This document shows, one piece after another, positions 1 to 64,000 of a stretch of DNA of 64,000 nt. This stretch comes from Bugula neritina. Lineage: Eukaryota > Animalia > Bryozoa. The DNA is taken from contig OZ037766.1 in assembly GCA_964035545.1 (NCBI GenBank), positions 31,920,773-31,984,772 of the forward strand, given 5' to 3'. The position numbers and the translations under genes were made by a program. Every line of letters starts with the position of its first letter. Within the stretch, counting starts at the first letter, position 1. The notes below the pieces were generated by a model. The model had not been told where the DNA came from, made no database searches, and saw only the letters and a program-made list of their open reading frames with translations.

Positions 1-65
1 TATAGCGTCTCTTTGTTCATGTCACATCCGTCTGCTTGTGAAGACGTTACGTCTGCTGTGTGTAG

Positions 66-3000
66 GTCTCACCCTCGCTGACCACATCACGCTGACTAGG
101 TACTATAGGCAGCGTAGGCCTACGTACTCCTTGCATCCTGCACACATTGTTACTGTGCTGAAACAGCAAACAGAGGCAATTCAACATCTTCAGATATGTA
201 ATGTCTTTCACTGTGATTTCAAGCCTGAGAATGTTCTATATAACGAGTAAGTACAGTAGTGTAAGTACAGTAGTGTAAGTACAGTAGTTAGTAGAGTAAG
301 TATAGTAGTATAAGTATAGTAGTGTACGTACAGTAGTTAGTAGAGTAAGTACAGTAGATGGTAGAGTAAGTACAGTAGTGTAAGTATAGTAGTTAGTAGA
401 GTAAGTACAGTAGTTAGTAGAGTAAGTATAGTAGATAGTAGTGTAAGTACAGTAGTGTAAGTACAGTAGTTAGTAGTGTAAGTACAATAGTGTAAGTATA
501 GTAGATAGTAGAGTAAGTACAGTAGTGTAAGTACAGTAGTTAGTAGAGTAAGTACAGTAGTGTAAGTACAGTAGATAGTAGAGTAAGTACAGTAGAGTAA
601 GTACGGTAGTGTAAGTACAGTAGTGTAAGTACAGTAGTTAGTAGAGTAAGTACAGTAGTTAGTAGAGTAAGTACAGTAGTTAGTAGAGTAAGTACAGTAG
701 TTAGTAGTGTAAGTACAGTAGTTAGTAGAGTAAGTACAGTAGAGTAAGTACAGTAGTTAGTAGAGTAAGTACAGCAAGTAATCTACCTAACATGTATGAT
801 GGTGTTGTTGTTAGCAAACGGCGCCAGTCAAAGTTGATAGACTTTGGAATGGCTGTCTTTGGAAATCGAGCAAATGAGATATTCAAAAGTCAGGGAGGCA
901 CCACAGAGTTTATGGCACCTGAGGTAAGTGTACACACCTGAGATAAGTGAATACACCTGAGATAAGTGAATACACCTGAGACAAGTGAATACACCTGAAG
1001 TAAGTGTACACACCTGAGACAAGTGAATACACCTGAGGTGAGTGAACACATCTGAGGTAGGTGAATACACCTGAGGTAAGTATATACACCTGAGGTAGGT
1101 GAATACACCTGAGATAAGTGTACACACCTGAGGTAAGTAGATACACCTGAGGTAAGTAGATACACCTGAGGTAAGTGAATACAGAATCTGTTGCACTTCC
1201 CTATATCACATTGCGAACAAATAGAATTCTTTGGGTTATACAGAATTTTGAAGTAGAGTTGTTAGTATTCTAGAATCTAGAATTTGTTTTTAGACTTTAT
1301 TGGACGGGGAGTTGATGGTGGGCACCGACTTGTTTGGTCTCGGTGCGGCATTACATCACGTGATGACACTGGAGCTACCGTGGCATTCTCTGGAAAATAT
1401 CCAGGCATTGAATGCTGAGGTGTTGGACGCCAACAGCCCAAATATTGCCAATCTTAAAGCTCAGCGAAGGTCTAAAAGAAGGCACTTCATAAAAGCGGAA
1501 GTAATACAATATATAGCGCAAATATTTTTGTGAATAGTAGTTCCCAGCAGCATAATTATAGATAACTTTATGTTAGGCATTGACATTGACCTTGACATGG
1601 GGCGTTAGCTCTGCACTTTTTTCGTGGCTGCATTACCTCTTCAAACTTGCAAATATTTGTTTTCTTAATTGTCTTTTGAAACTTTCTCGTTTATACCCTT
1701 TTCTAATATTTAGATCTCGAGATATCGAAGGTCACTTCCCCCGGAGGAAGAGGAAATAGAGGACATCGAGAATGATGAGCCGCGATTCCTCGTCATACAG
1801 GAAGAGCTCATGTGTATTGAAAGCTACGAGTTTCCTCTGAAAGACATTATATGCAAGATGTTACGACACAATCCCAGACTTAGACCTGATTGCGAGGACA
1901 TACTGAAGTACATTGAGGATAACTATACAGGGGCCCCCGCTATTGAGCACCAGATCAGCGAGATGTCCATGAGTTCTCAGTCTTCTAGAGGGACATTGGC
2001 AGGAGATTCTTCTACAGCTAATGAGGCCAACGAGGAGCAAGAGGAGATGATGTCTGCTCAGTCAGCTAACAACATACCCATATTTCTCACTGGTAGGACC
2101 TCCGTTACTTTGACTCATAACGTTATGTTTGCTGCTCATGTCATTTTAGCAGCTAATTACCATATATTGTCGTTTGAAGCGTAGAAAATGGAAAGTTTCG
2201 TTGTTTAACTATTTCTACTCTTATTCTCAAATATTTTCTTAACCATAATTGTTTTTAACCATTGCAGCTTCTCTTCAGGTCGCATACGGTTTGGTGTTAC
2301 TAATCAGCACTCGTTTTTTAGGGTCCAGCGTACAGGAAATGCATACCAACTCTGCACCTGATCGCCCATCGGAACTGCAGCCCAACTTCAGCATGTTGAA
2401 CAAGATCAGCTCATACATCGATCAGCCATCAGATGCCCGGCAGCAGCTGGCATACCCGAGCACTGAGATGATGTCCGTCACACAATCTGGTTAGTTCTCT
2501 TCATTCTTACAGCATTGCTTCTATCACATTCACTTGTGCATTATATGAGTAACTTTATATGCTGCAATTTATTTTACTATTTGATGTATAGTTTAAACTG
2601 TCGATGAAATTTGTGTTTTAGGCATGGAGCCCACCGACAGCGCGTGTAAGTTCTAACACTGATTTCTCTTTCATTTCTCGTCTCCCTATTTACTGCTCGC
2701 AGCAGTATTTACCCCATTAACCGTTACTGTTATGCTTTAAGTTACCAGTTACTACCTCTATCTGCTTTATAATCTAAATGTAATTTTTAGTAAATAAATT
2801 AGGTGATGCTTGCATTATGAATAATGATACTGTCTGTAATCTAACCATAGTCTATGTTCGACCTTGACATCTAGCAGTGACAATGAAGTTGTTTTGTGTT
2901 GGCAGACGACGACCCGACGGGTATGTCAGCATACGTGGCAGGAAATCAGGCTAATGAGTCATCTTCACACTTCTCTATGCCCCACTCAGACAACTTTTCT

Positions 3001-3660
3001 ATGCCGCGTTCAGACAACTTCTCTATGCCACACTCAGACAACTTCTCTATGCCGCGTGTTGCGGAAGATGGAGCAAGTGGCTCTACTCCATCATCACTTA
3101 GTGAGTCCATCTCCCGCTGACGTAATTCTATTGTCAGCGTATTTGCTTCTGGTTTCAATAACGTATCATCTGCCAGGTTAAGGTTAATTTTGGTTCATTA
3201 AAATTTCAATGAAGGTTTTCACAAATCACATTTCTACTTATTGCAGTTTTGTGACTATTGAGAAAATGTGTTTGTATATATAGAACATATTATATTACTG
3301 GTGGATTGTCAAAATCTTTTTTTTATTTACCAGTGCAATGCTTTTCTAAACAAGTTTGTTCTAGTTTCAGGAATTGTCGTTTGTTTGTTTGTCGTCTGCA
3401 GTGGTGGTGGAGGAATTTAGTTGAACTACAGTTAGAATATTCAAGTTTACTTTGATTCTGATTCCATTTTATTCGTTTATTTATCAGCTGAGAAATTTGT
3501 ATTTCTGATGCTTGCTCTCACTCGTGTGTTGTTAGACGGATTACGTCCGGCCGGAGCTGGACCCCCAAATTTGATGTCCAAGTCTACCTCTCAGTTGTCT
3601 CCCACTGCTGCATTCAGGTCAAGAATTCCTCTTGAAGATGACAATGAAGATGACTTGTAG
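66..3660 (+). CDS. Divergent Ser/Thr protein kinase, paralog A (5'-partial, spliced)
   Basis: Exons 66-246 (…FHCDFKPENVLY), 815-923 (KLIDFGMA…GGTTEFMAPE), 1294-1500 (DLFGLGAALHHVMT…PW), 1714-2092 (KMLRHNPRLRPDCEDIL), 2322-2489, 2622-2645, 2906-3100, 3536-3660 (…EDDNEDDL*). All are GT-AG and phase-compatible. Kinase subdomains VI-XI plus a low-complexity tail; the N-lobe lies upstream of the window. Confidence 0.88.
247..775 (+). repeat. Intronic minisatellite (14/21-bp units, gtaagtacagtagt / gtaagtacagtagttagtaga) starting at the 5' splice site
   Basis: The array begins exactly at the donor GA|GTAAGT of the kinase A catalytic-loop exon. Confidence 0.95.
916..1183 (+). repeat. 19-bp minisatellite spanning the exon/intron junction (cacctgag|gtaagtgaata), ~13.5 copies
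   Basis: The unit includes 8 exonic nt of the APE codons plus the donor. Confidence 0.95.
2971..3057 (+). repeat. Coding 24-bp tandem repeat (FSMP[H/R]SDN, ~3.6 copies) in kinase A tail
   Basis: ttctctatgccccactcagacaac-like units in frame within exon 2906-3100. Confidence 0.85.
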
Positions 3661-5491
3661 TCTGTGAGTAAGTACGTTGTTAAACTGTAGATGTCAATGT
3701 GAAGATTTCACTTACAGTGTATTGTTGTAGTTGACTGCAAAGTATAATTTATTTCAGACTAACAGAGCTGCAGACGGCAATATCACGGATCTGTCACGTC
3801 TATCAGCCTAATTCTCTATTCTATAGACTCGAATAAACAAACTGAACATGTCACTGCTTAGCCTTAGCTGTTTCCTGGCCGAATGAGCAGTTTCTATCAT
3901 TCCCATTAATCACTCTACCCTAGAATGTTTAATTTTGCTTTCTTGATGGAATCCCTGTCAGGAGGCAACTACTCCTAAAGTCTGCTTCATTTTTTTACTT
4001 TTATGATTATTGAACTTACATTCGTTATCATTTATTTTAATATCGATACTCTTTTTTTATTTCAATATTCATAATAATTCAATCAAATTAAATTAAAATA
4101 GCATATTTTATATAGAGTATATTCCATTATTCTGTAAAACTTATCCCAATCACTTAGAATTTGAATAATTCGAGTTTAGTGCACGAGTAGATACAATATG
4201 TGTAATGCTAGTGGTAGATTATAGAAATTCTAATTGCTTACTGTGATTATAAGCTTAATCAAAATCTTTTCCGTATATTTACATATCTTTTATAGATTAG
4301 TTGTACAAATATTTTTATCAAGTAGTATATTTTCTATTTTTACATTATGTATTTGATGTAGATGTATTACAATGCACGCCTTTAATTAACATTGTATTGT
4401 TTCACAGTATAAAATTGCAAATATCGTGCCATTTCCATAAATTCAAATGTTATGGTTTTCTCTTGTACATAAATAATATATAACTATAATACAATAAATA
4501 TCTATAATTGATAAAATTGCATGTAATAATGTCTGTAGTATATCGCTATATGTAGTATCAAGTACACACTCACACTCCTACACACACGCGCACACACACC
4601 ACCAACACCACCACCACAGTATGTACATAATAAATATTGAGTGAAAGATATACTATATTGTTTAACTTATGACTGGCGAGTTTCAATCTGGCGAAAGTTA
4701 TAATAGCTTCTGGATTGGAATCAATTACAATGTTTTCCATGTTGTGCAGCACAGAGGCTGGCAATAAGGGGATTGCAGTTTGTGTAAACACACTGCTCTA
4801 TGTTCATGCCTATGAATACTTACTGCCCTAATACAAGTTTAAATACTGTGTAGTTGACATAGAAATAGAAATTACTAGAAATCAAAATAAAAAACTTGGA
4901 AATGCAAGTTTCATGTTATTAATTTTTCTAACCTTTCAATCATGTGCACTGCTGTCTTTTTCAAAAAGAATACGTTAAGTATTTAAATTATAAGTTGAAT
5001 TGATATATTAAGTGCCAAAATCATTACATACCAGCTTCTTCTTAATTCCTTTTGCGCGTGGATTGTTTGTATTGCGAAATATATAAATACCTAGTAAAAC
5101 ACAGATTCATACGATTGACAATAATATTATGAGTGTCAGATTGTATATTAAAATAATTGCAGGGACATACATAAGCAGACAGCTTATCCAAGTAAACTCA
5201 GTATACAGCATTGCCCATACAAGTGTAGATATTACTGTAATAGATTTCATATTTCTAGTCATACACACCTAAGTTTTGAAAAAAAATTTGTGATGCTCGT
5301 GCTTAAAAGGAAAGAATCACCAAAAGATGGTTGGATGGAATTGTGCCTGGCATAAATTAAGAGACAACTATACGTAGTTGTAGATTTTCACCTGATGACT
5401 CTGATTGCATGTATTAATATGTATTATATTTCTTAATATTATTATAAGCAGATGTCAAGACTTGAGGCACGACTTGTAATCTATAAGGTGT

Positions 5492-5493
<2 letters not shown>

Positions 5494-5574
<81 letters not shown>
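5494..5574. repeat. (AT)n microsatellite
   Basis: Pure AT run. Confidence 0.95.
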
Positions 5575-5580
<6 letters not shown>

Positions 5581-5728
5581 GTGTATAGTTAACCACTAAA
5601 AAGAGCTTAATGCAGAGCAAAGTGAATAAAAGTAATGAACGATAAAATTTGATTTAGAACACTTTATTACTAATAGTTTCATGTGCATTGTATATACACA
5701 ATCTTCAAATAAAATGTTAAGATGCTAA

Positions 5729-5822
5729 GAGGTTAAGAGATACTAAGTAGTGAATAGAAGTGGTCTATGGTGTGTATAAGCCTATATACATGTTTAATGT
5801 GTGTTTGTGTGTTTGTGTGTTT

Positions 5823-5885
<63 letters not shown>

Positions 5886-5887
5886 GG

Positions 5888-5982
<95 letters not shown>

Positions 5983-6071
5983 GTATGTATATATATATAT
6001 ATATATATAGGCCTATACTGTTATACACACCATAGACCACTTCTATTTACTACTTAGTATCTCTTAGCCTC
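5729..6071. mobile_element. Foldback/MITE-like element: 51-bp inverted arms enclosing (GT)n and (AT)n
   Basis: 5729-5779 and the reverse complement of 6021-6071 differ at about 2 positions; no clear TSD. Confidence 0.55.
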
Positions 6072-6289
6072 AAAAGTATTTTTAGGAGTTATTTTCTATT
6101 TTATATATCGAGCATCAAAACAATATTACGAAAATGTTACTTGCGAGCAATAAGAAAGCCCAAATAAACTCGGCACATGTGTGCACAAAATCAATTAAAA
6201 AACGAATTTTTCGAGCCTACAATCCCAAAATAGCGGGTAGAATGTTTTCATACTCATACGCGAAATGTGTCATAGATTTTCATTAAAGC

Positions 6290-6480
6290 TCCCACCCAAT
6301 AGGTACTCCATTCTCACAAAATGGGCGGAGGGCTTGGTTGCATGACGACAGCCAATAACCATTACCATGTGATCTAACAAATTTCCCCATTACAAGGAAG
6401 TTTTGCATCAGTAGAACTATATTACTCACTCTCAGTGTCGTATAGATCAAGCTCTACATACAATTACATCATCATTATGT
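6290..6480 (+). promoter_or_regulatory. Possible promoter / first non-coding exon of kinase B
   Basis: CCAAT at ~6296 and ~6352, GC box GGGCGGAG at ~6323, donor-like AT|GTAAGT at ~6479, about 1.1 kb upstream of the first coding exon. Confidence 0.35.
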
Positions 6481-7618
6481 AAGTCAGGCATCAACTGATG
6501 TAATTTTCAGCCTATAGTAATAGTTTAATAAACTAAAACGTTTCAAACAGGAAGTAACCTGTACTGCCATTGGTGTATAACTATAACTATATTTATAAGG
6601 AAGATCCTTGTGGCCAGTGGCAATAGAGGTACTCCAAGTTATACTCATAGTCATACTCATTGTCATACCAATAGAGTGACAGTGATAGTTATACTGATAC
6701 TCATATTTATATTGATATTCAAAATGAAAGTCATATGATAATCACAGTGACAGTCATAGTAGCTGCTGGCTCGCTAGATTTATCACTATGAGTATGATAA
6801 GTTAAATATAATAAATAATAATATTTATTATTTCGATGATTATTATCACTTACATTGTTAATTATAAATTAACTGATAGTGATAGGTTACTTTAGTATCT
6901 CTATTGGTTATATTATATTACAGCTATAGTATTCCTATAACTATAAGTATTACTATTAATCGATTACAATCAATAAATAATATTACTAGTAATAGTATTG
7001 CATTTAATGATTTATTGTTAACTTAAACTTGGGTCACAAATTCAAATTGAAATTGAAAAGATATCAGTATTAGTATGGTATTAAATCCAATATGAAAGTT
7101 AGTAGTTAAAGTTAGAAGTATTACTGTTAGATATGCATTACTAATAATGTTCCTTTTAAGATTATTATTTATTACTATTATCATTATGATTAGTTATCAT
7201 CAGTAGACTATTAGGGTGTCTAGTAAAAATGGCACAGATAATAATGGCACAAATAATAATGGCACAGATAACAATGGCACAGGCAATAATGAATATAGAA
7301 TTAATAGAATATTAAATATGCTAGTTTTACTGTGTTTTTATCTAGCTTTTACTTGTTCACAGCGTTTATTTATCAGAACATCAAAATAATTCTAAAGCTT
7401 TTTATTTATTTTCTCTGCCTTACCATCTTAAAGCTTTGTTTATCTATAGTGTATTACTGCTGTCTAAGATAAAATTTGTCTGTCAACTCCTTACCTGTTT
7501 ATGTAAACGGAAAAGCCATAATTTTATTTGCCTAAAATAAAAGGTTATTTGAAATTTAAGAAAATTTTCTCAATATGTTTAGGGGATTATCAGAGGAACT
7601 GATTATAGTGAAGTCAGA

Positions 7619-10600
7619 ATGGAAGATATAGAACAACCCCCTGCAAAGGTAGCGGCACACTATTCATAGTTGGACATTAACTGCTTGTTAGAAACTATTT
7701 TGTTAGCCAGTGTAACAAGTTGAATGAATAATTAAAGTCTTTGTTGCTGATGTAGGTGTTCATTCTCACTTGTTGATTGAGCATATATACTGACAGATAT
7801 ACTGACTTATTATGCCACAAATAAATACACTGAACCTTTACCCCAAGTCTTATCTTGTAATTTTGGTAGCGAATTCGTGGTATGGCCAGTAAATCAGCAA
7901 GACAAATAGGCTCTCGTAATATTCCTCGGCAGAATGGTGAGACTCAAGATACACGCGTAAGTGTGCTAATGATAATCCTACTTGTTCACATTGCAGCTGA
8001 TAAAAAAATTCCATAGCACTGTGATTGTTCTGGTTACCAAAGTGGCTGGTGAATACATCTGTCTATCTAATTTCTTTTTAGCCCAGGCGCCATCCTCATC
8101 GCCGTTTCCCAGTATTAGAGAGGGCTGAGCTTGTTGCAATGAAAGTAAATATATCAATGGGTTGTTTTATTAATGATTTATATACACATTTTGTTATATA
8201 ATATTTATCAATGCTTTATATGTGCATTCTGTTATATATTCAGCAATGCTTTATACTTACATTCTGTTATATATTTAGCAATGCTTTATATATACATTTT
8301 GTTGGATATTTCAAAACACTTTCTGCCTGTGATTTGTTTTTACCTGAAACAAGTTGTTTCCAAATTGCAGCGGAGGAGTGATCAGCACTTAGAAGAACAG
8401 AGAGAACTTCTGGATTTGCTACAAGAGGAGGGTGCAATTCGAGCTAAAGACGTCAGTATATGAACTGGTTTTGTTTGGCCTGCTATACGAGTCACTCAAC
8501 TTCTAACCTGCTATATGCGTGTCACTTAACTTCTAACCTGCTATACATGTCACTTTACTTCTAACCTGCTATATGCGTGTCACTTTACTTGTAACCTGCT
8601 AAATGTGTCACTTTATAACCAACCTCCTATACATGTCACTTTACTTATAACCTGCTATAAGTGTCACTTTACTTCTAGCCTGCTATGCATGTCACTTTAC
8701 TTGTAACCTGCTAAATGCGTCACTTTATAACTAACCTGTTATACATGTCACTACTTATAACCTGCTATACGTGTCACTTTATAACTAACCTGCTATACAT
8801 GTCACTTTACTTATAACCTGCTATAAGTGTCACTTTACTTCTAGCCTGCTATGCATGTCACTTTACTTGTAACCTGCTAAATGTGTCACTTTATAACTAA
8901 CCTGCTATACATGTCACTACTTATAACCTGCTATACATGTCACTTTAGATGGACGAGTACAAAAGTGTCGAGTATAACATAATGATGCGAGCTCCAGGTG
9001 ACAGCATTGCAGTTCCAGCTACAGAAGGCAGAGAGCCGGTTAAGGTTAGTGTTTCAATATAAACACATTCTGCTAAAGGAGTTGTTTGGTGGAAAATTGA
9101 AACTAAGAAGTAGTTATTCACTGAAGGTTTTTGTATAATTTATAATGACTTTGTTCAGTAAACACTGGCATGATTGGAGATTTGCCCAATTTCATTTTGA
9201 CATAAATTTGTATGCACTGTTTAAGGAAATAAGAAACTTTCATACATAAAGCCTAAGTTATGTTAGACTTAAATAGCTCCTTCTCTCTAGGTTTCAATAT
9301 TATTTCTACTACAAGCCATATTTTATGTTGATAGAAACCTAATTTTATAGATAAATATTGATTCCTTGTCAGGCCCCTCAGGTTTAGCTAAATAGGTGTT
9401 CAGACAAAGGTACTTCCATGCTGAGTGTGTCTGGTATTTGCTATGGCATTGTTGAGAGCCTTAGCTGTAACCCTGCAGTATTTTATTGAAAGGTTAGACA
9501 AACCTAGAAGCTGAAATAAAACAAGTAAAGAACATTCATTATTGTTTACTAGGGAGCTAGAAGTGTGCAAAACATTTACGTAGATAGACTTCTGGGCAGT
9601 GGTGGATTTGGCACTGCGTACAAAGCAGAACTCTCTCGTGGTGGTGGAAAGGCACTCGTCCCAATTTGTCTTAAAAGAGTAAGTCTCTTTAGGATTTGTT
9701 TCCACTTGTGATATTGAGGAAAAGTGTGCTGGTGGTGTGTATGAAGTTGGCATAGAGACATTTCAGTGAAGTGTAAAATAATCTAATCAATAGCAATTAT
9801 TGTAAGCATGTAGTTGGTTGACCAAACAGTGATGGTGCTGTCGGATAATCATTTCTCTTGCCTAACTGAGTCATCTATACTGCAAAAACAAATTACCGTT
9901 TCAACCTTATTTCTTATAAAGCGTTTAGCTAAACTAAAACTTGATCAGCTTACCTATGGTTGTTTAGAATCCCCAGTGTTTTATTGAGTGTGTGAGGTCC
10001 TTTAATGTTTGTGTGAACATAATGGAAAGCTTACTGCTGTTATTTATATCTTACACAAGTATAAACTTTCTAATTGGAGTTGTTGTCATACAGTTTATGA
10101 GTATGTGGTGATGTGTCTTTGAACCTGATCATAACATCTGTACTCGCTGCAGGCTAAAAATCGAGGATGGAAAGCTTTGACCAAGGAGAACGACATATTC
10201 AGTGATCTCTTCGCTCACCAACATTCGCACATCATAGACCGCCTCTTCCTCTGTCAATCTTCCAAGGACATCTTTCTGGGTCTGGAATATTTTGATGGTA
10301 ACACAGCATCTAATTATATACTTTACAACAAACTTCGTATTTACTAAGTCCTTGTGAAAGTTTCAATAGACCCTTTTCCAATATCAACGAGATCCTTCTT
10401 ACAATTAAGAGTTGTGTCCTTCTAACATGAAAAATGCTGAAGAAATTGTGCTTGAATGTATTTTTGTGGTTTTGGTTGTTGAGCAATGCTAAAATGGTAA
10501 CTATGATTAAGACGTCCCATGCGTGTGTGTGTGTGTGTGTGTGGCAAAGTGTGTCTAGGGAGTAAGACCGTGTTAACAGCAGAATCTGACCAAAGAGTTG

Positions 10601-13600
10601 AAAGGTAAACAGCTAAAAATTGAACATGACAGCCAGCATAACAAATGATTAACGGGACTTATAGCATGGTGACCGATTCAGCTTGCTCAGTAATCAAAAC
10701 CACAAACATACTTTGAAGTTCATTTTTCTCAAAGTTTCTTTTAAAAATTCTTTGGAACTGCTAATATGTGTGCTTAGGTCAAAATATTTATCTCAGAAAA
10801 GAAGAAACTTATGCTAGCAATTGTCCTCACACAAACCTTAACTTTCTACTAATTTTACGTGTTTTCTCTCAATCATAGAAGTTCTCTATGTACCTGTGGG
10901 AGGAGACAACTCCAAAATATAAATTCCTTTGTGAAAAGTTCACAATACTTGAATCTACCTTTATTGTATTTATATTAATTCAAATGCTTTCCTTTTATTA
11001 GGCAAAGTATGCTTCATCATCGTTAGATAGTTGGGTTTTTTTCACCAGTCAGTTTCTGTTGCAGACAAACAACTTTCTAGCTAACATTTTCAAAGTTAAA
11101 TCTTTCATCATTCACTTCCACAGTGGCTCTGGTTTGCTGGAGTTGAGTGTCTGTGCGCTTTGAGCCGATCAAATCAAAATACACTGTATACAAGTAGTCC
11201 TTGATTTTACTCTCATGAGCATTTGTATCATTTTGTATTCTGCATAAGTGTTAGCTTAGAGCACTGCAGAAGGATTTAAGCTGTTTTTATTTTTTTACGT
11301 TTTCATAGACTAAAATTGGTTGCACTTTATTGGTCAGTACATCTTTTTGATATTATAGCAAGTCTGTAATATGTTTGGTGACTATATTGTAATAATCAGA
11401 ATGCAAGTTGGAATTTAGATTAGATGATATTGAGTTTACTACACAAGGAGTATCTGTCACACCCGTCAGGAACTAGCAAATTATGTCTGTTGTAGGTTTG
11501 TCTTTGAGAACTGTGATAAAGGCACTCAATGAGTCTCAATCTAGTATAAAAGTGAAGCACTTGCTTAAAATACTTCAACAACAGACTGACGCTATACACC
11601 ATCTTCAAAAGATCGCCATCTTCCACTGTGATATTAAACCTGATAACATCCTGTACAGCGAGTTAGTTGCTTAACTGAATCATATTTGAGTCTAACTCAT
11701 CACACCATTGGTGTTTGCTTCATGGCATTTTGGTACTTATTGGTAATTAACACTAACCAGTTTGCACTTGGACCTTTGGTTTATAGAAATTTGTTGGTGG
11801 TAATTTCAGGGCGACTCAGATGTCTAAACTGATTGACTTTGGTTTAGCTGTTTACAAATGTGCTCCCGGAGAGATATTCAAACATGGCGGAGGTACCACA
11901 GACTACATGGCTCCGGAGGTGCTAGACTTATTGGATATCTTTCTAAAAGTTGCTTTAGAAACTTTACTTGAGTTATAGGCTTTAGATGCTTGCCTTGAAT
12001 TTTTAATAGAAAAATTTGTTTGAAGCCTCTATTCTTGTGAGAACCTCTGATTGAATCAGACTAAGAACTGTGTCTCTTACCATATTGGCAACATAGGATG
12101 AGGACTTTACTGCCATGTTCTAATCGGGTGTTGGGTTTTGGATACATAGTAGGGGAACTTTTAATACATGTGGCACTCAACATTCTAATACCCAACTATT
12201 TTATATTTTATGCAGAGGATTGTGGACTCAGATCTACAGGAAGGCTCTGATCTCTTTGGGTTGGGGGCCACACTCCATCACGTAGTCACCTTATCGCCAC
12301 CGTGGGACTCTGTGAAAGATGTCCAGGCAGCTCGCAAAATGAAAATTGAAAAGCAGGAGAGAAGAAAAAAAGTACAAGCAGCTATTAAAAAGGAGGTATA
12401 CTGACTTATCTTATTATAAAGTGTTTCGAGAATTCCAAATTATATGGGTTTTGTAGTATAATGTTGTTTACAATTGCTGAGTTATTTATATACCTAACAG
12501 TAATATGCTATTAATACATATGTCGTAGATTTGTGATTCATTCCTATGTTATATATATATACCTTACACTTATGATCAGCAGCAGTTCTTTCTATGCTGT
12601 CAAGCTGTATACTTTATACCTTACAATAATAAACATCACGATACATTATTCCAATGGTCTCATCTTAATTATTACCCACGCAAACGTACAACAAACAAGA
12701 AACATTACATGGTGTCAGAAGTGTGTGACCTGAAAGAAGAATAATGGCTACCAGAGCACCTTCATCATTTGACTTCACTAACCCAAGTGGATGGGGTGAG
12801 TGGATACGAAGATATAGCAGATATCACAATGTAACAAAAATGTCAAAAGAAGCTGACGACTTACAAATAGACAGTCTATTATATACGATGGGAGAAGCAG
12901 CCGAGGACATTTTTATACAGCTACCACTCACAAATGATGACAGAAAGAAATATGATAAGGTAAAGGAAGCATTTGACACATATTTCAAACCTAGGACAAA
13001 CAAGGCACATCACATTGTGCAGTTCAATGGAAGAACTCAGGAACCTAATGAAAACAATGAGGAGTATATCAGGGCACTATACTCTTTAGCACAACATTGC
13101 GAATTTGGCAATGCGGTAAATGATAACATTAAATATAGATTGCTGACAGGGATGAAAGACAAGGCTCTGTCAATTGAGCTACAGCAACTGACAGAAGATC
13201 AGTTAACGCTAGAAAACGTAACACAACGCATGAGAGCCAAGGAGATAATACAGAGAAACCTTGCGAGTGCTGCACCAGAGCAACCAGCAGATGTAGATGC
13301 AATAAGGAAAAGAGATTACTCAAACAATTTTCAGCCAAAAAAACATACAATGGATATTATTAACAACTGCCATAGCTGCGGATCTAGTCACAGAAGGAGA
13401 CACTGCCCAGCGTATGGAAAATCCTGTAACAAATGTGGTAAATTTAATCACTTTGCTAAGGTATGTAGATCTAAGGCTATAACGAAATCTACAACTAATG
13501 CTGTACAAGTACCAGATGCTACTACAGATGTCAATGAGGAACCATGCATGCTTAATGTAGGATTATGTAGCAATGTTAAGCTTAATGCATGCAATTCTTC

Positions 13601-16600
13601 AGTTTGGTTTGAAAATTTTGTTTTTGGTAAAACTAAGGTTGCCATGAAAGTTGATACAGGTGCACAAGTTAATGTTTTGACAAGAGATATTTTTGAAAAT
13701 CTTGATGTAAGTAGGGAACTTAGAAAAGCTGGTACAAAGCTCACAGGCTACACTGGTCATGTTATTCCAGTGGATGGAGTCGTAGAACTGCCATTCAGTT
13801 TTAGGGGTAAAACCTACAAATCTGAGTTCTATGTAACCACTGCTAAAAACACACCTCTTTTAGGCTTGCCCACCATCAAAGAGCTTGGTCTAATAGGAAT
13901 AGATCAGGTAGAGCAAGTAGATACTGATAGCAGTAAGTTGATAGTTGAAGAATTCAAGGATGTTTTTGAGGGGTTTGGAAAATTAGACATAGAACACCAC
14001 ATTACACTAAGACCTGAGGCTAAGCCAGTAGTATGTAATGTTAGACCTGTTCCCATAAATGTAAAACCAAAGCTAAAAGCAGAGCTTGATAGGCTTGAGA
14101 AATTAGAAATTATTCAAAAATGCAATGAGCCTTCAGATTGGGTTTCACCCATTGTAGTAGCGGAAAAGCCTAACAACCAAATAAGACTTTGCTTAGATCC
14201 TAGGCTGTTAAACAAAGAGATCATGAGAGAGCACTATAAGTTGCCTACAACTACAGAGATATACAGCAGGATAGGCCAGTCAAAATTTTTTAGTACTCTA
14301 GATGCTACAAATGGTTTTCACCAGATACCACTTGATGTAGAAAGTTGTAAATTGACAACATTTATTACACCTTATGGGCGTTACAACTACAAACGACTGC
14401 CGTTCGGGTTAAATTCGAGTGCTGAGGTTTTTCATAAAACAATGTGTCAAAAACTAGGTGATATAGGGGGAATCGAAATCTATATTGATGATCTGCTAAT
14501 CCATGCACCTACTAAAGAGATTCATGACCGAAGGCTTAGGGAAGTTTTGTTGAGATGCCGTGAGATAAATCTGAAATTAAACTCTGAGAAGTGTGCTATA
14601 GGTAGGCAAGTAGTTAACTTTCTAGGCCATGAAATTTCAGGTGATGGAATTTTGCCAAAAAGAAATAGGGCTAAAGCAATTCAGGAAATGCTGACTCCCA
14701 CATGCAAAAATGATGTTCAACGATTTCTTGGGTTTGTTAATTATATGGGAAAATTCTGCCCTGATTTAGCAAATGAAACACAACCATTGCGACAGCTGTT
14801 GAAAAAGAATACAATTTTTATTTGGGAAAAGGCACACAATAACGCATTTGTTAAAATTAAGCAACTTGTCTCAAATGCACCACTTTTGAAGCATTTTAAT
14901 TCTGATGAAGAAATAACACTGCAAGTGGATGCTAGTTCATTTAGCTTGGGGGCAGTTTTAATGCAAAAAGGCCAACCAGTGGAATTTGCAGCCAAGTCAT
15001 TAACTGACACTCAGAAGCGCTATGCACAAATAGACAAGGAATTGTTAGCAGTGTTGTTTGGCTGTAGGAAGTTTCATTATTATGTCTATGGAGGTAGCAA
15101 ATTTTTTGTGCAGACTGACCACAAGCCTTTACTAGGCATAGTGGAGAAAAACATAGAGGACACAAATCCTAGAATTAGGAGAATGCTGCTTGAGTTAATG
15201 TCCTACGATTTCAAATTAGTGTACAAGAAAGGTAATGAAATGTACATAGCTGATATGCTGAGTAGAGCATCATACCCTGACATAGATACATCTGTAAATG
15301 TTGCTGAATTTGATCCTATGAACAAGTTGCCTGAAATGATATTTTGTTCTGACCAAGCTAAAGCAGAATACAAACAAGCAGTTTTGAGCGACAGAGAGCT
15401 ACAGGCACTCAAACTATTTGTAATTAATGGATGGCCGCCATATAGGAAATCGTGCAGCTTTGTTGGAAGAAAATATTGGCCATGGCGTAATGAAATTGGA
15501 ATTTGTGATGAATTTCTATTTGTTGGTTCAAAGCTGATAGTACCGATGTCAAAACAAACAGAAATTTTGCAAAAATTACATAAGTCACATCAAGGCATTG
15601 TGAAAACAAAGGCATTGGCAAAAACAGTGGTGTTTTGGCCTGGAATAAACAATCAAATTGAGGAAATGATTCAGTCATGCGTGCAATGTAGGGAAAACAT
15701 TGAGCAGCAATGTAGGCAGCCAATGATGGCTAGTGAGATACCTAAATACCCTTTTCATACAGTAGCAGCTGACTTGTTTTCTTTGGACGGGAATGATTTC
15801 ATGTTAATTGTCGATTACTTTAGCAAATGGTTAATTATTGAGCCATTAAAGACGACAACAAGCTCATCAGTGATTCAATGTTTTGAAAAAACATTTGCTG
15901 ATTTTGGGGTTGCATGTGTACTTAGAAGTGATAATGGGCCCCAGTTTACTAGTCGACAATTCAAAATATTTTTGAATGAACAAGGCATTGAGCATTTGAC
16001 ATCTTCACCAGGGTATCCACAAAGTAATGGGTGTGCAGAAAGGTACGTTAGGACTGCAAAAGCTTTACTAAAAAAATGCAAAGCTGAAGGCAGAACATTT
16101 TATGGTGGTTTGAGAAATTTGAGAAACACTCCAATAAGTGATAAAATACCATCGCCAGCTGTACTACTACAAGGTAGAGTGCTGCCGGACACTCTTCCTA
16201 GAGATTTGAAAACGCTTTTTCCAAATAGCTATGACAAACAGATAATTCAAAATGAATTTGAGATTGTCAAATCTACGCAGAAATTAAGTTATGACAGACA
16301 TGCTAAATCTGAACTTTCAGTTTTAAAACCTGGTCAGAGAGTTCGTGCAAAAATTAATGATAAGTGGATTTTGGGAAAAATTCAGAAACAAGACCTGACT
16401 GGTCCAAGGTCATACTGGGTAGTAACCGACGAGAATAAATTGTACCGTAGAACTAGAGGGGATATAACTTTAACAAATGAGCCTCAACAAATACCTACTC
16501 CTGTATTGCCCCCTATGCACAGATCTATCCCTGCCATACCTGGCCCTCCTATAGATCAAGCTGATGATTCAAACACTTCACAATCTGAAAATAGTTCGAA

Positions 16601-18793
16601 TGTAAATCCTCCAGGTGCATATAGAACTCAGAGAGGGAGGTTAGTTAGAAAACCAAAGAGATTAGGTTATGACATGTAGAATTAACAATAACATGCCATG
16701 GGTAGTAGTTGAGCTTTGCACCAGCACCTAGCAATTAATAGCATGCAGAGTTTGTATTCATTTATTATGTCATTATAATCATTAGTGAGAATTAGTTTAG
16801 TTGCATGCCAACTTTTCATCATGCTTATACTGTTGTTTTATGCTTTTCTATTATAAAACATTTAGAAAGGGGAGATGTAGTATAATGTTGTTTACAATTG
16901 CTGAGTTATTTATATACCTAACAGTAATATGCTATTAATACATATGTCGTAGATTTGTGATTCATTCCTATGTTATATATATATACCTTACACTTATGAT
17001 CAGCAGCAGTTCTTTCTATGCTGTCAAGCTGTATACTTTATACCTTACAATAATAAACATCACGATACATTATTCCAATGGTCTCATCTTAATTATTACC
17101 CACGCAAACGTACAACAAACAAGAAACATTACAGGTTTGGATTGTCACATAGAAATGGGTTGACTCTTTGTTCATAAAGTCACATCCAAAATTATGAAAT
17201 TACATGCTATCACTACATTTTTAAATGTCTGAATAGAATTTCGCCCAGTTAGATTAACTGAAAAGCCACAGGTTCCGGTAGTTTATTTGTAGGAAGTTTT
17301 CTCCTCTCGAACACCTCCAAATCTCAGCCCTTATTAATACTGTTGTCATCTCACAATGTAAACAAACATGATCAATATTGACTCTGTTTTAACTTTACAT
17401 TTACTCTGCTTTGAATTTTGCCAGATATTTGTTTATTTAGCAGTAAAACTGAAGAGTTGCATAAGTTTTGAATTTAAAAAAATAATAATGAAATAAACGC
17501 TGCTTGAATAGTTACATAATGCATATAAGTTAAAGCTAACCAATTTTCAAAATAAAAATAGCCATCAATTTGAATGAAAACAAACAGAAAGGAAATGACA
17601 TACAATAAACACTTTCAAGAGTTCAAGTGTAATTTAGTTCTTTAGAAACTGTAAACTTTAAAACTATTTCTCTAGAGGATTAAAACATTTCAGGCACCTG
17701 CCGAATTGCCTGACTATGTACAGCAAGTGATGTTACCAAACTTGTGCTTGTCTATTTGCTTCTACACTTTGGTATGATTGTGTGTTTTCAACTCTGAACT
17801 CTGTGGTTTATAGATTAAAAGATTTATTGACGTTGGTACAGGCCAGATGGCTATACAGGATGAGATTGAAAGATACAGTGATAAATATCCTGTGATTATA
17901 AGCATAATTTCTAAAATGCTGAGCTACCATGCAGCCTCTCGGCCAGAGTGTGACGAGATTCTAAGAAAACTTAACAACTCTATCAGCCCAAATTGTAAGT
18001 CGTTACCTTTTAGCTAGACTACTTCTATACAACATAAATGTTGATCTTAGTGGTTTCAATTACACCACTTACTTTATCTGCAATTTGAAATATATTAATT
18101 GAATGTTTTCATCATTTCGTCAACAAATTATTCACTTTATAAGACTTCAGAAGATGCAGTTTTTCGAGTATTTGAAGGATTTTCTAGTACAACTCATTTG
18201 CTAGTTTAACATTCAACTCTATTTCTTGTTAAAAGTCAGGAGTACTGAAGATGATCTACGCTGTGAGACGTCAACCTCTGACCCCAATGTGGCTCTCCTT
18301 CTACAGTCAAATTCTCAGGCTAGCACATCTTCCAGCACCCTATGCTATCTTGCAGCTGGTAATGAAGAGGTTTCTCCTTATTGTGAAGGTAACACATTTT
18401 TTACCCATATAACTTTCATGGAATTTAAGGGAAAGGTTTTTCCATACATTTCACATTTTCGATGGCGTATCACACAAAAAATAATATTGAATTTTAATTG
18501 CTACATGCTTCGGCATATCTTTCAAGTTTAGCTGTCAAGCAGCTGTACTCCAGAGTTAGTCATAAGACTGCATGGATATATCACGGTTGTTTCTATATTT
18601 AGTACTATTCAACCATTTAGGTGCTGTTACCGCAACTGGGGATAGCATTGTCCAGCCATTGCTTTCAACACCGTCACAGACCGGTGAGCAGGGTGAGGTG
18701 GTTGAGGCGGAGGTGCCCGAGTCTGAGTTCCAGACTCTGCCCAATGACATGATCAGACCAGCTGATGACAATGATGAGGATGAGGGTTTCTGA
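7619..18793 (+). CDS. Divergent Ser/Thr protein kinase, paralog B (spliced; LTR element in one intron)
   Basis: Exons ~7619-7648, 7870-7956, 8082-8144, 8371-8451, 8949-9044, 9553-9678 (LGSGGFGTAYKA…ICLK), 10153-10297 (KE…LGLEYFDG), ~11496-11661 (FHCDIKPDNILY), ~11810-11918 (LIDFGLA…GGTTDYMAPE), 12216-12395 (SDLFGLGATL), 17814-17994 (KMLSYHAASRPECDEIL), ~18236-18388, ~18621-18793 (…DDNDEDEGF*). Complete catalytic motif set. The start codon is uncertain because the frame stays open to the acceptor at ~7583. Confidence 0.85.
8480..8948 (+). repeat. ~28-bp intronic minisatellite ending at the 3' splice site
   Basis: ctgctatacatgtcactttacttataac units; the last copy reads catgtcactttAG and is the acceptor of exon 8949. 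Confidence 0.9.
12452..12709 (+). repeat. 5' LTR (258 bp)
   Basis: TG…CA termini; reads identical to 16876-17133; AATAAA at 12628-12633. Confidence 0.96.
12710..12723 (+). other. Primer-binding site complementary to the tRNA-Leu 3' end
   Basis: TGGTGTCAGAAGTG immediately follows the 5' LTR and is the reverse complement of …CACTTCTGACA-CCA, the 3' end of metazoan tRNA-Leu(CAA). Confidence 0.85.
12744..16679 (+). CDS. Gag-Pol polyprotein (Gag, 2x CCHC, protease, RT, RNase H, integrase), 1311 aa
   Basis: CHSCGSSH…C and CNKCGKFNHFAKVC knuckles; protease VDTGA; RT LPFG…YIDD; RNase H VDAS…TDHKPL; integrase H…H…C..C, DLF/SDNGPQF/SNGCAER. The order PR-RT-RH-IN is Gypsy-type; no stops or frameshifts. 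Confidence 0.97.
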   Translation: MATRAPSSFDFTNPSGWGEWIRRYSRYHNVTKMSKEADDLQIDSLLYTMGEAAEDIFIQLPLTNDDRKKYDKVKEAFDTYFKPRTNKAHHIVQFNGRTQEPNENNEEYIRALYSLAQHCEFGNAVNDNIKYRLLTGMKDKALSIELQQLTEDQLTLENVTQRMRAKEIIQRNLASAAPEQPADVDAIRKRDYSNNFQPKKHTMDIINNCHSCGSSHRRRHCPAYGKSCNKCGKFNHFAKVCRSKAITKSTTNAVQVPDATTDVNEEPCMLNVGLCSNVKLNACNSSVWFENFVFGKTKVAMKVDTGAQVNVLTRDIFENLDVSRELRKAGTKLTGYTGHVIPVDGVVELPFSFRGKTYKSEFYVTTAKNTPLLGLPTIKELGLIGIDQVEQVDTDSSKLIVEEFKDVFEGFGKLDIEHHITLRPEAKPVVCNVRPVPINVKPKLKAELDRLEKLEIIQKCNEPSDWVSPIVVAEKPNNQIRLCLDPRLLNKEIMREHYKLPTTTEIYSRIGQSKFFSTLDATNGFHQIPLDVESCKLTTFITPYGRYNYKRLPFGLNSSAEVFHKTMCQKLGDIGGIEIYIDDLLIHAPTKEIHDRRLREVLLRCREINLKLNSEKCAIGRQVVNFLGHEISGDGILPKRNRAKAIQEMLTPTCKNDVQRFLGFVNYMGKFCPDLANETQPLRQLLKKNTIFIWEKAHNNAFVKIKQLVSNAPLLKHFNSDEEITLQVDASSFSLGAVLMQKGQPVEFAAKSLTDTQKRYAQIDKELLAVLFGCRKFHYYVYGGSKFFVQTDHKPLLGIVEKNIEDTNPRIRRMLLELMSYDFKLVYKKGNEMYIADMLSRASYPDIDTSVNVAEFDPMNKLPEMIFCSDQAKAEYKQAVLSDRELQALKLFVINGWPPYRKSCSFVGRKYWPWRNEIGICDEFLFVGSKLIVPMSKQTEILQKLHKSHQGIVKTKALAKTVVFWPGINNQIEEMIQSCVQCRENIEQQCRQPMMASEIPKYPFHTVAADLFSLDGNDFMLIVDYFSKWLIIEPLKTTTSSSVIQCFEKTFADFGVACVLRSDNGPQFTSRQFKIFLNEQGIEHLTSSPGYPQSNGCAERYVRTAKALLKKCKAEGRTFYGGLRNLRNTPISDKIPSPAVLLQGRVLPDTLPRDLKTLFPNSYDKQIIQNEFEIVKSTQKLSYDRHAKSELSVLKPGQRVRAKINDKWILGKIQKQDLTGPRSYWVVTDENKLYRRTRGDITLTNEPQQIPTPVLPPMHRSIPAIPGPPIDQADDSNTSQSENSSNVNPPGAYRTQRGRLVRKPKRLGYDM
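16876..17133 (+). repeat. 3' LTR (258 bp)
   Basis: Follows the PPT and is followed by the TSD GGTTT. Confidence 0.96.
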
Positions 18794-18815
18794 TAGTTGG
18801 CAGTAAAGTAGCACA

Positions 18816-19085
18816 TTGTACATTGTACACACTACACTGTACACACTACACTGTACACACTACACTACACTGTACACACTACACTGTACACTGTACACAC
18901 CACACTGTACACACTACACTGTACACACTACACTGTACACACTACACTGCACACACACATTACACTGTACACACTACACTGCAGGCACTACACTACACAC
19001 ACTACATGGTACACACTACACTGTACATTACACACTAGAGGCACTACACACTACAGTAACTACACTATAGGCACTACACTGTACG
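18816..19085 (+). repeat. 14-bp-based minisatellite (actacactgtacac) just after the kinase B stop codon
   Basis: Direct inspection. Confidence 0.9.
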
Positions 19086-20046
19086 AGCAGTGCTAAATTC
19101 TACATATCTGATAAAACAATAAATAAGACAGGAAATTTAGTACTATTATACTATAGTTTCTATATTCATGTGTTTGATTATGAGTATATCTCACATGTAT
19201 CCTGCATGGCAAATTGAAGTGATAGTCAACCAATGCATCTCTCCTTCACCAACTCTTTTATAGCCTTGTGTTTGTTTTTCCGAATTTATACACTTTCTAA
19301 CAAGTTCTATATTTTACTGAGTATAACAATCAAAATAGTTGTTCTATATTATCTATTTCTATATTATTTATCTGTAAAAGCATGCTCTTTACAAGTTTTG
19401 AATTTAATTTATATGACTTTTGTACCAAATCTGTTTGCAGAAAACATTTCATGCTTCATTTTCTGACTTGCTTCTTTCTTGGTAAAAAACAGTTTCCTCT
19501 GAATGTTTCGTGTGAATACAACTTACAAAATAAATTGTTATTATTTGTTTTACTTCTGAGGTAAAAGCTGACCTATATATGCACTGAACTTATGGGCAAC
19601 TCTAAATGTTGTGCAAGTGGCCATAAAATACTTTCACTGAATTTTTATGTCATGCACTCTCATGTCAAATTGTAAGAAACATTGTATTACTGAAATTAGC
19701 GAGATGAACATAAATGGATTTTCAGCTTGCTCTCTAAGATTGCTAGTTCTAGATGGAGTTGCTACATTACTATAAGAGTCTTTATATATATGTATTGTGA
19801 TATGTACTTGATGAATAAATCATAAAAATTACACCATAAGAGAATTCAAACAATGGCTGAGTTCGCCTTAATTCAGAATGAATGAAAAGCATAGAGTAAC
19901 TTGGCAGATCTCTGTATATACATAAGAACATAGTTCAAGTGTCAACTGCAGGGTGTAAATATCCCATCATATTATGTTGATGCCAGAAGTAAACTAAATG
20001 ACCAGAAAGCTAACTGGCTCATTCACAGTCTAGTTCACAGTCTAGT

Positions 20047-22342
20047 TCACGAGTCACCAGAGTAAATATACTTATATTTGCCAGTTTTCTTAACTTTGTG
20101 GATGGCATTTTTCTGCATCCAAGTGGGCGGTAGCTGATCATGGTAGACTCCAGGTTTGGTTGGTTTGGCCAGAGGGTATGGAAGTTGCTGGGATTCTAAG
20201 GGTGAATATGGAGAAATCTCGGAGAGGTGCTCCTTAATAACTTCCTCAGCTACTTCCTTTTTGTCTCTATATTTGTCCAGATAACTACAAAAGAATGAAA
20301 ACTGCAGAAAATCTTTCCTAAAAAGTATTTAAGGAAAAATTGGCAAATAAAGGTGGCCAGGAGTAGAGTGAAGACAATTTCCTAATGTATTTAGCACTTG
20401 GGCAGTTCTACAGGGCCTGCTTAGGCTTACAGGCAATGCTTAGGCCGGCAAATGAATCTTCAACAATGTTGACCTCTGAACTAGCAGCCATATTGAAAAC
20501 AAATATGTATTCTACTCACCTCTGGAAAGGTTGCTTTGGGGCGTGCTTAGTTTGCGTCTTGCGTATGATAGGTGGATAATCATAAGCGTAAGCTGGTTCA
20601 GGCATATCTGAATGAGAAATGCATTCATAATTAGTGACTTCACATAGTCAACAGTAGAATATTCACAACTGGCACACTCTCAACTCGTGGGTCACCACTT
20701 TTTTATAAACAAACATTAAAAATCCAAAATATAAAATTGCACAAGTAACTATAAAACTATAAAATTGCACTAATAACAGCAAGTAACATCAACAGCGAAT
20801 TTTCAACAGTTGAATCTACTGGCTGTTTTGTGCGAGAAATGATTGGCATTAACATGTTCTAAGTGCTGCAATTAGAAAAAATATAATAACAGTGAAAGAA
20901 GTAATAGTGAGACTATTATTAATAGCAGCAGCAGCAGCAGTAGCAGTATTAGTTGTATTAATACTTAATAGTAGCAGCAGGTACCTAAGACATGGTGGAA
21001 AATGTGTTTAACCGTTGGGTCCCATTCACTTTGGAAGAATCGAACATCAACAGGGACCACACTGCTTTGGTCTAACTGAGAATAAAAGTTGGAAAATGAG
21101 AACTCTCTGGATGCCAAATCACCTTCAACAATGTCCTAAAATAGAATAACTGCTTGTAATCACACTATGCTACAGTTTGAGTTATCAAAATAAAGTTTTA
21201 CAAATAAATTTCAGGCCTCTAATTTTTTAAGATTGCAACCCAAACAACCAATGGGACATCTTTTATCTACGACAATGACTCATTCATCCCATGTCTACTC
21301 ATGAAACACATATTTAGAGGATTTTTGGTAAAATGAAATAATAAATAAAATATTTACAAATATAAGACTAGAATATATTTTACCGGAAAGAGTGATAGTG
21401 AAATTTTTGATTTGTGCTCAAGCAAAACAAAAACATATCGATGAAACCCAGTTCCACGCAGAGGAATAGCTTGCAAATAACTGCAATCCTCACCACTTGG
21501 CAGTCCTTCATCAGAAGTCATGTTTGCTTCAAAAGAAAAATGATTGAAATAGTAAAATTTGCTCATTAGGCTTAGCTACTAATAAAAATTAGGAAACATA
21601 CAAATAAAATATAATAATATATAACTATCATACCACAAAACCAATGAAGATATTCCCCATCAGCATTTTGCAGATGCCCATCAAGATTTACTAGAAGTAA
21701 AGTATAGTAATTCTCTGACTTTCCCTCAAAACCAACTGACGGCGCCTTCGAGGTAAGTTCAGGGTGAACTTTATTTCCACGAAAAACGGGAAGCACTTCA
21801 TTTGAATCTAAATCAAATGCTATTCGTAAGTTAACTGATGAATCTGGATAAAATACCACGTTGTTAACGGGGACATTTAATAAATCAGACAACACGCCAT
21901 AGTGGTTTAGCACTTCGGATGCTTGGACTGGATCACTTTCCAGCATGTATGTGTCGTTAACACCAGTCAAGTCGATCGGCTTCAAACCAGCTTGATCAAA
22001 GCGACTAAGTAGTAATGAATTACTAAAACGCTGCGCTCTAGTAGTGTGTTTACGAAGTCGTTCTTTATTTAAGCTATGGCCTTGCTGGTCTTCAATTGGA
22101 AGCCCATCTCTTACTTTAGGAAGACCATCACCAAAAGTTATGCTAGCAGTATGAGTATCTGGAGATGATTTTTCTAATTTAGAAAGTTTTTCTTGTAAAC
22201 TTTCTGTAATAAATAAACGTTCAAATTCATACTCCGGATCTGTACGCAAACTTCGTTTCACATTGAAACATACAGGAACGTTTGGAGTGAAAAATGTATT
22301 TAATGAAAGCTTTTTACAAGCATTTCGACAAAGGGCAGCCAT
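20047..22342 (-). CDS. MRPL38: Mitochondrial large ribosomal subunit protein mL38 (PEBP-like domain), 5 coding exons
   Basis: Exons 22342-21634 (basic presequence-like N-terminus; YTLLLVNLDGHL…EYLHWFC), 21526-21384 (YLQAIPLRGTGFHRYVFVL), 21135-~20984 (FFQSEWDPTVKHIFHHVL), ~20607-20520 (MPEPAYAYD…QPFQ), ~20284-20047 (YLDKYRDKKE…*). Motifs are typical of metazoan mL38. Confidence 0.92.
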
Positions 22343-22820
22343 TATATCTAAAACCAGATATCCTAACTTGAGAAAACAACAATTTTCTCGCTAATCTATA
22401 GGCCACTTCAGTACTTTAAATCTCTGTTTTGCAAAACCGGTCTGTGTCACGGCCACTTAGCAAAACAGTTTTCTTTTAGAGTTATCTACTCATAAAAATG
22501 CTAATTTGTTTTATTGGCCCATCGTACACGTTTTGTCACAGTGTGGCCCAATGATAAAAAATAGGCGTGGTGTTAAGTCAATAGCACGTGGCGATCTTTA
22601 AATCAAGCGGGGAGTTGGATAGTTCGACTTCGTGCTTTTCATTCATTTCTAACATTCAATCATCTCTGTAAATGTAAGTGTAAAAAGGCGACGAAGATTG
22701 GAGATATATCAATTATTATCTTATGCTGACTACTAGTACTGGCAGGCATTAGAATTGTAGCTATTTTACATACTTACGGATAATTTAAATCTATTACAAC
22801 AAAGTGAAACCAGGTAAATA
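22343..22820. promoter_or_regulatory. Putative bidirectional promoter between MRPL38 (-) and the Fat-like 5' UTR (+)
   Basis: Opposed CCAAT boxes (ATTGG ~22513, CCAAT ~22547), E-box CACGTG ~22585, locally CpG-richer, plus-strand donors at 22674 (GTAAGT) and 22814 (CAG|GTAAAT). Confidence 0.4.
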
Positions 22821-25800
22821 GAATTAAAAAATACTAATTATTATTAATATTATGTCATTTTGATTTTGAATACCTTTGAAATTGAAGATATCGAACACTC
22901 AAGACGAGGAACACATATCATCTTGATCTTTATCTTATGCCTATGGTTAATATTACCTACTATTGTTATACTTATACGAGTTCCTCGTTTATTCTACAGT
23001 GTCAGTGTGCAATTTACTTAACTTCGTCTACAGATTAACTCACAAAACACAAACAGTTATTGTTAACGTTCAACTCTTAACAATAAGTGGATGTTCTGTT
23101 AATTCTTCAATGTATGTTTGTTCTGGTGACTCTAAATTTAATGGTTCTTGGCAAGACACTACCGGGGAAGATGATGAGCTAGTGAGCAGCAGACGTAGTG
23201 GTTATTAAGTTTAACGTTTAGCGTTCTCACTCTTGTGATTTCATCATTACATTGTCATTAATGATCAAATACTATGGCAAGTGTTAAGTATTGTTCAACA
23301 TTTAGTTTGGTTTTACTCATCAGCTAGAAACTTCAAGTTATTTATTAATATTATAACGGGTTACACTTACTGTCGTTTGTACACAAACTGCTGACCATTT
23401 CGTACACAAAATAAATAATAAATTGACCACTGGAAATCTCCTTGAATGATACTAGTTTACTTATTTCTTACAACCTATGTCACCAATGGATCAATGTTGT
23501 ATATTAATCTATTAGTATAAAACATGAAGGCATGAAAAGTGCGAGTATTGTATGACTCACACATCAAATAATAAATAAATACCAAACATATGTATTTTGG
23601 TTAATTTATATTAATGTGTACGACCTGAAAAAGTGTGTACTACGAAATGACCTGCACCCTATTATAACTTATAGCTGTAAATTAAAGTTTAATTTATATT
23701 AACGTTGCGATTGCTACACTGACCGTGTTAGTATTAACTTTCAATTTATTTTAATAGTATTCATAAAATGCTAGTTTAATAATGTTTTGTTTTAGTGTTC
23801 GGTTTTGTTACGATAAATTATGCATTATATGTGAATTAACGCAATGGTTTAAAAATAGATTAATTGTAAAAAGTAAACATAATTTTAGATATACTATTAC
23901 ATATATGCATCAGATCTAATATATCTGTACATGTGAGACATGTAGGTACTAAAACTGTACTGTGGTTGAGTTAAATACATCAAAGTGAATACTTGAACCT
24001 CATTGTCATAAACTAAAGATCATTTTAAATATTTTCTTTAATTAGGAAAATTACCAAAAGAATTCAAAACAACACTTGTAGGATAAGTTGCTTGTTATAC
24101 TTCCTTTTAAATTCCTCTGTAAGTTCAGTCTTTGTTTACTCTCTCCACTTTGCACATTGCTTTACCTATACTACCAATTTTTTGGGCTTGCTAGGATAGT
24201 AGTTAATGGAATGAGGATTATAGTCTTATTGCTGTTTCTCATCTTTTGTCACTTTACAACACCAGCAAGTTGAATAGCAACAGGCTTTGCTACTAATTGT
24301 AGAAACTATCTGTAGAAAATTGAATAAATTCACAGTCATAGCTCAAATGGTTACAGATGTTTTACTTGGTTTAAGTTTGGTATCAATTATATTTATTTGA
24401 CTTTACTAGTTGACACTGTAGTAGAGGAATAGAGTTAGGACACAGTTTGTATCTATTATTTATACTCTGCCAGTCCTGCTACTGCTCTGCCATTGTTCTA
24501 TTAATGTTGGATCACTTTGGAACTTTGGAACACTTTGTTACTTGTAACTTGCCACTGAGTGCCATAGATTTTTAAAGGTGATGATGTTAAAGTATTTTTA
24601 ATAATAGTTTTAGTTGGAACTGTGTTATCATTTTTTTTTGTTTTCAAACTGCACCATTGTCAACTAAATTGCCCATCCCCTACCTGCTCAGCCCCCCCCC
24701 CACTGGGCAATCCTTGTTCTCTGATTGGCCCAATTCAGGGTTCATATCAGCACCATTGTCTTCTGTTACTCATCATTGGCTTTATCTTCTCGTATAGATC
24801 TATTACCAGTTCATTGATATGGTTTTATTATGTATTTGCACTTCCGATAACCTATCAATTGCTCATTTAGCCATAGTTGAGGTTGGTGGCAGTTGTATTA
24901 GTCCAGTTCTACTCATTGTTGTCTTTCATATCACAGTCGCCCCTCAAGGAATGTTTTAATTGATTCCCATCCCCAAAGATGCCATGTTTGTTTGCTCAGT
25001 CAACTCTGCAATAGATTTCTGTTGTTCTTGAGTACTGAAAAGTTGTTTCTCACTTGGCTATATGCTTATTATAACTTGAGGGACCTTTTCTGTAAAACTT
25101 TTATACTCAGATAAAGTGTGGGTTCTACAACATTTAATTTGTAAGCTTGTTTTAAATTAATTTTTGTTTACACTTTAATTAATTACCAATCAACAAATAC
25201 TTGGCAGCTGAGTATATATGAAACTCATTGATTTACTCATTCGTCAGACCCTCAGTTTAATGAATTACTAACAACTTACTTTACAAAGGTGTCTCCCCTA
25301 CCAAGCTACTTGGTTAAGCCAACCCTAAGTTAATTTAGTTTCATTTCACCAAGCATCAAACTCAATAGGGTTCTTCCATCTTTCAGTAGATATTTGCTAA
25401 ATGGGATTTGTCGAGATTTATGTAACAAATTGTTTGTAGTACCTATTGTAAGTTTCATTAAAGAATAAAATGAGCAAGTTGAACCACCAAAATGGTGGTT
25501 TAACTATTTCCTAATATAAGCAGTATTTGCTGCTGTGTTTAGGCTGCTTATAATTTTCATTAATAAGTTGTCCGAGGTTTTAACTGTGGATTGTACAGAC
25601 GTTAATATCTCCTATCTTCAACCAACTAAAATATCAAACTGTGATGATTAATAAAACCAGACTGAGCAGTTCGCACACCCAGTGCACTGTACGCTCTAAG
25701 GCCTGTACTGTCCGCCGTAGGCCTGTGCAGTTTCGACTTGCCCATACTTGTTGTCCCAAGTTAATCCTTTGCACTTTGAATGAAGGAGTAATTCAATTTC

Positions 25801-28420
25801 ACTGAGAATATAAATTGAATACAAAATATTGAGCCGAGTTAGAAAATAGTTTATTAACTGTGGCTTGTTGAGAGAGGCTTCAGTATTACTCATATCCCAA
25901 TGGGAACTTGTTTGCTCTTGGAATTAAGTAAATACACAATTATTTAGCAAATCAATGAAAAGCATAGCAAGGCATTCAAGCATTTGATTACCTCTATGCA
26001 TTTGAATTCAATGCTTGCAATGCTAGTCCAAAATGTTAAACTAGTCTAATGTTTGTGTGGATATGACTTTTCTCTAGCACTTTGCTGTTATATAAATAAC
26101 TTATGAAATTGCAAATTATTTTCGTTTTCTTTTTTTAAATCGTTTTTTATAACTAAAAATTGTAATGCAATTGTACAAGCTTAATCTGTATCCAGTATTT
26201 CATTTGGTGGACATTTTTTTTATAAAAACTGTCGGCCAGAGCTAACATTGAAATAATCTAGTACTTTGTCTGAATAAGGATATGGTTTGGGCTGCTACTC
26301 TGAATCCCCCTTACTAAATGTATGGTTCTGCATGGAACACTGACTATTTCTAACATTTATCAAATTCTTTTGGGGGATAAACTGTGACTTGCCAAGTAGT
26401 CGCCTTTAAGCAGTCATTCAAACTCTGACAATGGAGTGTTAAGTGGAGGAATGAGGTGGGATTTGGAGAGTATTCTAATAAACTACACACACTTTACTGA
26501 AGAAAACTTCATTTCCTTTTGTAAAACTTGTTGGCATTTCAAACTCCGTAGTCATTGCTTCATTTCTTTCCAAGGAATTTCCAGAGTTTAATTGATTCTC
26601 AACTTTCCAAGACATTCATACAAGTAGGCTGAAGGTAATAAGGAGCTACCTGATATAGCGAATACTAGTGCTTAGTTTCCTTGTGTTTAGTAGGAGATTA
26701 GGAGCTACTGGACTGGGCTTGCTGCCCCCCCCCCTCCAAGTGCTTGGTGTTACTAAGCCTAGCAGTCATTCTTGTTGGAATCTTTTGTGCTTAATGGTGG
26801 CTGTGTTTGCTTTAAATGACTGCCTTTGTAAGGCGTACAGTTTCGGGTGTGGATATTGAAGAAACCTGATACGGGGCTGTTGAAAACACTTGAATGGCTA
26901 CTTGCATTTAAGAGCTGATGAAAGGAAGTGAAATGGAGTTTTAATTTTAGACCTACTCTAGTAGTCTATTGTGTATGCAGCAGGTACAGCTTGTAATGCT
27001 GATGAATACCTACTTCACTTCCTGACGTGTCCCTGTGCTATGTGCTGTCCCTGTGCTATGTGCTGTCCCTGTGCTATGTGCGTAAATATCTAGCAGTTTA
27101 GGTAATAAGAACGACTCTACAGACAGGACTAAATAAGGAGTTATATTTTAATGCAAAGGTTGAGAAAGTTAGAATTTTCCTTTCGAAAAGTTTGCTGTTG
27201 CTTGACAAGCTTGCAGCTTCACAATCTACTGGCCAAGTTGAGTTTCAACTCCATTCTAACAACTCAACAGCTCAGAGTTGGTAGTTATTATCATTTAACT
27301 AAATGATAGATTGATAAAAGTTTGTTTACACTGTGATTGGATATATGGGTCATTGCGTGAATGTAGATAGGGGAATTAAGAAAGTATTTGTGACAATATA
27401 TTGCCTTTCTGATTCACACTCCCATCTCACTCTGATAAGGTGACTAGTCTACCACTACTTCATCACTCTACTAATTCTCTCTCAGTTCTCACACAGTGAC
27501 AGAATAGTTAGGTTAGTGTCTTCCCTCCCTAAGTTCAAGTGTTGGCTACTTAATTGCGACTTGGTGGGGTTGCTAATAACCTTTTAGCCACAACGAATAA
27601 TTTATGAAAACAACCATAAAGGTTTGTGGCTTTTTCAACACGAATATCTAATAAACCACAGCTGTATTTCGGAAGAAGTTTTGTTGAAACAATAGCTTGT
27701 GATAAACCAGTCTCGTTACATGCTCAGTCTAGTGTGTTCTTTCATTGACAAAATAGATTTTCTGTAGCAATTTATTGACTGAGTAGCTAGAGTTTATTAA
27801 GCAGGATGTCCATTACATAGCTGAATAGACTCTATTGTGTTACACTGCATTATTCACTTCACTCGTTGTCTTTTACTCTCCTTTTTCTGCTTTTCATCTC
27901 AAAGAGCTTGTTGATGGATTCCAGCAGCTGATGAAATGGATACTTTGTTATTTTAACTGCTTGTACAATGTAACATTCTGCCTTGCTGTAACATGCTGCC
28001 TTGCTGCCTGCTAGTCTATTGAACTGTCAAGCTGCCTTGTGTTAGGTAATCAGTTTATTCTAGAACTGATTTCACAATCTTGTGTGGTTGGGAATTTAGT
28101 GCAAAGATGTCAGGATTTGGGGCTACCTTCTTATGAAAATAAAGTGTAGCCTGAGAGTCTCGAGTTGTCACAAGACTGACCCAAGATGTCTTCAGATTGC
28201 TGTGTAGTAGCTGCAGGTTGATACCTATCAGAGATTAGTTACCAAGTAATGGTCACGCTATGACAATTATTTGACTGATTGTACAGTTACCAGTTACCAG
28301 TCTTGCGTAGTACCTGTAGAGTCATCTTTATCATATACACTTTTGGTGTTAATGGCTGACTGCCTTTAACGACTTAGCAAATATTTATCAGTAAATATTT
28401 TAAATGCAATAAGGACGATA

Positions 28421-28601
28421 CCGTGCTCTCTCCATATCTCACAAATCTATTTCCATAGGTCACCAAGAAGGGTTAGGCCCCCGTTTTGTGGCTTAAGCAT
28501 GTGTGTATAGAACAGATTCATGGGTTGAATGTGGTAATCTAATATGGAACGAATTGAGGTTTGGAGGACCCACAGCTTAGTGAGATGTAGAGAGAGCACT
28601 G
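28421..28601. mobile_element. Tc1/mariner-type MITE (~181 bp)
   Basis: Imperfect ~22-bp TIRs (ccgtgctctctccatatctcac / gtgagatgtagagagagcactg) flanked by TA on both sides (28419-28420, 28602-28603). Confidence 0.65.
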
Positions 28602-29215
28602 TATTTTGGCCATCTCAAATTCCTAAACAGCTTATTTATTTCGACAACAATATAGATCAACTTTTCCACCTTACGTTCCTCTTCTGCAACTAATACCTCT
28701 TTGTTCAGAGATCTTATATCTCCAGTCAGTCTCCAGACTCAGCTCTCAGAACTGGTTTAATTGAACCTAATAACAATTAAAGCAATGATAATTATTTTTA
28801 ATTTCTAACTTCTGAGTCATGTGGTGGTATAATAAATCCAGATTTAAATTCTTCTCCCTGTTTAACAAGTTAAAATATTCATGAATGGCTATACCTGCCA
28901 TAAGCCTCCAGATATTTTATTTAATGTATTTTTTCTGCATAATTATCTTTCAATTTAGGCATTTTCCTAAGAATTGAAATGATATATTTATGATTGTCAT
29001 TTCAGTTCATTAGACAAGATTAAAGCCTACAGTTTGGCCAATTCTCTGTGTGAATGTTATAATTCCCCGTTGCCATGGAGACGAACATGCTCTAGCAGTC
29101 CCAGCACATTCCTATTTATCTTATTTGACTGTTTCAGGTACACCTGCTGGCATTTCTTTGTTCACGTGGAGAGGGATGGGGATCTCCATTTTGATGGTAA
29201 ATCTTTCTGTCTAAA

Positions 29216-32200
29216 ATGACGGCTAAATGGCACTTCCGCCGCTGGCACTTCGCCAGAGTCAGCCTGTTTTTGATACACATGCTGTCTTTGGCCACTGATG
29301 CCAGTGGTTTGACCTTCACACGACCTTCTTATACAGGGAATATTAAGGAATGTTCTGTAGCATGTGAGAAATTATATGTGACTACAGAGCATAGGATGGG
29401 CATTCATACCCCCAACCCAAGTGACGTAGCAAATATTAAATACCGCATCACCAAGTCCAGTCGTACTTCCGATCCAACCAATCAGTTTAAAGCCGAACTT
29501 CTGAGAGTCGGAGACTTTGCGTTCCTCTTCATCAGAACTAAAACAGACGGCTCAACGAATCTCAACCGAGAGTGGAAGTCATTCTACTCCCTCAATGTCA
29601 AAGCTGTGATAACTTTTACCAACGGGACACAAGAAGACACTGTGACTAGGGTAGACGTTACCATACTAGATATCAATGATGCCCCACCTCTATTCACTCA
29701 ACTCAAGTATATGTTTGATGTTCCGGAATCTACCGACTTATTCTCTACTGTCGGCAATGTCCAAGCTACGGACGCTGACGAAGGGTTTAATGCGGAGATC
29801 TACTACTCCTTTGAGGACTGGATGCCGGAGTTTGCAGTACACCCCACCCTCGGCGATGTTTACAGTACAAGAAACATGACTACCACAAGTAAGTGTGCTG
29901 ATAGGAAGCATAACTCCTCAAACTATCTTATACAAACTCATTAGAACTGATGTTAGCTGTTTCTTGCATTGAACTATGACTTCTATATATTGCAAGTTTT
30001 AGTTGAATGGTTTCTTATGTATGAGTATTATATGGCATAGACTGTAAAGCTAGTACAATTTCTATATGCCATAGCTTGTGCTTGTAAACCATTGCCCTGT
30101 CTCTTAATTGCAGCTAAAAGACAGTATTCCAACTACATAGTGGCCTCCAACAGAGGGTCTGGTCGTCAGACTAAAGCTGAAATTGTTTTCAACATTATTC
30201 AACGAAATGACAACACCCCAGAGTTTATTGTCAACGACAGACCCCCAGTCAATGCGTATGCACCTGTGGGAATCACTATCCTGCTGATAAAGGTAACGTA
30301 AAAAGTCAGCATAGCGTTCATAGAGTCACCAGTGTTTCTCTGTAAACAATATAATTGATAGAATCAAACAGTAGTTGGCTATTGGTTGTATTTCTGCTGT
30401 TCGTATGACAAGACTATCAGTATACAGGAAGTGTACACTGTGACGTTACTTTCTATTAGTCGAGATGAAGCAGTTATCAATATGCATCAGCTAATGCTAA
30501 TCTGTGTGCATTTCCTGTTGAGGTCATGGCCGTGTCGGGTCCACTCTTACTCACTATCTTTCTTGAAGATTAGTTTCTTTGTGTTTCAAGAGAGAGGCGT
30601 GACACCCTCCCATCTTTACTAATATTATGGAACTTAGACTATAGTTGTCTCTTTCTAAGGTGTTGGACGTTGACTCGGGCTCCAATGGAGACATTCAATC
30701 TGTGGAGATCATATCAGCAACGAGCTCCAACATCGGAGATGTGAGACTATATTTTAGCCTGAGGCCCACACCTCTCTCTCAACCCCACGCTGCGGAGTAT
30801 CAACTGCAAGTCGCCGAATCTTTACGTGATATCGGACATCAGGTACGCCAGCCCTAAGGCTACCCCAGCCCTGAGACCACATAGAAATCATGCTAAGCTC
30901 ACTTACTTATATTTACAGATGGCTAATCTTGCTATTTAGATGTGGTGTGATAAGAAAATACCTTCAGTTCAACACACTACTAATGTTATCAGTAAAATTG
31001 CTGTAATACTCACGAGACTCACTAAGTCATTGTGAAATTAAATGTTTGACATTTCAACTATTTTGACTGCTGGCTGAAAAAACTTGAACTAAAGTGGTTT
31101 CTTTCTACACTCCTTTAGTTCCACTCTACACTCCTTTAGTCCCCCTCTACACTTCTGTAAGCAGAATACATATACTTTGTGTTTCCTCTCTTTCCTTACA
31201 TTATATAAAAAAAGAATTTTCTAAACTGAAGTTTGCAGGTAGATGTAGAGTAGTACTCAAACTGAATACTTGTGACTTCCTTGCTTGTATAATCAAGTCT
31301 TTTTGGCTACTCTGGACATCATATACAAATTGGTGTGAGATAGTATTCCCGAACTTGTTAGTATAGATGATTGTGACTAGTCTGTGAGTTTGTTTGTCAG
31401 GTGAACATAACCATCCAGGCCTGGGACAATGGTACCCCAGTCAAGTCTTCTACTACTACCATATCCCTGGATGTTATCACGTCCAACAAAGAGCTACAGG
31501 AAGAGGAGACTGTGTTCCTAGAGATAGATGAGGGGTTGCCCGCTGGTGAGTGTTTAGATCACAGGCTAATCTCTAGCAGCAGTTGACCAATCAGCTTTCT
31601 TGTTAGAACTCCAGTTAGTTCTACTAATAAATGCATTTGGTTGTCAGGTACCCCGCTGCACTACATAGCTCCACCCAAAGATTCCCTCGACGCCACGTAT
31701 CGGATAGCCTCGGATGACCTTGATGTCTTCAGAGTTCACTCCACCAGTGGCGTTCTCTTTCTCAAGAAACCTGTCGACGCTGAGAAAAGCTATCAAACTC
31801 GTCTTGAGGTTCGTTTGGTCTGCTAGTTTCAATAACTGAGAAAGTTTTTTTCTAGAAATCATGAAAGTTTTCTCAATTGTCTGATCATACCACATACTTT
31901 TTATGCTTTATAGGATCAATATTTTATATCATCAGTGTTTTAATAATTAATATTTTACATAGAAAAGCTTGGAACTAACTGGCTGTAGCTCACACATGTA
32001 CAGCAGAAGAACATGTTATATATTATAGGAACCTATTTCTACAGTTGATAGGAGTTTAGATGCAGAGAATATCTTTATACTTGAAACATAGTAATACTAA
32101 AATACTGAAACTAGACTTGAAAACCTCTCTTAGTTTAAGCTGCAGTACTCCATGTTGGTTTTGTTGAACTGGTTTAGCTGGCTGTAATTTAGTTTATAAT

Positions 32201-35200
32201 TGTTTTTAGTATTCATACTATGTTTGCTGAGATAGACAAAAGGGCTGTGATTAGCTACACCATATGTCAATAGTTGGTCACTTCTCTATTGTGTGTCCGT
32301 GAAATTAGAAAATACTTTTCCTTAGAATTCAGTTTGTATAGAGCTTTATATTTGTCTAGTGTTTGGATTAGTGTGGGGCGAGCATTTGGTGAAATCAACT
32401 AACAAATTACAAAGCATTTGATATCAATTTATTTCAACTTCAATAATAAACTCCTTGTTAAAGTGGTGGGCTGAATTTACCTGCACTAACTTATCTTGAG
32501 GCCAAGTTGAGGCTTTTATTTATTAAATGTATGATTTTAAATGCAAATAGGAAAAAATATTTTCATTTTGTAACTGCTGATACCATTTGTGCCAGTACTA
32601 CGACTACTGCTACTACCACTACCACTAGCGCTACTTTTACTACTACTAATACTACTACTGCTACTACTACTGCTACTGCTACTACTACCATTTTCATATT
32701 GCAGGTTCGACTGAGAGCCAAGCTAAGTGTATTGGAAAGGTTTGAATATACCGTAAAGTTCATAGTCACCATACGAGACGAAAATGACAACTCCCCTGTG
32801 TTTTCATCTTCAATAGAAAAACCAGTTGCTGAAAATAGCCCTGTTGGTAAGCAGTTCTTTGGGTCAACATTTATTATATTATATTATAGTATATTATATT
32901 AGATCATATTGTATTATATATGCGCTATCTGCACTATATAGACTTTGCATACATATATATAATAGCCTAAAGTATTATGCTTTTAAAATTCACAAAAATG
33001 TTATAATACAACCAAAAACTGCTAACAATATACACTGTGTTGTAATAGTGCCAAATGTGTTGTAGTAACCTACTAAGTTACAGTATGTCGCTGCCGTGTG
33101 TTTCAGGCACCCTGGTGACTATTGCTAGTGCGACAGATGCTGACTCCGGAGACAATGCTCTCATCACGTACTCTCTCACCAACTCTGACCAACTTCCTTT
33201 CCAAATTGACCCGTTCAATGGAGAGGTTAGTGGGATTCCTTAACCATGATCACCCTATATACTGATATATATTTATATATACTGATATACATTTATATAT
33301 GCTGATATACATTTATATATACTGATATATATTTATATATGCTGATATATATTTATATATGCTGATATAAATTTATATATACTGGCGTATCAGTACGTAT
33401 AAGTATATATTTGTAATATATCAGTATATATCATGATATCTACTGATATATCATGATATCTACTGATATATCATGATATCTACTGATATATCATGATATA
33501 TATATACACTAATCTATACTGGTATATCATGATACCACTATATATTACGCCACCTAATTATTTGAACAGTTTCCACAACTCAACCTGCCTATGCTTTTCT
33601 GACAGCAAAATGGCCACCATTTTCAATAATTTAAACTTTCATAATTAACATAAACCAACAGGTGAATGTTTTTATTTAAGAATTTGAAATTTAAACTTTG
33701 TGGGAGCGGAAACTTTGTTGCATCATTTTTCTGCCAAGTTATGTGAAGCTACTAAAGAGTAGAGCCAAGCATTCCCAATAGAATTAGCAACACAAGCCCC
33801 TCTGGGAACCTCATAAATAATACATGCAAATGACTAAATACAAACTGCAGTGAAGGGCATGTATGAGTTGCTGATAGGTCTTACATAGTCTGCATACTCT
33901 TACAGTCTGCATAGCCTCACACTCAAATTAACGGGCAATAAAAGTGCCATCTGTCTAATTTTCGAAGGGGTTTGAAAGAGTGTTGAGACTTTAGAAGGAA
34001 ATAAAACATGCAGGAAAATCAGGCTGAGTCTAGCAGTCATGCCTCTGAGTACAAGTAGATGGACCGAGTTTGATTAGTTGCCAAACCTATCTGAAGTTTC
34101 CAATTTAATTTAACAGACTGTTTAATCTTTGATCTCAGTGCTCCTGTAGGCTTCAAAATCCGTTCCTATCATATTTTTTTTCAACTCACTTTGAAAACTT
34201 TTTTTAGTACTTTTTTATTGTGGGCCTCTATGTTAAAATTAGGGAAATATTTGTAGTTTCTTGAGTAAGTCATTTTTTTTCGGAGTATATTGTGTGGATA
34301 CCTTGTCACTGCAATAATTTATACATTGTTGAAGAACTCAAGCTACTTGCTCAGTGAAGAACTCAAGCTATTTCCTCCAACTATTGAGAGCACTTGCTAG
34401 CTTCTTACACAAAGTTACAATGAGTATTATCAAGAGTTACAAGCTGGCTTATTGCTGTTCAAATAGTGTCAAATGTTACTTCAGTAATTAGCTTCTATCA
34501 GTGTATCAGAATATCAACTCATAATTTGGTTTGTTTGAAGATACGATTAAGTGGCAGCATAGACTACGACATAGGACCTAAACTATACCACCTGGCAGTG
34601 CGGGCATCAGATAGGGGCTCCCCTTATCGACGGGAGACAGAGAAAGTGTTCACTGTGTCTGTGGAGAATGTCAATGATAATAAGCCTATATTTGAATATG
34701 CCAGATGCGAACTCAAACTGTCTAAGGTATGTTTTGTGCGTCACATGTTTTTGATTATATTTTAATTAAGTTGCAGAAAGGGTAAAATACAGACTGTCAT
34801 ATTTTGCATGATTCTCCATAAAAATAGGATGATATGTTTAACTTTTTGAAAACTACTTATAAGACCTGCTGTATTGTGAAGTTGAGTTTCGGTGTTGATG
34901 TTGCAGGACTTATCAAGTGATTACAGAGTTAGTCAAGTTACGGCTAGGGACTTAGATGGCTCGCTCAACTCGCTGACGTACAGTATAAGGTCAGCGACAC
35001 TCTCCCACACTCTGCTCAGTATACACGCTGACTCTGGCATCGTATCCACAACTGAGTCCCTCCACCCCTATGTAGACAGAACCTACTCCTACTATGTATC
35101 AGGTAGTGTATACTGTATCAGGTAGTGTGTATCAGGTAGTGTGTACTGTATCAGGTAGTGTATACTGTATCAGGTAGTGTGTACTGTATCAGGTAGTGTG

Positions 35201-38200
35201 TATCAGGTAGTGTGTACTGTATCAGGTAGTGTATACTGTATTAGGTAATGTATACTGTATTAGGTAGTGTGTACTGTATCAGGTAGTGTGTATCAGGTAG
35301 TGTATACTGTATCAGGTAATGTATATTGTATCAGCTAGTGTATACTGTATCAGGTAGTGTATAGTGTATCAGGTAGTGTGTATCAGGTAGTGTATACTGT
35401 ATCAGGTAATGTATACTGTATCAGGTAGTATGTACTGTATCAGGTAGTATATACTGTATCAGGTAGAATGTATCAGGTAGTGTATACTGTACCAGGTAGT
35501 GTATACTGTATCAGGTAGTGTATACTGTATCAGGTTTATTTAGACTGGGTTCCTTCTCTTATAGTTTCTGATGGGTCACACACTGCAGAAGAGCCCCTAG
35601 AGTTTATTGTGAAGATCGAAGACTCTGTTCCCAACTATGTGCAGGTGGAATGCTCAGAGTCTGCTGCTAAGAGAACTTACCAAGATGCCCTGAAGGTACT
35701 TTATTCCTAGCCACGGATATTTATAACTTTATTAATTATTATAATGAGCTGATCTCAGCAGCATTAATTTGTTATTAATTATCATAAAACAGAAGCAATT
35801 CATTAACTAAGTTATCCAGCTTGCTCCATTAACTCTAGTTACTAGCTTTGATTTGCTAAGCTATTTGCTTAAGGTGACTAAAGGTTTCACTTGTTTGCAC
35901 AGTTTTCTACTAGAGATTTTCAATTTGAGTTTTTGAACTTTTGGAGGCTTACAAGAGAACATAATGCCCTCTCATTGATGTCTACCATTTCACCTCCCTC
36001 TCATTGATGTCTGCTATTTCAGCTTTCTTTCATTGATGTCTACTACTTCACCTCCCTTTCATTGATGTCTACCATTTCACCTCCCTCTCATTGATGTCTG
36101 CTATTTCAGCTTTCTTTCATTGATGTCTACTATTTCAGCTCTCTTTCATTGATGTCTACTGTTTCAGCTCTCACAGGAAGTAAACCCGAGCCGTGAAGAT
36201 CTCGTGTTGTCGTCCACTGAGCACCTGACCAATCATCACAGACCTGTGTTTGCTGACGAGTTTGTCACTTCCTCCACACAGTACTCGCTGCCCGAAGATT
36301 TGCCCCTCGGCAGCATTGTCACTCACATCACAGCCTCCGACGAGGACTTTGGTTTTGCCGGGCTTATACAGTACACAATTGCTGACGGCAATTCCCTAGG
36401 TAAGGGGCTGGATTGTGTGGCCAGTCAGGTGTGTCTCTACCAACGAGACTCAGTAGTTGATGTCCCTTTGCTTAGTCTAGACTACCTGTAACAAGTTTGT
36501 AAAATAGATTTTCGCAGCCTCAAAGGTGAAAAGTGTAGTGAATATGATATTGATTGGCTAATTTATGAAATATTTTAGTTGTTATTTGCTTTTCTAAAAA
36601 GAGTCCCAACAGAGTTCGTGGAGCCAGTCACCATTTATGAAATATTTCAGTTATTTGATTTGCTTTTTTAAAAATGAGTTCGTGGAGCCAGTCACCAGTC
36701 TTGAGCTCACTACAGGGACTGAGTCCCAGTGATTTATGTTATTAGTTGTTAATGTTTTGAGGTAATTAATCTGTCGGCTTAGCATACCTGCCATTATCTC
36801 AATGACAATCAAAACCATTATATTTGGGGTTGTAATCAAAGAAACATTTGGGTGGGTTTAACAGTTGCCTGCACTTGGATAATAGACTAGTTGTTAGAGT
36901 ATTATTGTATTCTCAATTTCTCTGATTGTTATCTCAGCACAAAGAAGTGGCTTATTATTGCAGTTAAACTCCACATATTATATATTCAAAATGAGAGGAA
37001 AACAACTATTGGCACTGTTTCCTAACTCACCTGTATTACATAAGGAAGCCTGGCTCAGTTGTTAGAGTCAGCGGATCAATGCTGTCTTTATTTCATCAAA
37101 ACATCTGCTAATTCTCCTCCCTAATCCTTAAGGCAGATGGTCTGGTTATATAGTCCAGTTGTTTTACATGCTGACAACAGTTGGCTTGTGACAACTTATA
37201 ATTATTATATAATAAGCTTATATCTTCTTAATTATGCCTTTAATTAACTCTCCAAACATATGGCTTGTAAGCAATATCCATTTCAATCAGTTCAACTGAT
37301 TCTGACCTTGTAACGAGGTTCATGATTGGCTAGTTATGTCCAATTGGTTGGGAAAAGTTTTAACGTATAGTCAGAAGACAGTGCTGCTAGTGCTGGTCTT
37401 ATGTTACTTGTTAGTTGATGTCACATGACATGTCACATGCCACCTGATGTCACATGTCATGTCCAGTCAAATAGACATGGATTTCAAATAGATTTTATGT
37501 AGCAGGTTACTCCATTATCTTTCATTTCTACCAAACCTAAGAAAGGTTGCTGAGGAATGTCTTGCCAAAAGAGTATGAGATTTTCCTGTGAAAGGCTATA
37601 GGCATGTCCTCACTGCTGTTTATTCATCCTTTGCAGGTCACTTTGCTATCAACGGTAGCACAGGAGCTCTGATAGTGTTTGCGCCTCTAGACAGGGAGAC
37701 GATTCCCAGGTACACTCTCACAGTTGTAGCCTCAGACAGCGCTGATCGTAACCCTAAGAACACGTCCATCATTATCAGGTAAGGCTGGGCGGGAGTCCAC
37801 CCTCGAGTTTTTCCTTGATTGAGTGTAAAATGCTGACTAATTCTACTATAGTATTTTAATAATACTTGCAACTGGTTAAAATTCATTTAACTTATAAATT
37901 ATTGGTGAATAATTAATGTGGGATCACCTGAGCTAGTTGGTAGTAATTATAATAGTCATAGTGTTATTGCTATATATTGTACAGTATATATATTATTTAT
38001 ATTACTAATAAATATAACGTGCTTTGAATCTACAGGCTGAACATACTAGACGCTAACGACAACTCCCCGAGGTTTCTCAGTGATCTCTACTATGAAGCTT
38101 ACATTAATGAAACTGCTAGCATTGCTACTACGGTGTTACAAGTCATGGCCCGGGATGATGATATCGACAACAATGGCAGAGTAAGTATTGTGTTGGTACA

Positions 38201-41200
38201 TCTGGCCCTCAGACACTGGGATATTGTGTAACTTATTACACGTACATATTACATATATACGTATTACATATTGCACATACATGTTACATATAATACATAT
38301 ACATATTACATATATACATATATACATACTATATATTACATATATACATATTACATATTACACGTACATGTTACATATAATACATATACATATCAAATAT
38401 ATATGTATACTACATATTACATATATATATATATATTACATATCACACGTACATATTACATATATACATATATTACACGTACATATTACATATATACATA
38501 CTAGATATTACATATATACATATAGATATTACACGTACATGTTACATATATACACATACATATTACAGATGCTAATTTAGTCGGATTTCTGTGTTTCAGA
38601 TACAATACAGTCTAGTCACTGAAACACCCTACTTTGCTATTGATGAAACTACAGGGAAGATTATGGTGAGAGGAGTTCTGGACCGGGAAAGTAAAGACAG
38701 ACATATTCTAGAGGTCAAGGCCTCCGATATGCCAGGTACTGAGCCTCATCTGTAGACATCATTGTCAACTGAGCTCTTGTAGGCAACGGTTGAGTTAGGG
38801 GGCTTGAAGTCAATCAATATTCCTTGTGCAGTTATTAGAAGTAACTCAGCCTACTAGTGAACATTGCTAGTTTCTAGTTATTACTAGTAGTTGCTAGTTA
38901 CTACTATTAGATAGATATATCAGATAGATTGTTCTAGAACATGGTGGCTGTTGCAGGCGGACACGAAGAGGTTAGGTTTGCCACCACCACCGTAATTATC
39001 CACATAACGGACGTCAACGATAACGCCCCGCAGTTCATGAAGCCTGAGTTTGTGGTGAAGGTGAGAGAGGACATCCCTGTAGGTACAGTGATCACAAACC
39101 TGGTGGCCCAAGATGCTGACCTTCCAGCCACTGGCGGGGAAGTCACCTACAAGATTATTAAAGGTCAGTACGGCTAGTATGCCCACTGCTTTAGTATGAC
39201 TGTATCTAATGTCACCCTCTCTGTAGTTAGCTGCGTTCTTCAGACAGGACAGGTTGAGAGTTACTGTTTAGATGTAGAACTCAAGCTAAGTGTGTTTAGG
39301 AGAGGAAACTTGCACTGTCACAATTGTGACTTGAAAAGAGTTGGCGTAAAATATCCATGGAAATGTTTCAGTATAACCAGACCTTTATTCTGGTGCAGAT
39401 GCTCTGTCTTACTGTAGCTTACTTGCAGCTGTGTTGTGTGCCAATATACTTAGTCTGTGTTCCTACTGCATACTCTATAGCCTCTGTTTTATAGTCTATA
39501 CCTTGTATATTGTAACAAGTAAAGGCTCAAGCGTAAAGAATACTATATACAGCTGTTCCAGTAATAATTTTAAACCCATTCAAAATTACACTTGCATATT
39601 TTGCTATTACCATTTTGGAACGGAAGCAAATAAACAGAAAACGTCAAGGGAAGTCAATTTATGCATATTGTAATTATAACTCCTAACCGAAATGTTTCAG
39701 CGTATATTGCGTTGGCATTAAGTTGACAACAGGAATGCAGTGTTATATTGATTAGGCAATCAACTCTCCAATTCTAATAGCAAGTACTAATTACAGGCGG
39801 CGTGTCTACTTTCATCTGTGGAAAGCAAATGAAAGTCTATTTCTCCAACCACTTGAAGCACTTTACTAAATTATTTAAAAAGTTGAGCACTTTATCACTC
39901 CAGGAGAGAGTAATTGAAAGTGTTAAATGGAGAATATTGCAGTAGATTGTATAATTCATCCAGTTTTCAGAATATCTAGAAATTCATACATAAATCTCCA
40001 ATAGGACTAACTACGTCTGCTTCCACATTCTCGGATATTTAATCTGTCTTCAACTTGACAGACATATAGCTGGTTAACTGGTGTAGTGTTTTGCTTTGGC
40101 TGTAGCTGTTGTACTCTAGTTTATTGGGTTTCTAGGGAAGAGACGGGGCGTCACCAGCCAACAGACAGGTATAGAATCCAATTGCTCTAAGGCTGTCTGT
40201 ATCCTAGCTTTAGAGAGAGTGGGCAGCTGTACTGCTGGATATACACTCCTTGCTTACCTCCATGTTGTAACTGTGTAGTGCTCATCATGTGGTTTTGTTA
40301 TGTCAGCCTTTTATAGCTGGTAGCTTGCTTTGGGTTTAAGTTGGTGCTCCTTGCATGGCAGGGCTAAGGTCATTGTGTACAAACCTGTCCAGAATGCAGC
40401 TTTGTCTTTAGCTGCAACTGTTGTTATGGTGTGTACTAGTGTGTTTGTGACTGTTGCTATGGTGATACATATGCTATATGCTGATACATATTATGGTGAT
40501 ACATATGTTATATGCTGATACATATTATGGTGACACATATGCTATATGCTGATACATATTGCCTAGTTCTATTCGTGCTGTGGAGAGGGAGGCTGGTTTC
40601 AAACTTGCCCTGAGAGACCATCTAATGGCAAATTTCCAGATAAAAAAATAATACTTTTTTAAGTTGCTAAAACTTCCAAAAACCTAAACAAAAATCTTAT
40701 ATAACTGTCAACCATTCATGGCTCGGTGCCCCGACTAGCTACAGTGCTATTGCGCCATAGGCCCTGTCATTTTGTTTATTTTTTTCTCAATTAATTTTTT
40801 CCCGACTATGACAAAATAAAAAACAAACAAACAAACAAACATATTATGGTGATACATATGCTATATGCTGGTACATATTATGGTGATACATATGCTATAT
40901 GCTGATACATATTATGGTGATACATATGCTATATGCTGATACATATTATGGTGATACATATGCTATATGCTGACATTTTTCCAGTATTACAAATATTTAA
41001 GGTAGATAACTCCTAATTCACGTATAGAGTTTTCTTTAGGCATTTACTTTATTATTGTAATGTTAAGTGGTTGGCTCTGTTTTGCATGGCTTGTGATTGG
41101 GTAGAGGGTTTACAGTGTGTCTCTGTATGGTGGTGACATCTCTATATGTACCCTGTTTACCGCGTATAACATACATACATACATACATACATCCATGGTG

Positions 41201-44200
41201 GACACAGTGTTCATAACAGTGTTCACTTATTTCTCCCTTATCAGGAGTTGAAGATGTCTTTCACATTGACAAATACACTGGAATTGTTAAACTGATGAAA
41301 AAGCTAGACTATGAGCTAAAGACCATATATAGAATTACAGTGCGGGCTCGTGACAATGGTACCATTCCACTGAAGTCCAACTGTGATCTCGTTGTAAGTT
41401 CAGTTGTTCCGTGTGAACTACGTGTCTTCATGCGTGCGTTCATGCGGTAGTAAAAAAAATTCACAAAAAATCCAAATAGTTTTCCCACATATTTACAATG
41501 AATAAATTAGCGTAGTGTAGTAACCTTACTGGTGTATTGTTTGATGTTTGGAGTGTGCAATAACCAACCCCATCTGTTTTACCCTCTGAATGACCTCCAT
41601 CTACTATTATAATTGGGTTTTATGCAAATTCAGATTGCACCACAGTTGGCTAAATGATTGTCTTAGTAAACTTTGCTCTGAGCTACACAACATTTTATCA
41701 TCGGAGCAACTTGTCCAAGGGGAGAAGACTTCTCATTGTAATATGTATTATCATGTTACCATGTAAGAGATATGTTACCATATAAGTGATATGTTACCAT
41801 GTAAGTGATATGCTACCATGTAAGTGAGATGTTACCATGTAAGTGATATGCTACCATGTAAGTGAGATGTTACCATGTAAGTGATATGTTACCATGTAAG
41901 AGATATGTTACCATGTAAGTGATATGTTACCATGTAAGTGATATGTTACCATGTAAGAGATATGTTACCATGTAAGAGATATGTTACCATGTAAGTGATA
42001 TGTTACCATGTAAGTGAGATGTTACCATATAAGTGATATGTTACCATGTAAGTGATATGTTACCATGTAAGTGATATGCTACCATGTAAGTGAGAGGTTA
42101 CCATGTAAGTGATATGTTACCATGTAAGTGAGATGTTACCATGTAAGTGAGATGCTACCATGTAAGAGATATGTTACCATGTACGTGATATGTTACCATG
42201 TAAGTGATATGTTACCATGTAAGTGATATCTTACCATCTCATATCCTCCACAGGTTGAGGTAATAGACGTCAATGAGAACACCAACAGACCCGTGTTTGA
42301 CCAACTAGCCTATGAGCAGTCAGTGGACGAGTCAGTGCCATCCGGTACAACTGTCCTTCAGGTCAAGGCCATCGACAACGATGTAGCTGTGTCAGACCAC
42401 AGGCTATCTTACTCGATCAGAGGAGGGTCGGGCCTGGGCAGTTTCACCATAGATGATGAAGGTGACTCACTCTAACTCACTCTAACTCATTCACTCACTC
42501 ACGCACTCATTCACTCACTCACTCACTAACTCACTCACTCACTCACTCACTCTCTCTGTCTTCACCACGCCAACTGTATAATACAATGATTTTAAGCATG
42601 ACAGTTTATCCTCCCAGGGGCAGATAACACCTGTTCTCTAGAACCTTCTATATAGATGCTGGTGCTAATTTCTCTAGGTTACATCAAGACGGCCATCTTA
42701 CTAGACCGAGAGACAACGCCGTTCTATTGGCTGACTGTGTTTGTGGAGGACTACGGTTCAGTCCCTCTCTCCAGCTCTGTAGACGTGTACATCCAAGTGA
42801 AGGATGTCAATGATAACGCACCTCAGCCCAGCCAGCCAGTCTACTATGTAGAGGTTAAAGAGAATAGCCCTGCCGACCTCGATGTTGCTCATGTTCTTGT
42901 AAGTTCTCAGTCTAACATTGACCTTGGCATTTGTTGTCTACCTAATTTATTATAAATATTCTACTAGGACTATGATGTATGATTATATTGCATAGTAATT
43001 CATAGCAATTATATAGTAGCATTCATTCATGAATATTACTACATTATATCTACTCTATTATATCTACTTTATTATACCTGCTCAGTGTCATTATCACACT
43101 ATTCTGTACACATATGTTATAATTACTCTGTGTACAACATAAATGCTGGTAACATGAATGTTTAGTATACTATAATTATCTTTTGTTGATAAAAGTATAT
43201 ATTACTTTATCATAGACTAATATCATATTTATTATATTCATATCATTAGATTTTGATATTTATATATTTTTATTTGTATTTTCTTTCTTTATGTTATTTG
43301 ATTTTGAATTATATTTATATTATTGCATTTATATTATTGCATTTATATTATTGAGTTTATATTATTGTATTTGTGTTATTATATTTATATTATTATATTT
43401 ATATTATTGTATTTACATTATTATATTTATATTATTGTATTTATATTATTGTATTTATATTATTGTATTTATATTATTGTATTTATATTATTGTGTTTAT
43501 ATTGTTGTGTTTGTATTATTGTATTTATATTACTGTGTTTATATTACTGTATTTATATTATTATATTTATATTATTGTATTTATATTATTGTGTTTATAT
43601 TATTGTGTTTATGTTATTGTATTTATATTATTATATTTATGCTATATTTAATGTAACTTACAGGCCACAGATACTGATGAAACCTCAGACATAACCTACA
43701 GTATTACTGGAGGAAACACACAGAGTGCATTCACTATTGACTCAGTCACCGGTAAGAGAACTCTACTGTAGCTGATAGCACCACCTGTTGACTGTAGTTG
43801 TCTGCTCTCTGAACCTACTCTGCTCTGTATGCGACGTGTTTGGGTGTAAGGTTACTTGGTGCAAAGCTGCACTGTTGAAGTGCTGTGTTTGTATAATACT
43901 GAGACTATTGAGGGCACTTGAACAATGCTATAACATTCAATATTCAATGCATGGGTGTAATCAGTGGTACACTTGGTTCACCCAGCTCTGCGCAGCCAAT
44001 CCATTGCTTACCTAATCAGCAGCACCTGGACTTGCAGGTGATGCCTATTGCAAGCATCAGCTTTTTCTAGCCTCCCAGTCACATATTGTAAGCTGCATTG
44101 TATTAGTTGTTGTTAGCTTTTGGAATTTAGTCAATAGTCAAGATGCTCTTACATGTTCTGTCTGATTAGACAGTGACATGGGAGTTGTGGCTCCTGTAAT

Positions 44201-47200
44201 GAACTTTTTTCCCTGCAGAAATATCATTTTGGGTACAAACTAAGGGTAGGTTGGGTATAGTTGCAAGAATACACCTCACATGTTGGTGTAACCAGGCCCA
44301 TTTATAAATGAAGTTTTGAAAACAATAAAGTAATAGTGTAGCTGAAACAGTATTATTAGTAACTTGTGTAGAGTTGTGTTTCTTCCTCTATAGAACCTTT
44401 ACCAGCTAACTTCAGCTAGTTGGCTAGTTTACTTGACCCTTTCCTAGACTTACAAATTCTGTTCTAGAATATGCTGCCTGTTTTACAGTCACATATATGT
44501 TACATAATTTTGTAGCTTTCAGTTTCAATAGCCATGTCCACTCCTCTGTAACTGAATTCTTCTCTGCCTATTGTTTAAATTAACTGGCTATCTGTTCAAC
44601 ATGCGAAAATGATTTGATTAATGAAAAGTTATTCTATTTTTTAATTTTAAACAAAAGCTTATGTCAAATTATAATAGAAGTCAAATATACTGAAATATAT
44701 AAAATCTAGAACATGTGTAAGAGACATTCATTCATACTGTACCTAGCATACCAAAGGGCATTAAACTGAGATGATAATTAAGGTGTGTTGAGTGAAACAC
44801 TCAAGTAAGGTGTCTAATGGAAATGCAGACATAAATAGCTAAACTATTATAAATAATGCTGAGTGTTTACATCTTGAGGCTGCCTAAGTGTTTTTAATCC
44901 CCAAGTATAATAATAAGCACAGCAAGCATACATACACATGTTTATACAGTGAAGAGGGCCATTTCCAGACATTCAGCTTTCTATATTCTGCTAGACTCAG
45001 CTATGAGAGTTTATTACCCTAAACAATGCCAGCCTATGAAATAACCTTCAAATCACTTAGAAGATTGCTCTGCATATTGTGAATGTCACTCGTACTCTTG
45101 TGTAGTGAGACTCAACTCTAACTACTGGGGTTCGGCCCCAGTCATCTACAAAATATACCTTTTATTCCTTGCAGTACAAAGAAGTTTCTGATTAAAATTT
45201 TTACAGGCTGATTTTATAAATCCCTTGTATGTCAGTGTTATGTGCCCACAAGTTCATGTTTGTAATTAGGTGCTAGCAACATTATACTGTGTTACATGTA
45301 TTGTAATGTCACTCTACCACTAACTTCTGTGTGTATTACGTTACTATATTGCTTTATTATTATATTAGTATATTATTGTGTTACTCTATGCTTTTCCAGG
45401 AATTATAAAGACCACTCGTAGGACACTGGACAGAGAAAGTGAAGAACTTATCACTTTAGAGGTCAGATTTAAAAAATATTCCTCAATGTCTGTAATATAT
45501 TGGAGTTGCCCTCTTTTTTTCTGGTGACTTTGCATATGCTCCCATAGTCTAAGTTACATGTTAGTTGAAGTATAAATAAATTTTTGGTAGAACTTGGCAA
45601 TCATATTGATACTGTATTTTGCTGCTTTATATATTATGTGTATTACATGTTTATGTATTTATGGTTCAGGTTATGATAAGTGATGGAAGTGCAGGTTCTG
45701 CTCTCTCTTCAACTGTCCAGGTGTGGATAACTGTTACAGATGAGAATGACAACTCCCCAGTATGGAATACTCAGGGAAAACTCACTGTCTCAGTTCTCAG
45801 GTAGGTTGGGGTGTTACACTGTGAAACTCCCCCCTCCCCACACGTCACTTTGTAAAAGTACTTCTGGTCTGTTAATTCTCTGAGTGGGTGACAAGTGTTA
45901 TGTCATTGCAGGTCACATGACACGAGTAAGCCCGTGTACCGAGTGATAGCATTAGATGAGGATAAAGGGGAGAATGGTAACGTCTCCTACTCCATACCAC
46001 AGAGCTCAGACCAAGTTCTCTGGAGGATAGACCCAGTCACTGGTGAACTGTTCCTCAAATCTGATTGGCCATCTTCCAATCAAGTATCTGTGCGGGTCAG
46101 TATACTTAGATATTTGCAGACGAATATTCTCAAAGTGAGTCATCAGTTTTCCTTCAACAGTTTAGTGGTGATAACTTTGGGAATTAATTTACAAGTTATC
46201 AATCCAGTGTTGTGAGTGAGTGAGTGAGTGAGTGAGTGAGTGAGTGAGTGTAGTGAGTGAGTGAGTGAGTGAGTGAGTGAGTGAGTGAGTGAGTGAGTGA
46301 GTGAGTGTAGTGAGTGAGTGAGTGAGTGAGTGAGTGAGTGAGTGAGTGAGTGAGTGAGTGAGTGAGTGAGTGAGTGAGTGAGTGAGTGAGTGAGTGAGTG
46401 AGTGAGTGAGTGAGTGAGTGAGTGAGTGAGTGAGTGAGTGAGTGAGTGAGTGAGTGAGTGAGTGAGTGAGTGAGTGAGTGAGTGAGTGAGTGAGTGAGTG
46501 AGTGAGTGAGTGAGTGAGTGAGTGAGTGAGTGAGTGAGTGAGTGAGTGAGTGAGTGAGTGAGTGAGTGAGTGAGTGAGTGAGTGAGTGAGTGAGTGAGTG
46601 AGTGAGTGAGTGAGTGAGTGAGTGAGTGAGTGAGTGAGCGAGCGAGCGAGCGAGCGAGTGTAGTGAGTGAGTGAGTGAGTGAGTGAGTGAGTGAGTGAGT
46701 GAGTGAGTGAGTGAGTGAGTGAGTGAGTGAGTGAGTGAGTGAGTGAGTGAGTGAGTGAGTGAGTGAGTGAGTGAGTGAGTGAGTGAGTGAGTGAGTGAGT
46801 GTAGTGAGTGAGTGTAGTGAGTGAGTGAGTGAGTGAGTGAGTGAGTGAGTGAGTTAGTGAGTTAGTGAGTGAGTGACTTTTGATGAGGTATATTTTTAAA
46901 GCTTCGAACGACTGACCTTGAACCTTTCAAGTAACTTTTTATAATATTTTTGTGTAATTTTTTTATATTTTACTTGTGTTTGTTGAATTAACTCCCCTGT
47001 GTGTATATTTAGACTGCCGAGTTGTTTCGCATATGGGTAGGTCTACTCCAAAGACTGTAGCATTTTGTAGTCTTTGCGTTTCATTCTATCATCATGTAAA
47101 CATAACCCCATATCTTTACTTACCGCATGCACTCACTTTTACCTGCAAACAGTTGCATCAACTAGATTGTATATGTGATTAGCTTGGTTAAACTGGAGTC

Positions 47201-50200
47201 GTCTTCACAAACAGTCGTTGCATATTTGGACTAGGTTTACCTAGTAGAGGTCATTTATAAGGTCAACTTGTCAAGTACAACACCTCCATACGTGTGGCAG
47301 TGTACATAGCATTGTCTTTCTAAGTCATTATATTTAAATTCTTAGTCTTAGACACTACAACAATTTACGTCTTTCTCTGAGCATGCTCTGTAGACTCCTA
47401 TAGATCACAATCATCTTCTTATTCTTATTCACGTCCATTGTTTTATTTCTTTTAGTTTTTGAAATTATTTTTAGAATTATGCCCCTTTTAATTGCAAAAT
47501 GAGTTAAAATAATTTGTCTACACTGCTAGTCATTAGAATGCCTATGCTATGAAGTCTTGCCGATAACGTGTAACCTTCGCCTTGACCTTTAGTAAACTTT
47601 GCTACTATTTTATATCATAACACAAAGCTCGGGTATCTATGTTGCAGGTAAGGGCTGCTGATGCTGGCACTGTGCCCAGGGATTCACTGCTGGATGTACA
47701 CTTCGAGCTGGTAGATGACGCTGTGCAGTCAGTATTCGTACCTGAGTTCTCGTTTATACCATCTGAGATATTGTTGGAGACGGTGCCTGTGTTTGAGATA
47801 GTAACTCTGGTGCAGGCTACAGATGCTGATAGTAACAAACTCTGGTATAGCATTGTCGGTACGTACGCTGTTAGTATTAACACTTGCTTCTGCATCTTTC
47901 ATATCACGATGCTTGTGTCAGTTTGCTTTAACATAATTTTTTCGTGATGTGGAATTATTCTAGATGGGGCGGATCAAGATGGGTTCCCCATGTTCTCCAT
48001 CCAACCCCTGAATGGAATAGTAGAGGTGGCTGGGAGACTAGACTATGAGACTAAATCTGAGTATATACTTAACATCTCCGCCACCGATGGATATAACACA
48101 GGCTATGGCTTGGTAAGCTAGTAGTTGGTTATATGTAGTAGCTTGGTGAGCTAGTAGTTGGTTATATGTAGTAGCTTGGTGAGCTAGTAGTTGGTTATAT
48201 GTAGTAGCTTGGTGAGCTAGTAGTTGGTTATATGTAGTAGCTTGGTGAGCTAGTAGTTGGTTATATGTAGTAGCTTGGTGAGCTAGTAGTTGGTTATATG
48301 TAGTAGCTTGGTGAGCTAGTAGTTGGTTATATGTAGTAGCTTGGTGAGCTAGTAGTTGGTTATATGTAGTAGCTTGGTGAGCTAATAGTTGGTTATATGT
48401 AGTAGCGTGGTGAGCTAGTAGTTGGTTATATGTAGTAGCTTGGTGAGCTAATAGTTGGTTATATGTAGTAGCTTGGTGAGCTAATAGTTGGTTATATGTA
48501 GTAGCTTGGTGAGCTAGTAGTTGGTTTTGAGCTAGCTATATACTCCCATCTCCTTCGTGTGTGAACTGATTATCTGCCATCTTGTAGCTACCCATTAAAA
48601 TATCCAACGTCAACGAGTTTCAGCCTCAGTTTGACAAGCGGCTGTACGAGGTGACAGTGAGAGAAGATATACCAATAGGAAGTGACATCATTCAGCTGTC
48701 GGCAGATGACAAGGACGCTAACGACGTGCTCGTCTACCTTCTACATTCGGCTAACAATAACAACAGCTACACGCTCTTCGGTGTTGACCATGAGACAGGT
48801 TGGTGGGGCAACTCTTACTTTGTCTGCTTTTTATTTCATCCATTCGTTGACCTGTATTTGTATTTTATTTCCTTCCTGTTCAATTTCAGCACCATGATAA
48901 CACCTTGAATTTTATTGATATAATATGCTCTCTGCAACGTAACTTCAAAAACATGTACTTTTTCATGTCTTCATTGTACATTTTCACTTATTCTTCTGTT
49001 TACTATTTAAATGTTTGATATTATCCAGGAATCGTCTCCACATTGCGTTCTCTCGACCATGAAACTGCCCGCCGCCATGAACTTGTGGTTAAAGTGAATG
49101 ACAACGGGTTCAAAGAATACTCGGACTACGCTAGGATCATCATCAACGTGGAGGCTAGTAGCACAGTGACTGTTTCTCTAGCCTGTGATTGGATGACACA
49201 TGTTGACTGTTTCTCTAGCCTGTGATTGCATGACTCGGACATGACGTTAGTCTGACTTAGCTCTCCTGAGTACAACTAAGTGTTTCTTTTGCAGGACAAC
49301 AATGACCACGCCCCCAAGTTCATAGCCGATGTTCTCACCAAAAGTATTCACGAGCGCGCAATCCTTGGAACTAAGGTTATAGCCGTGCAGGCTACAGACA
49401 AGGATAAAGGGGATAACTCCAGGATCCAATATTCTCTGCAGTCAGGTATGTTTGCCGGTTGCTACCTGAAATGTGTTGTCTGGTTTGACTGTTGGATTGC
49501 GATGTACGCTGTTACGAGCACCGCACACATTTGCCTTTGCTGCATTTATACCATTTCCTTTGTCGTCACGCAGAAAACTGCACTACGATCAACGATTGTA
49601 ACTCCAAAGGTAATTTCTCATATCTCATTGGTTGCGTTGTGTAACAGTATGTGGTTGCGTTGTGTATCATACATACATAGTCCGTGGTGGCCTTGTGTTT
49701 TAGTAAATCCTTGTGATTGTCTCCCCCTTGTGACACCTGAACAGTTGAGAGAGTGCTGTTCAAGATTAGTACATACTTTATATACTTACCCACATTATTT
49801 CTTATTCTTTCTTCTCCAACACAAGTGTTTATGAGTTATTTCAGTGAAGCTACATAGCCATCATTTACTAATCTCTTGAAAAACAATTCCTAAAAAGTTT
49901 TGCTGCTTTGTCCTTTTATATACTTACAGTATTTTATTTACCATACGCAGTCTTGCAATAATGTGTTAGATAAATTCTTACTTCTGCTAAATATTTAATT
50001 GTTAATATTTAGTTTGTATGTCTGTCAAAAATCTACTTTTTTGATTGGCTGTGATGAGTGAATTCAGCTTCTTACTCCATCTTCATCTCAGGGTTGGATC
50101 CAGCTGTTACCCCATGTTTTCAAGTTGACGGCATGTTTGGACTCGCAATTCTGATTTAAGTGCATTTTGTGATTTGCAATCTATTGTTTAGTGTATCCAA

Positions 50201-53200
50201 CTTATTCATTTTGCTGCATTGTTGAAGCGACACAAGTTGAGTTGCGGGTGGGGGGGGATGAGAAGGATTATCATCTCATGTAACTGTGTTTCAGGGAATG
50301 TGGGCTACACATTCAACATTGATGCCAACCTCGGAATAGTAACTCTCGCGAGAAAGCTGGATCTCAAGGTCAGGTCGCAGTACGAGTTGACAGTAATGGC
50401 CAACGATATGGGTACACCCCAGCTCAGCTCCACGTGTCTCGTGAAGGTAAGATAACTTCCGCTTCTCACTACTGAGTACTACACGTTCATGAGATGATGA
50501 CTCCTAGTCTAACTGTCACGTTTCACGTCTGATAGGTGTTTGTCACTGTTGCTGATGAGCGGCCGCCTTCTTTTGTATCGACGTCGTTTACGGTTGAAAT
50601 ACGCGAAAATGAGCCAATAGGAACATTTGTTACAGCCTTGAGTGGAGAGAGCCAATCAGCTTTAACCTACGAAATAGTTAATCCAGGTTAGTTTTACTTT
50701 ATTCACTTATACATGTTAACATGTTTTATTAGTGAATAAATGATTGTCACCTTAGATAGAAGGTATATGTCTACCCCTAAAATAGCTATCCACCCCTAAA
50801 AGGGTCACAGGGGGGAATGTGGCAGCAATCTGCTGTACTAGGTTTAGTTTGATCCCGCACATTTCTAAGTTCAACATTGTACTTTGTTAAAACTTCTACT
50901 CTCAACTTCCTGTAAGGAAACACTGATGTAAACGCTGTGTGATTTCTTTTCTGGAATATTCTTTGCATGACTTGCAGATACATCAGGTTTGTTCTCAATC
51001 AACCCCAACTCGGGAATTTTGACGAGCAACGCCGTGTTTGACTTTGAGAAGAGATCAGTGTATAATGTGTCTATAAGAGCTACAGACATCATTGGACACC
51101 AGGTGAGTGTAGTGCACCGGTGTTATGTAATACAGGTATAGTATCAGTGTTATGTAATACAGGTATAATACTAGTGTTATGTAATACAGGTATAATACTA
51201 GTGTTATGTAATACAGGTATAGTACTAGGGTTATGTAATACAGGTATAATACTAGGGTTATGTAATACAGGTATAATATTAGTGTTATGTAATACAGGTA
51301 TAATACTAGTGTTATGTAATACAGGTATAATACTTGTGTTATGTAATACAGGTATAATACTTCTGTTATGTAATACAGGTATAATACTAGGGTTATGTAA
51401 TACAGGTGATGCTGTCAGTCGCTGTCCACATTATTGACCGGAATGACAACCGGCCATCCTTCACTCAGTCTGTCTACAGAGGATACGTCAGCGAAGGAGC
51501 GCAAGGGGGTGCTGTCGTACTCACCAATGACTCAGTACCCCTGATACTCTCAGCTGAGGACAGGGACTCTAACCTCAACGCCCTCCTTCTGTACTCCATT
51601 GTTGGAGCTGAGGCTAGCCGTTACTTCAGCGTAGACAGAAACACCGGAGCTGTACGAACTGTAGTCACTCCAGACAGGGAAATGAAGTCAGAGTTTGAGT
51701 TCTCTGTGCAAGTCAGAGATCAAGGTAGGGTGGGGCTCTTCTTCTGCCATAGTTAGAGTGCGTATTTATAATGTTCTTAGTCTATATTGTAATCTTATGT
51801 TTTATTCGTAAATGTTGTGTTCTTCTTTTGGACTGATGTATACTAACTCTTGTGTTACAGCCCCATTCCACGAGACAGGTAGTGTATAGTGCACACAACT
51901 CCATCTAGATGTAGTCCTACGTTCACGTCACATATTATTTCACTATTTCTATGCCTTGCAGTCTATTGCCTGCTCACCCTGTTTCCTATCATTGTTACAC
52001 CCCTGGACACATCCACCCCCTTTCCCCCTTCCTCTTGCCATCCACCTCTTGCACTATACATGTTACCTACTGACTGAATGTTGACATTGATACATCATTA
52101 GCCCCTAATCTCATTTTCCTCATTTGTCTATTCTACTCCTCCCACTTCCTGCCAATTGTTAAATCAAATGCCTTCTTATATCTGTCTTTCTCACACATAC
52201 CCGATATCATTCAACAAGAACTAAAACTAAACCAGCATGTGAAATCTGTTTGCATGCAATCTTGTGTGACGTAACGAACCCTGTACCCCGTACATTGCGT
52301 AACACCCATGCAGTTGTCTTCTCTTGCATGTTTTAGCCCTAGACTCTCAGTTCTTGAATGCCCCATGGCTTGGTGTACATTCAGGTAGAGTTGAGTTTGC
52401 TGTGCAGTACTAAACCCCACCTCTTGTTCTATGCTATGTGCCCCGTTTTCTCCTCTTTTATACTGTTTTATACGAGATCTAATCAAATGCAGTCTTACCA
52501 TTTTGCTATAAACTTTAACTGTTGTCAACAAATGAATTGTGTCTTTTTGTGGCGTTTGTTTAACCTTTGAACTCGTGCACAGTGTGAGTGTGTACAGTTG
52601 TGACTTCATCATTCATGTTGTTTCAAGTTGCGGATTCAGGATCACCGGAAATCGTATTTGATTCCCAGGTGGTTCCCAGGTCACCAAACCATTTTGGAAT
52701 TAATTTTATTATTTTTAATAATTTCTGTCATGTTCAATGCCGCTTGAAGCAGTGTGAGTGTGAAGAATTCGCTCTGACCTCACATCCTACTAATACTCCA
52801 TGTTGTGTGCCGGCAGCATTTCACAGGAAGTGTATTCTGCAGGTGAGGAGAGTTTATCTGCTGCCAATCCTGCCCAGGTCATCATTACAATCGGAGACAT
52901 TAACGACACCCCACCTGTCTTCTCCCAGACCAACTCACAGGTACCTATACCCTCAATAACTGACTCATCATCACTCGTACTGAAGCTGGTTTCTCTGCTC
53001 ACAACACGAATCTAAGTTCAACTCATATTGCAGCTGCTACACACTTTTTTTTTAATTTTGTACTTGAAATTATTTATAGAAGCCGAGTTCAATTTTGCGA
53101 GCTGTTTTTGCTTCTTGTTTCACACATAGTTAGAGTCAGAGTTTGCTGATTAGGCAGCGTATCTTCTGTTGGTGTGTTTGTAGACGACTCTACTGACCCC

Positions 53201-56200
53201 CACATATGAAGGTGTCATGGTGCATAGAGCCGCTGCTAAGGATGAGGATCTAAACACTGAGTTGACCTACGAGATTGTCAACGGCAATCTAAACAACAAG
53301 TTTGCAGTTGAGAGGCACACTGGTGTCGTTTATGTTAAAGACCCTTCAAACCTTCGCTCCAGCTACTCTTTGGTTGTGAAGGTAAAAATTGTGGTTGTCT
53401 CAACTGAAAGGCGTAGTTTCCTATAAGTTTAGTGTTGATTAGTAGAAAGTTTTTCCGGCAACAATTTAGGTTTTGTAAGTAATTTTTTATGTTAAATGGT
53501 TACTTTAAGTTCAGTTCATTGGGAAGCAGCACTTTCATTTTGCTTATAAACTTTTCTTTGCATAACTGTTAAGACTTTATGTACATTATACACATGATAC
53601 ACATGTTATACACATACACATGTTATACACATACATGTTATACACATACACATGTTACACACACTTCCTATATATACACTGTAGGTAAGTGACGGTGTGC
53701 ATGACGCTGTGTACAGTCTCATGATCAGTGTGATCGAGACCTCCAACTCTGGTCTCGCATTCACAGAGTCAACTTACACTGGAGAAGTCATTGAGAATAA
53801 AACTTCCACGCAGACTGTCCTCATCGTTGTGGTGCTGAACCGAGGTAAATTTCTCTGCGCAGATCTCATTGTAGTCTTTTTAAGTCTTATTAATAAAACA
53901 CTATAACTAAAACATATCTACATACATTTAATTTCTATCTTGTAAAAATATTACTTCCACTTTTGATTGACTGGATCATCTTTATTTGTTTAGAGCTTGG
54001 TGAGCCTGTGACCTTTGAACTCTTGAACTACCGTGACACCTTTAGAATCGGACACACTTCAGGTGTGATAGAGACGATACCGGGAGCAGTGATTGACAGG
54101 GAAACTAGGTCAAGGTGAGTGCAATGTCAAATGATATAGAGATTCTATAAACTTTACACGCTCCTTGTACAACTGTCCCTTTCACAATTGTCCTCTCTTT
54201 CTTGGCAATTTTATTTAAAAACAAAATTATTTTCTTCTACACATGCTAATAAAGATATGTATTTTGATATATTAAATCTGTTACGAAACTCTGTTTTCAT
54301 GTTGAACATGGCGGCATGTTTAAGACGCCCACAACAACTAGATGCTGTTGGTGAAGAATGTCAGGCTAATGTCAGATATTCTGCAGATTGATACATACTC
54401 AGATCTGATTACTATCTTGTAGTTACGAGGTGATAGTGAGGGTAGCATCGCTGGGCAAAGAGATTAGGTTAGCCCAAGTTCGTGTTGTTGTGTCTGTCAA
54501 GGACATCAATGATAACGCCCCTTATTTCAGCAAGGAACACTACCACGCCTCAACTACTGTGGATACGGCACGGCAAACCTCCGTGTTACAGGTCAGTGAG
54601 ATTCTGGTTTCCTTTTGTGGGTGGATTTTACTGTGAGCTGTGATTTTCTAGGTGTGGGTTTTGTGTTAATTCTTGAAAACTTCACTTTGATTCATATAAT
54701 TCGTCAGGTGAAGGCTAATGACGACGATGTGGGCATCAATAGCGAGATACGCTATGACATCTACAACAGTGCAACTAATGACTTCAGAATAAACAGAAAG
54801 ACTGGAGACATCACAGTGAAGAGATCTCTGGTAGACAAGGCAAATATGGAGTACATGCTGACTATAGTCGCAACTGATCAAGGTAATTTAAATACTTAGG
54901 AGTTGTTTACCCTGTGACGGAGTTGTAGCCTGCTTCTGCTCAACCCACCCATTGGTTGATTTTCAATTGAAACCATAAATATGTTTTTAAAAGATAAAAA
55001 ATATAGCCTGTACTTAACTGCCTAATTTAGACGTCGACTAATTTCCTTTCCAGATGATTAGTTTAGATTTTTCTATTGTATACCCAGCTCTCAAGCTATT
55101 GTATATCCAGCTCTCAAGCTATTGTATACCCAGCTCTGAAGCTATTGTATACCCAGCTCTCAAGCTATTGTATACCCAGCTCTCAAGCTATTGTATATTG
55201 AGCTCTCAAGCTATTTTGTTGTAGGAGAACCTAGTCTAAGCACGCAGACAAATCTCACCATTAAAGTGTTTGCGGAGTCGACACCGAATTTCACGCAAGT
55301 TGTTTATGAGTCATCAATACCTGAAAACATCCCCATCAGCTCTGCCGTTACTACTGTGAACGCAGAGAGTACACACGGGAACAAAATAATCTACACGATC
55401 TCCGAGGGGGATCCAGACAGCGAGTTCACAGTGCACTTCAGTACAGGTATATTTTCCATCCTCACTTTGCTGCTTTCTCTCTTACCTTCACATATTTGGA
55501 GACTTTGTACAGACAGTTGATGACTGTCTGCTAATAGAAAAGTCTCATAGACATATTCAGTCACTGACTGACTGACTCTCAGGCAGGCTGGCTGGCTGGC
55601 TGGCTGGCTAGCTGACTGAGTGAAGAGTAGAGTAAATAAGTGATGTCTGGCTTTTTGCTAGTACAACTTAAAGAAACCTAAATCACTATGATTCACTTAC
55701 TCACTATGGCTTACTGACTGACTCCAAGTTACTAACTCACTGTGATTCACTTACTCACTATGACTTGCTGACCGACTCTCATTCACCCACAGACTGCCCC
55801 TGACTCACTCCCTGACCCTAACGGACATGCTAAGTGACTGTAGCTATTCATTTTATGTAACTGATTAATTGTCTTGACAGGCTGCAGCTCACCACTCATC
55901 ATAACCTAAGCTCTTAGACTAAACATGCGGGCATGCAGATGCTGTCTCCAACCCAAATTAGCCTAAGAGTTTAGGCTAGCTATAAGTCACTGCTCTCACT
56001 AGTTTGCTGCTGCATCACTGATCACTATTAGTCACTGTATATTTACTAATATTTTCTAGCCATGGATTACAATGGGCCCTGTAAGTATGATATTGGTATT
56101 GTTGTCTAGTTTTTACTTGCCAAATGTTTCATTTATTTGAGCTGTTGAGTCCTCAAAGGTGGAGTGTACCGATGATCCTTACCATCTCAGATGTGTTCCC

Positions 56201-59200
56201 AGCTCCTTCCAGCTTTCACATTAACCAACCATTGGGACAAATTTTGATTGTATTGATTGTACCAATCTGGGATCATAAATGCTTTGTAAATGTTTTAAAA
56301 TGCTGATTGGTTGATGGTGATTGCTTCTAACATTATGTGTAAACAGCCGGTGTTGATAAATTTGAGGGGTTGAGGGCGCAGCTGAGGGGTTGTAGGCGGA
56401 GCTGAGGGGTTGAGGGCCGGACATGATTTCTGTTGATTTTGATCTTCTAATAATATTTATTGTGCAGTGTTGAGCTAATCATTTAGGCAGTGAGTGAAAC
56501 TTGCTAGCTAAGTCAATATTAGTTAGAATATTTCTTCTTGTTCATTGATTGAGCCTACCTCACTCTCTTCTCTTGTCTCTTCACACTACATTTTCTCTTT
56601 GTTGCAAGGAGCTACTTCCTGTCAGCCATGTTTTTCATGAAATTAGCTACTCTTGATTGATTATTAATTTGTAATTTCTCACGTCATTGTGATTCCTCAA
56701 TTCATTGTGATTCTAAAACAATGCTCAATTTCAGTTACAGTGTTGGCTATTATGTGCTTAATTTAATTTGCTTTTTCAGGAATTTCGTGATATTTATTTT
56801 TAATAGTAAATAATTCCATTCACCTATCCTAAACGCTCTAACACCAGAAAAGTGTCCCAGTCAAACCTTGTAAAACCAATCTGGATGTCATCGTAGTTCA
56901 TTTTAATCGCACTACTATTGACACGTTTGAATGTACTGGTTTAGTTACTGTCCTGTGGACCCCAAGTGGAACTTAACCCATCTGTAGACACACCCCTTTA
57001 GTTAGACAAGCATGTCACTTAGTACATAGAAGTCGTCTGCACTTTTCTCTCTCCCTGTTAAAGTAGAACGTCTTTTGAAGTATGACATCATTCTCTCTTC
57101 TAGGTACTATTAGCGTCAACGATGACCTGGACTTTGAGTTGAAGTCTCAGTATCGTCTAAAGATACGGGCAGTAGACGTAGTGACGGGGGACTGGGCTGA
57201 TGCTGTGGTTATTATCAACGTGCAGGTAGATATTGGGCTATGCCCTTCTTGCTGGTGCTTGGTCTCTCCAGCTGTTGGACAGACTCTATGCTGGTTTACA
57301 ATTAGGTTTTGTAATGCTGGGTGTTGCTAGATTCAATGTTTAGTGGATTTTATTTACATGATGGGGCGAGGCTAATTGGCCCTTTAATTGTGTAGTGATC
57401 ACCAGATAATATAAATGTTTGCAAAATTGAGAAATCTTAAAATCCTTAACAGAAAGTCAGAGATTAGATTAAGTCACCTTCACTCAGTGTGAGGGTTGAA
57501 AGGGGATACAGTAAGTTACGTTATATTATTGCCATTTCTAACAGGATGTTAACGACCAGAAGCCCTACTTTGGACTGCTGGACTACTACAAGACAGTGTC
57601 GGAGGCCATTACAGTTGGCAGCCATGTTATGACCATCAATGCATCCGACGCTGACCAGGGTATCAACAGTCTCATCCACTACACTCTGAAACCCATCCAC
57701 GCTGACTCACCACACCACCTCATGTTTGATATATCGGTGAGTGTAAGAGACCAGATTATCTTCAGTCTACTCTCAGTCTTTCACCCATAGCCTTCCAAAC
57801 TCTTGAGTCTATACTCTGTAACCACTATCTTACAGGATACTGGGGAAGGGCAGGCAGAGGTTCGCACCGTCTTACCTCTGGACCATGAGAGGTACCAGAG
57901 GCTAGATTTCATAGTCGTGGCCACTGATGGCGGAAACCCCCGACTCTCAGCCGAAGCATACGTTCACGTTCTACTCAATGGTTAGTCGGTTTATACAGCC
58001 AAAGCTGTTGTCAGTGAATGACAGCAATTACTACGTAGAGTTAGTAAAAGAGCAGTTGCAGTGTAATGAGTAAAGGTACACTGCACTGTCAGGATGTGCA
58101 TTGCATCATGAGTACACAACAGAGCACTAGCTACATGGTGTCATCTAAATACTTCCAGTGTCATGAGTGCAAGCTAACTCAACTTTACTTCTTATGTGAG
58201 TTTAGTTCACTATTCTCTCCTTCGTGGAGTGGGGATGCAACTCCCTTCTATAGCCTTGATGTCTCCGGTAACTCTTCAATCACAATTCATTATACCTGCA
58301 TGTAGATCTCAATGACAACCCTCCGGTGTTTGAGGAGTCTATTTACACCGTGGAGATTTCGGATGAGGTGGAGAAAGGGCAGTTTGTTGCTATGGTCGGG
58401 GCTTTGGACCCTGACGATATCAATGAGGGGGAGCTGATGTACAAGTAAGTAGATGTAACTTACACTTACCTATAGAGACATATCTGATGTACGTGTAAGT
58501 AGATGTAACTTGCACTTACCTATAGAGACATACCTGGTGTACAAGTAAGTAGATGTAACTTACACTTACCTATAGAGACATACCTGATGTACAAGTAAGT
58601 AGATGTAACTTACACTTACCTATAGAGACATACCTGATGTACAAGTAAGTAGATGTAACGTATCTCTACTTATATATAAATATATGAATTTAATACTCTA
58701 TTTGAATATGTTTAGTATTGTACACGGGAATGAAGGCCAGGCGTTCACCATTAACCAAAACACTGGTTCTGTCTACGTCTCACCCTTTCACCAAACTACC
58801 ATGTTTTCTGACGCGTATTCTCTCAACATCTCCGTGTCGGATGGCATCTACACCAGCTTCACCAGCCTGACTGTTGACGTGAGAGCAGCCAACAGGTGGG
58901 TAGTCTCTTATCTTCCCGTAGACAATGTTCACTGTGATATTTGTTGGCAATATTCACTGTGACAGACAATGCTAACTATGATATTTGTAGACACAGTCCC
59001 GAGTTTGACTCTATACTCTACACTTTTCAAGTGCTGGAGAATAGTGAAAAAGGTCGTGTGCTAGGTCAGGTCAAGGCCAACGACGAAGACAAAGGGCGGT
59101 ATGGAGAGATAACTTACTCTTTGGTTGGGGATTGGGTTCAGGATCACTTCAAGATTGATCAGGCTACAGGTGTGTTGATTAATGTAAATCAACCTTTGCC

Positions 59201-62200
59201 TCGCCACACTAGTATATCATAAGTTGACTGTGTTCCCATGTCACACTAGTATATCATAAGTTTACTGTTTCCTCGCCAAACTAGTATATTATAAGTTGAG
59301 TGTTTTCGTGCCACACTAGTATATCATAAGTTTACTGTTTCCAGGGGACATCAGTCTCAAGTTTATCCCCGACCGTGAGCAGAGAGATTTCTTCATGCTT
59401 CCTGTGATGGCGCAAGATGCAGGCGGAAAGACTGAGTTCACGTCTGTATACGTTGTGGTCGATGATGTTAACGACAACAGTCCACAGTTTGTAGCCTCAG
59501 GTATTTGCCAGTTGGTGTCTCCACTTGAATCTAATCTTTCACCTGTCAAGTTAAATATCTACTATTAGTTCCATCTCCAGGATCAGTTAATTGGTGAGAA
59601 TGAAGTACTAGCTGTAAGACCCAGTATCATTTGCCTTGTTACTTGGTCTATGAACTCGAGCTACTCTTATAGTATTTGTGATGATAATTTACCCTCCCCA
59701 TGTTCCTGTAGGATACTCTGCTACGGTGTTCAGTAACTCCTCCGTCCACACACCAGTGATTACGGTCTCGGCATTCGACTCGGACAAGCAGAACAACGCA
59801 AAGCTGCGTTACTTCCTGCTCTCGGACACCCCGGACATCACCGGTCTGTTTAGGATAGACCAAGACTCAGGCCAAATCAGTCTGGCACGGGAGCTCCTTG
59901 CCAACGGTGAGTTTGATTGGTTCAGCTGATAGAGAACTGTGCTACGTTCAGCAACTGTTGGTGTTTAGTCAGTGGATGGAGCCGAGTGTTCATAGAATGT
60001 TTCGTGTACTCTTTGTAGAAAGAGACAGTGTTATCGAGTTCTACATCCGGGTTACCGACTCCGGTGAACCAGCCCTCGAGGACTCGGCTTTGGTGACGGT
60101 GACCTTCACCTCTGAGGCATTTCCTGTTTTTCGAACGGGCAGCTCTCAGATGTTCCTGGAAGAATCTGAGCCAATCGGTACCGAGGTCACTCAGGTAAGT
60201 GAAGTGTTGCTTTGCCACGCCCAGGCGTCTCGCTAACCACCACATCCTCTGTACAGGCATGTCTCAATCTAACTTGCTTATAATATATTAGGTGCGGGCT
60301 GACTATGCTGGAGATCACAGGCTATCGTATAGAATAAGATCCGGCTCTAGTGTGAGGACCAACAAACCCCCATCATTCGCTGTCGACTCTGAGGGTCGTA
60401 TCACTACCATCAGGTCTTTAGACAGAGAGGTACGTCTGCTTGCTGCTAGTTACTTCCCATTCGATTAATCCCTGTGATTGTATTACTGTATAGTATATTA
60501 CTGTATAGTATATTACTGTATAGTATGTTACTGTATAGTATGTTACTGTATAGTATATTACTGTATAGTATATTACTGTATAGTATGTTACTGTATAGTA
60601 TGTTACTGTATAGTATATTACTGTATAGTATATTACTGTATAGTATATTACTCTGTAGTATATTACTGTGTAGTATATTACTCTGTAGTATATTACTGTA
60701 TAGTATATTACTGTATAGTATATTACTGTATAGTATATTACTCTGTAGTATATTACTGTGTAGTATATTACTCTGTAGTATATTACTGTATAGTATATTA
60801 CTGTATAGTATATTACTGTATAGTATATTACTGTATAGTATATTACTGTGTAGTATATTACTCTGTAGTATATTACTGTATAGTATATTACTATATAGTA
60901 TATTACTGTATAGTATATTACTCTGTAGTATATTACTGTATAGTATATTACTGTATAGTATATTACTGTAGTATATTACTGTATAGTATATTACTGTCTA
61001 CCACCACAGAGCCAGGCTGTGTACGAGATTGTAGTGGAAGTGTTCACTCACTCGGAACCCGAGCTAGTCGCCAGCACTCTAGTCCGTGTCTCTCCGATAG
61101 ACTCCAACGACAATCCTCCTGAGTTCACGTCTGGCGAATACGCAGTCGGCATAGCTGAGAGTATCCCAGTGGGAGCCAGTATCTTGCAGGTAAGACTAGA
61201 CTATGCTCTGATGCAGGTAAAGTGTTGTGGTGTGTTCTAAGACTAAGTACTAACGTGTGGTTTACTCGGGTTAAATCTGTAAAGCGTTTGTGTCTGGTTG
61301 TAGTGGGGATACAACTGTATTTGACGCACTGTGACTTGCACTTGTGTATAATAATAGCACCAGCTCGCTCACTCAACTCAGAAACTGCCATTTTGTCATG
61401 AGTCATGGGTGTGTGGTTTCCCATGAGGTCTCTTGGAGTTTCTGGGTTGTGTGAGTTTGCAGCTAGTGATGTCATAACTGCTCGTCTCCCAACTAATATG
61501 TTTTGTCTTACTTTAACGCTAGGCTCACGTTGTACATGGACGGGTAAGTTGTAACCTACACTGTCACACACACACACACTGTCACACACACACACGCGCA
61601 AGCTATATAACCTTTGAAGAGAGTGCTGCTGCATTAGTCACATTTAATTTTCTTTCATCGTGTCTTGTACGTTTATGCAATCGTATATATGTTTCATTTG
61701 AATCGCTCAGTTGCCAAGAGAGTTGGAAAATGTTACCAATCGAATCATTCTGTAATAACTACCATCTAGTCATGCAGTATATCCTGTTAGTAGTTTGCCA
61801 TCCATCCTCCAGTACATATACATGTCACGTGTAGCTAAGGTAGCCCTAGTCACCAATGTGAGAAATAGTCTAAATCTAGCGACTCAACTTGCGTATTTAT
61901 AAGTTCAGCTATTACCAACTAATGTATTGTGTATGTAGCACCTGGTGTTTTACTGTTGTCAGTGCGCAGTCTACATTGTACAGTCTACATTGTACAGTCT
62001 ACATTGTACACACGTGTGGCCTCTGCTCTTGTTCTCCTTGCCCTCTATGAATGTACATCATGTTGTCAGTGTGTTCCTGACCGATAGTTTCATCTGCAGC
62101 TCATCTCTGCAGTTTACATCTGCAGTCATAAACCATATGTCTAACCTCAGTTTAATTTATCCATAACTCTCAGTTCAACTGTGTTACAAAAACACAGCTG

Positions 62201-62757
62201 TTAGCACACGTCTGCTTTCAGCACATGTCTGCTGTTACTACTGCTTTCACAATGCTTATAAATCTTATCCTTTAAATACATTATATACACAAATATAATA
62301 TTCTAACCATCACAAATATTTCTACATGCACAGGGATCATGCTTCATCTGTAAAAAATAAATTTCACAAGATAGTATGCAGCCTTCTGTAAATATAACTG
62401 GCTTATGTAGAGAAATAGCATAGCTGAGGGTGCTGAAGGTTGTTGCTCGCTTCTACGAATGTTTTGCATCATTTCAGGTGTCGGCTTTCGATCAGGATCA
62501 AGATCACGAATCTAATATAATCTATTCATTTGCACCGGAGTCCAAGATGTTTAGTAATCTATTCATGGTTGAGCCTCACCACGGCTGGATTAGCTCTCTG
62601 GTTCCTCTAGACCGAGAAAAGCGGTCTTCCTATGAGTTCTACATTCAGGCCAGCGACGAAGACAGTCGAGGGAAACTTAGCTCTAAGGCTAAAGTCAAAA
62701 TCAACTTACTGGACGTCAACGACTGCGCCCCGCAATTTGCTAATACCAAGTTGATAG
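29216..62757 (+). CDS. Fat1/Fat-like (kugelei/cdh-4-type) atypical protocadherin, 3'-partial; ~50 coding exons, ~27 cadherin repeats in window
   Basis: A signal-peptide-like start is followed by the Fat1/2/3-type first repeat (FTRPSY…MGI…FKAELLRVGDFAFLFIRTK…LNRE); the LLTPTYEGV motif at 53184; repeated DxNDNxPxF, AxDxD and LDRE/LDYE motifs in phase-compatible exons from 29216-29888 through 62478-62757. No TM, EGF or LamG domain yet, so the gene continues past the window. Confidence 0.93.
35095..35535 (+). repeat. 19-bp minisatellite (gtagtgtatactgtatcag) filling almost the entire intron
   Basis: The unit spans the junction tgtatcag|gtagtg; only 31 nt of the intron (35534-35564) are unique. 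Confidence 0.95.
35967..36172 (+). repeat. 29-bp minisatellite spanning a 3' splice site, 7 copies
   Basis: ctttcattgatgtctactatttcag|ctctc units; the last AG is the acceptor of exon 36168. Confidence 0.9.
40136..40168 (+). CDS. Candidate Fat microexon, 33 nt, phase 1-1 (GKRRGVTSQQT)
   Basis: tttctag|ggaagagacggggcgtcaccagccaacagacag|gtatag; in frame with the flanking exons. Confidence 0.6.
40561..40838 (+). mobile_element. Short non-LTR retro-insertion (SINE or LINE 3' end) inside a 34-bp minisatellite
   Basis: Ends in AATAAA plus an (AAAC)n tail; flanked by ACATATT at 40554-40560 and 40839-40845; it splits the array at ~40457-40560 / 40839-40975. Confidence 0.65.
41754..42238 (+). repeat. 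19-bp minisatellite (gttaccatgtaagtgatat) abutting the 3' splice site
   Basis: About 25 copies, most containing GTAAGT; ends ~15 nt before exon 42254. Confidence 0.95.
43300..43650 (+). repeat. AT-rich 14-bp degenerate minisatellite (atttatattattgt)
   Basis: Ends just before acceptor 43663. Confidence 0.85.
44219..44245 (+). CDS. Candidate Fat microexon, 27 nt, phase 1-1 (EISFWVQTK)
   Basis: ttttttccctgcag|aaatatcattttgggtacaaactaagg|gtaggt. Confidence 0.6.
46212..46876 (+). repeat. (GAGT)n microsatellite, ~660 bp
   Basis: Near-pure run with a few gagc/gtag interruptions. Confidence 0.97.
47013..47036 (+). CDS. Candidate Fat microexon, 24 nt, phase 0-0 (TAELFRIW)
   Basis: gtatatttag|actgccgagttgtttcgcatatgg|gtaggt. 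Confidence 0.55.
48108..48527 (+). repeat. 33-bp minisatellite spanning a 5' splice site (gcttg|gtgagctagtag…), ~12.5 copies
   Basis: Starts at donor 48113 with a period of 33. Confidence 0.95.
49154..49294 (+). other. Probable GC-AG intron in the Fat gene
   Basis: GAG|GCTAGT … tttgcag|GAC joins IIINVE to DNNDHAPKF, restoring the calcium-binding linker. Confidence 0.7.
49574..49609 (+). CDS. Candidate Fat microexon, 36 nt, phase 1-1 (ENCTTINDCNSK)
   Basis: tttcctttgtcgtcacgcag|aaaactgc…ctccaaag|gtaatt. Confidence 0.7.
51103..51405 (+). repeat. Intron made of one 33-nt plus ten 27-nt GT…AG units (gtataatactagtgttatgtaatacag)
   Basis: 303 nt = 33 + 10x27; every unit boundary is CAG|GT. Confidence 0.95.
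51861..51878 (+). CDS. Candidate Fat microexon, 18 nt, phase 1-1 (APFHET)
   Basis: TACTAAC (51841) tcttgtgttacag|ccccattccacgagacag|gtagtg. Confidence 0.65.
55074..55214 (+). repeat. 23-bp minisatellite (attgtatacccagctctcaagct), ~6 copies, next to an acceptor
   Basis: Ends ~10 nt before exon 55225. Confidence 0.9.
56060..56080 (+). CDS. Candidate Fat microexon, 21 nt, phase 1-1 (AMDYNGP-C)
   Basis: tactaatattttctag|ccatggattacaatgggccct|gtaagt. Confidence 0.75.
58434..58659 (+). repeat. 50-bp minisatellite spanning a 5' splice site, ~4.3 copies
   Basis: The unit includes 11 exonic nt, ctgatgtacaa|gtaagt…; donor-like copies at 58445, 58495, 58545, 58595, 58645. Confidence 0.93.
59200..59342 (+). 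repeat. ~36-bp minisatellite ending at a 3' splice site
   Basis: cactagtatatcataagtttactgtttcc units; the last ends in tttccAG. Confidence 0.85.
60480..60997 (+). repeat. 15-bp minisatellite (tattactgtatagta) abutting a 3' splice site
   Basis: About 34 copies, ending ~10 nt before exon 61010. Confidence 0.95.
61523..61543 (+). CDS. Candidate Fat microexon, 21 nt, phase 0-0 (AHVVHGR)
   Basis: actaatatgttttgtcttactttaacgctag|gctcacgttgtacatggacgg|gtaagt. Confidence 0.7.
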
Positions 62758-63129
62758 GTACAGACAGATCATAGTCTATTTAGTGTGAATTTTATACGTG
62801 TGGTTTGTAAAGCTGCACTTTGTCTCTCACTAAGTAGTAGAGTTTGAACCACAGCATGTTTCCAGGAGTCTTTTTAGAGTTTCCGCGAGACTTTTAGAGT
62901 AAATTAGTGTTGAAATGTGAGAACTAGCACGTTCTACCTGTATAGATGTACTGTGTGTACTGTATGCATTGTGTACCATAAGTGTATATCTATATATTGT
63001 CCTAGAATTCTAACCTGCCTTTCCTATTACACTTTCTATCACAAGCGGCCATGTTTTATGTACTGGACTGTAAAGTGTAACTCTATCTGTCCTCTAATTG
63101 ATGTATCTAATGTATTATACCACCTGTAG

Positions 63130-63156
63130 GAAGTTCTAGGTACTGGAATGATTCAG
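63130..63156 (+). CDS. Candidate Fat microexon, 27 nt, phase 1-1 (GSSRYWNDS)
   Basis: ccacctgtag|gaagttctaggtactggaatgattcag|gtaatt, in the phase-1 intron after exon 62478-62757. Confidence 0.6.
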
Positions 63157-64000
63157 GTAATTCAATATGGCTCTCTCATCTCACTTCCTCTCGTCATTCT
63201 AACACTCGACAATTAAACACTGATTCAAATATATCCATCTATATACTCCTGTACTAAAATCCTCAATAGTGGGCGTGGTTTGATTATGCTATTTTTAGGC
63301 GTGGTCAGAATTTAGGTTTTATTTGTGGGTGTGGTTAAGTTTTGGGCCTAATCAATTATTTTTCTTGACTTTGAATTTAATAAAAGAAAAATGTGTGCTA
63401 AGTTTGTGTGAGCTAATTTTTTGAAATGTAAACGTTTTGCAGCTTTTTAAGCATCTGGTGTGACAAAACTTACCAACGCTTGAGTGTATTGTGTGTGAAT
63501 TTTTTACAATGTATAATCATCATCGCTTGAAAAATGTAAGGAATTTTGCAACCAAATTAAAATAAAATTTAGGGTGTAAAACTAAAATACAGGGTTCAAG
63601 TTATCTCCACCTACTCTATCACTGCATGCCTCATGGCTCTCTATGTGTAGTCTATGTTACTTCCTGCATGCTACGATATTCAATGTTAGTCTTCAATGAT
63701 TCTCTCAGTAGATGTCAATCAGAAATAGTGTTCCTACAATTTATTGTCTGTATTTGTTCTGCCACATCAATTATTCTAATGACTATCAAGTGATTCACTT
63801 TACTTACTATAAATTGTGTTCAATGTGCTAGATGTTATGCCTTGTCCATGTGGCTTATCCCATTCCGTTATCAGTGGATTATGTTATCAAACAGCTTCTT
63901 TATGTTGAAATATTTCACTGGAATTGTGTCCACCATGCAGATTTCACTGGAATTGTGTCCACCATATAACTGATGCTGCATTCCTTAGCATGACTTGTAC

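What the first reader, a model, noticed from the sequence alone, without database searches (positions are those of the whole stretch)
40136..63156. A hidden array of at least 8 frame-preserving microexons: a possible combinatorial code on the Fat-like cadherin ectodomain
Seen: most Fat introns here are ~90-500 nt, but 8 of the ~12 introns longer than 800 nt each contain one AG-flanked/GT-ended segment of 18-36 nt (40136-40168, 44219-44245, 47013-47036, 49574-49609, 51861-51878, 56060-56080, 61523-61543, 63130-63156). Every one is a multiple of 3, is stop-free in the phase of its host intron (six phase 1, two phase 0), and has a credible donor and a pyrimidine tract or CTAA[C/T] branch point. 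The flanking exons already give complete cadherin repeats without them, so they would be optional inserts. None is visible in the ORF track. Established: bilaterian neural microexon programs (Srrm2/3/4 eMIC domain, Rbfox) insert short surface peptides into proteins, and Dscam1 and clustered protocadherins diversify adhesion receptors by isoform combinatorics. Inference: independent inclusion would give up to 2^8 = 256 ectodomain variants from this part of the gene alone, a possibly undescribed way of diversifying a giant cadherin. Alternatively they switch together as one tissue-specific (e.g. neural) isoform. Caveat: found by eye, so chance AG…GT in-frame pairs are possible.
Basis: partly seen in the sequence, partly recalled or inferred. 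Interest (0 to 1): 0.88.

Follow-up and report, generated by a model that had tools for sequence, protein, structure and literature searches.

The report
Conserved optional microexons in Fat cadherin
The long introns of a giant Fat1-type cadherin gene, probably from a bryozoan, hide very short, frame-keeping exons; at least three of the eight proposed, plus a ninth found here, are conserved in related species yet skipped in most transcripts, so the adhesion protein can carry small optional surface inserts.

Summary
All eight segments are AG-flanked, GT-ended, multiples of 3 and stop-free in their intron's phase (six phase 1, two phase 0). They lie in 8 of the 12 introns over 800 nt; the median intron is 303 nt.

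They are not all chance. Relatives' exons are only 60-73% identical and their introns otherwise unalignable.
- c5 (51861-51878), c7 (61523-61543) and c8 (63130-63156) are conserved islands in two to three relatives, with AG/GT and a 3n length kept.
- c5 keeps its peptide through synonymous changes only. c8 keeps an N-x-S/T sequon.
- RNA contigs gave a ninth cassette, 52337-52384 (48 nt), with both junctions; it is also conserved.
- The same contigs show c3, c4 and c5 skipped in the main isoform. One contig joins the upstream exon to the c5 acceptor.
- Among all strong AG..GT pairs outside tandem repeats, 8 of 14 are frame-preserving, against about 19% expected (p about 0.002).

c1, c2, c4 and c6 could not be tested across species and are probable. 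c3 is doubtful.

Neural regulation and a 2^8 combinatorial code remain untested.

The closest known parallels are the LAR-RPTP and NRCAM ectodomain mini-exons.

An unchecked note of this scan lists another cadherin microexon array elsewhere in this genome.

The parts
29216..64000 (+). Fat1/2/3-type giant cadherin gene, from the start codon to the window end. It continues beyond: the next exon starts about 201 nt past the window. 50 exons were modelled up to 62757.
   Evidence: Pfam Cadherin hits on exons. Collinear with proteins that sources name protocadherin Fat 1-like, residues 1 to about 2960. RNA joints confirm 9 introns. The downstream exon is in L022.
40136..40168 (+). c1: 33-nt candidate microexon, phase 1. 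It would insert about 11 residues (GKRRGVTSQQT) after the Y-x-I-x-K-G motif of a repeat.
   Evidence: AG/GT, 3n, stop-free. Acceptor 6.5 bits, donor 6.2 bits. No cross-species or RNA test was possible.
44219..44245 (+). c2: 27-nt candidate microexon, phase 1 (EISFWVQTK), at a T-G turn.
   Evidence: Best acceptor of the set, at 7.9 bits, with a 7.7-bit donor. Untested otherwise. A second frame-preserving pair, 44020/44023-44037, lies in the same intron.
47013..47036 (+). c3: 24-nt candidate, phase 0 (TAELFRIW). The weakest candidate.
   Evidence: Acceptor 0.7 bits, donor 5.7 bits. Skipped in X1 and X4 transcripts, which join 46095 to 47648. A sibling-strain contig, L020, shows 2 changes in 24 nt, one non-synonymous, in a stretch that is well conserved anyway.
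49574..49609 (+). c4: 36-nt candidate, phase 1 (ENCTTINDCNSK: two Cys and an N-C-T sequon), after Y-S-L-Q-S-G.
   Evidence: The main isoform joins 49445 to 50295 in X1, X2 and X4. Intronic contigs begin at 49571 and 49581, and nothing covers 49446-49570. Position 49571 is the first base shared by the exon end and the c4 acceptor (CAG), as expected at a branch between an exon-to-c4 junction path and an intron path. This is suggestive only.
51861..51878 (+). c5: 18-nt microexon, phase 1. It inserts A-P-F-H-E-T into the D-x-G loop between strands F and G of a repeat.
   Evidence: 18 nt with AG/GT kept in L003 and in L004-L009. Identity is 92%, against 69-73% for the flanking exon. Every substitution is synonymous in phase 1 only. 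It ranks 1 of 108 AG..GT segments of the intron. It is skipped in the main isoform. One X2 contig carries the last 10 nt of the upstream exon joined to 51861.
52337..52384 (+). New 48-nt cassette exon in the same intron as c5, phase 1, 16 residues (ALDSQFLNAPWLGVHS).
   Evidence: Joints 51724 to 52337 and 52384 to 52843 appear in X1 (depth 323 against 1742 for skipping) and in X2 (50 against 264). It is 48 nt in L003, with 7 synonymous and 4 non-synonymous codon differences in phase 1, against 3/9 and 0/11 in the other frames.
56060..56080 (+). c6: 21-nt candidate, phase 1 (AMDYNGP, with the junction codon becoming Cys), at a T-G turn.
   Evidence: AG/GT, 3n, stop-free. Acceptor 3.3 bits, donor 6.6 bits. 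Untested otherwise. The T at exon position -1 and the unpaired Cys are mild points against it.
61523..61543 (+). c7: 21-nt microexon, phase 0 (x-H-V-x-H-G-L/R), inserted in the G-x-x-I-x-V-x-A-x-D stretch of a repeat.
   Evidence: 21 nt, TAG acceptor and GTAAGT donor kept in L001 and L018 at collinear places. It ranks 1 of 215 by a thin margin. Not found in the 1040 nt that L002 holds upstream. The codon test does not discriminate between frames.
63130..63156 (+). c8: 27-nt microexon, phase 1 (G-S-S-R-Y-W-N-D-S), inserted just after the P-x-F start of a repeat. It carries an N-x-S/T sequon.
   Evidence: 27 or 30 nt with AG/GT kept in L001, L002 and L023. Y-W-N is invariant, and the sequon reads NDS, NDT, NDT and NGT. 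The skipped form gives canonical spacing to V-N-E-D. No RNA was laid here.
49154..49294 (+). GC-AG intron of the gene. It corrects the exon to 49029-49153.
   Evidence: Joint 49151 to 49293 in X1, X2 and X4. Only the shift by 2 gives a GC..AG intron.

Best explanation
The window carries the first ~2,940 codons of a Fat1/2/3-type giant cadherin. Earlier notes of this scan name the animal as the bryozoan Bugula neritina; I did not check that.

Most introns are short. Twelve are long, and at least four short cassette exons sit in them: c5 (18 nt), a new 48-nt exon, c7 (21 nt) and c8 (27 nt). c1, c2, c4 and c6 probably belong too. Each is a multiple of 3 and open in the intron's phase.

The default transcript skips them and encodes canonical cadherin repeats. 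A minority of transcripts includes them and gains 6-16 residues, mostly at recurring turn or loop positions of repeats in about the 9th to 28th of the ectodomain. Most phase-1 cases split a Gly codon, which is rebuilt after the insert.

Shown: the sequence features, cross-species conservation with coding-type substitution patterns, skipping in bulk RNA, inclusion of the 48-nt exon, and use of the c5 acceptor.

Inferred: the inserts change the surface, glycosylation (c8 sequon, c4 sequon and Cys pair) or rigidity of the ectodomain in particular cell types, and so tune its binding. Which cells include them, and whether inclusion is coordinated, is unknown.
For: - Coordinates, AG/GT, 3n and open frames.
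- Gene identity and canonical skipped junctions.
- Conservation islands lie exactly on c5, c7, c8 and the 48-nt exon, in relatives whose exons are 60-73% identical and whose introns otherwise do not align.
- Rank among all AG..GT segments of the same intron: c5 is 1 of 108 in two relatives, c7 is 1 of 215, and c8 is beaten only by its own sub-segments.
- Codon pattern: c5 is all synonymous in phase 1 only; the 48-nt exon is 7 synonymous to 4 non-synonymous in phase 1, against 0-3 to 9-11 in the other frames.
- RNA: nine canonical joints; skipping of c3, c4 and c5; both junctions of the 48-nt exon; the exon-to-c5 junction, an exact match to the last 10 nt of the exon.
- Enrichment of frame-preserving pairs among all strong pairs: 8 of 14, p 0.002. 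Excess over shuffles.
Against: - No transcript was seen with c5 spliced at both ends. The one junction contig runs on unspliced past the c5 donor.
- No RNA was laid on c1, c2, c6, c7 or c8, so c7 and c8 could be constitutive in this lineage.
- c1, c2, c4 and c6 have no conservation test. At the loosest thresholds about 4 frame-preserving decoys are expected by chance.
- c3 has the weakest sites and a non-synonymous change in a sibling strain.
- c7's margin over unrelated segments is thin, it was not found in L002, and its codon pattern is uninformative.
- c8's first 9 nt look more synonymous in another frame.
- Contigs cannot give inclusion levels.
Confidence: 0.85

Rival explanations
1. Chance: the segments are fortuitous in-frame AG..GT pairs in long AT-rich introns, picked by eye, and have no function.
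For: Splice scores are ordinary to weak. Shuffled introns still yield about 4 frame-preserving pairs at the loosest threshold. Eighteen non-frame-preserving pairs of similar strength exist. c3 shows no constraint in a sibling strain.
Against: c5, c7 and c8 are the best or near-best conserved segments of their introns in two to three relatives, with splice sites and 3n length kept. Frame-preserving pairs are enriched at every threshold. RNA shows that the c5 acceptor is used. As an account of all eight this is excluded. For c3 alone I put it near 0.6, and for each of c1, c2, c4 and c6 near 0.3.
Confidence: 0.03
2. Constitutive lineage-specific exons: c7 and c8 (no RNA seen) are always included in bryozoans, so they add fixed inserts rather than optional ones.
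For: Both are conserved in two to three relatives. No RNA was laid over them. c8's donor is strong, at the 71st percentile.
Against: The three candidates that were covered by RNA are all skipped in the main isoform, including the equally conserved c5. Skipped junctions reproduce the canonical repeat spacing seen in Fat1 of five phyla. c7's acceptor is at the 2nd percentile of real sites.
Confidence: 0.15
3. Splicing aids, not coding exons: the segments are recursive-splicing or decoy exons that help remove long introns stepwise and never reach the mature mRNA.
For: They lie only in the longest introns. The single c5 junction contig has the upstream part spliced and the downstream part still present, as a stepwise intermediate would. 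Intron coverage starts at c4 and c5. This genome carries arrays of decoy splice sites in intronic tandem repeats.
Against: Substitutions in c5 and in the 48-nt exon are synonymous in the correct phase only. The c8 indel is exactly 3 nt and its sequon is kept through S/T and D/G changes. The 48-nt exon is seen spliced at both ends in mature-type contigs. A pure splicing aid need not keep frame or peptide.
Confidence: 0.05

Closest known systems
LAR-type receptor phosphatase mini-exons meA/meB (PTPRD, PTPRS, PTPRF)
   Same: Several very short, frame-preserving optional exons insert a few residues into repeated extracellular adhesion domains. There the inserts decide which partners are bound (abstract of PMC12598525).
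   Different: Those sit in Ig domains of a phosphatase, are vertebrate, and have shown neural regulation and known ligands. Here the domains are cadherin repeats of a Fat1-type protein, and partners, tissue and regulation are unknown.
L1-family IgCAM microexons (for example NRCAM)
   Same: Multiple exons of 30 nt or less within one adhesion ectodomain are included or skipped by cell type (PMC12456627).
   Different: Ig/FnIII architecture. Inclusion levels are measured there, not here.
Vertebrate FAT1 36-nt penultimate exon (+12 residues)
   Same: Same gene family, and a short optional frame-preserving exon (PMC12721327). It is visible in the catfish isoforms compared.
   Different: It lies in the cytoplasmic tail. 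Annotated Fat1 isoforms of a hemichordate and of catfishes differ almost only in the tail, with one 23-residue ectodomain insert in one catfish isoform. None matches c5, c7 or c8.
Bilaterian neural microexon programme (Srrm2/3/4 eMIC domain)
   Same: Size class, frame preservation, conservation above the neighbouring exons, minority inclusion in bulk tissue.
   Different: Neural specificity and dependence on the eMIC domain were not testable. UGC motifs near the acceptor are inconsistent. A six-frame search for the SRRM C-terminal family in this genome was silent, as were its controls.
Dscam1 mutually exclusive exon clusters and clustered protocadherins
   Same: Isoform diversity of an adhesion ectodomain.
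   Different: Those use arrays of similar full-size alternative exons or alternative promoters. Here the exons are dissimilar, tiny, one or two per intron, and simple cassettes.

Membership tests
Fat1/2/3-type giant protocadherin | Long tandem array of cadherin repeats | tested here: met
   Pfam PF00028 on several exons. About 2,940 modelled residues align repeat by repeat.
Fat1/2/3-type giant protocadherin | Collinear with named Fat1-like proteins from the N-terminus | tested here: met
   Chains of 36-40 segments cover residues 1 to about 2960 of proteins named protocadherin Fat 1-like or FAT1_2_3.
Fat1/2/3-type giant protocadherin | C-terminal laminin-G/EGF modules, one membrane span, Fat-type tail | not tested
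   This lies beyond the window. Only 10 kb more was fetched, and it still holds cadherin repeats.
Alternative cassette microexon | Short exon (about 3-30 nt, up to 51 in wide use), multiple of 3, open in phase, AG and GT | tested here: met
   All eight, plus the 48-nt exon.
Alternative cassette microexon | Conserved across species above the surrounding intron, with splice sites and frame kept | tested here: met
   Met for c5, c7, c8 and the 48-nt exon. Inconclusive for c3, where only a sibling strain was available. Not testable for c1, c2, c4 and c6.
Alternative cassette microexon | Both skipped and included forms present in RNA | tested here: inconclusive
   Met for the 48-nt exon. For c5, skipping plus the upstream junction only. 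For c3 and c4, skipping only. c1, c2, c6, c7 and c8 were not covered.
Neural eMIC (Srrm3/4)-dependent microexon | Neuron-specific inclusion | not testable with these tools
   Only whole-sample contigs of mixed origin were available.
Neural eMIC (Srrm3/4)-dependent microexon | UGC-type enhancer close to the acceptor; an eMIC-bearing gene in the genome | tested here: inconclusive
   UGC lies upstream of c8 in three relatives and upstream of c4, c6 and the 48-nt exon. It is absent at c3, c5 and this genome's c8. The PF15230 search was silent, and so were its controls.
Recursive-splicing (RS) exon | Removed from the mature mRNA; no constraint on the encoded peptide | tested here: not met
   Phase-specific synonymous pattern in c5 and in the 48-nt exon; frame-keeping indel in c8. 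The 48-nt exon is spliced at both ends in contigs.
Dscam1-type mutually exclusive exon cluster | Tandem similar alternative exons within one cluster | tested here: not met
   The inserts are unrelated in sequence and sit in separate introns.

The most novel reading that the evidence does not exclude
The nine or more cassettes are included independently of one another in different cells. A single Fat1-type gene would then yield hundreds of ectodomain variants (2^9 = 512 from this part alone) that act as a recognition code, for example in neural wiring or in self/non-self contact between colonies. Such a route to adhesion-receptor diversity has not been described for giant cadherins.
Probability: 0.12. 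Interest if true: 0.85.

Novelty: new member of a known kind. Interest (0 to 1): 0.62.

Why it matters
Fat1-type cadherins are large, ancient regulators of cell polarity, migration and tissue shape. Their ligands and the roles of most of their 30-odd repeats are poorly known. The literature found here describes only cytoplasmic splice variants, and five full-text searches found no ectodomain microexons in this family.

Conserved, optional 6-16-residue inserts at defined loops point to the repeats whose surfaces matter. One insert carries a conserved glycosylation sequon. This makes the question testable: which repeats, which cells, which partners.

It also shows that microexon-type regulation of adhesion ectodomains exists in a little-studied lophotrochozoan group.

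A practical point follows. Gene models built from open reading frames or protein homology alone miss these exons.

Tried and rejected
1. The one exhaustive protein search ranked hits by summed repeat score and gave no close ortholog. I used the collinear Fat1-like proteins only to place exons.
2. My first two exon models had wrong ends at three places. The RNA joints corrected them, which changed the c5 intron from phase 0 to phase 1.
3. The third protein search (exon 48588-48797) returned only a 96% sibling. Walking upstream from L004 through its first open frame reached only about 400 nt, and c4's counterpart was not in it.
4. Sibling-strain contigs (L010, L011, L020) are too close to discriminate. 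Introns are 86-88% identical and exons 94-98%.
5. c7 was sought in L002 without success.
6. Scans for UGCAUG, UGC and branch-point motifs gave no consistent signal.
7. A six-frame search for PF15230 (SRRM C-terminus) in the genome found nothing, and its controls were silent too, so it says nothing.
8. Searches for the run accessions in papers found nothing, so I did not verify the organism's name.
9. A 33-nt contig match at 47441-47473 is T-rich low complexity, and I discounted it.
10. Not used: structure and complex prediction, and the JGI metagenome scan. Only sibling-strain contigs came from JGI, and such contigs are uninformative.

The spliced protein model was never sent to a search tool. 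Exons were searched one by one by reference, and joining was done only inside scripts for alignment.

Full report
**What is there**

The + strand from 29216 to the end of the window encodes a giant cadherin. Exons carry Pfam cadherin domains. One exhaustive search with a single exon returned thousands of cadherins. Among the best 150, eight proteins align collinearly with the window from residue 1 to about 2960. Their sources name them protocadherin Fat 1-like or FAT1_2_3, from a cuttlefish, a nemertean, a hemichordate, a limpet and catfishes.

I modelled 50 exons by dynamic programming over ortholog-supported blocks and splice sites. The model was checked against a multiple alignment and corrected at three places with RNA joints.
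- The median intron is 303 nt.
- Twelve introns exceed 800 nt.
- The gene runs on past the window; the next exon starts about 201 nt beyond it.
- Earlier notes of this scan name the genome as the bryozoan Bugula neritina. I did not verify this. The labels of the RNA runs that hold the gene (symbiont and biofilm metagenomes) fit such an animal.

**The observation**

All eight segments are as described: AG before, GT after, and 33, 27, 24, 36, 18, 21, 21 and 27 nt long. Each lies in a different long intron. With the corrected model, six introns are phase 1 and two are phase 0, and every segment is open in that phase. Eight of the twelve long introns host one. The skipped junctions align to Fat1 of other phyla without a gap.

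**Is it more than chance?**

I trained splice-site matrices on the gene's own 49-50 sites and listed every AG..GT pair in every intron.
- Dinucleotide-preserving shuffles give 4.2 +/- 2.0 frame-preserving pairs of 18-36 nt at the loosest threshold, against 13 observed. Four of the 13 are copies within one tandem repeat. Shuffles also destroy pyrimidine tracts, so they understate the null.
- A better control is internal. With tandem repeats masked and phases corrected, strong pairs of 15-51 nt number 14 (acceptor at least 3 bits, donor at least 5.5 bits). Eight of them keep the frame, against about 19% expected (p 0.002). The excess holds at every threshold tried.
- From the count of non-frame-preserving decoys I expect about 1-2 false candidates among the eight with acceptors above 3 bits. 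Among the five weaker ones I expect about 3.

**Conservation**

Exon-by-exon protein searches found genomic contigs of several related species in public assemblies. I fetched them. Their exons are 60-73% identical to the window at the DNA level and their introns do not align, except for short islands that fall exactly on candidates.
- **c5:** 18 nt in both relatives, with AG and GT kept. Identity is 92%, against 69-73% for the adjoining exon. All substitutions are synonymous in phase 1 and in no other frame. The peptide A-P-F-H-E-T is unchanged.
- **c7:** 21 nt in two relatives, with a TAG acceptor and a GTAAGT donor, and the peptide pattern x-H-V-x-H-G-L/R. Its margin over unrelated segments is thin, and a third relative's 1,040 nt upstream do not show it.
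- **c8:** 27 or 30 nt in three relatives. Y-W-N is invariant and the N-x-S/T sequon is kept as NDS, NDT, NDT and NGT. Its first 9 nt look more synonymous in another frame. The flanking exons fix phase 1.
- **Ranking:** among all AG..GT segments of the same intron, scored against the orthologous intron, c5 ranks 1 of 108 twice and c7 ranks 1 of 215. c8 is beaten only by its own sub-segments.
- **Limits:** every candidate that could be compared with a distant relative (three of eight) proved conserved. Contigs of a sibling strain are too similar to be informative.

**RNA**

I laid one stretch of 5,991 bases (46990-52980) with the contigs of four runs.
- Three runs come from a strain about 5% different and one from a near-identical one.
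- Nine canonical introns are confirmed, among them a GC-AG intron (49154-49294).
- The dominant contigs join 46095 to 47648, 49445 to 50295 and 51724 to 52843. So c3, c4 and c5 are skipped in the main isoform.
- In two runs a second path joins 51724 to 52337 and 52384 to 52843. It is open in phase 1 and runs at roughly a fifth of the depth of the skipping path.
- That cassette is 48 nt in a relative as well, with 7 synonymous against 4 non-synonymous codon differences in phase 1.
- One contig begins with eight letters that, with the next two, reproduce exactly the last 10 nt of the upstream exon. It then continues with c5 from 51861 and runs on unspliced. The c5 acceptor is therefore used in vivo; use of its donor was not seen.
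- Intron coverage in the c4 intron starts at 49571, the first base shared by the exon end and the c4 acceptor. This is what a branch between a junction path and an intron path would give. I count it as suggestive only.
- Contigs show presence, not absence or level.

**What the inserts would do (inference)**

Most phase-1 cases split a Gly codon that is rebuilt after the insert.
- c1 and c4 lie after the Y-x-I/L-x-x-G motif.
- c2 and c6 lie at the T-G turn before L-D-x-E.
- c5 and the 48-nt exon lie in the D-x-G loop before the last strand.
- c8 lies just after the P-x-F start of a repeat.
- c7 and c3 lie within strand-like stretches.

The positions recur at equivalent places in different repeats, from roughly the 9th to the 28th. 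c8 adds a conserved glycosylation sequon. c4 adds a sequon and two cysteines. c1 adds K-R-R.

The most likely effect is a local change of surface, glycan or inter-repeat geometry that tunes binding in the cells that include the exon. No partner, tissue or regulator is known. UGC and UGCAUG motifs are inconsistent, and the search for an eMIC-type gene was uninformative.

**Comparison with what is known**

- Optional mini-exons in adhesion ectodomains are established for LAR-type phosphatases and L1-family IgCAMs.
- For Fat1, the literature found here describes a 36-nt cytoplasmic exon.
- Annotated isoforms of a hemichordate and of catfishes differ almost only in the tail.
- I found no description of ectodomain microexons in Fat-type cadherins. 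The library is incomplete, so this is not proof of absence.
- I file the finding as a new member of a known kind.
- One unchecked note of this scan lists another cadherin microexon array, in a cytoplasmic tail, elsewhere in this genome.

**Verdict**

These are real, conserved, optional microexons for c5, very likely for c7 and c8, and for a ninth exon of 48 nt.
- c1, c2, c4 and c6 are probable, at about 0.7 each. c3 is doubtful, at about 0.4.
- The combinatorial code and neural control are untested.

The spliced model was never sent to a search tool; exons were searched singly by reference.

Noticed in passing
window 12515-17160: An LTR retrotransposon upstream of the cadherin gene. It has one uninterrupted 1,316-codon frame (12729-16676), flanked by two repeats of about 215 nt with near-identical translations (12515-12730 and 16939-17160).
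   Followed up: no
window 35095-35535, 41753-42237, 48108-48526, 51120-51407, 58434-58659, 60481-60997: Many introns of this gene hold tandem arrays of 15-50-nt units that contain donor-like or acceptor-like motifs, for example a 19-nt unit with CAGGTAGT repeated 24 times. They create rows of decoy AG..GT pairs, some frame-preserving: four 33-nt pairs lie at 35193-35495. This resembles the decoy-acceptor intron noted 8.6 kb upstream of the window (s1-476075).
   Followed up: partly
window 46212-46876: A (GTGA)n microsatellite of 165 copies fills much of the c3 host intron. A sibling-strain contig holds a far shorter copy.
   Followed up: no
window 63269-63281 and L001 3860-3872: A G-rich 13-mer (GTGGGCGTGGTTT) lies about 110 nt downstream of c8. 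It is kept in one relative and is partly repeated 30 nt further on in the window. It may be an intronic splicing element.
   Followed up: no
window 44020-44037: A further frame-preserving AG..GT pair (15 or 18 nt, donor 7.1 bits) lies in the c2 intron, 180 nt upstream of c2. It is untested.
   Followed up: no
window 1-2500 and 12189-12401: Protein-kinase-like coding pieces lie on the + strand upstream of the cadherin gene. Similar peptide stretches occur at 1294-1530 and at 12189-12401.
   Followed up: no
P0018 residues 1393-1415: One annotated catfish Fat1a isoform carries a 23-residue ectodomain insert after a W-F-D-I-T motif. This corresponds to the short intron 47859-47963 of this gene, not to any candidate.
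   Followed up: no
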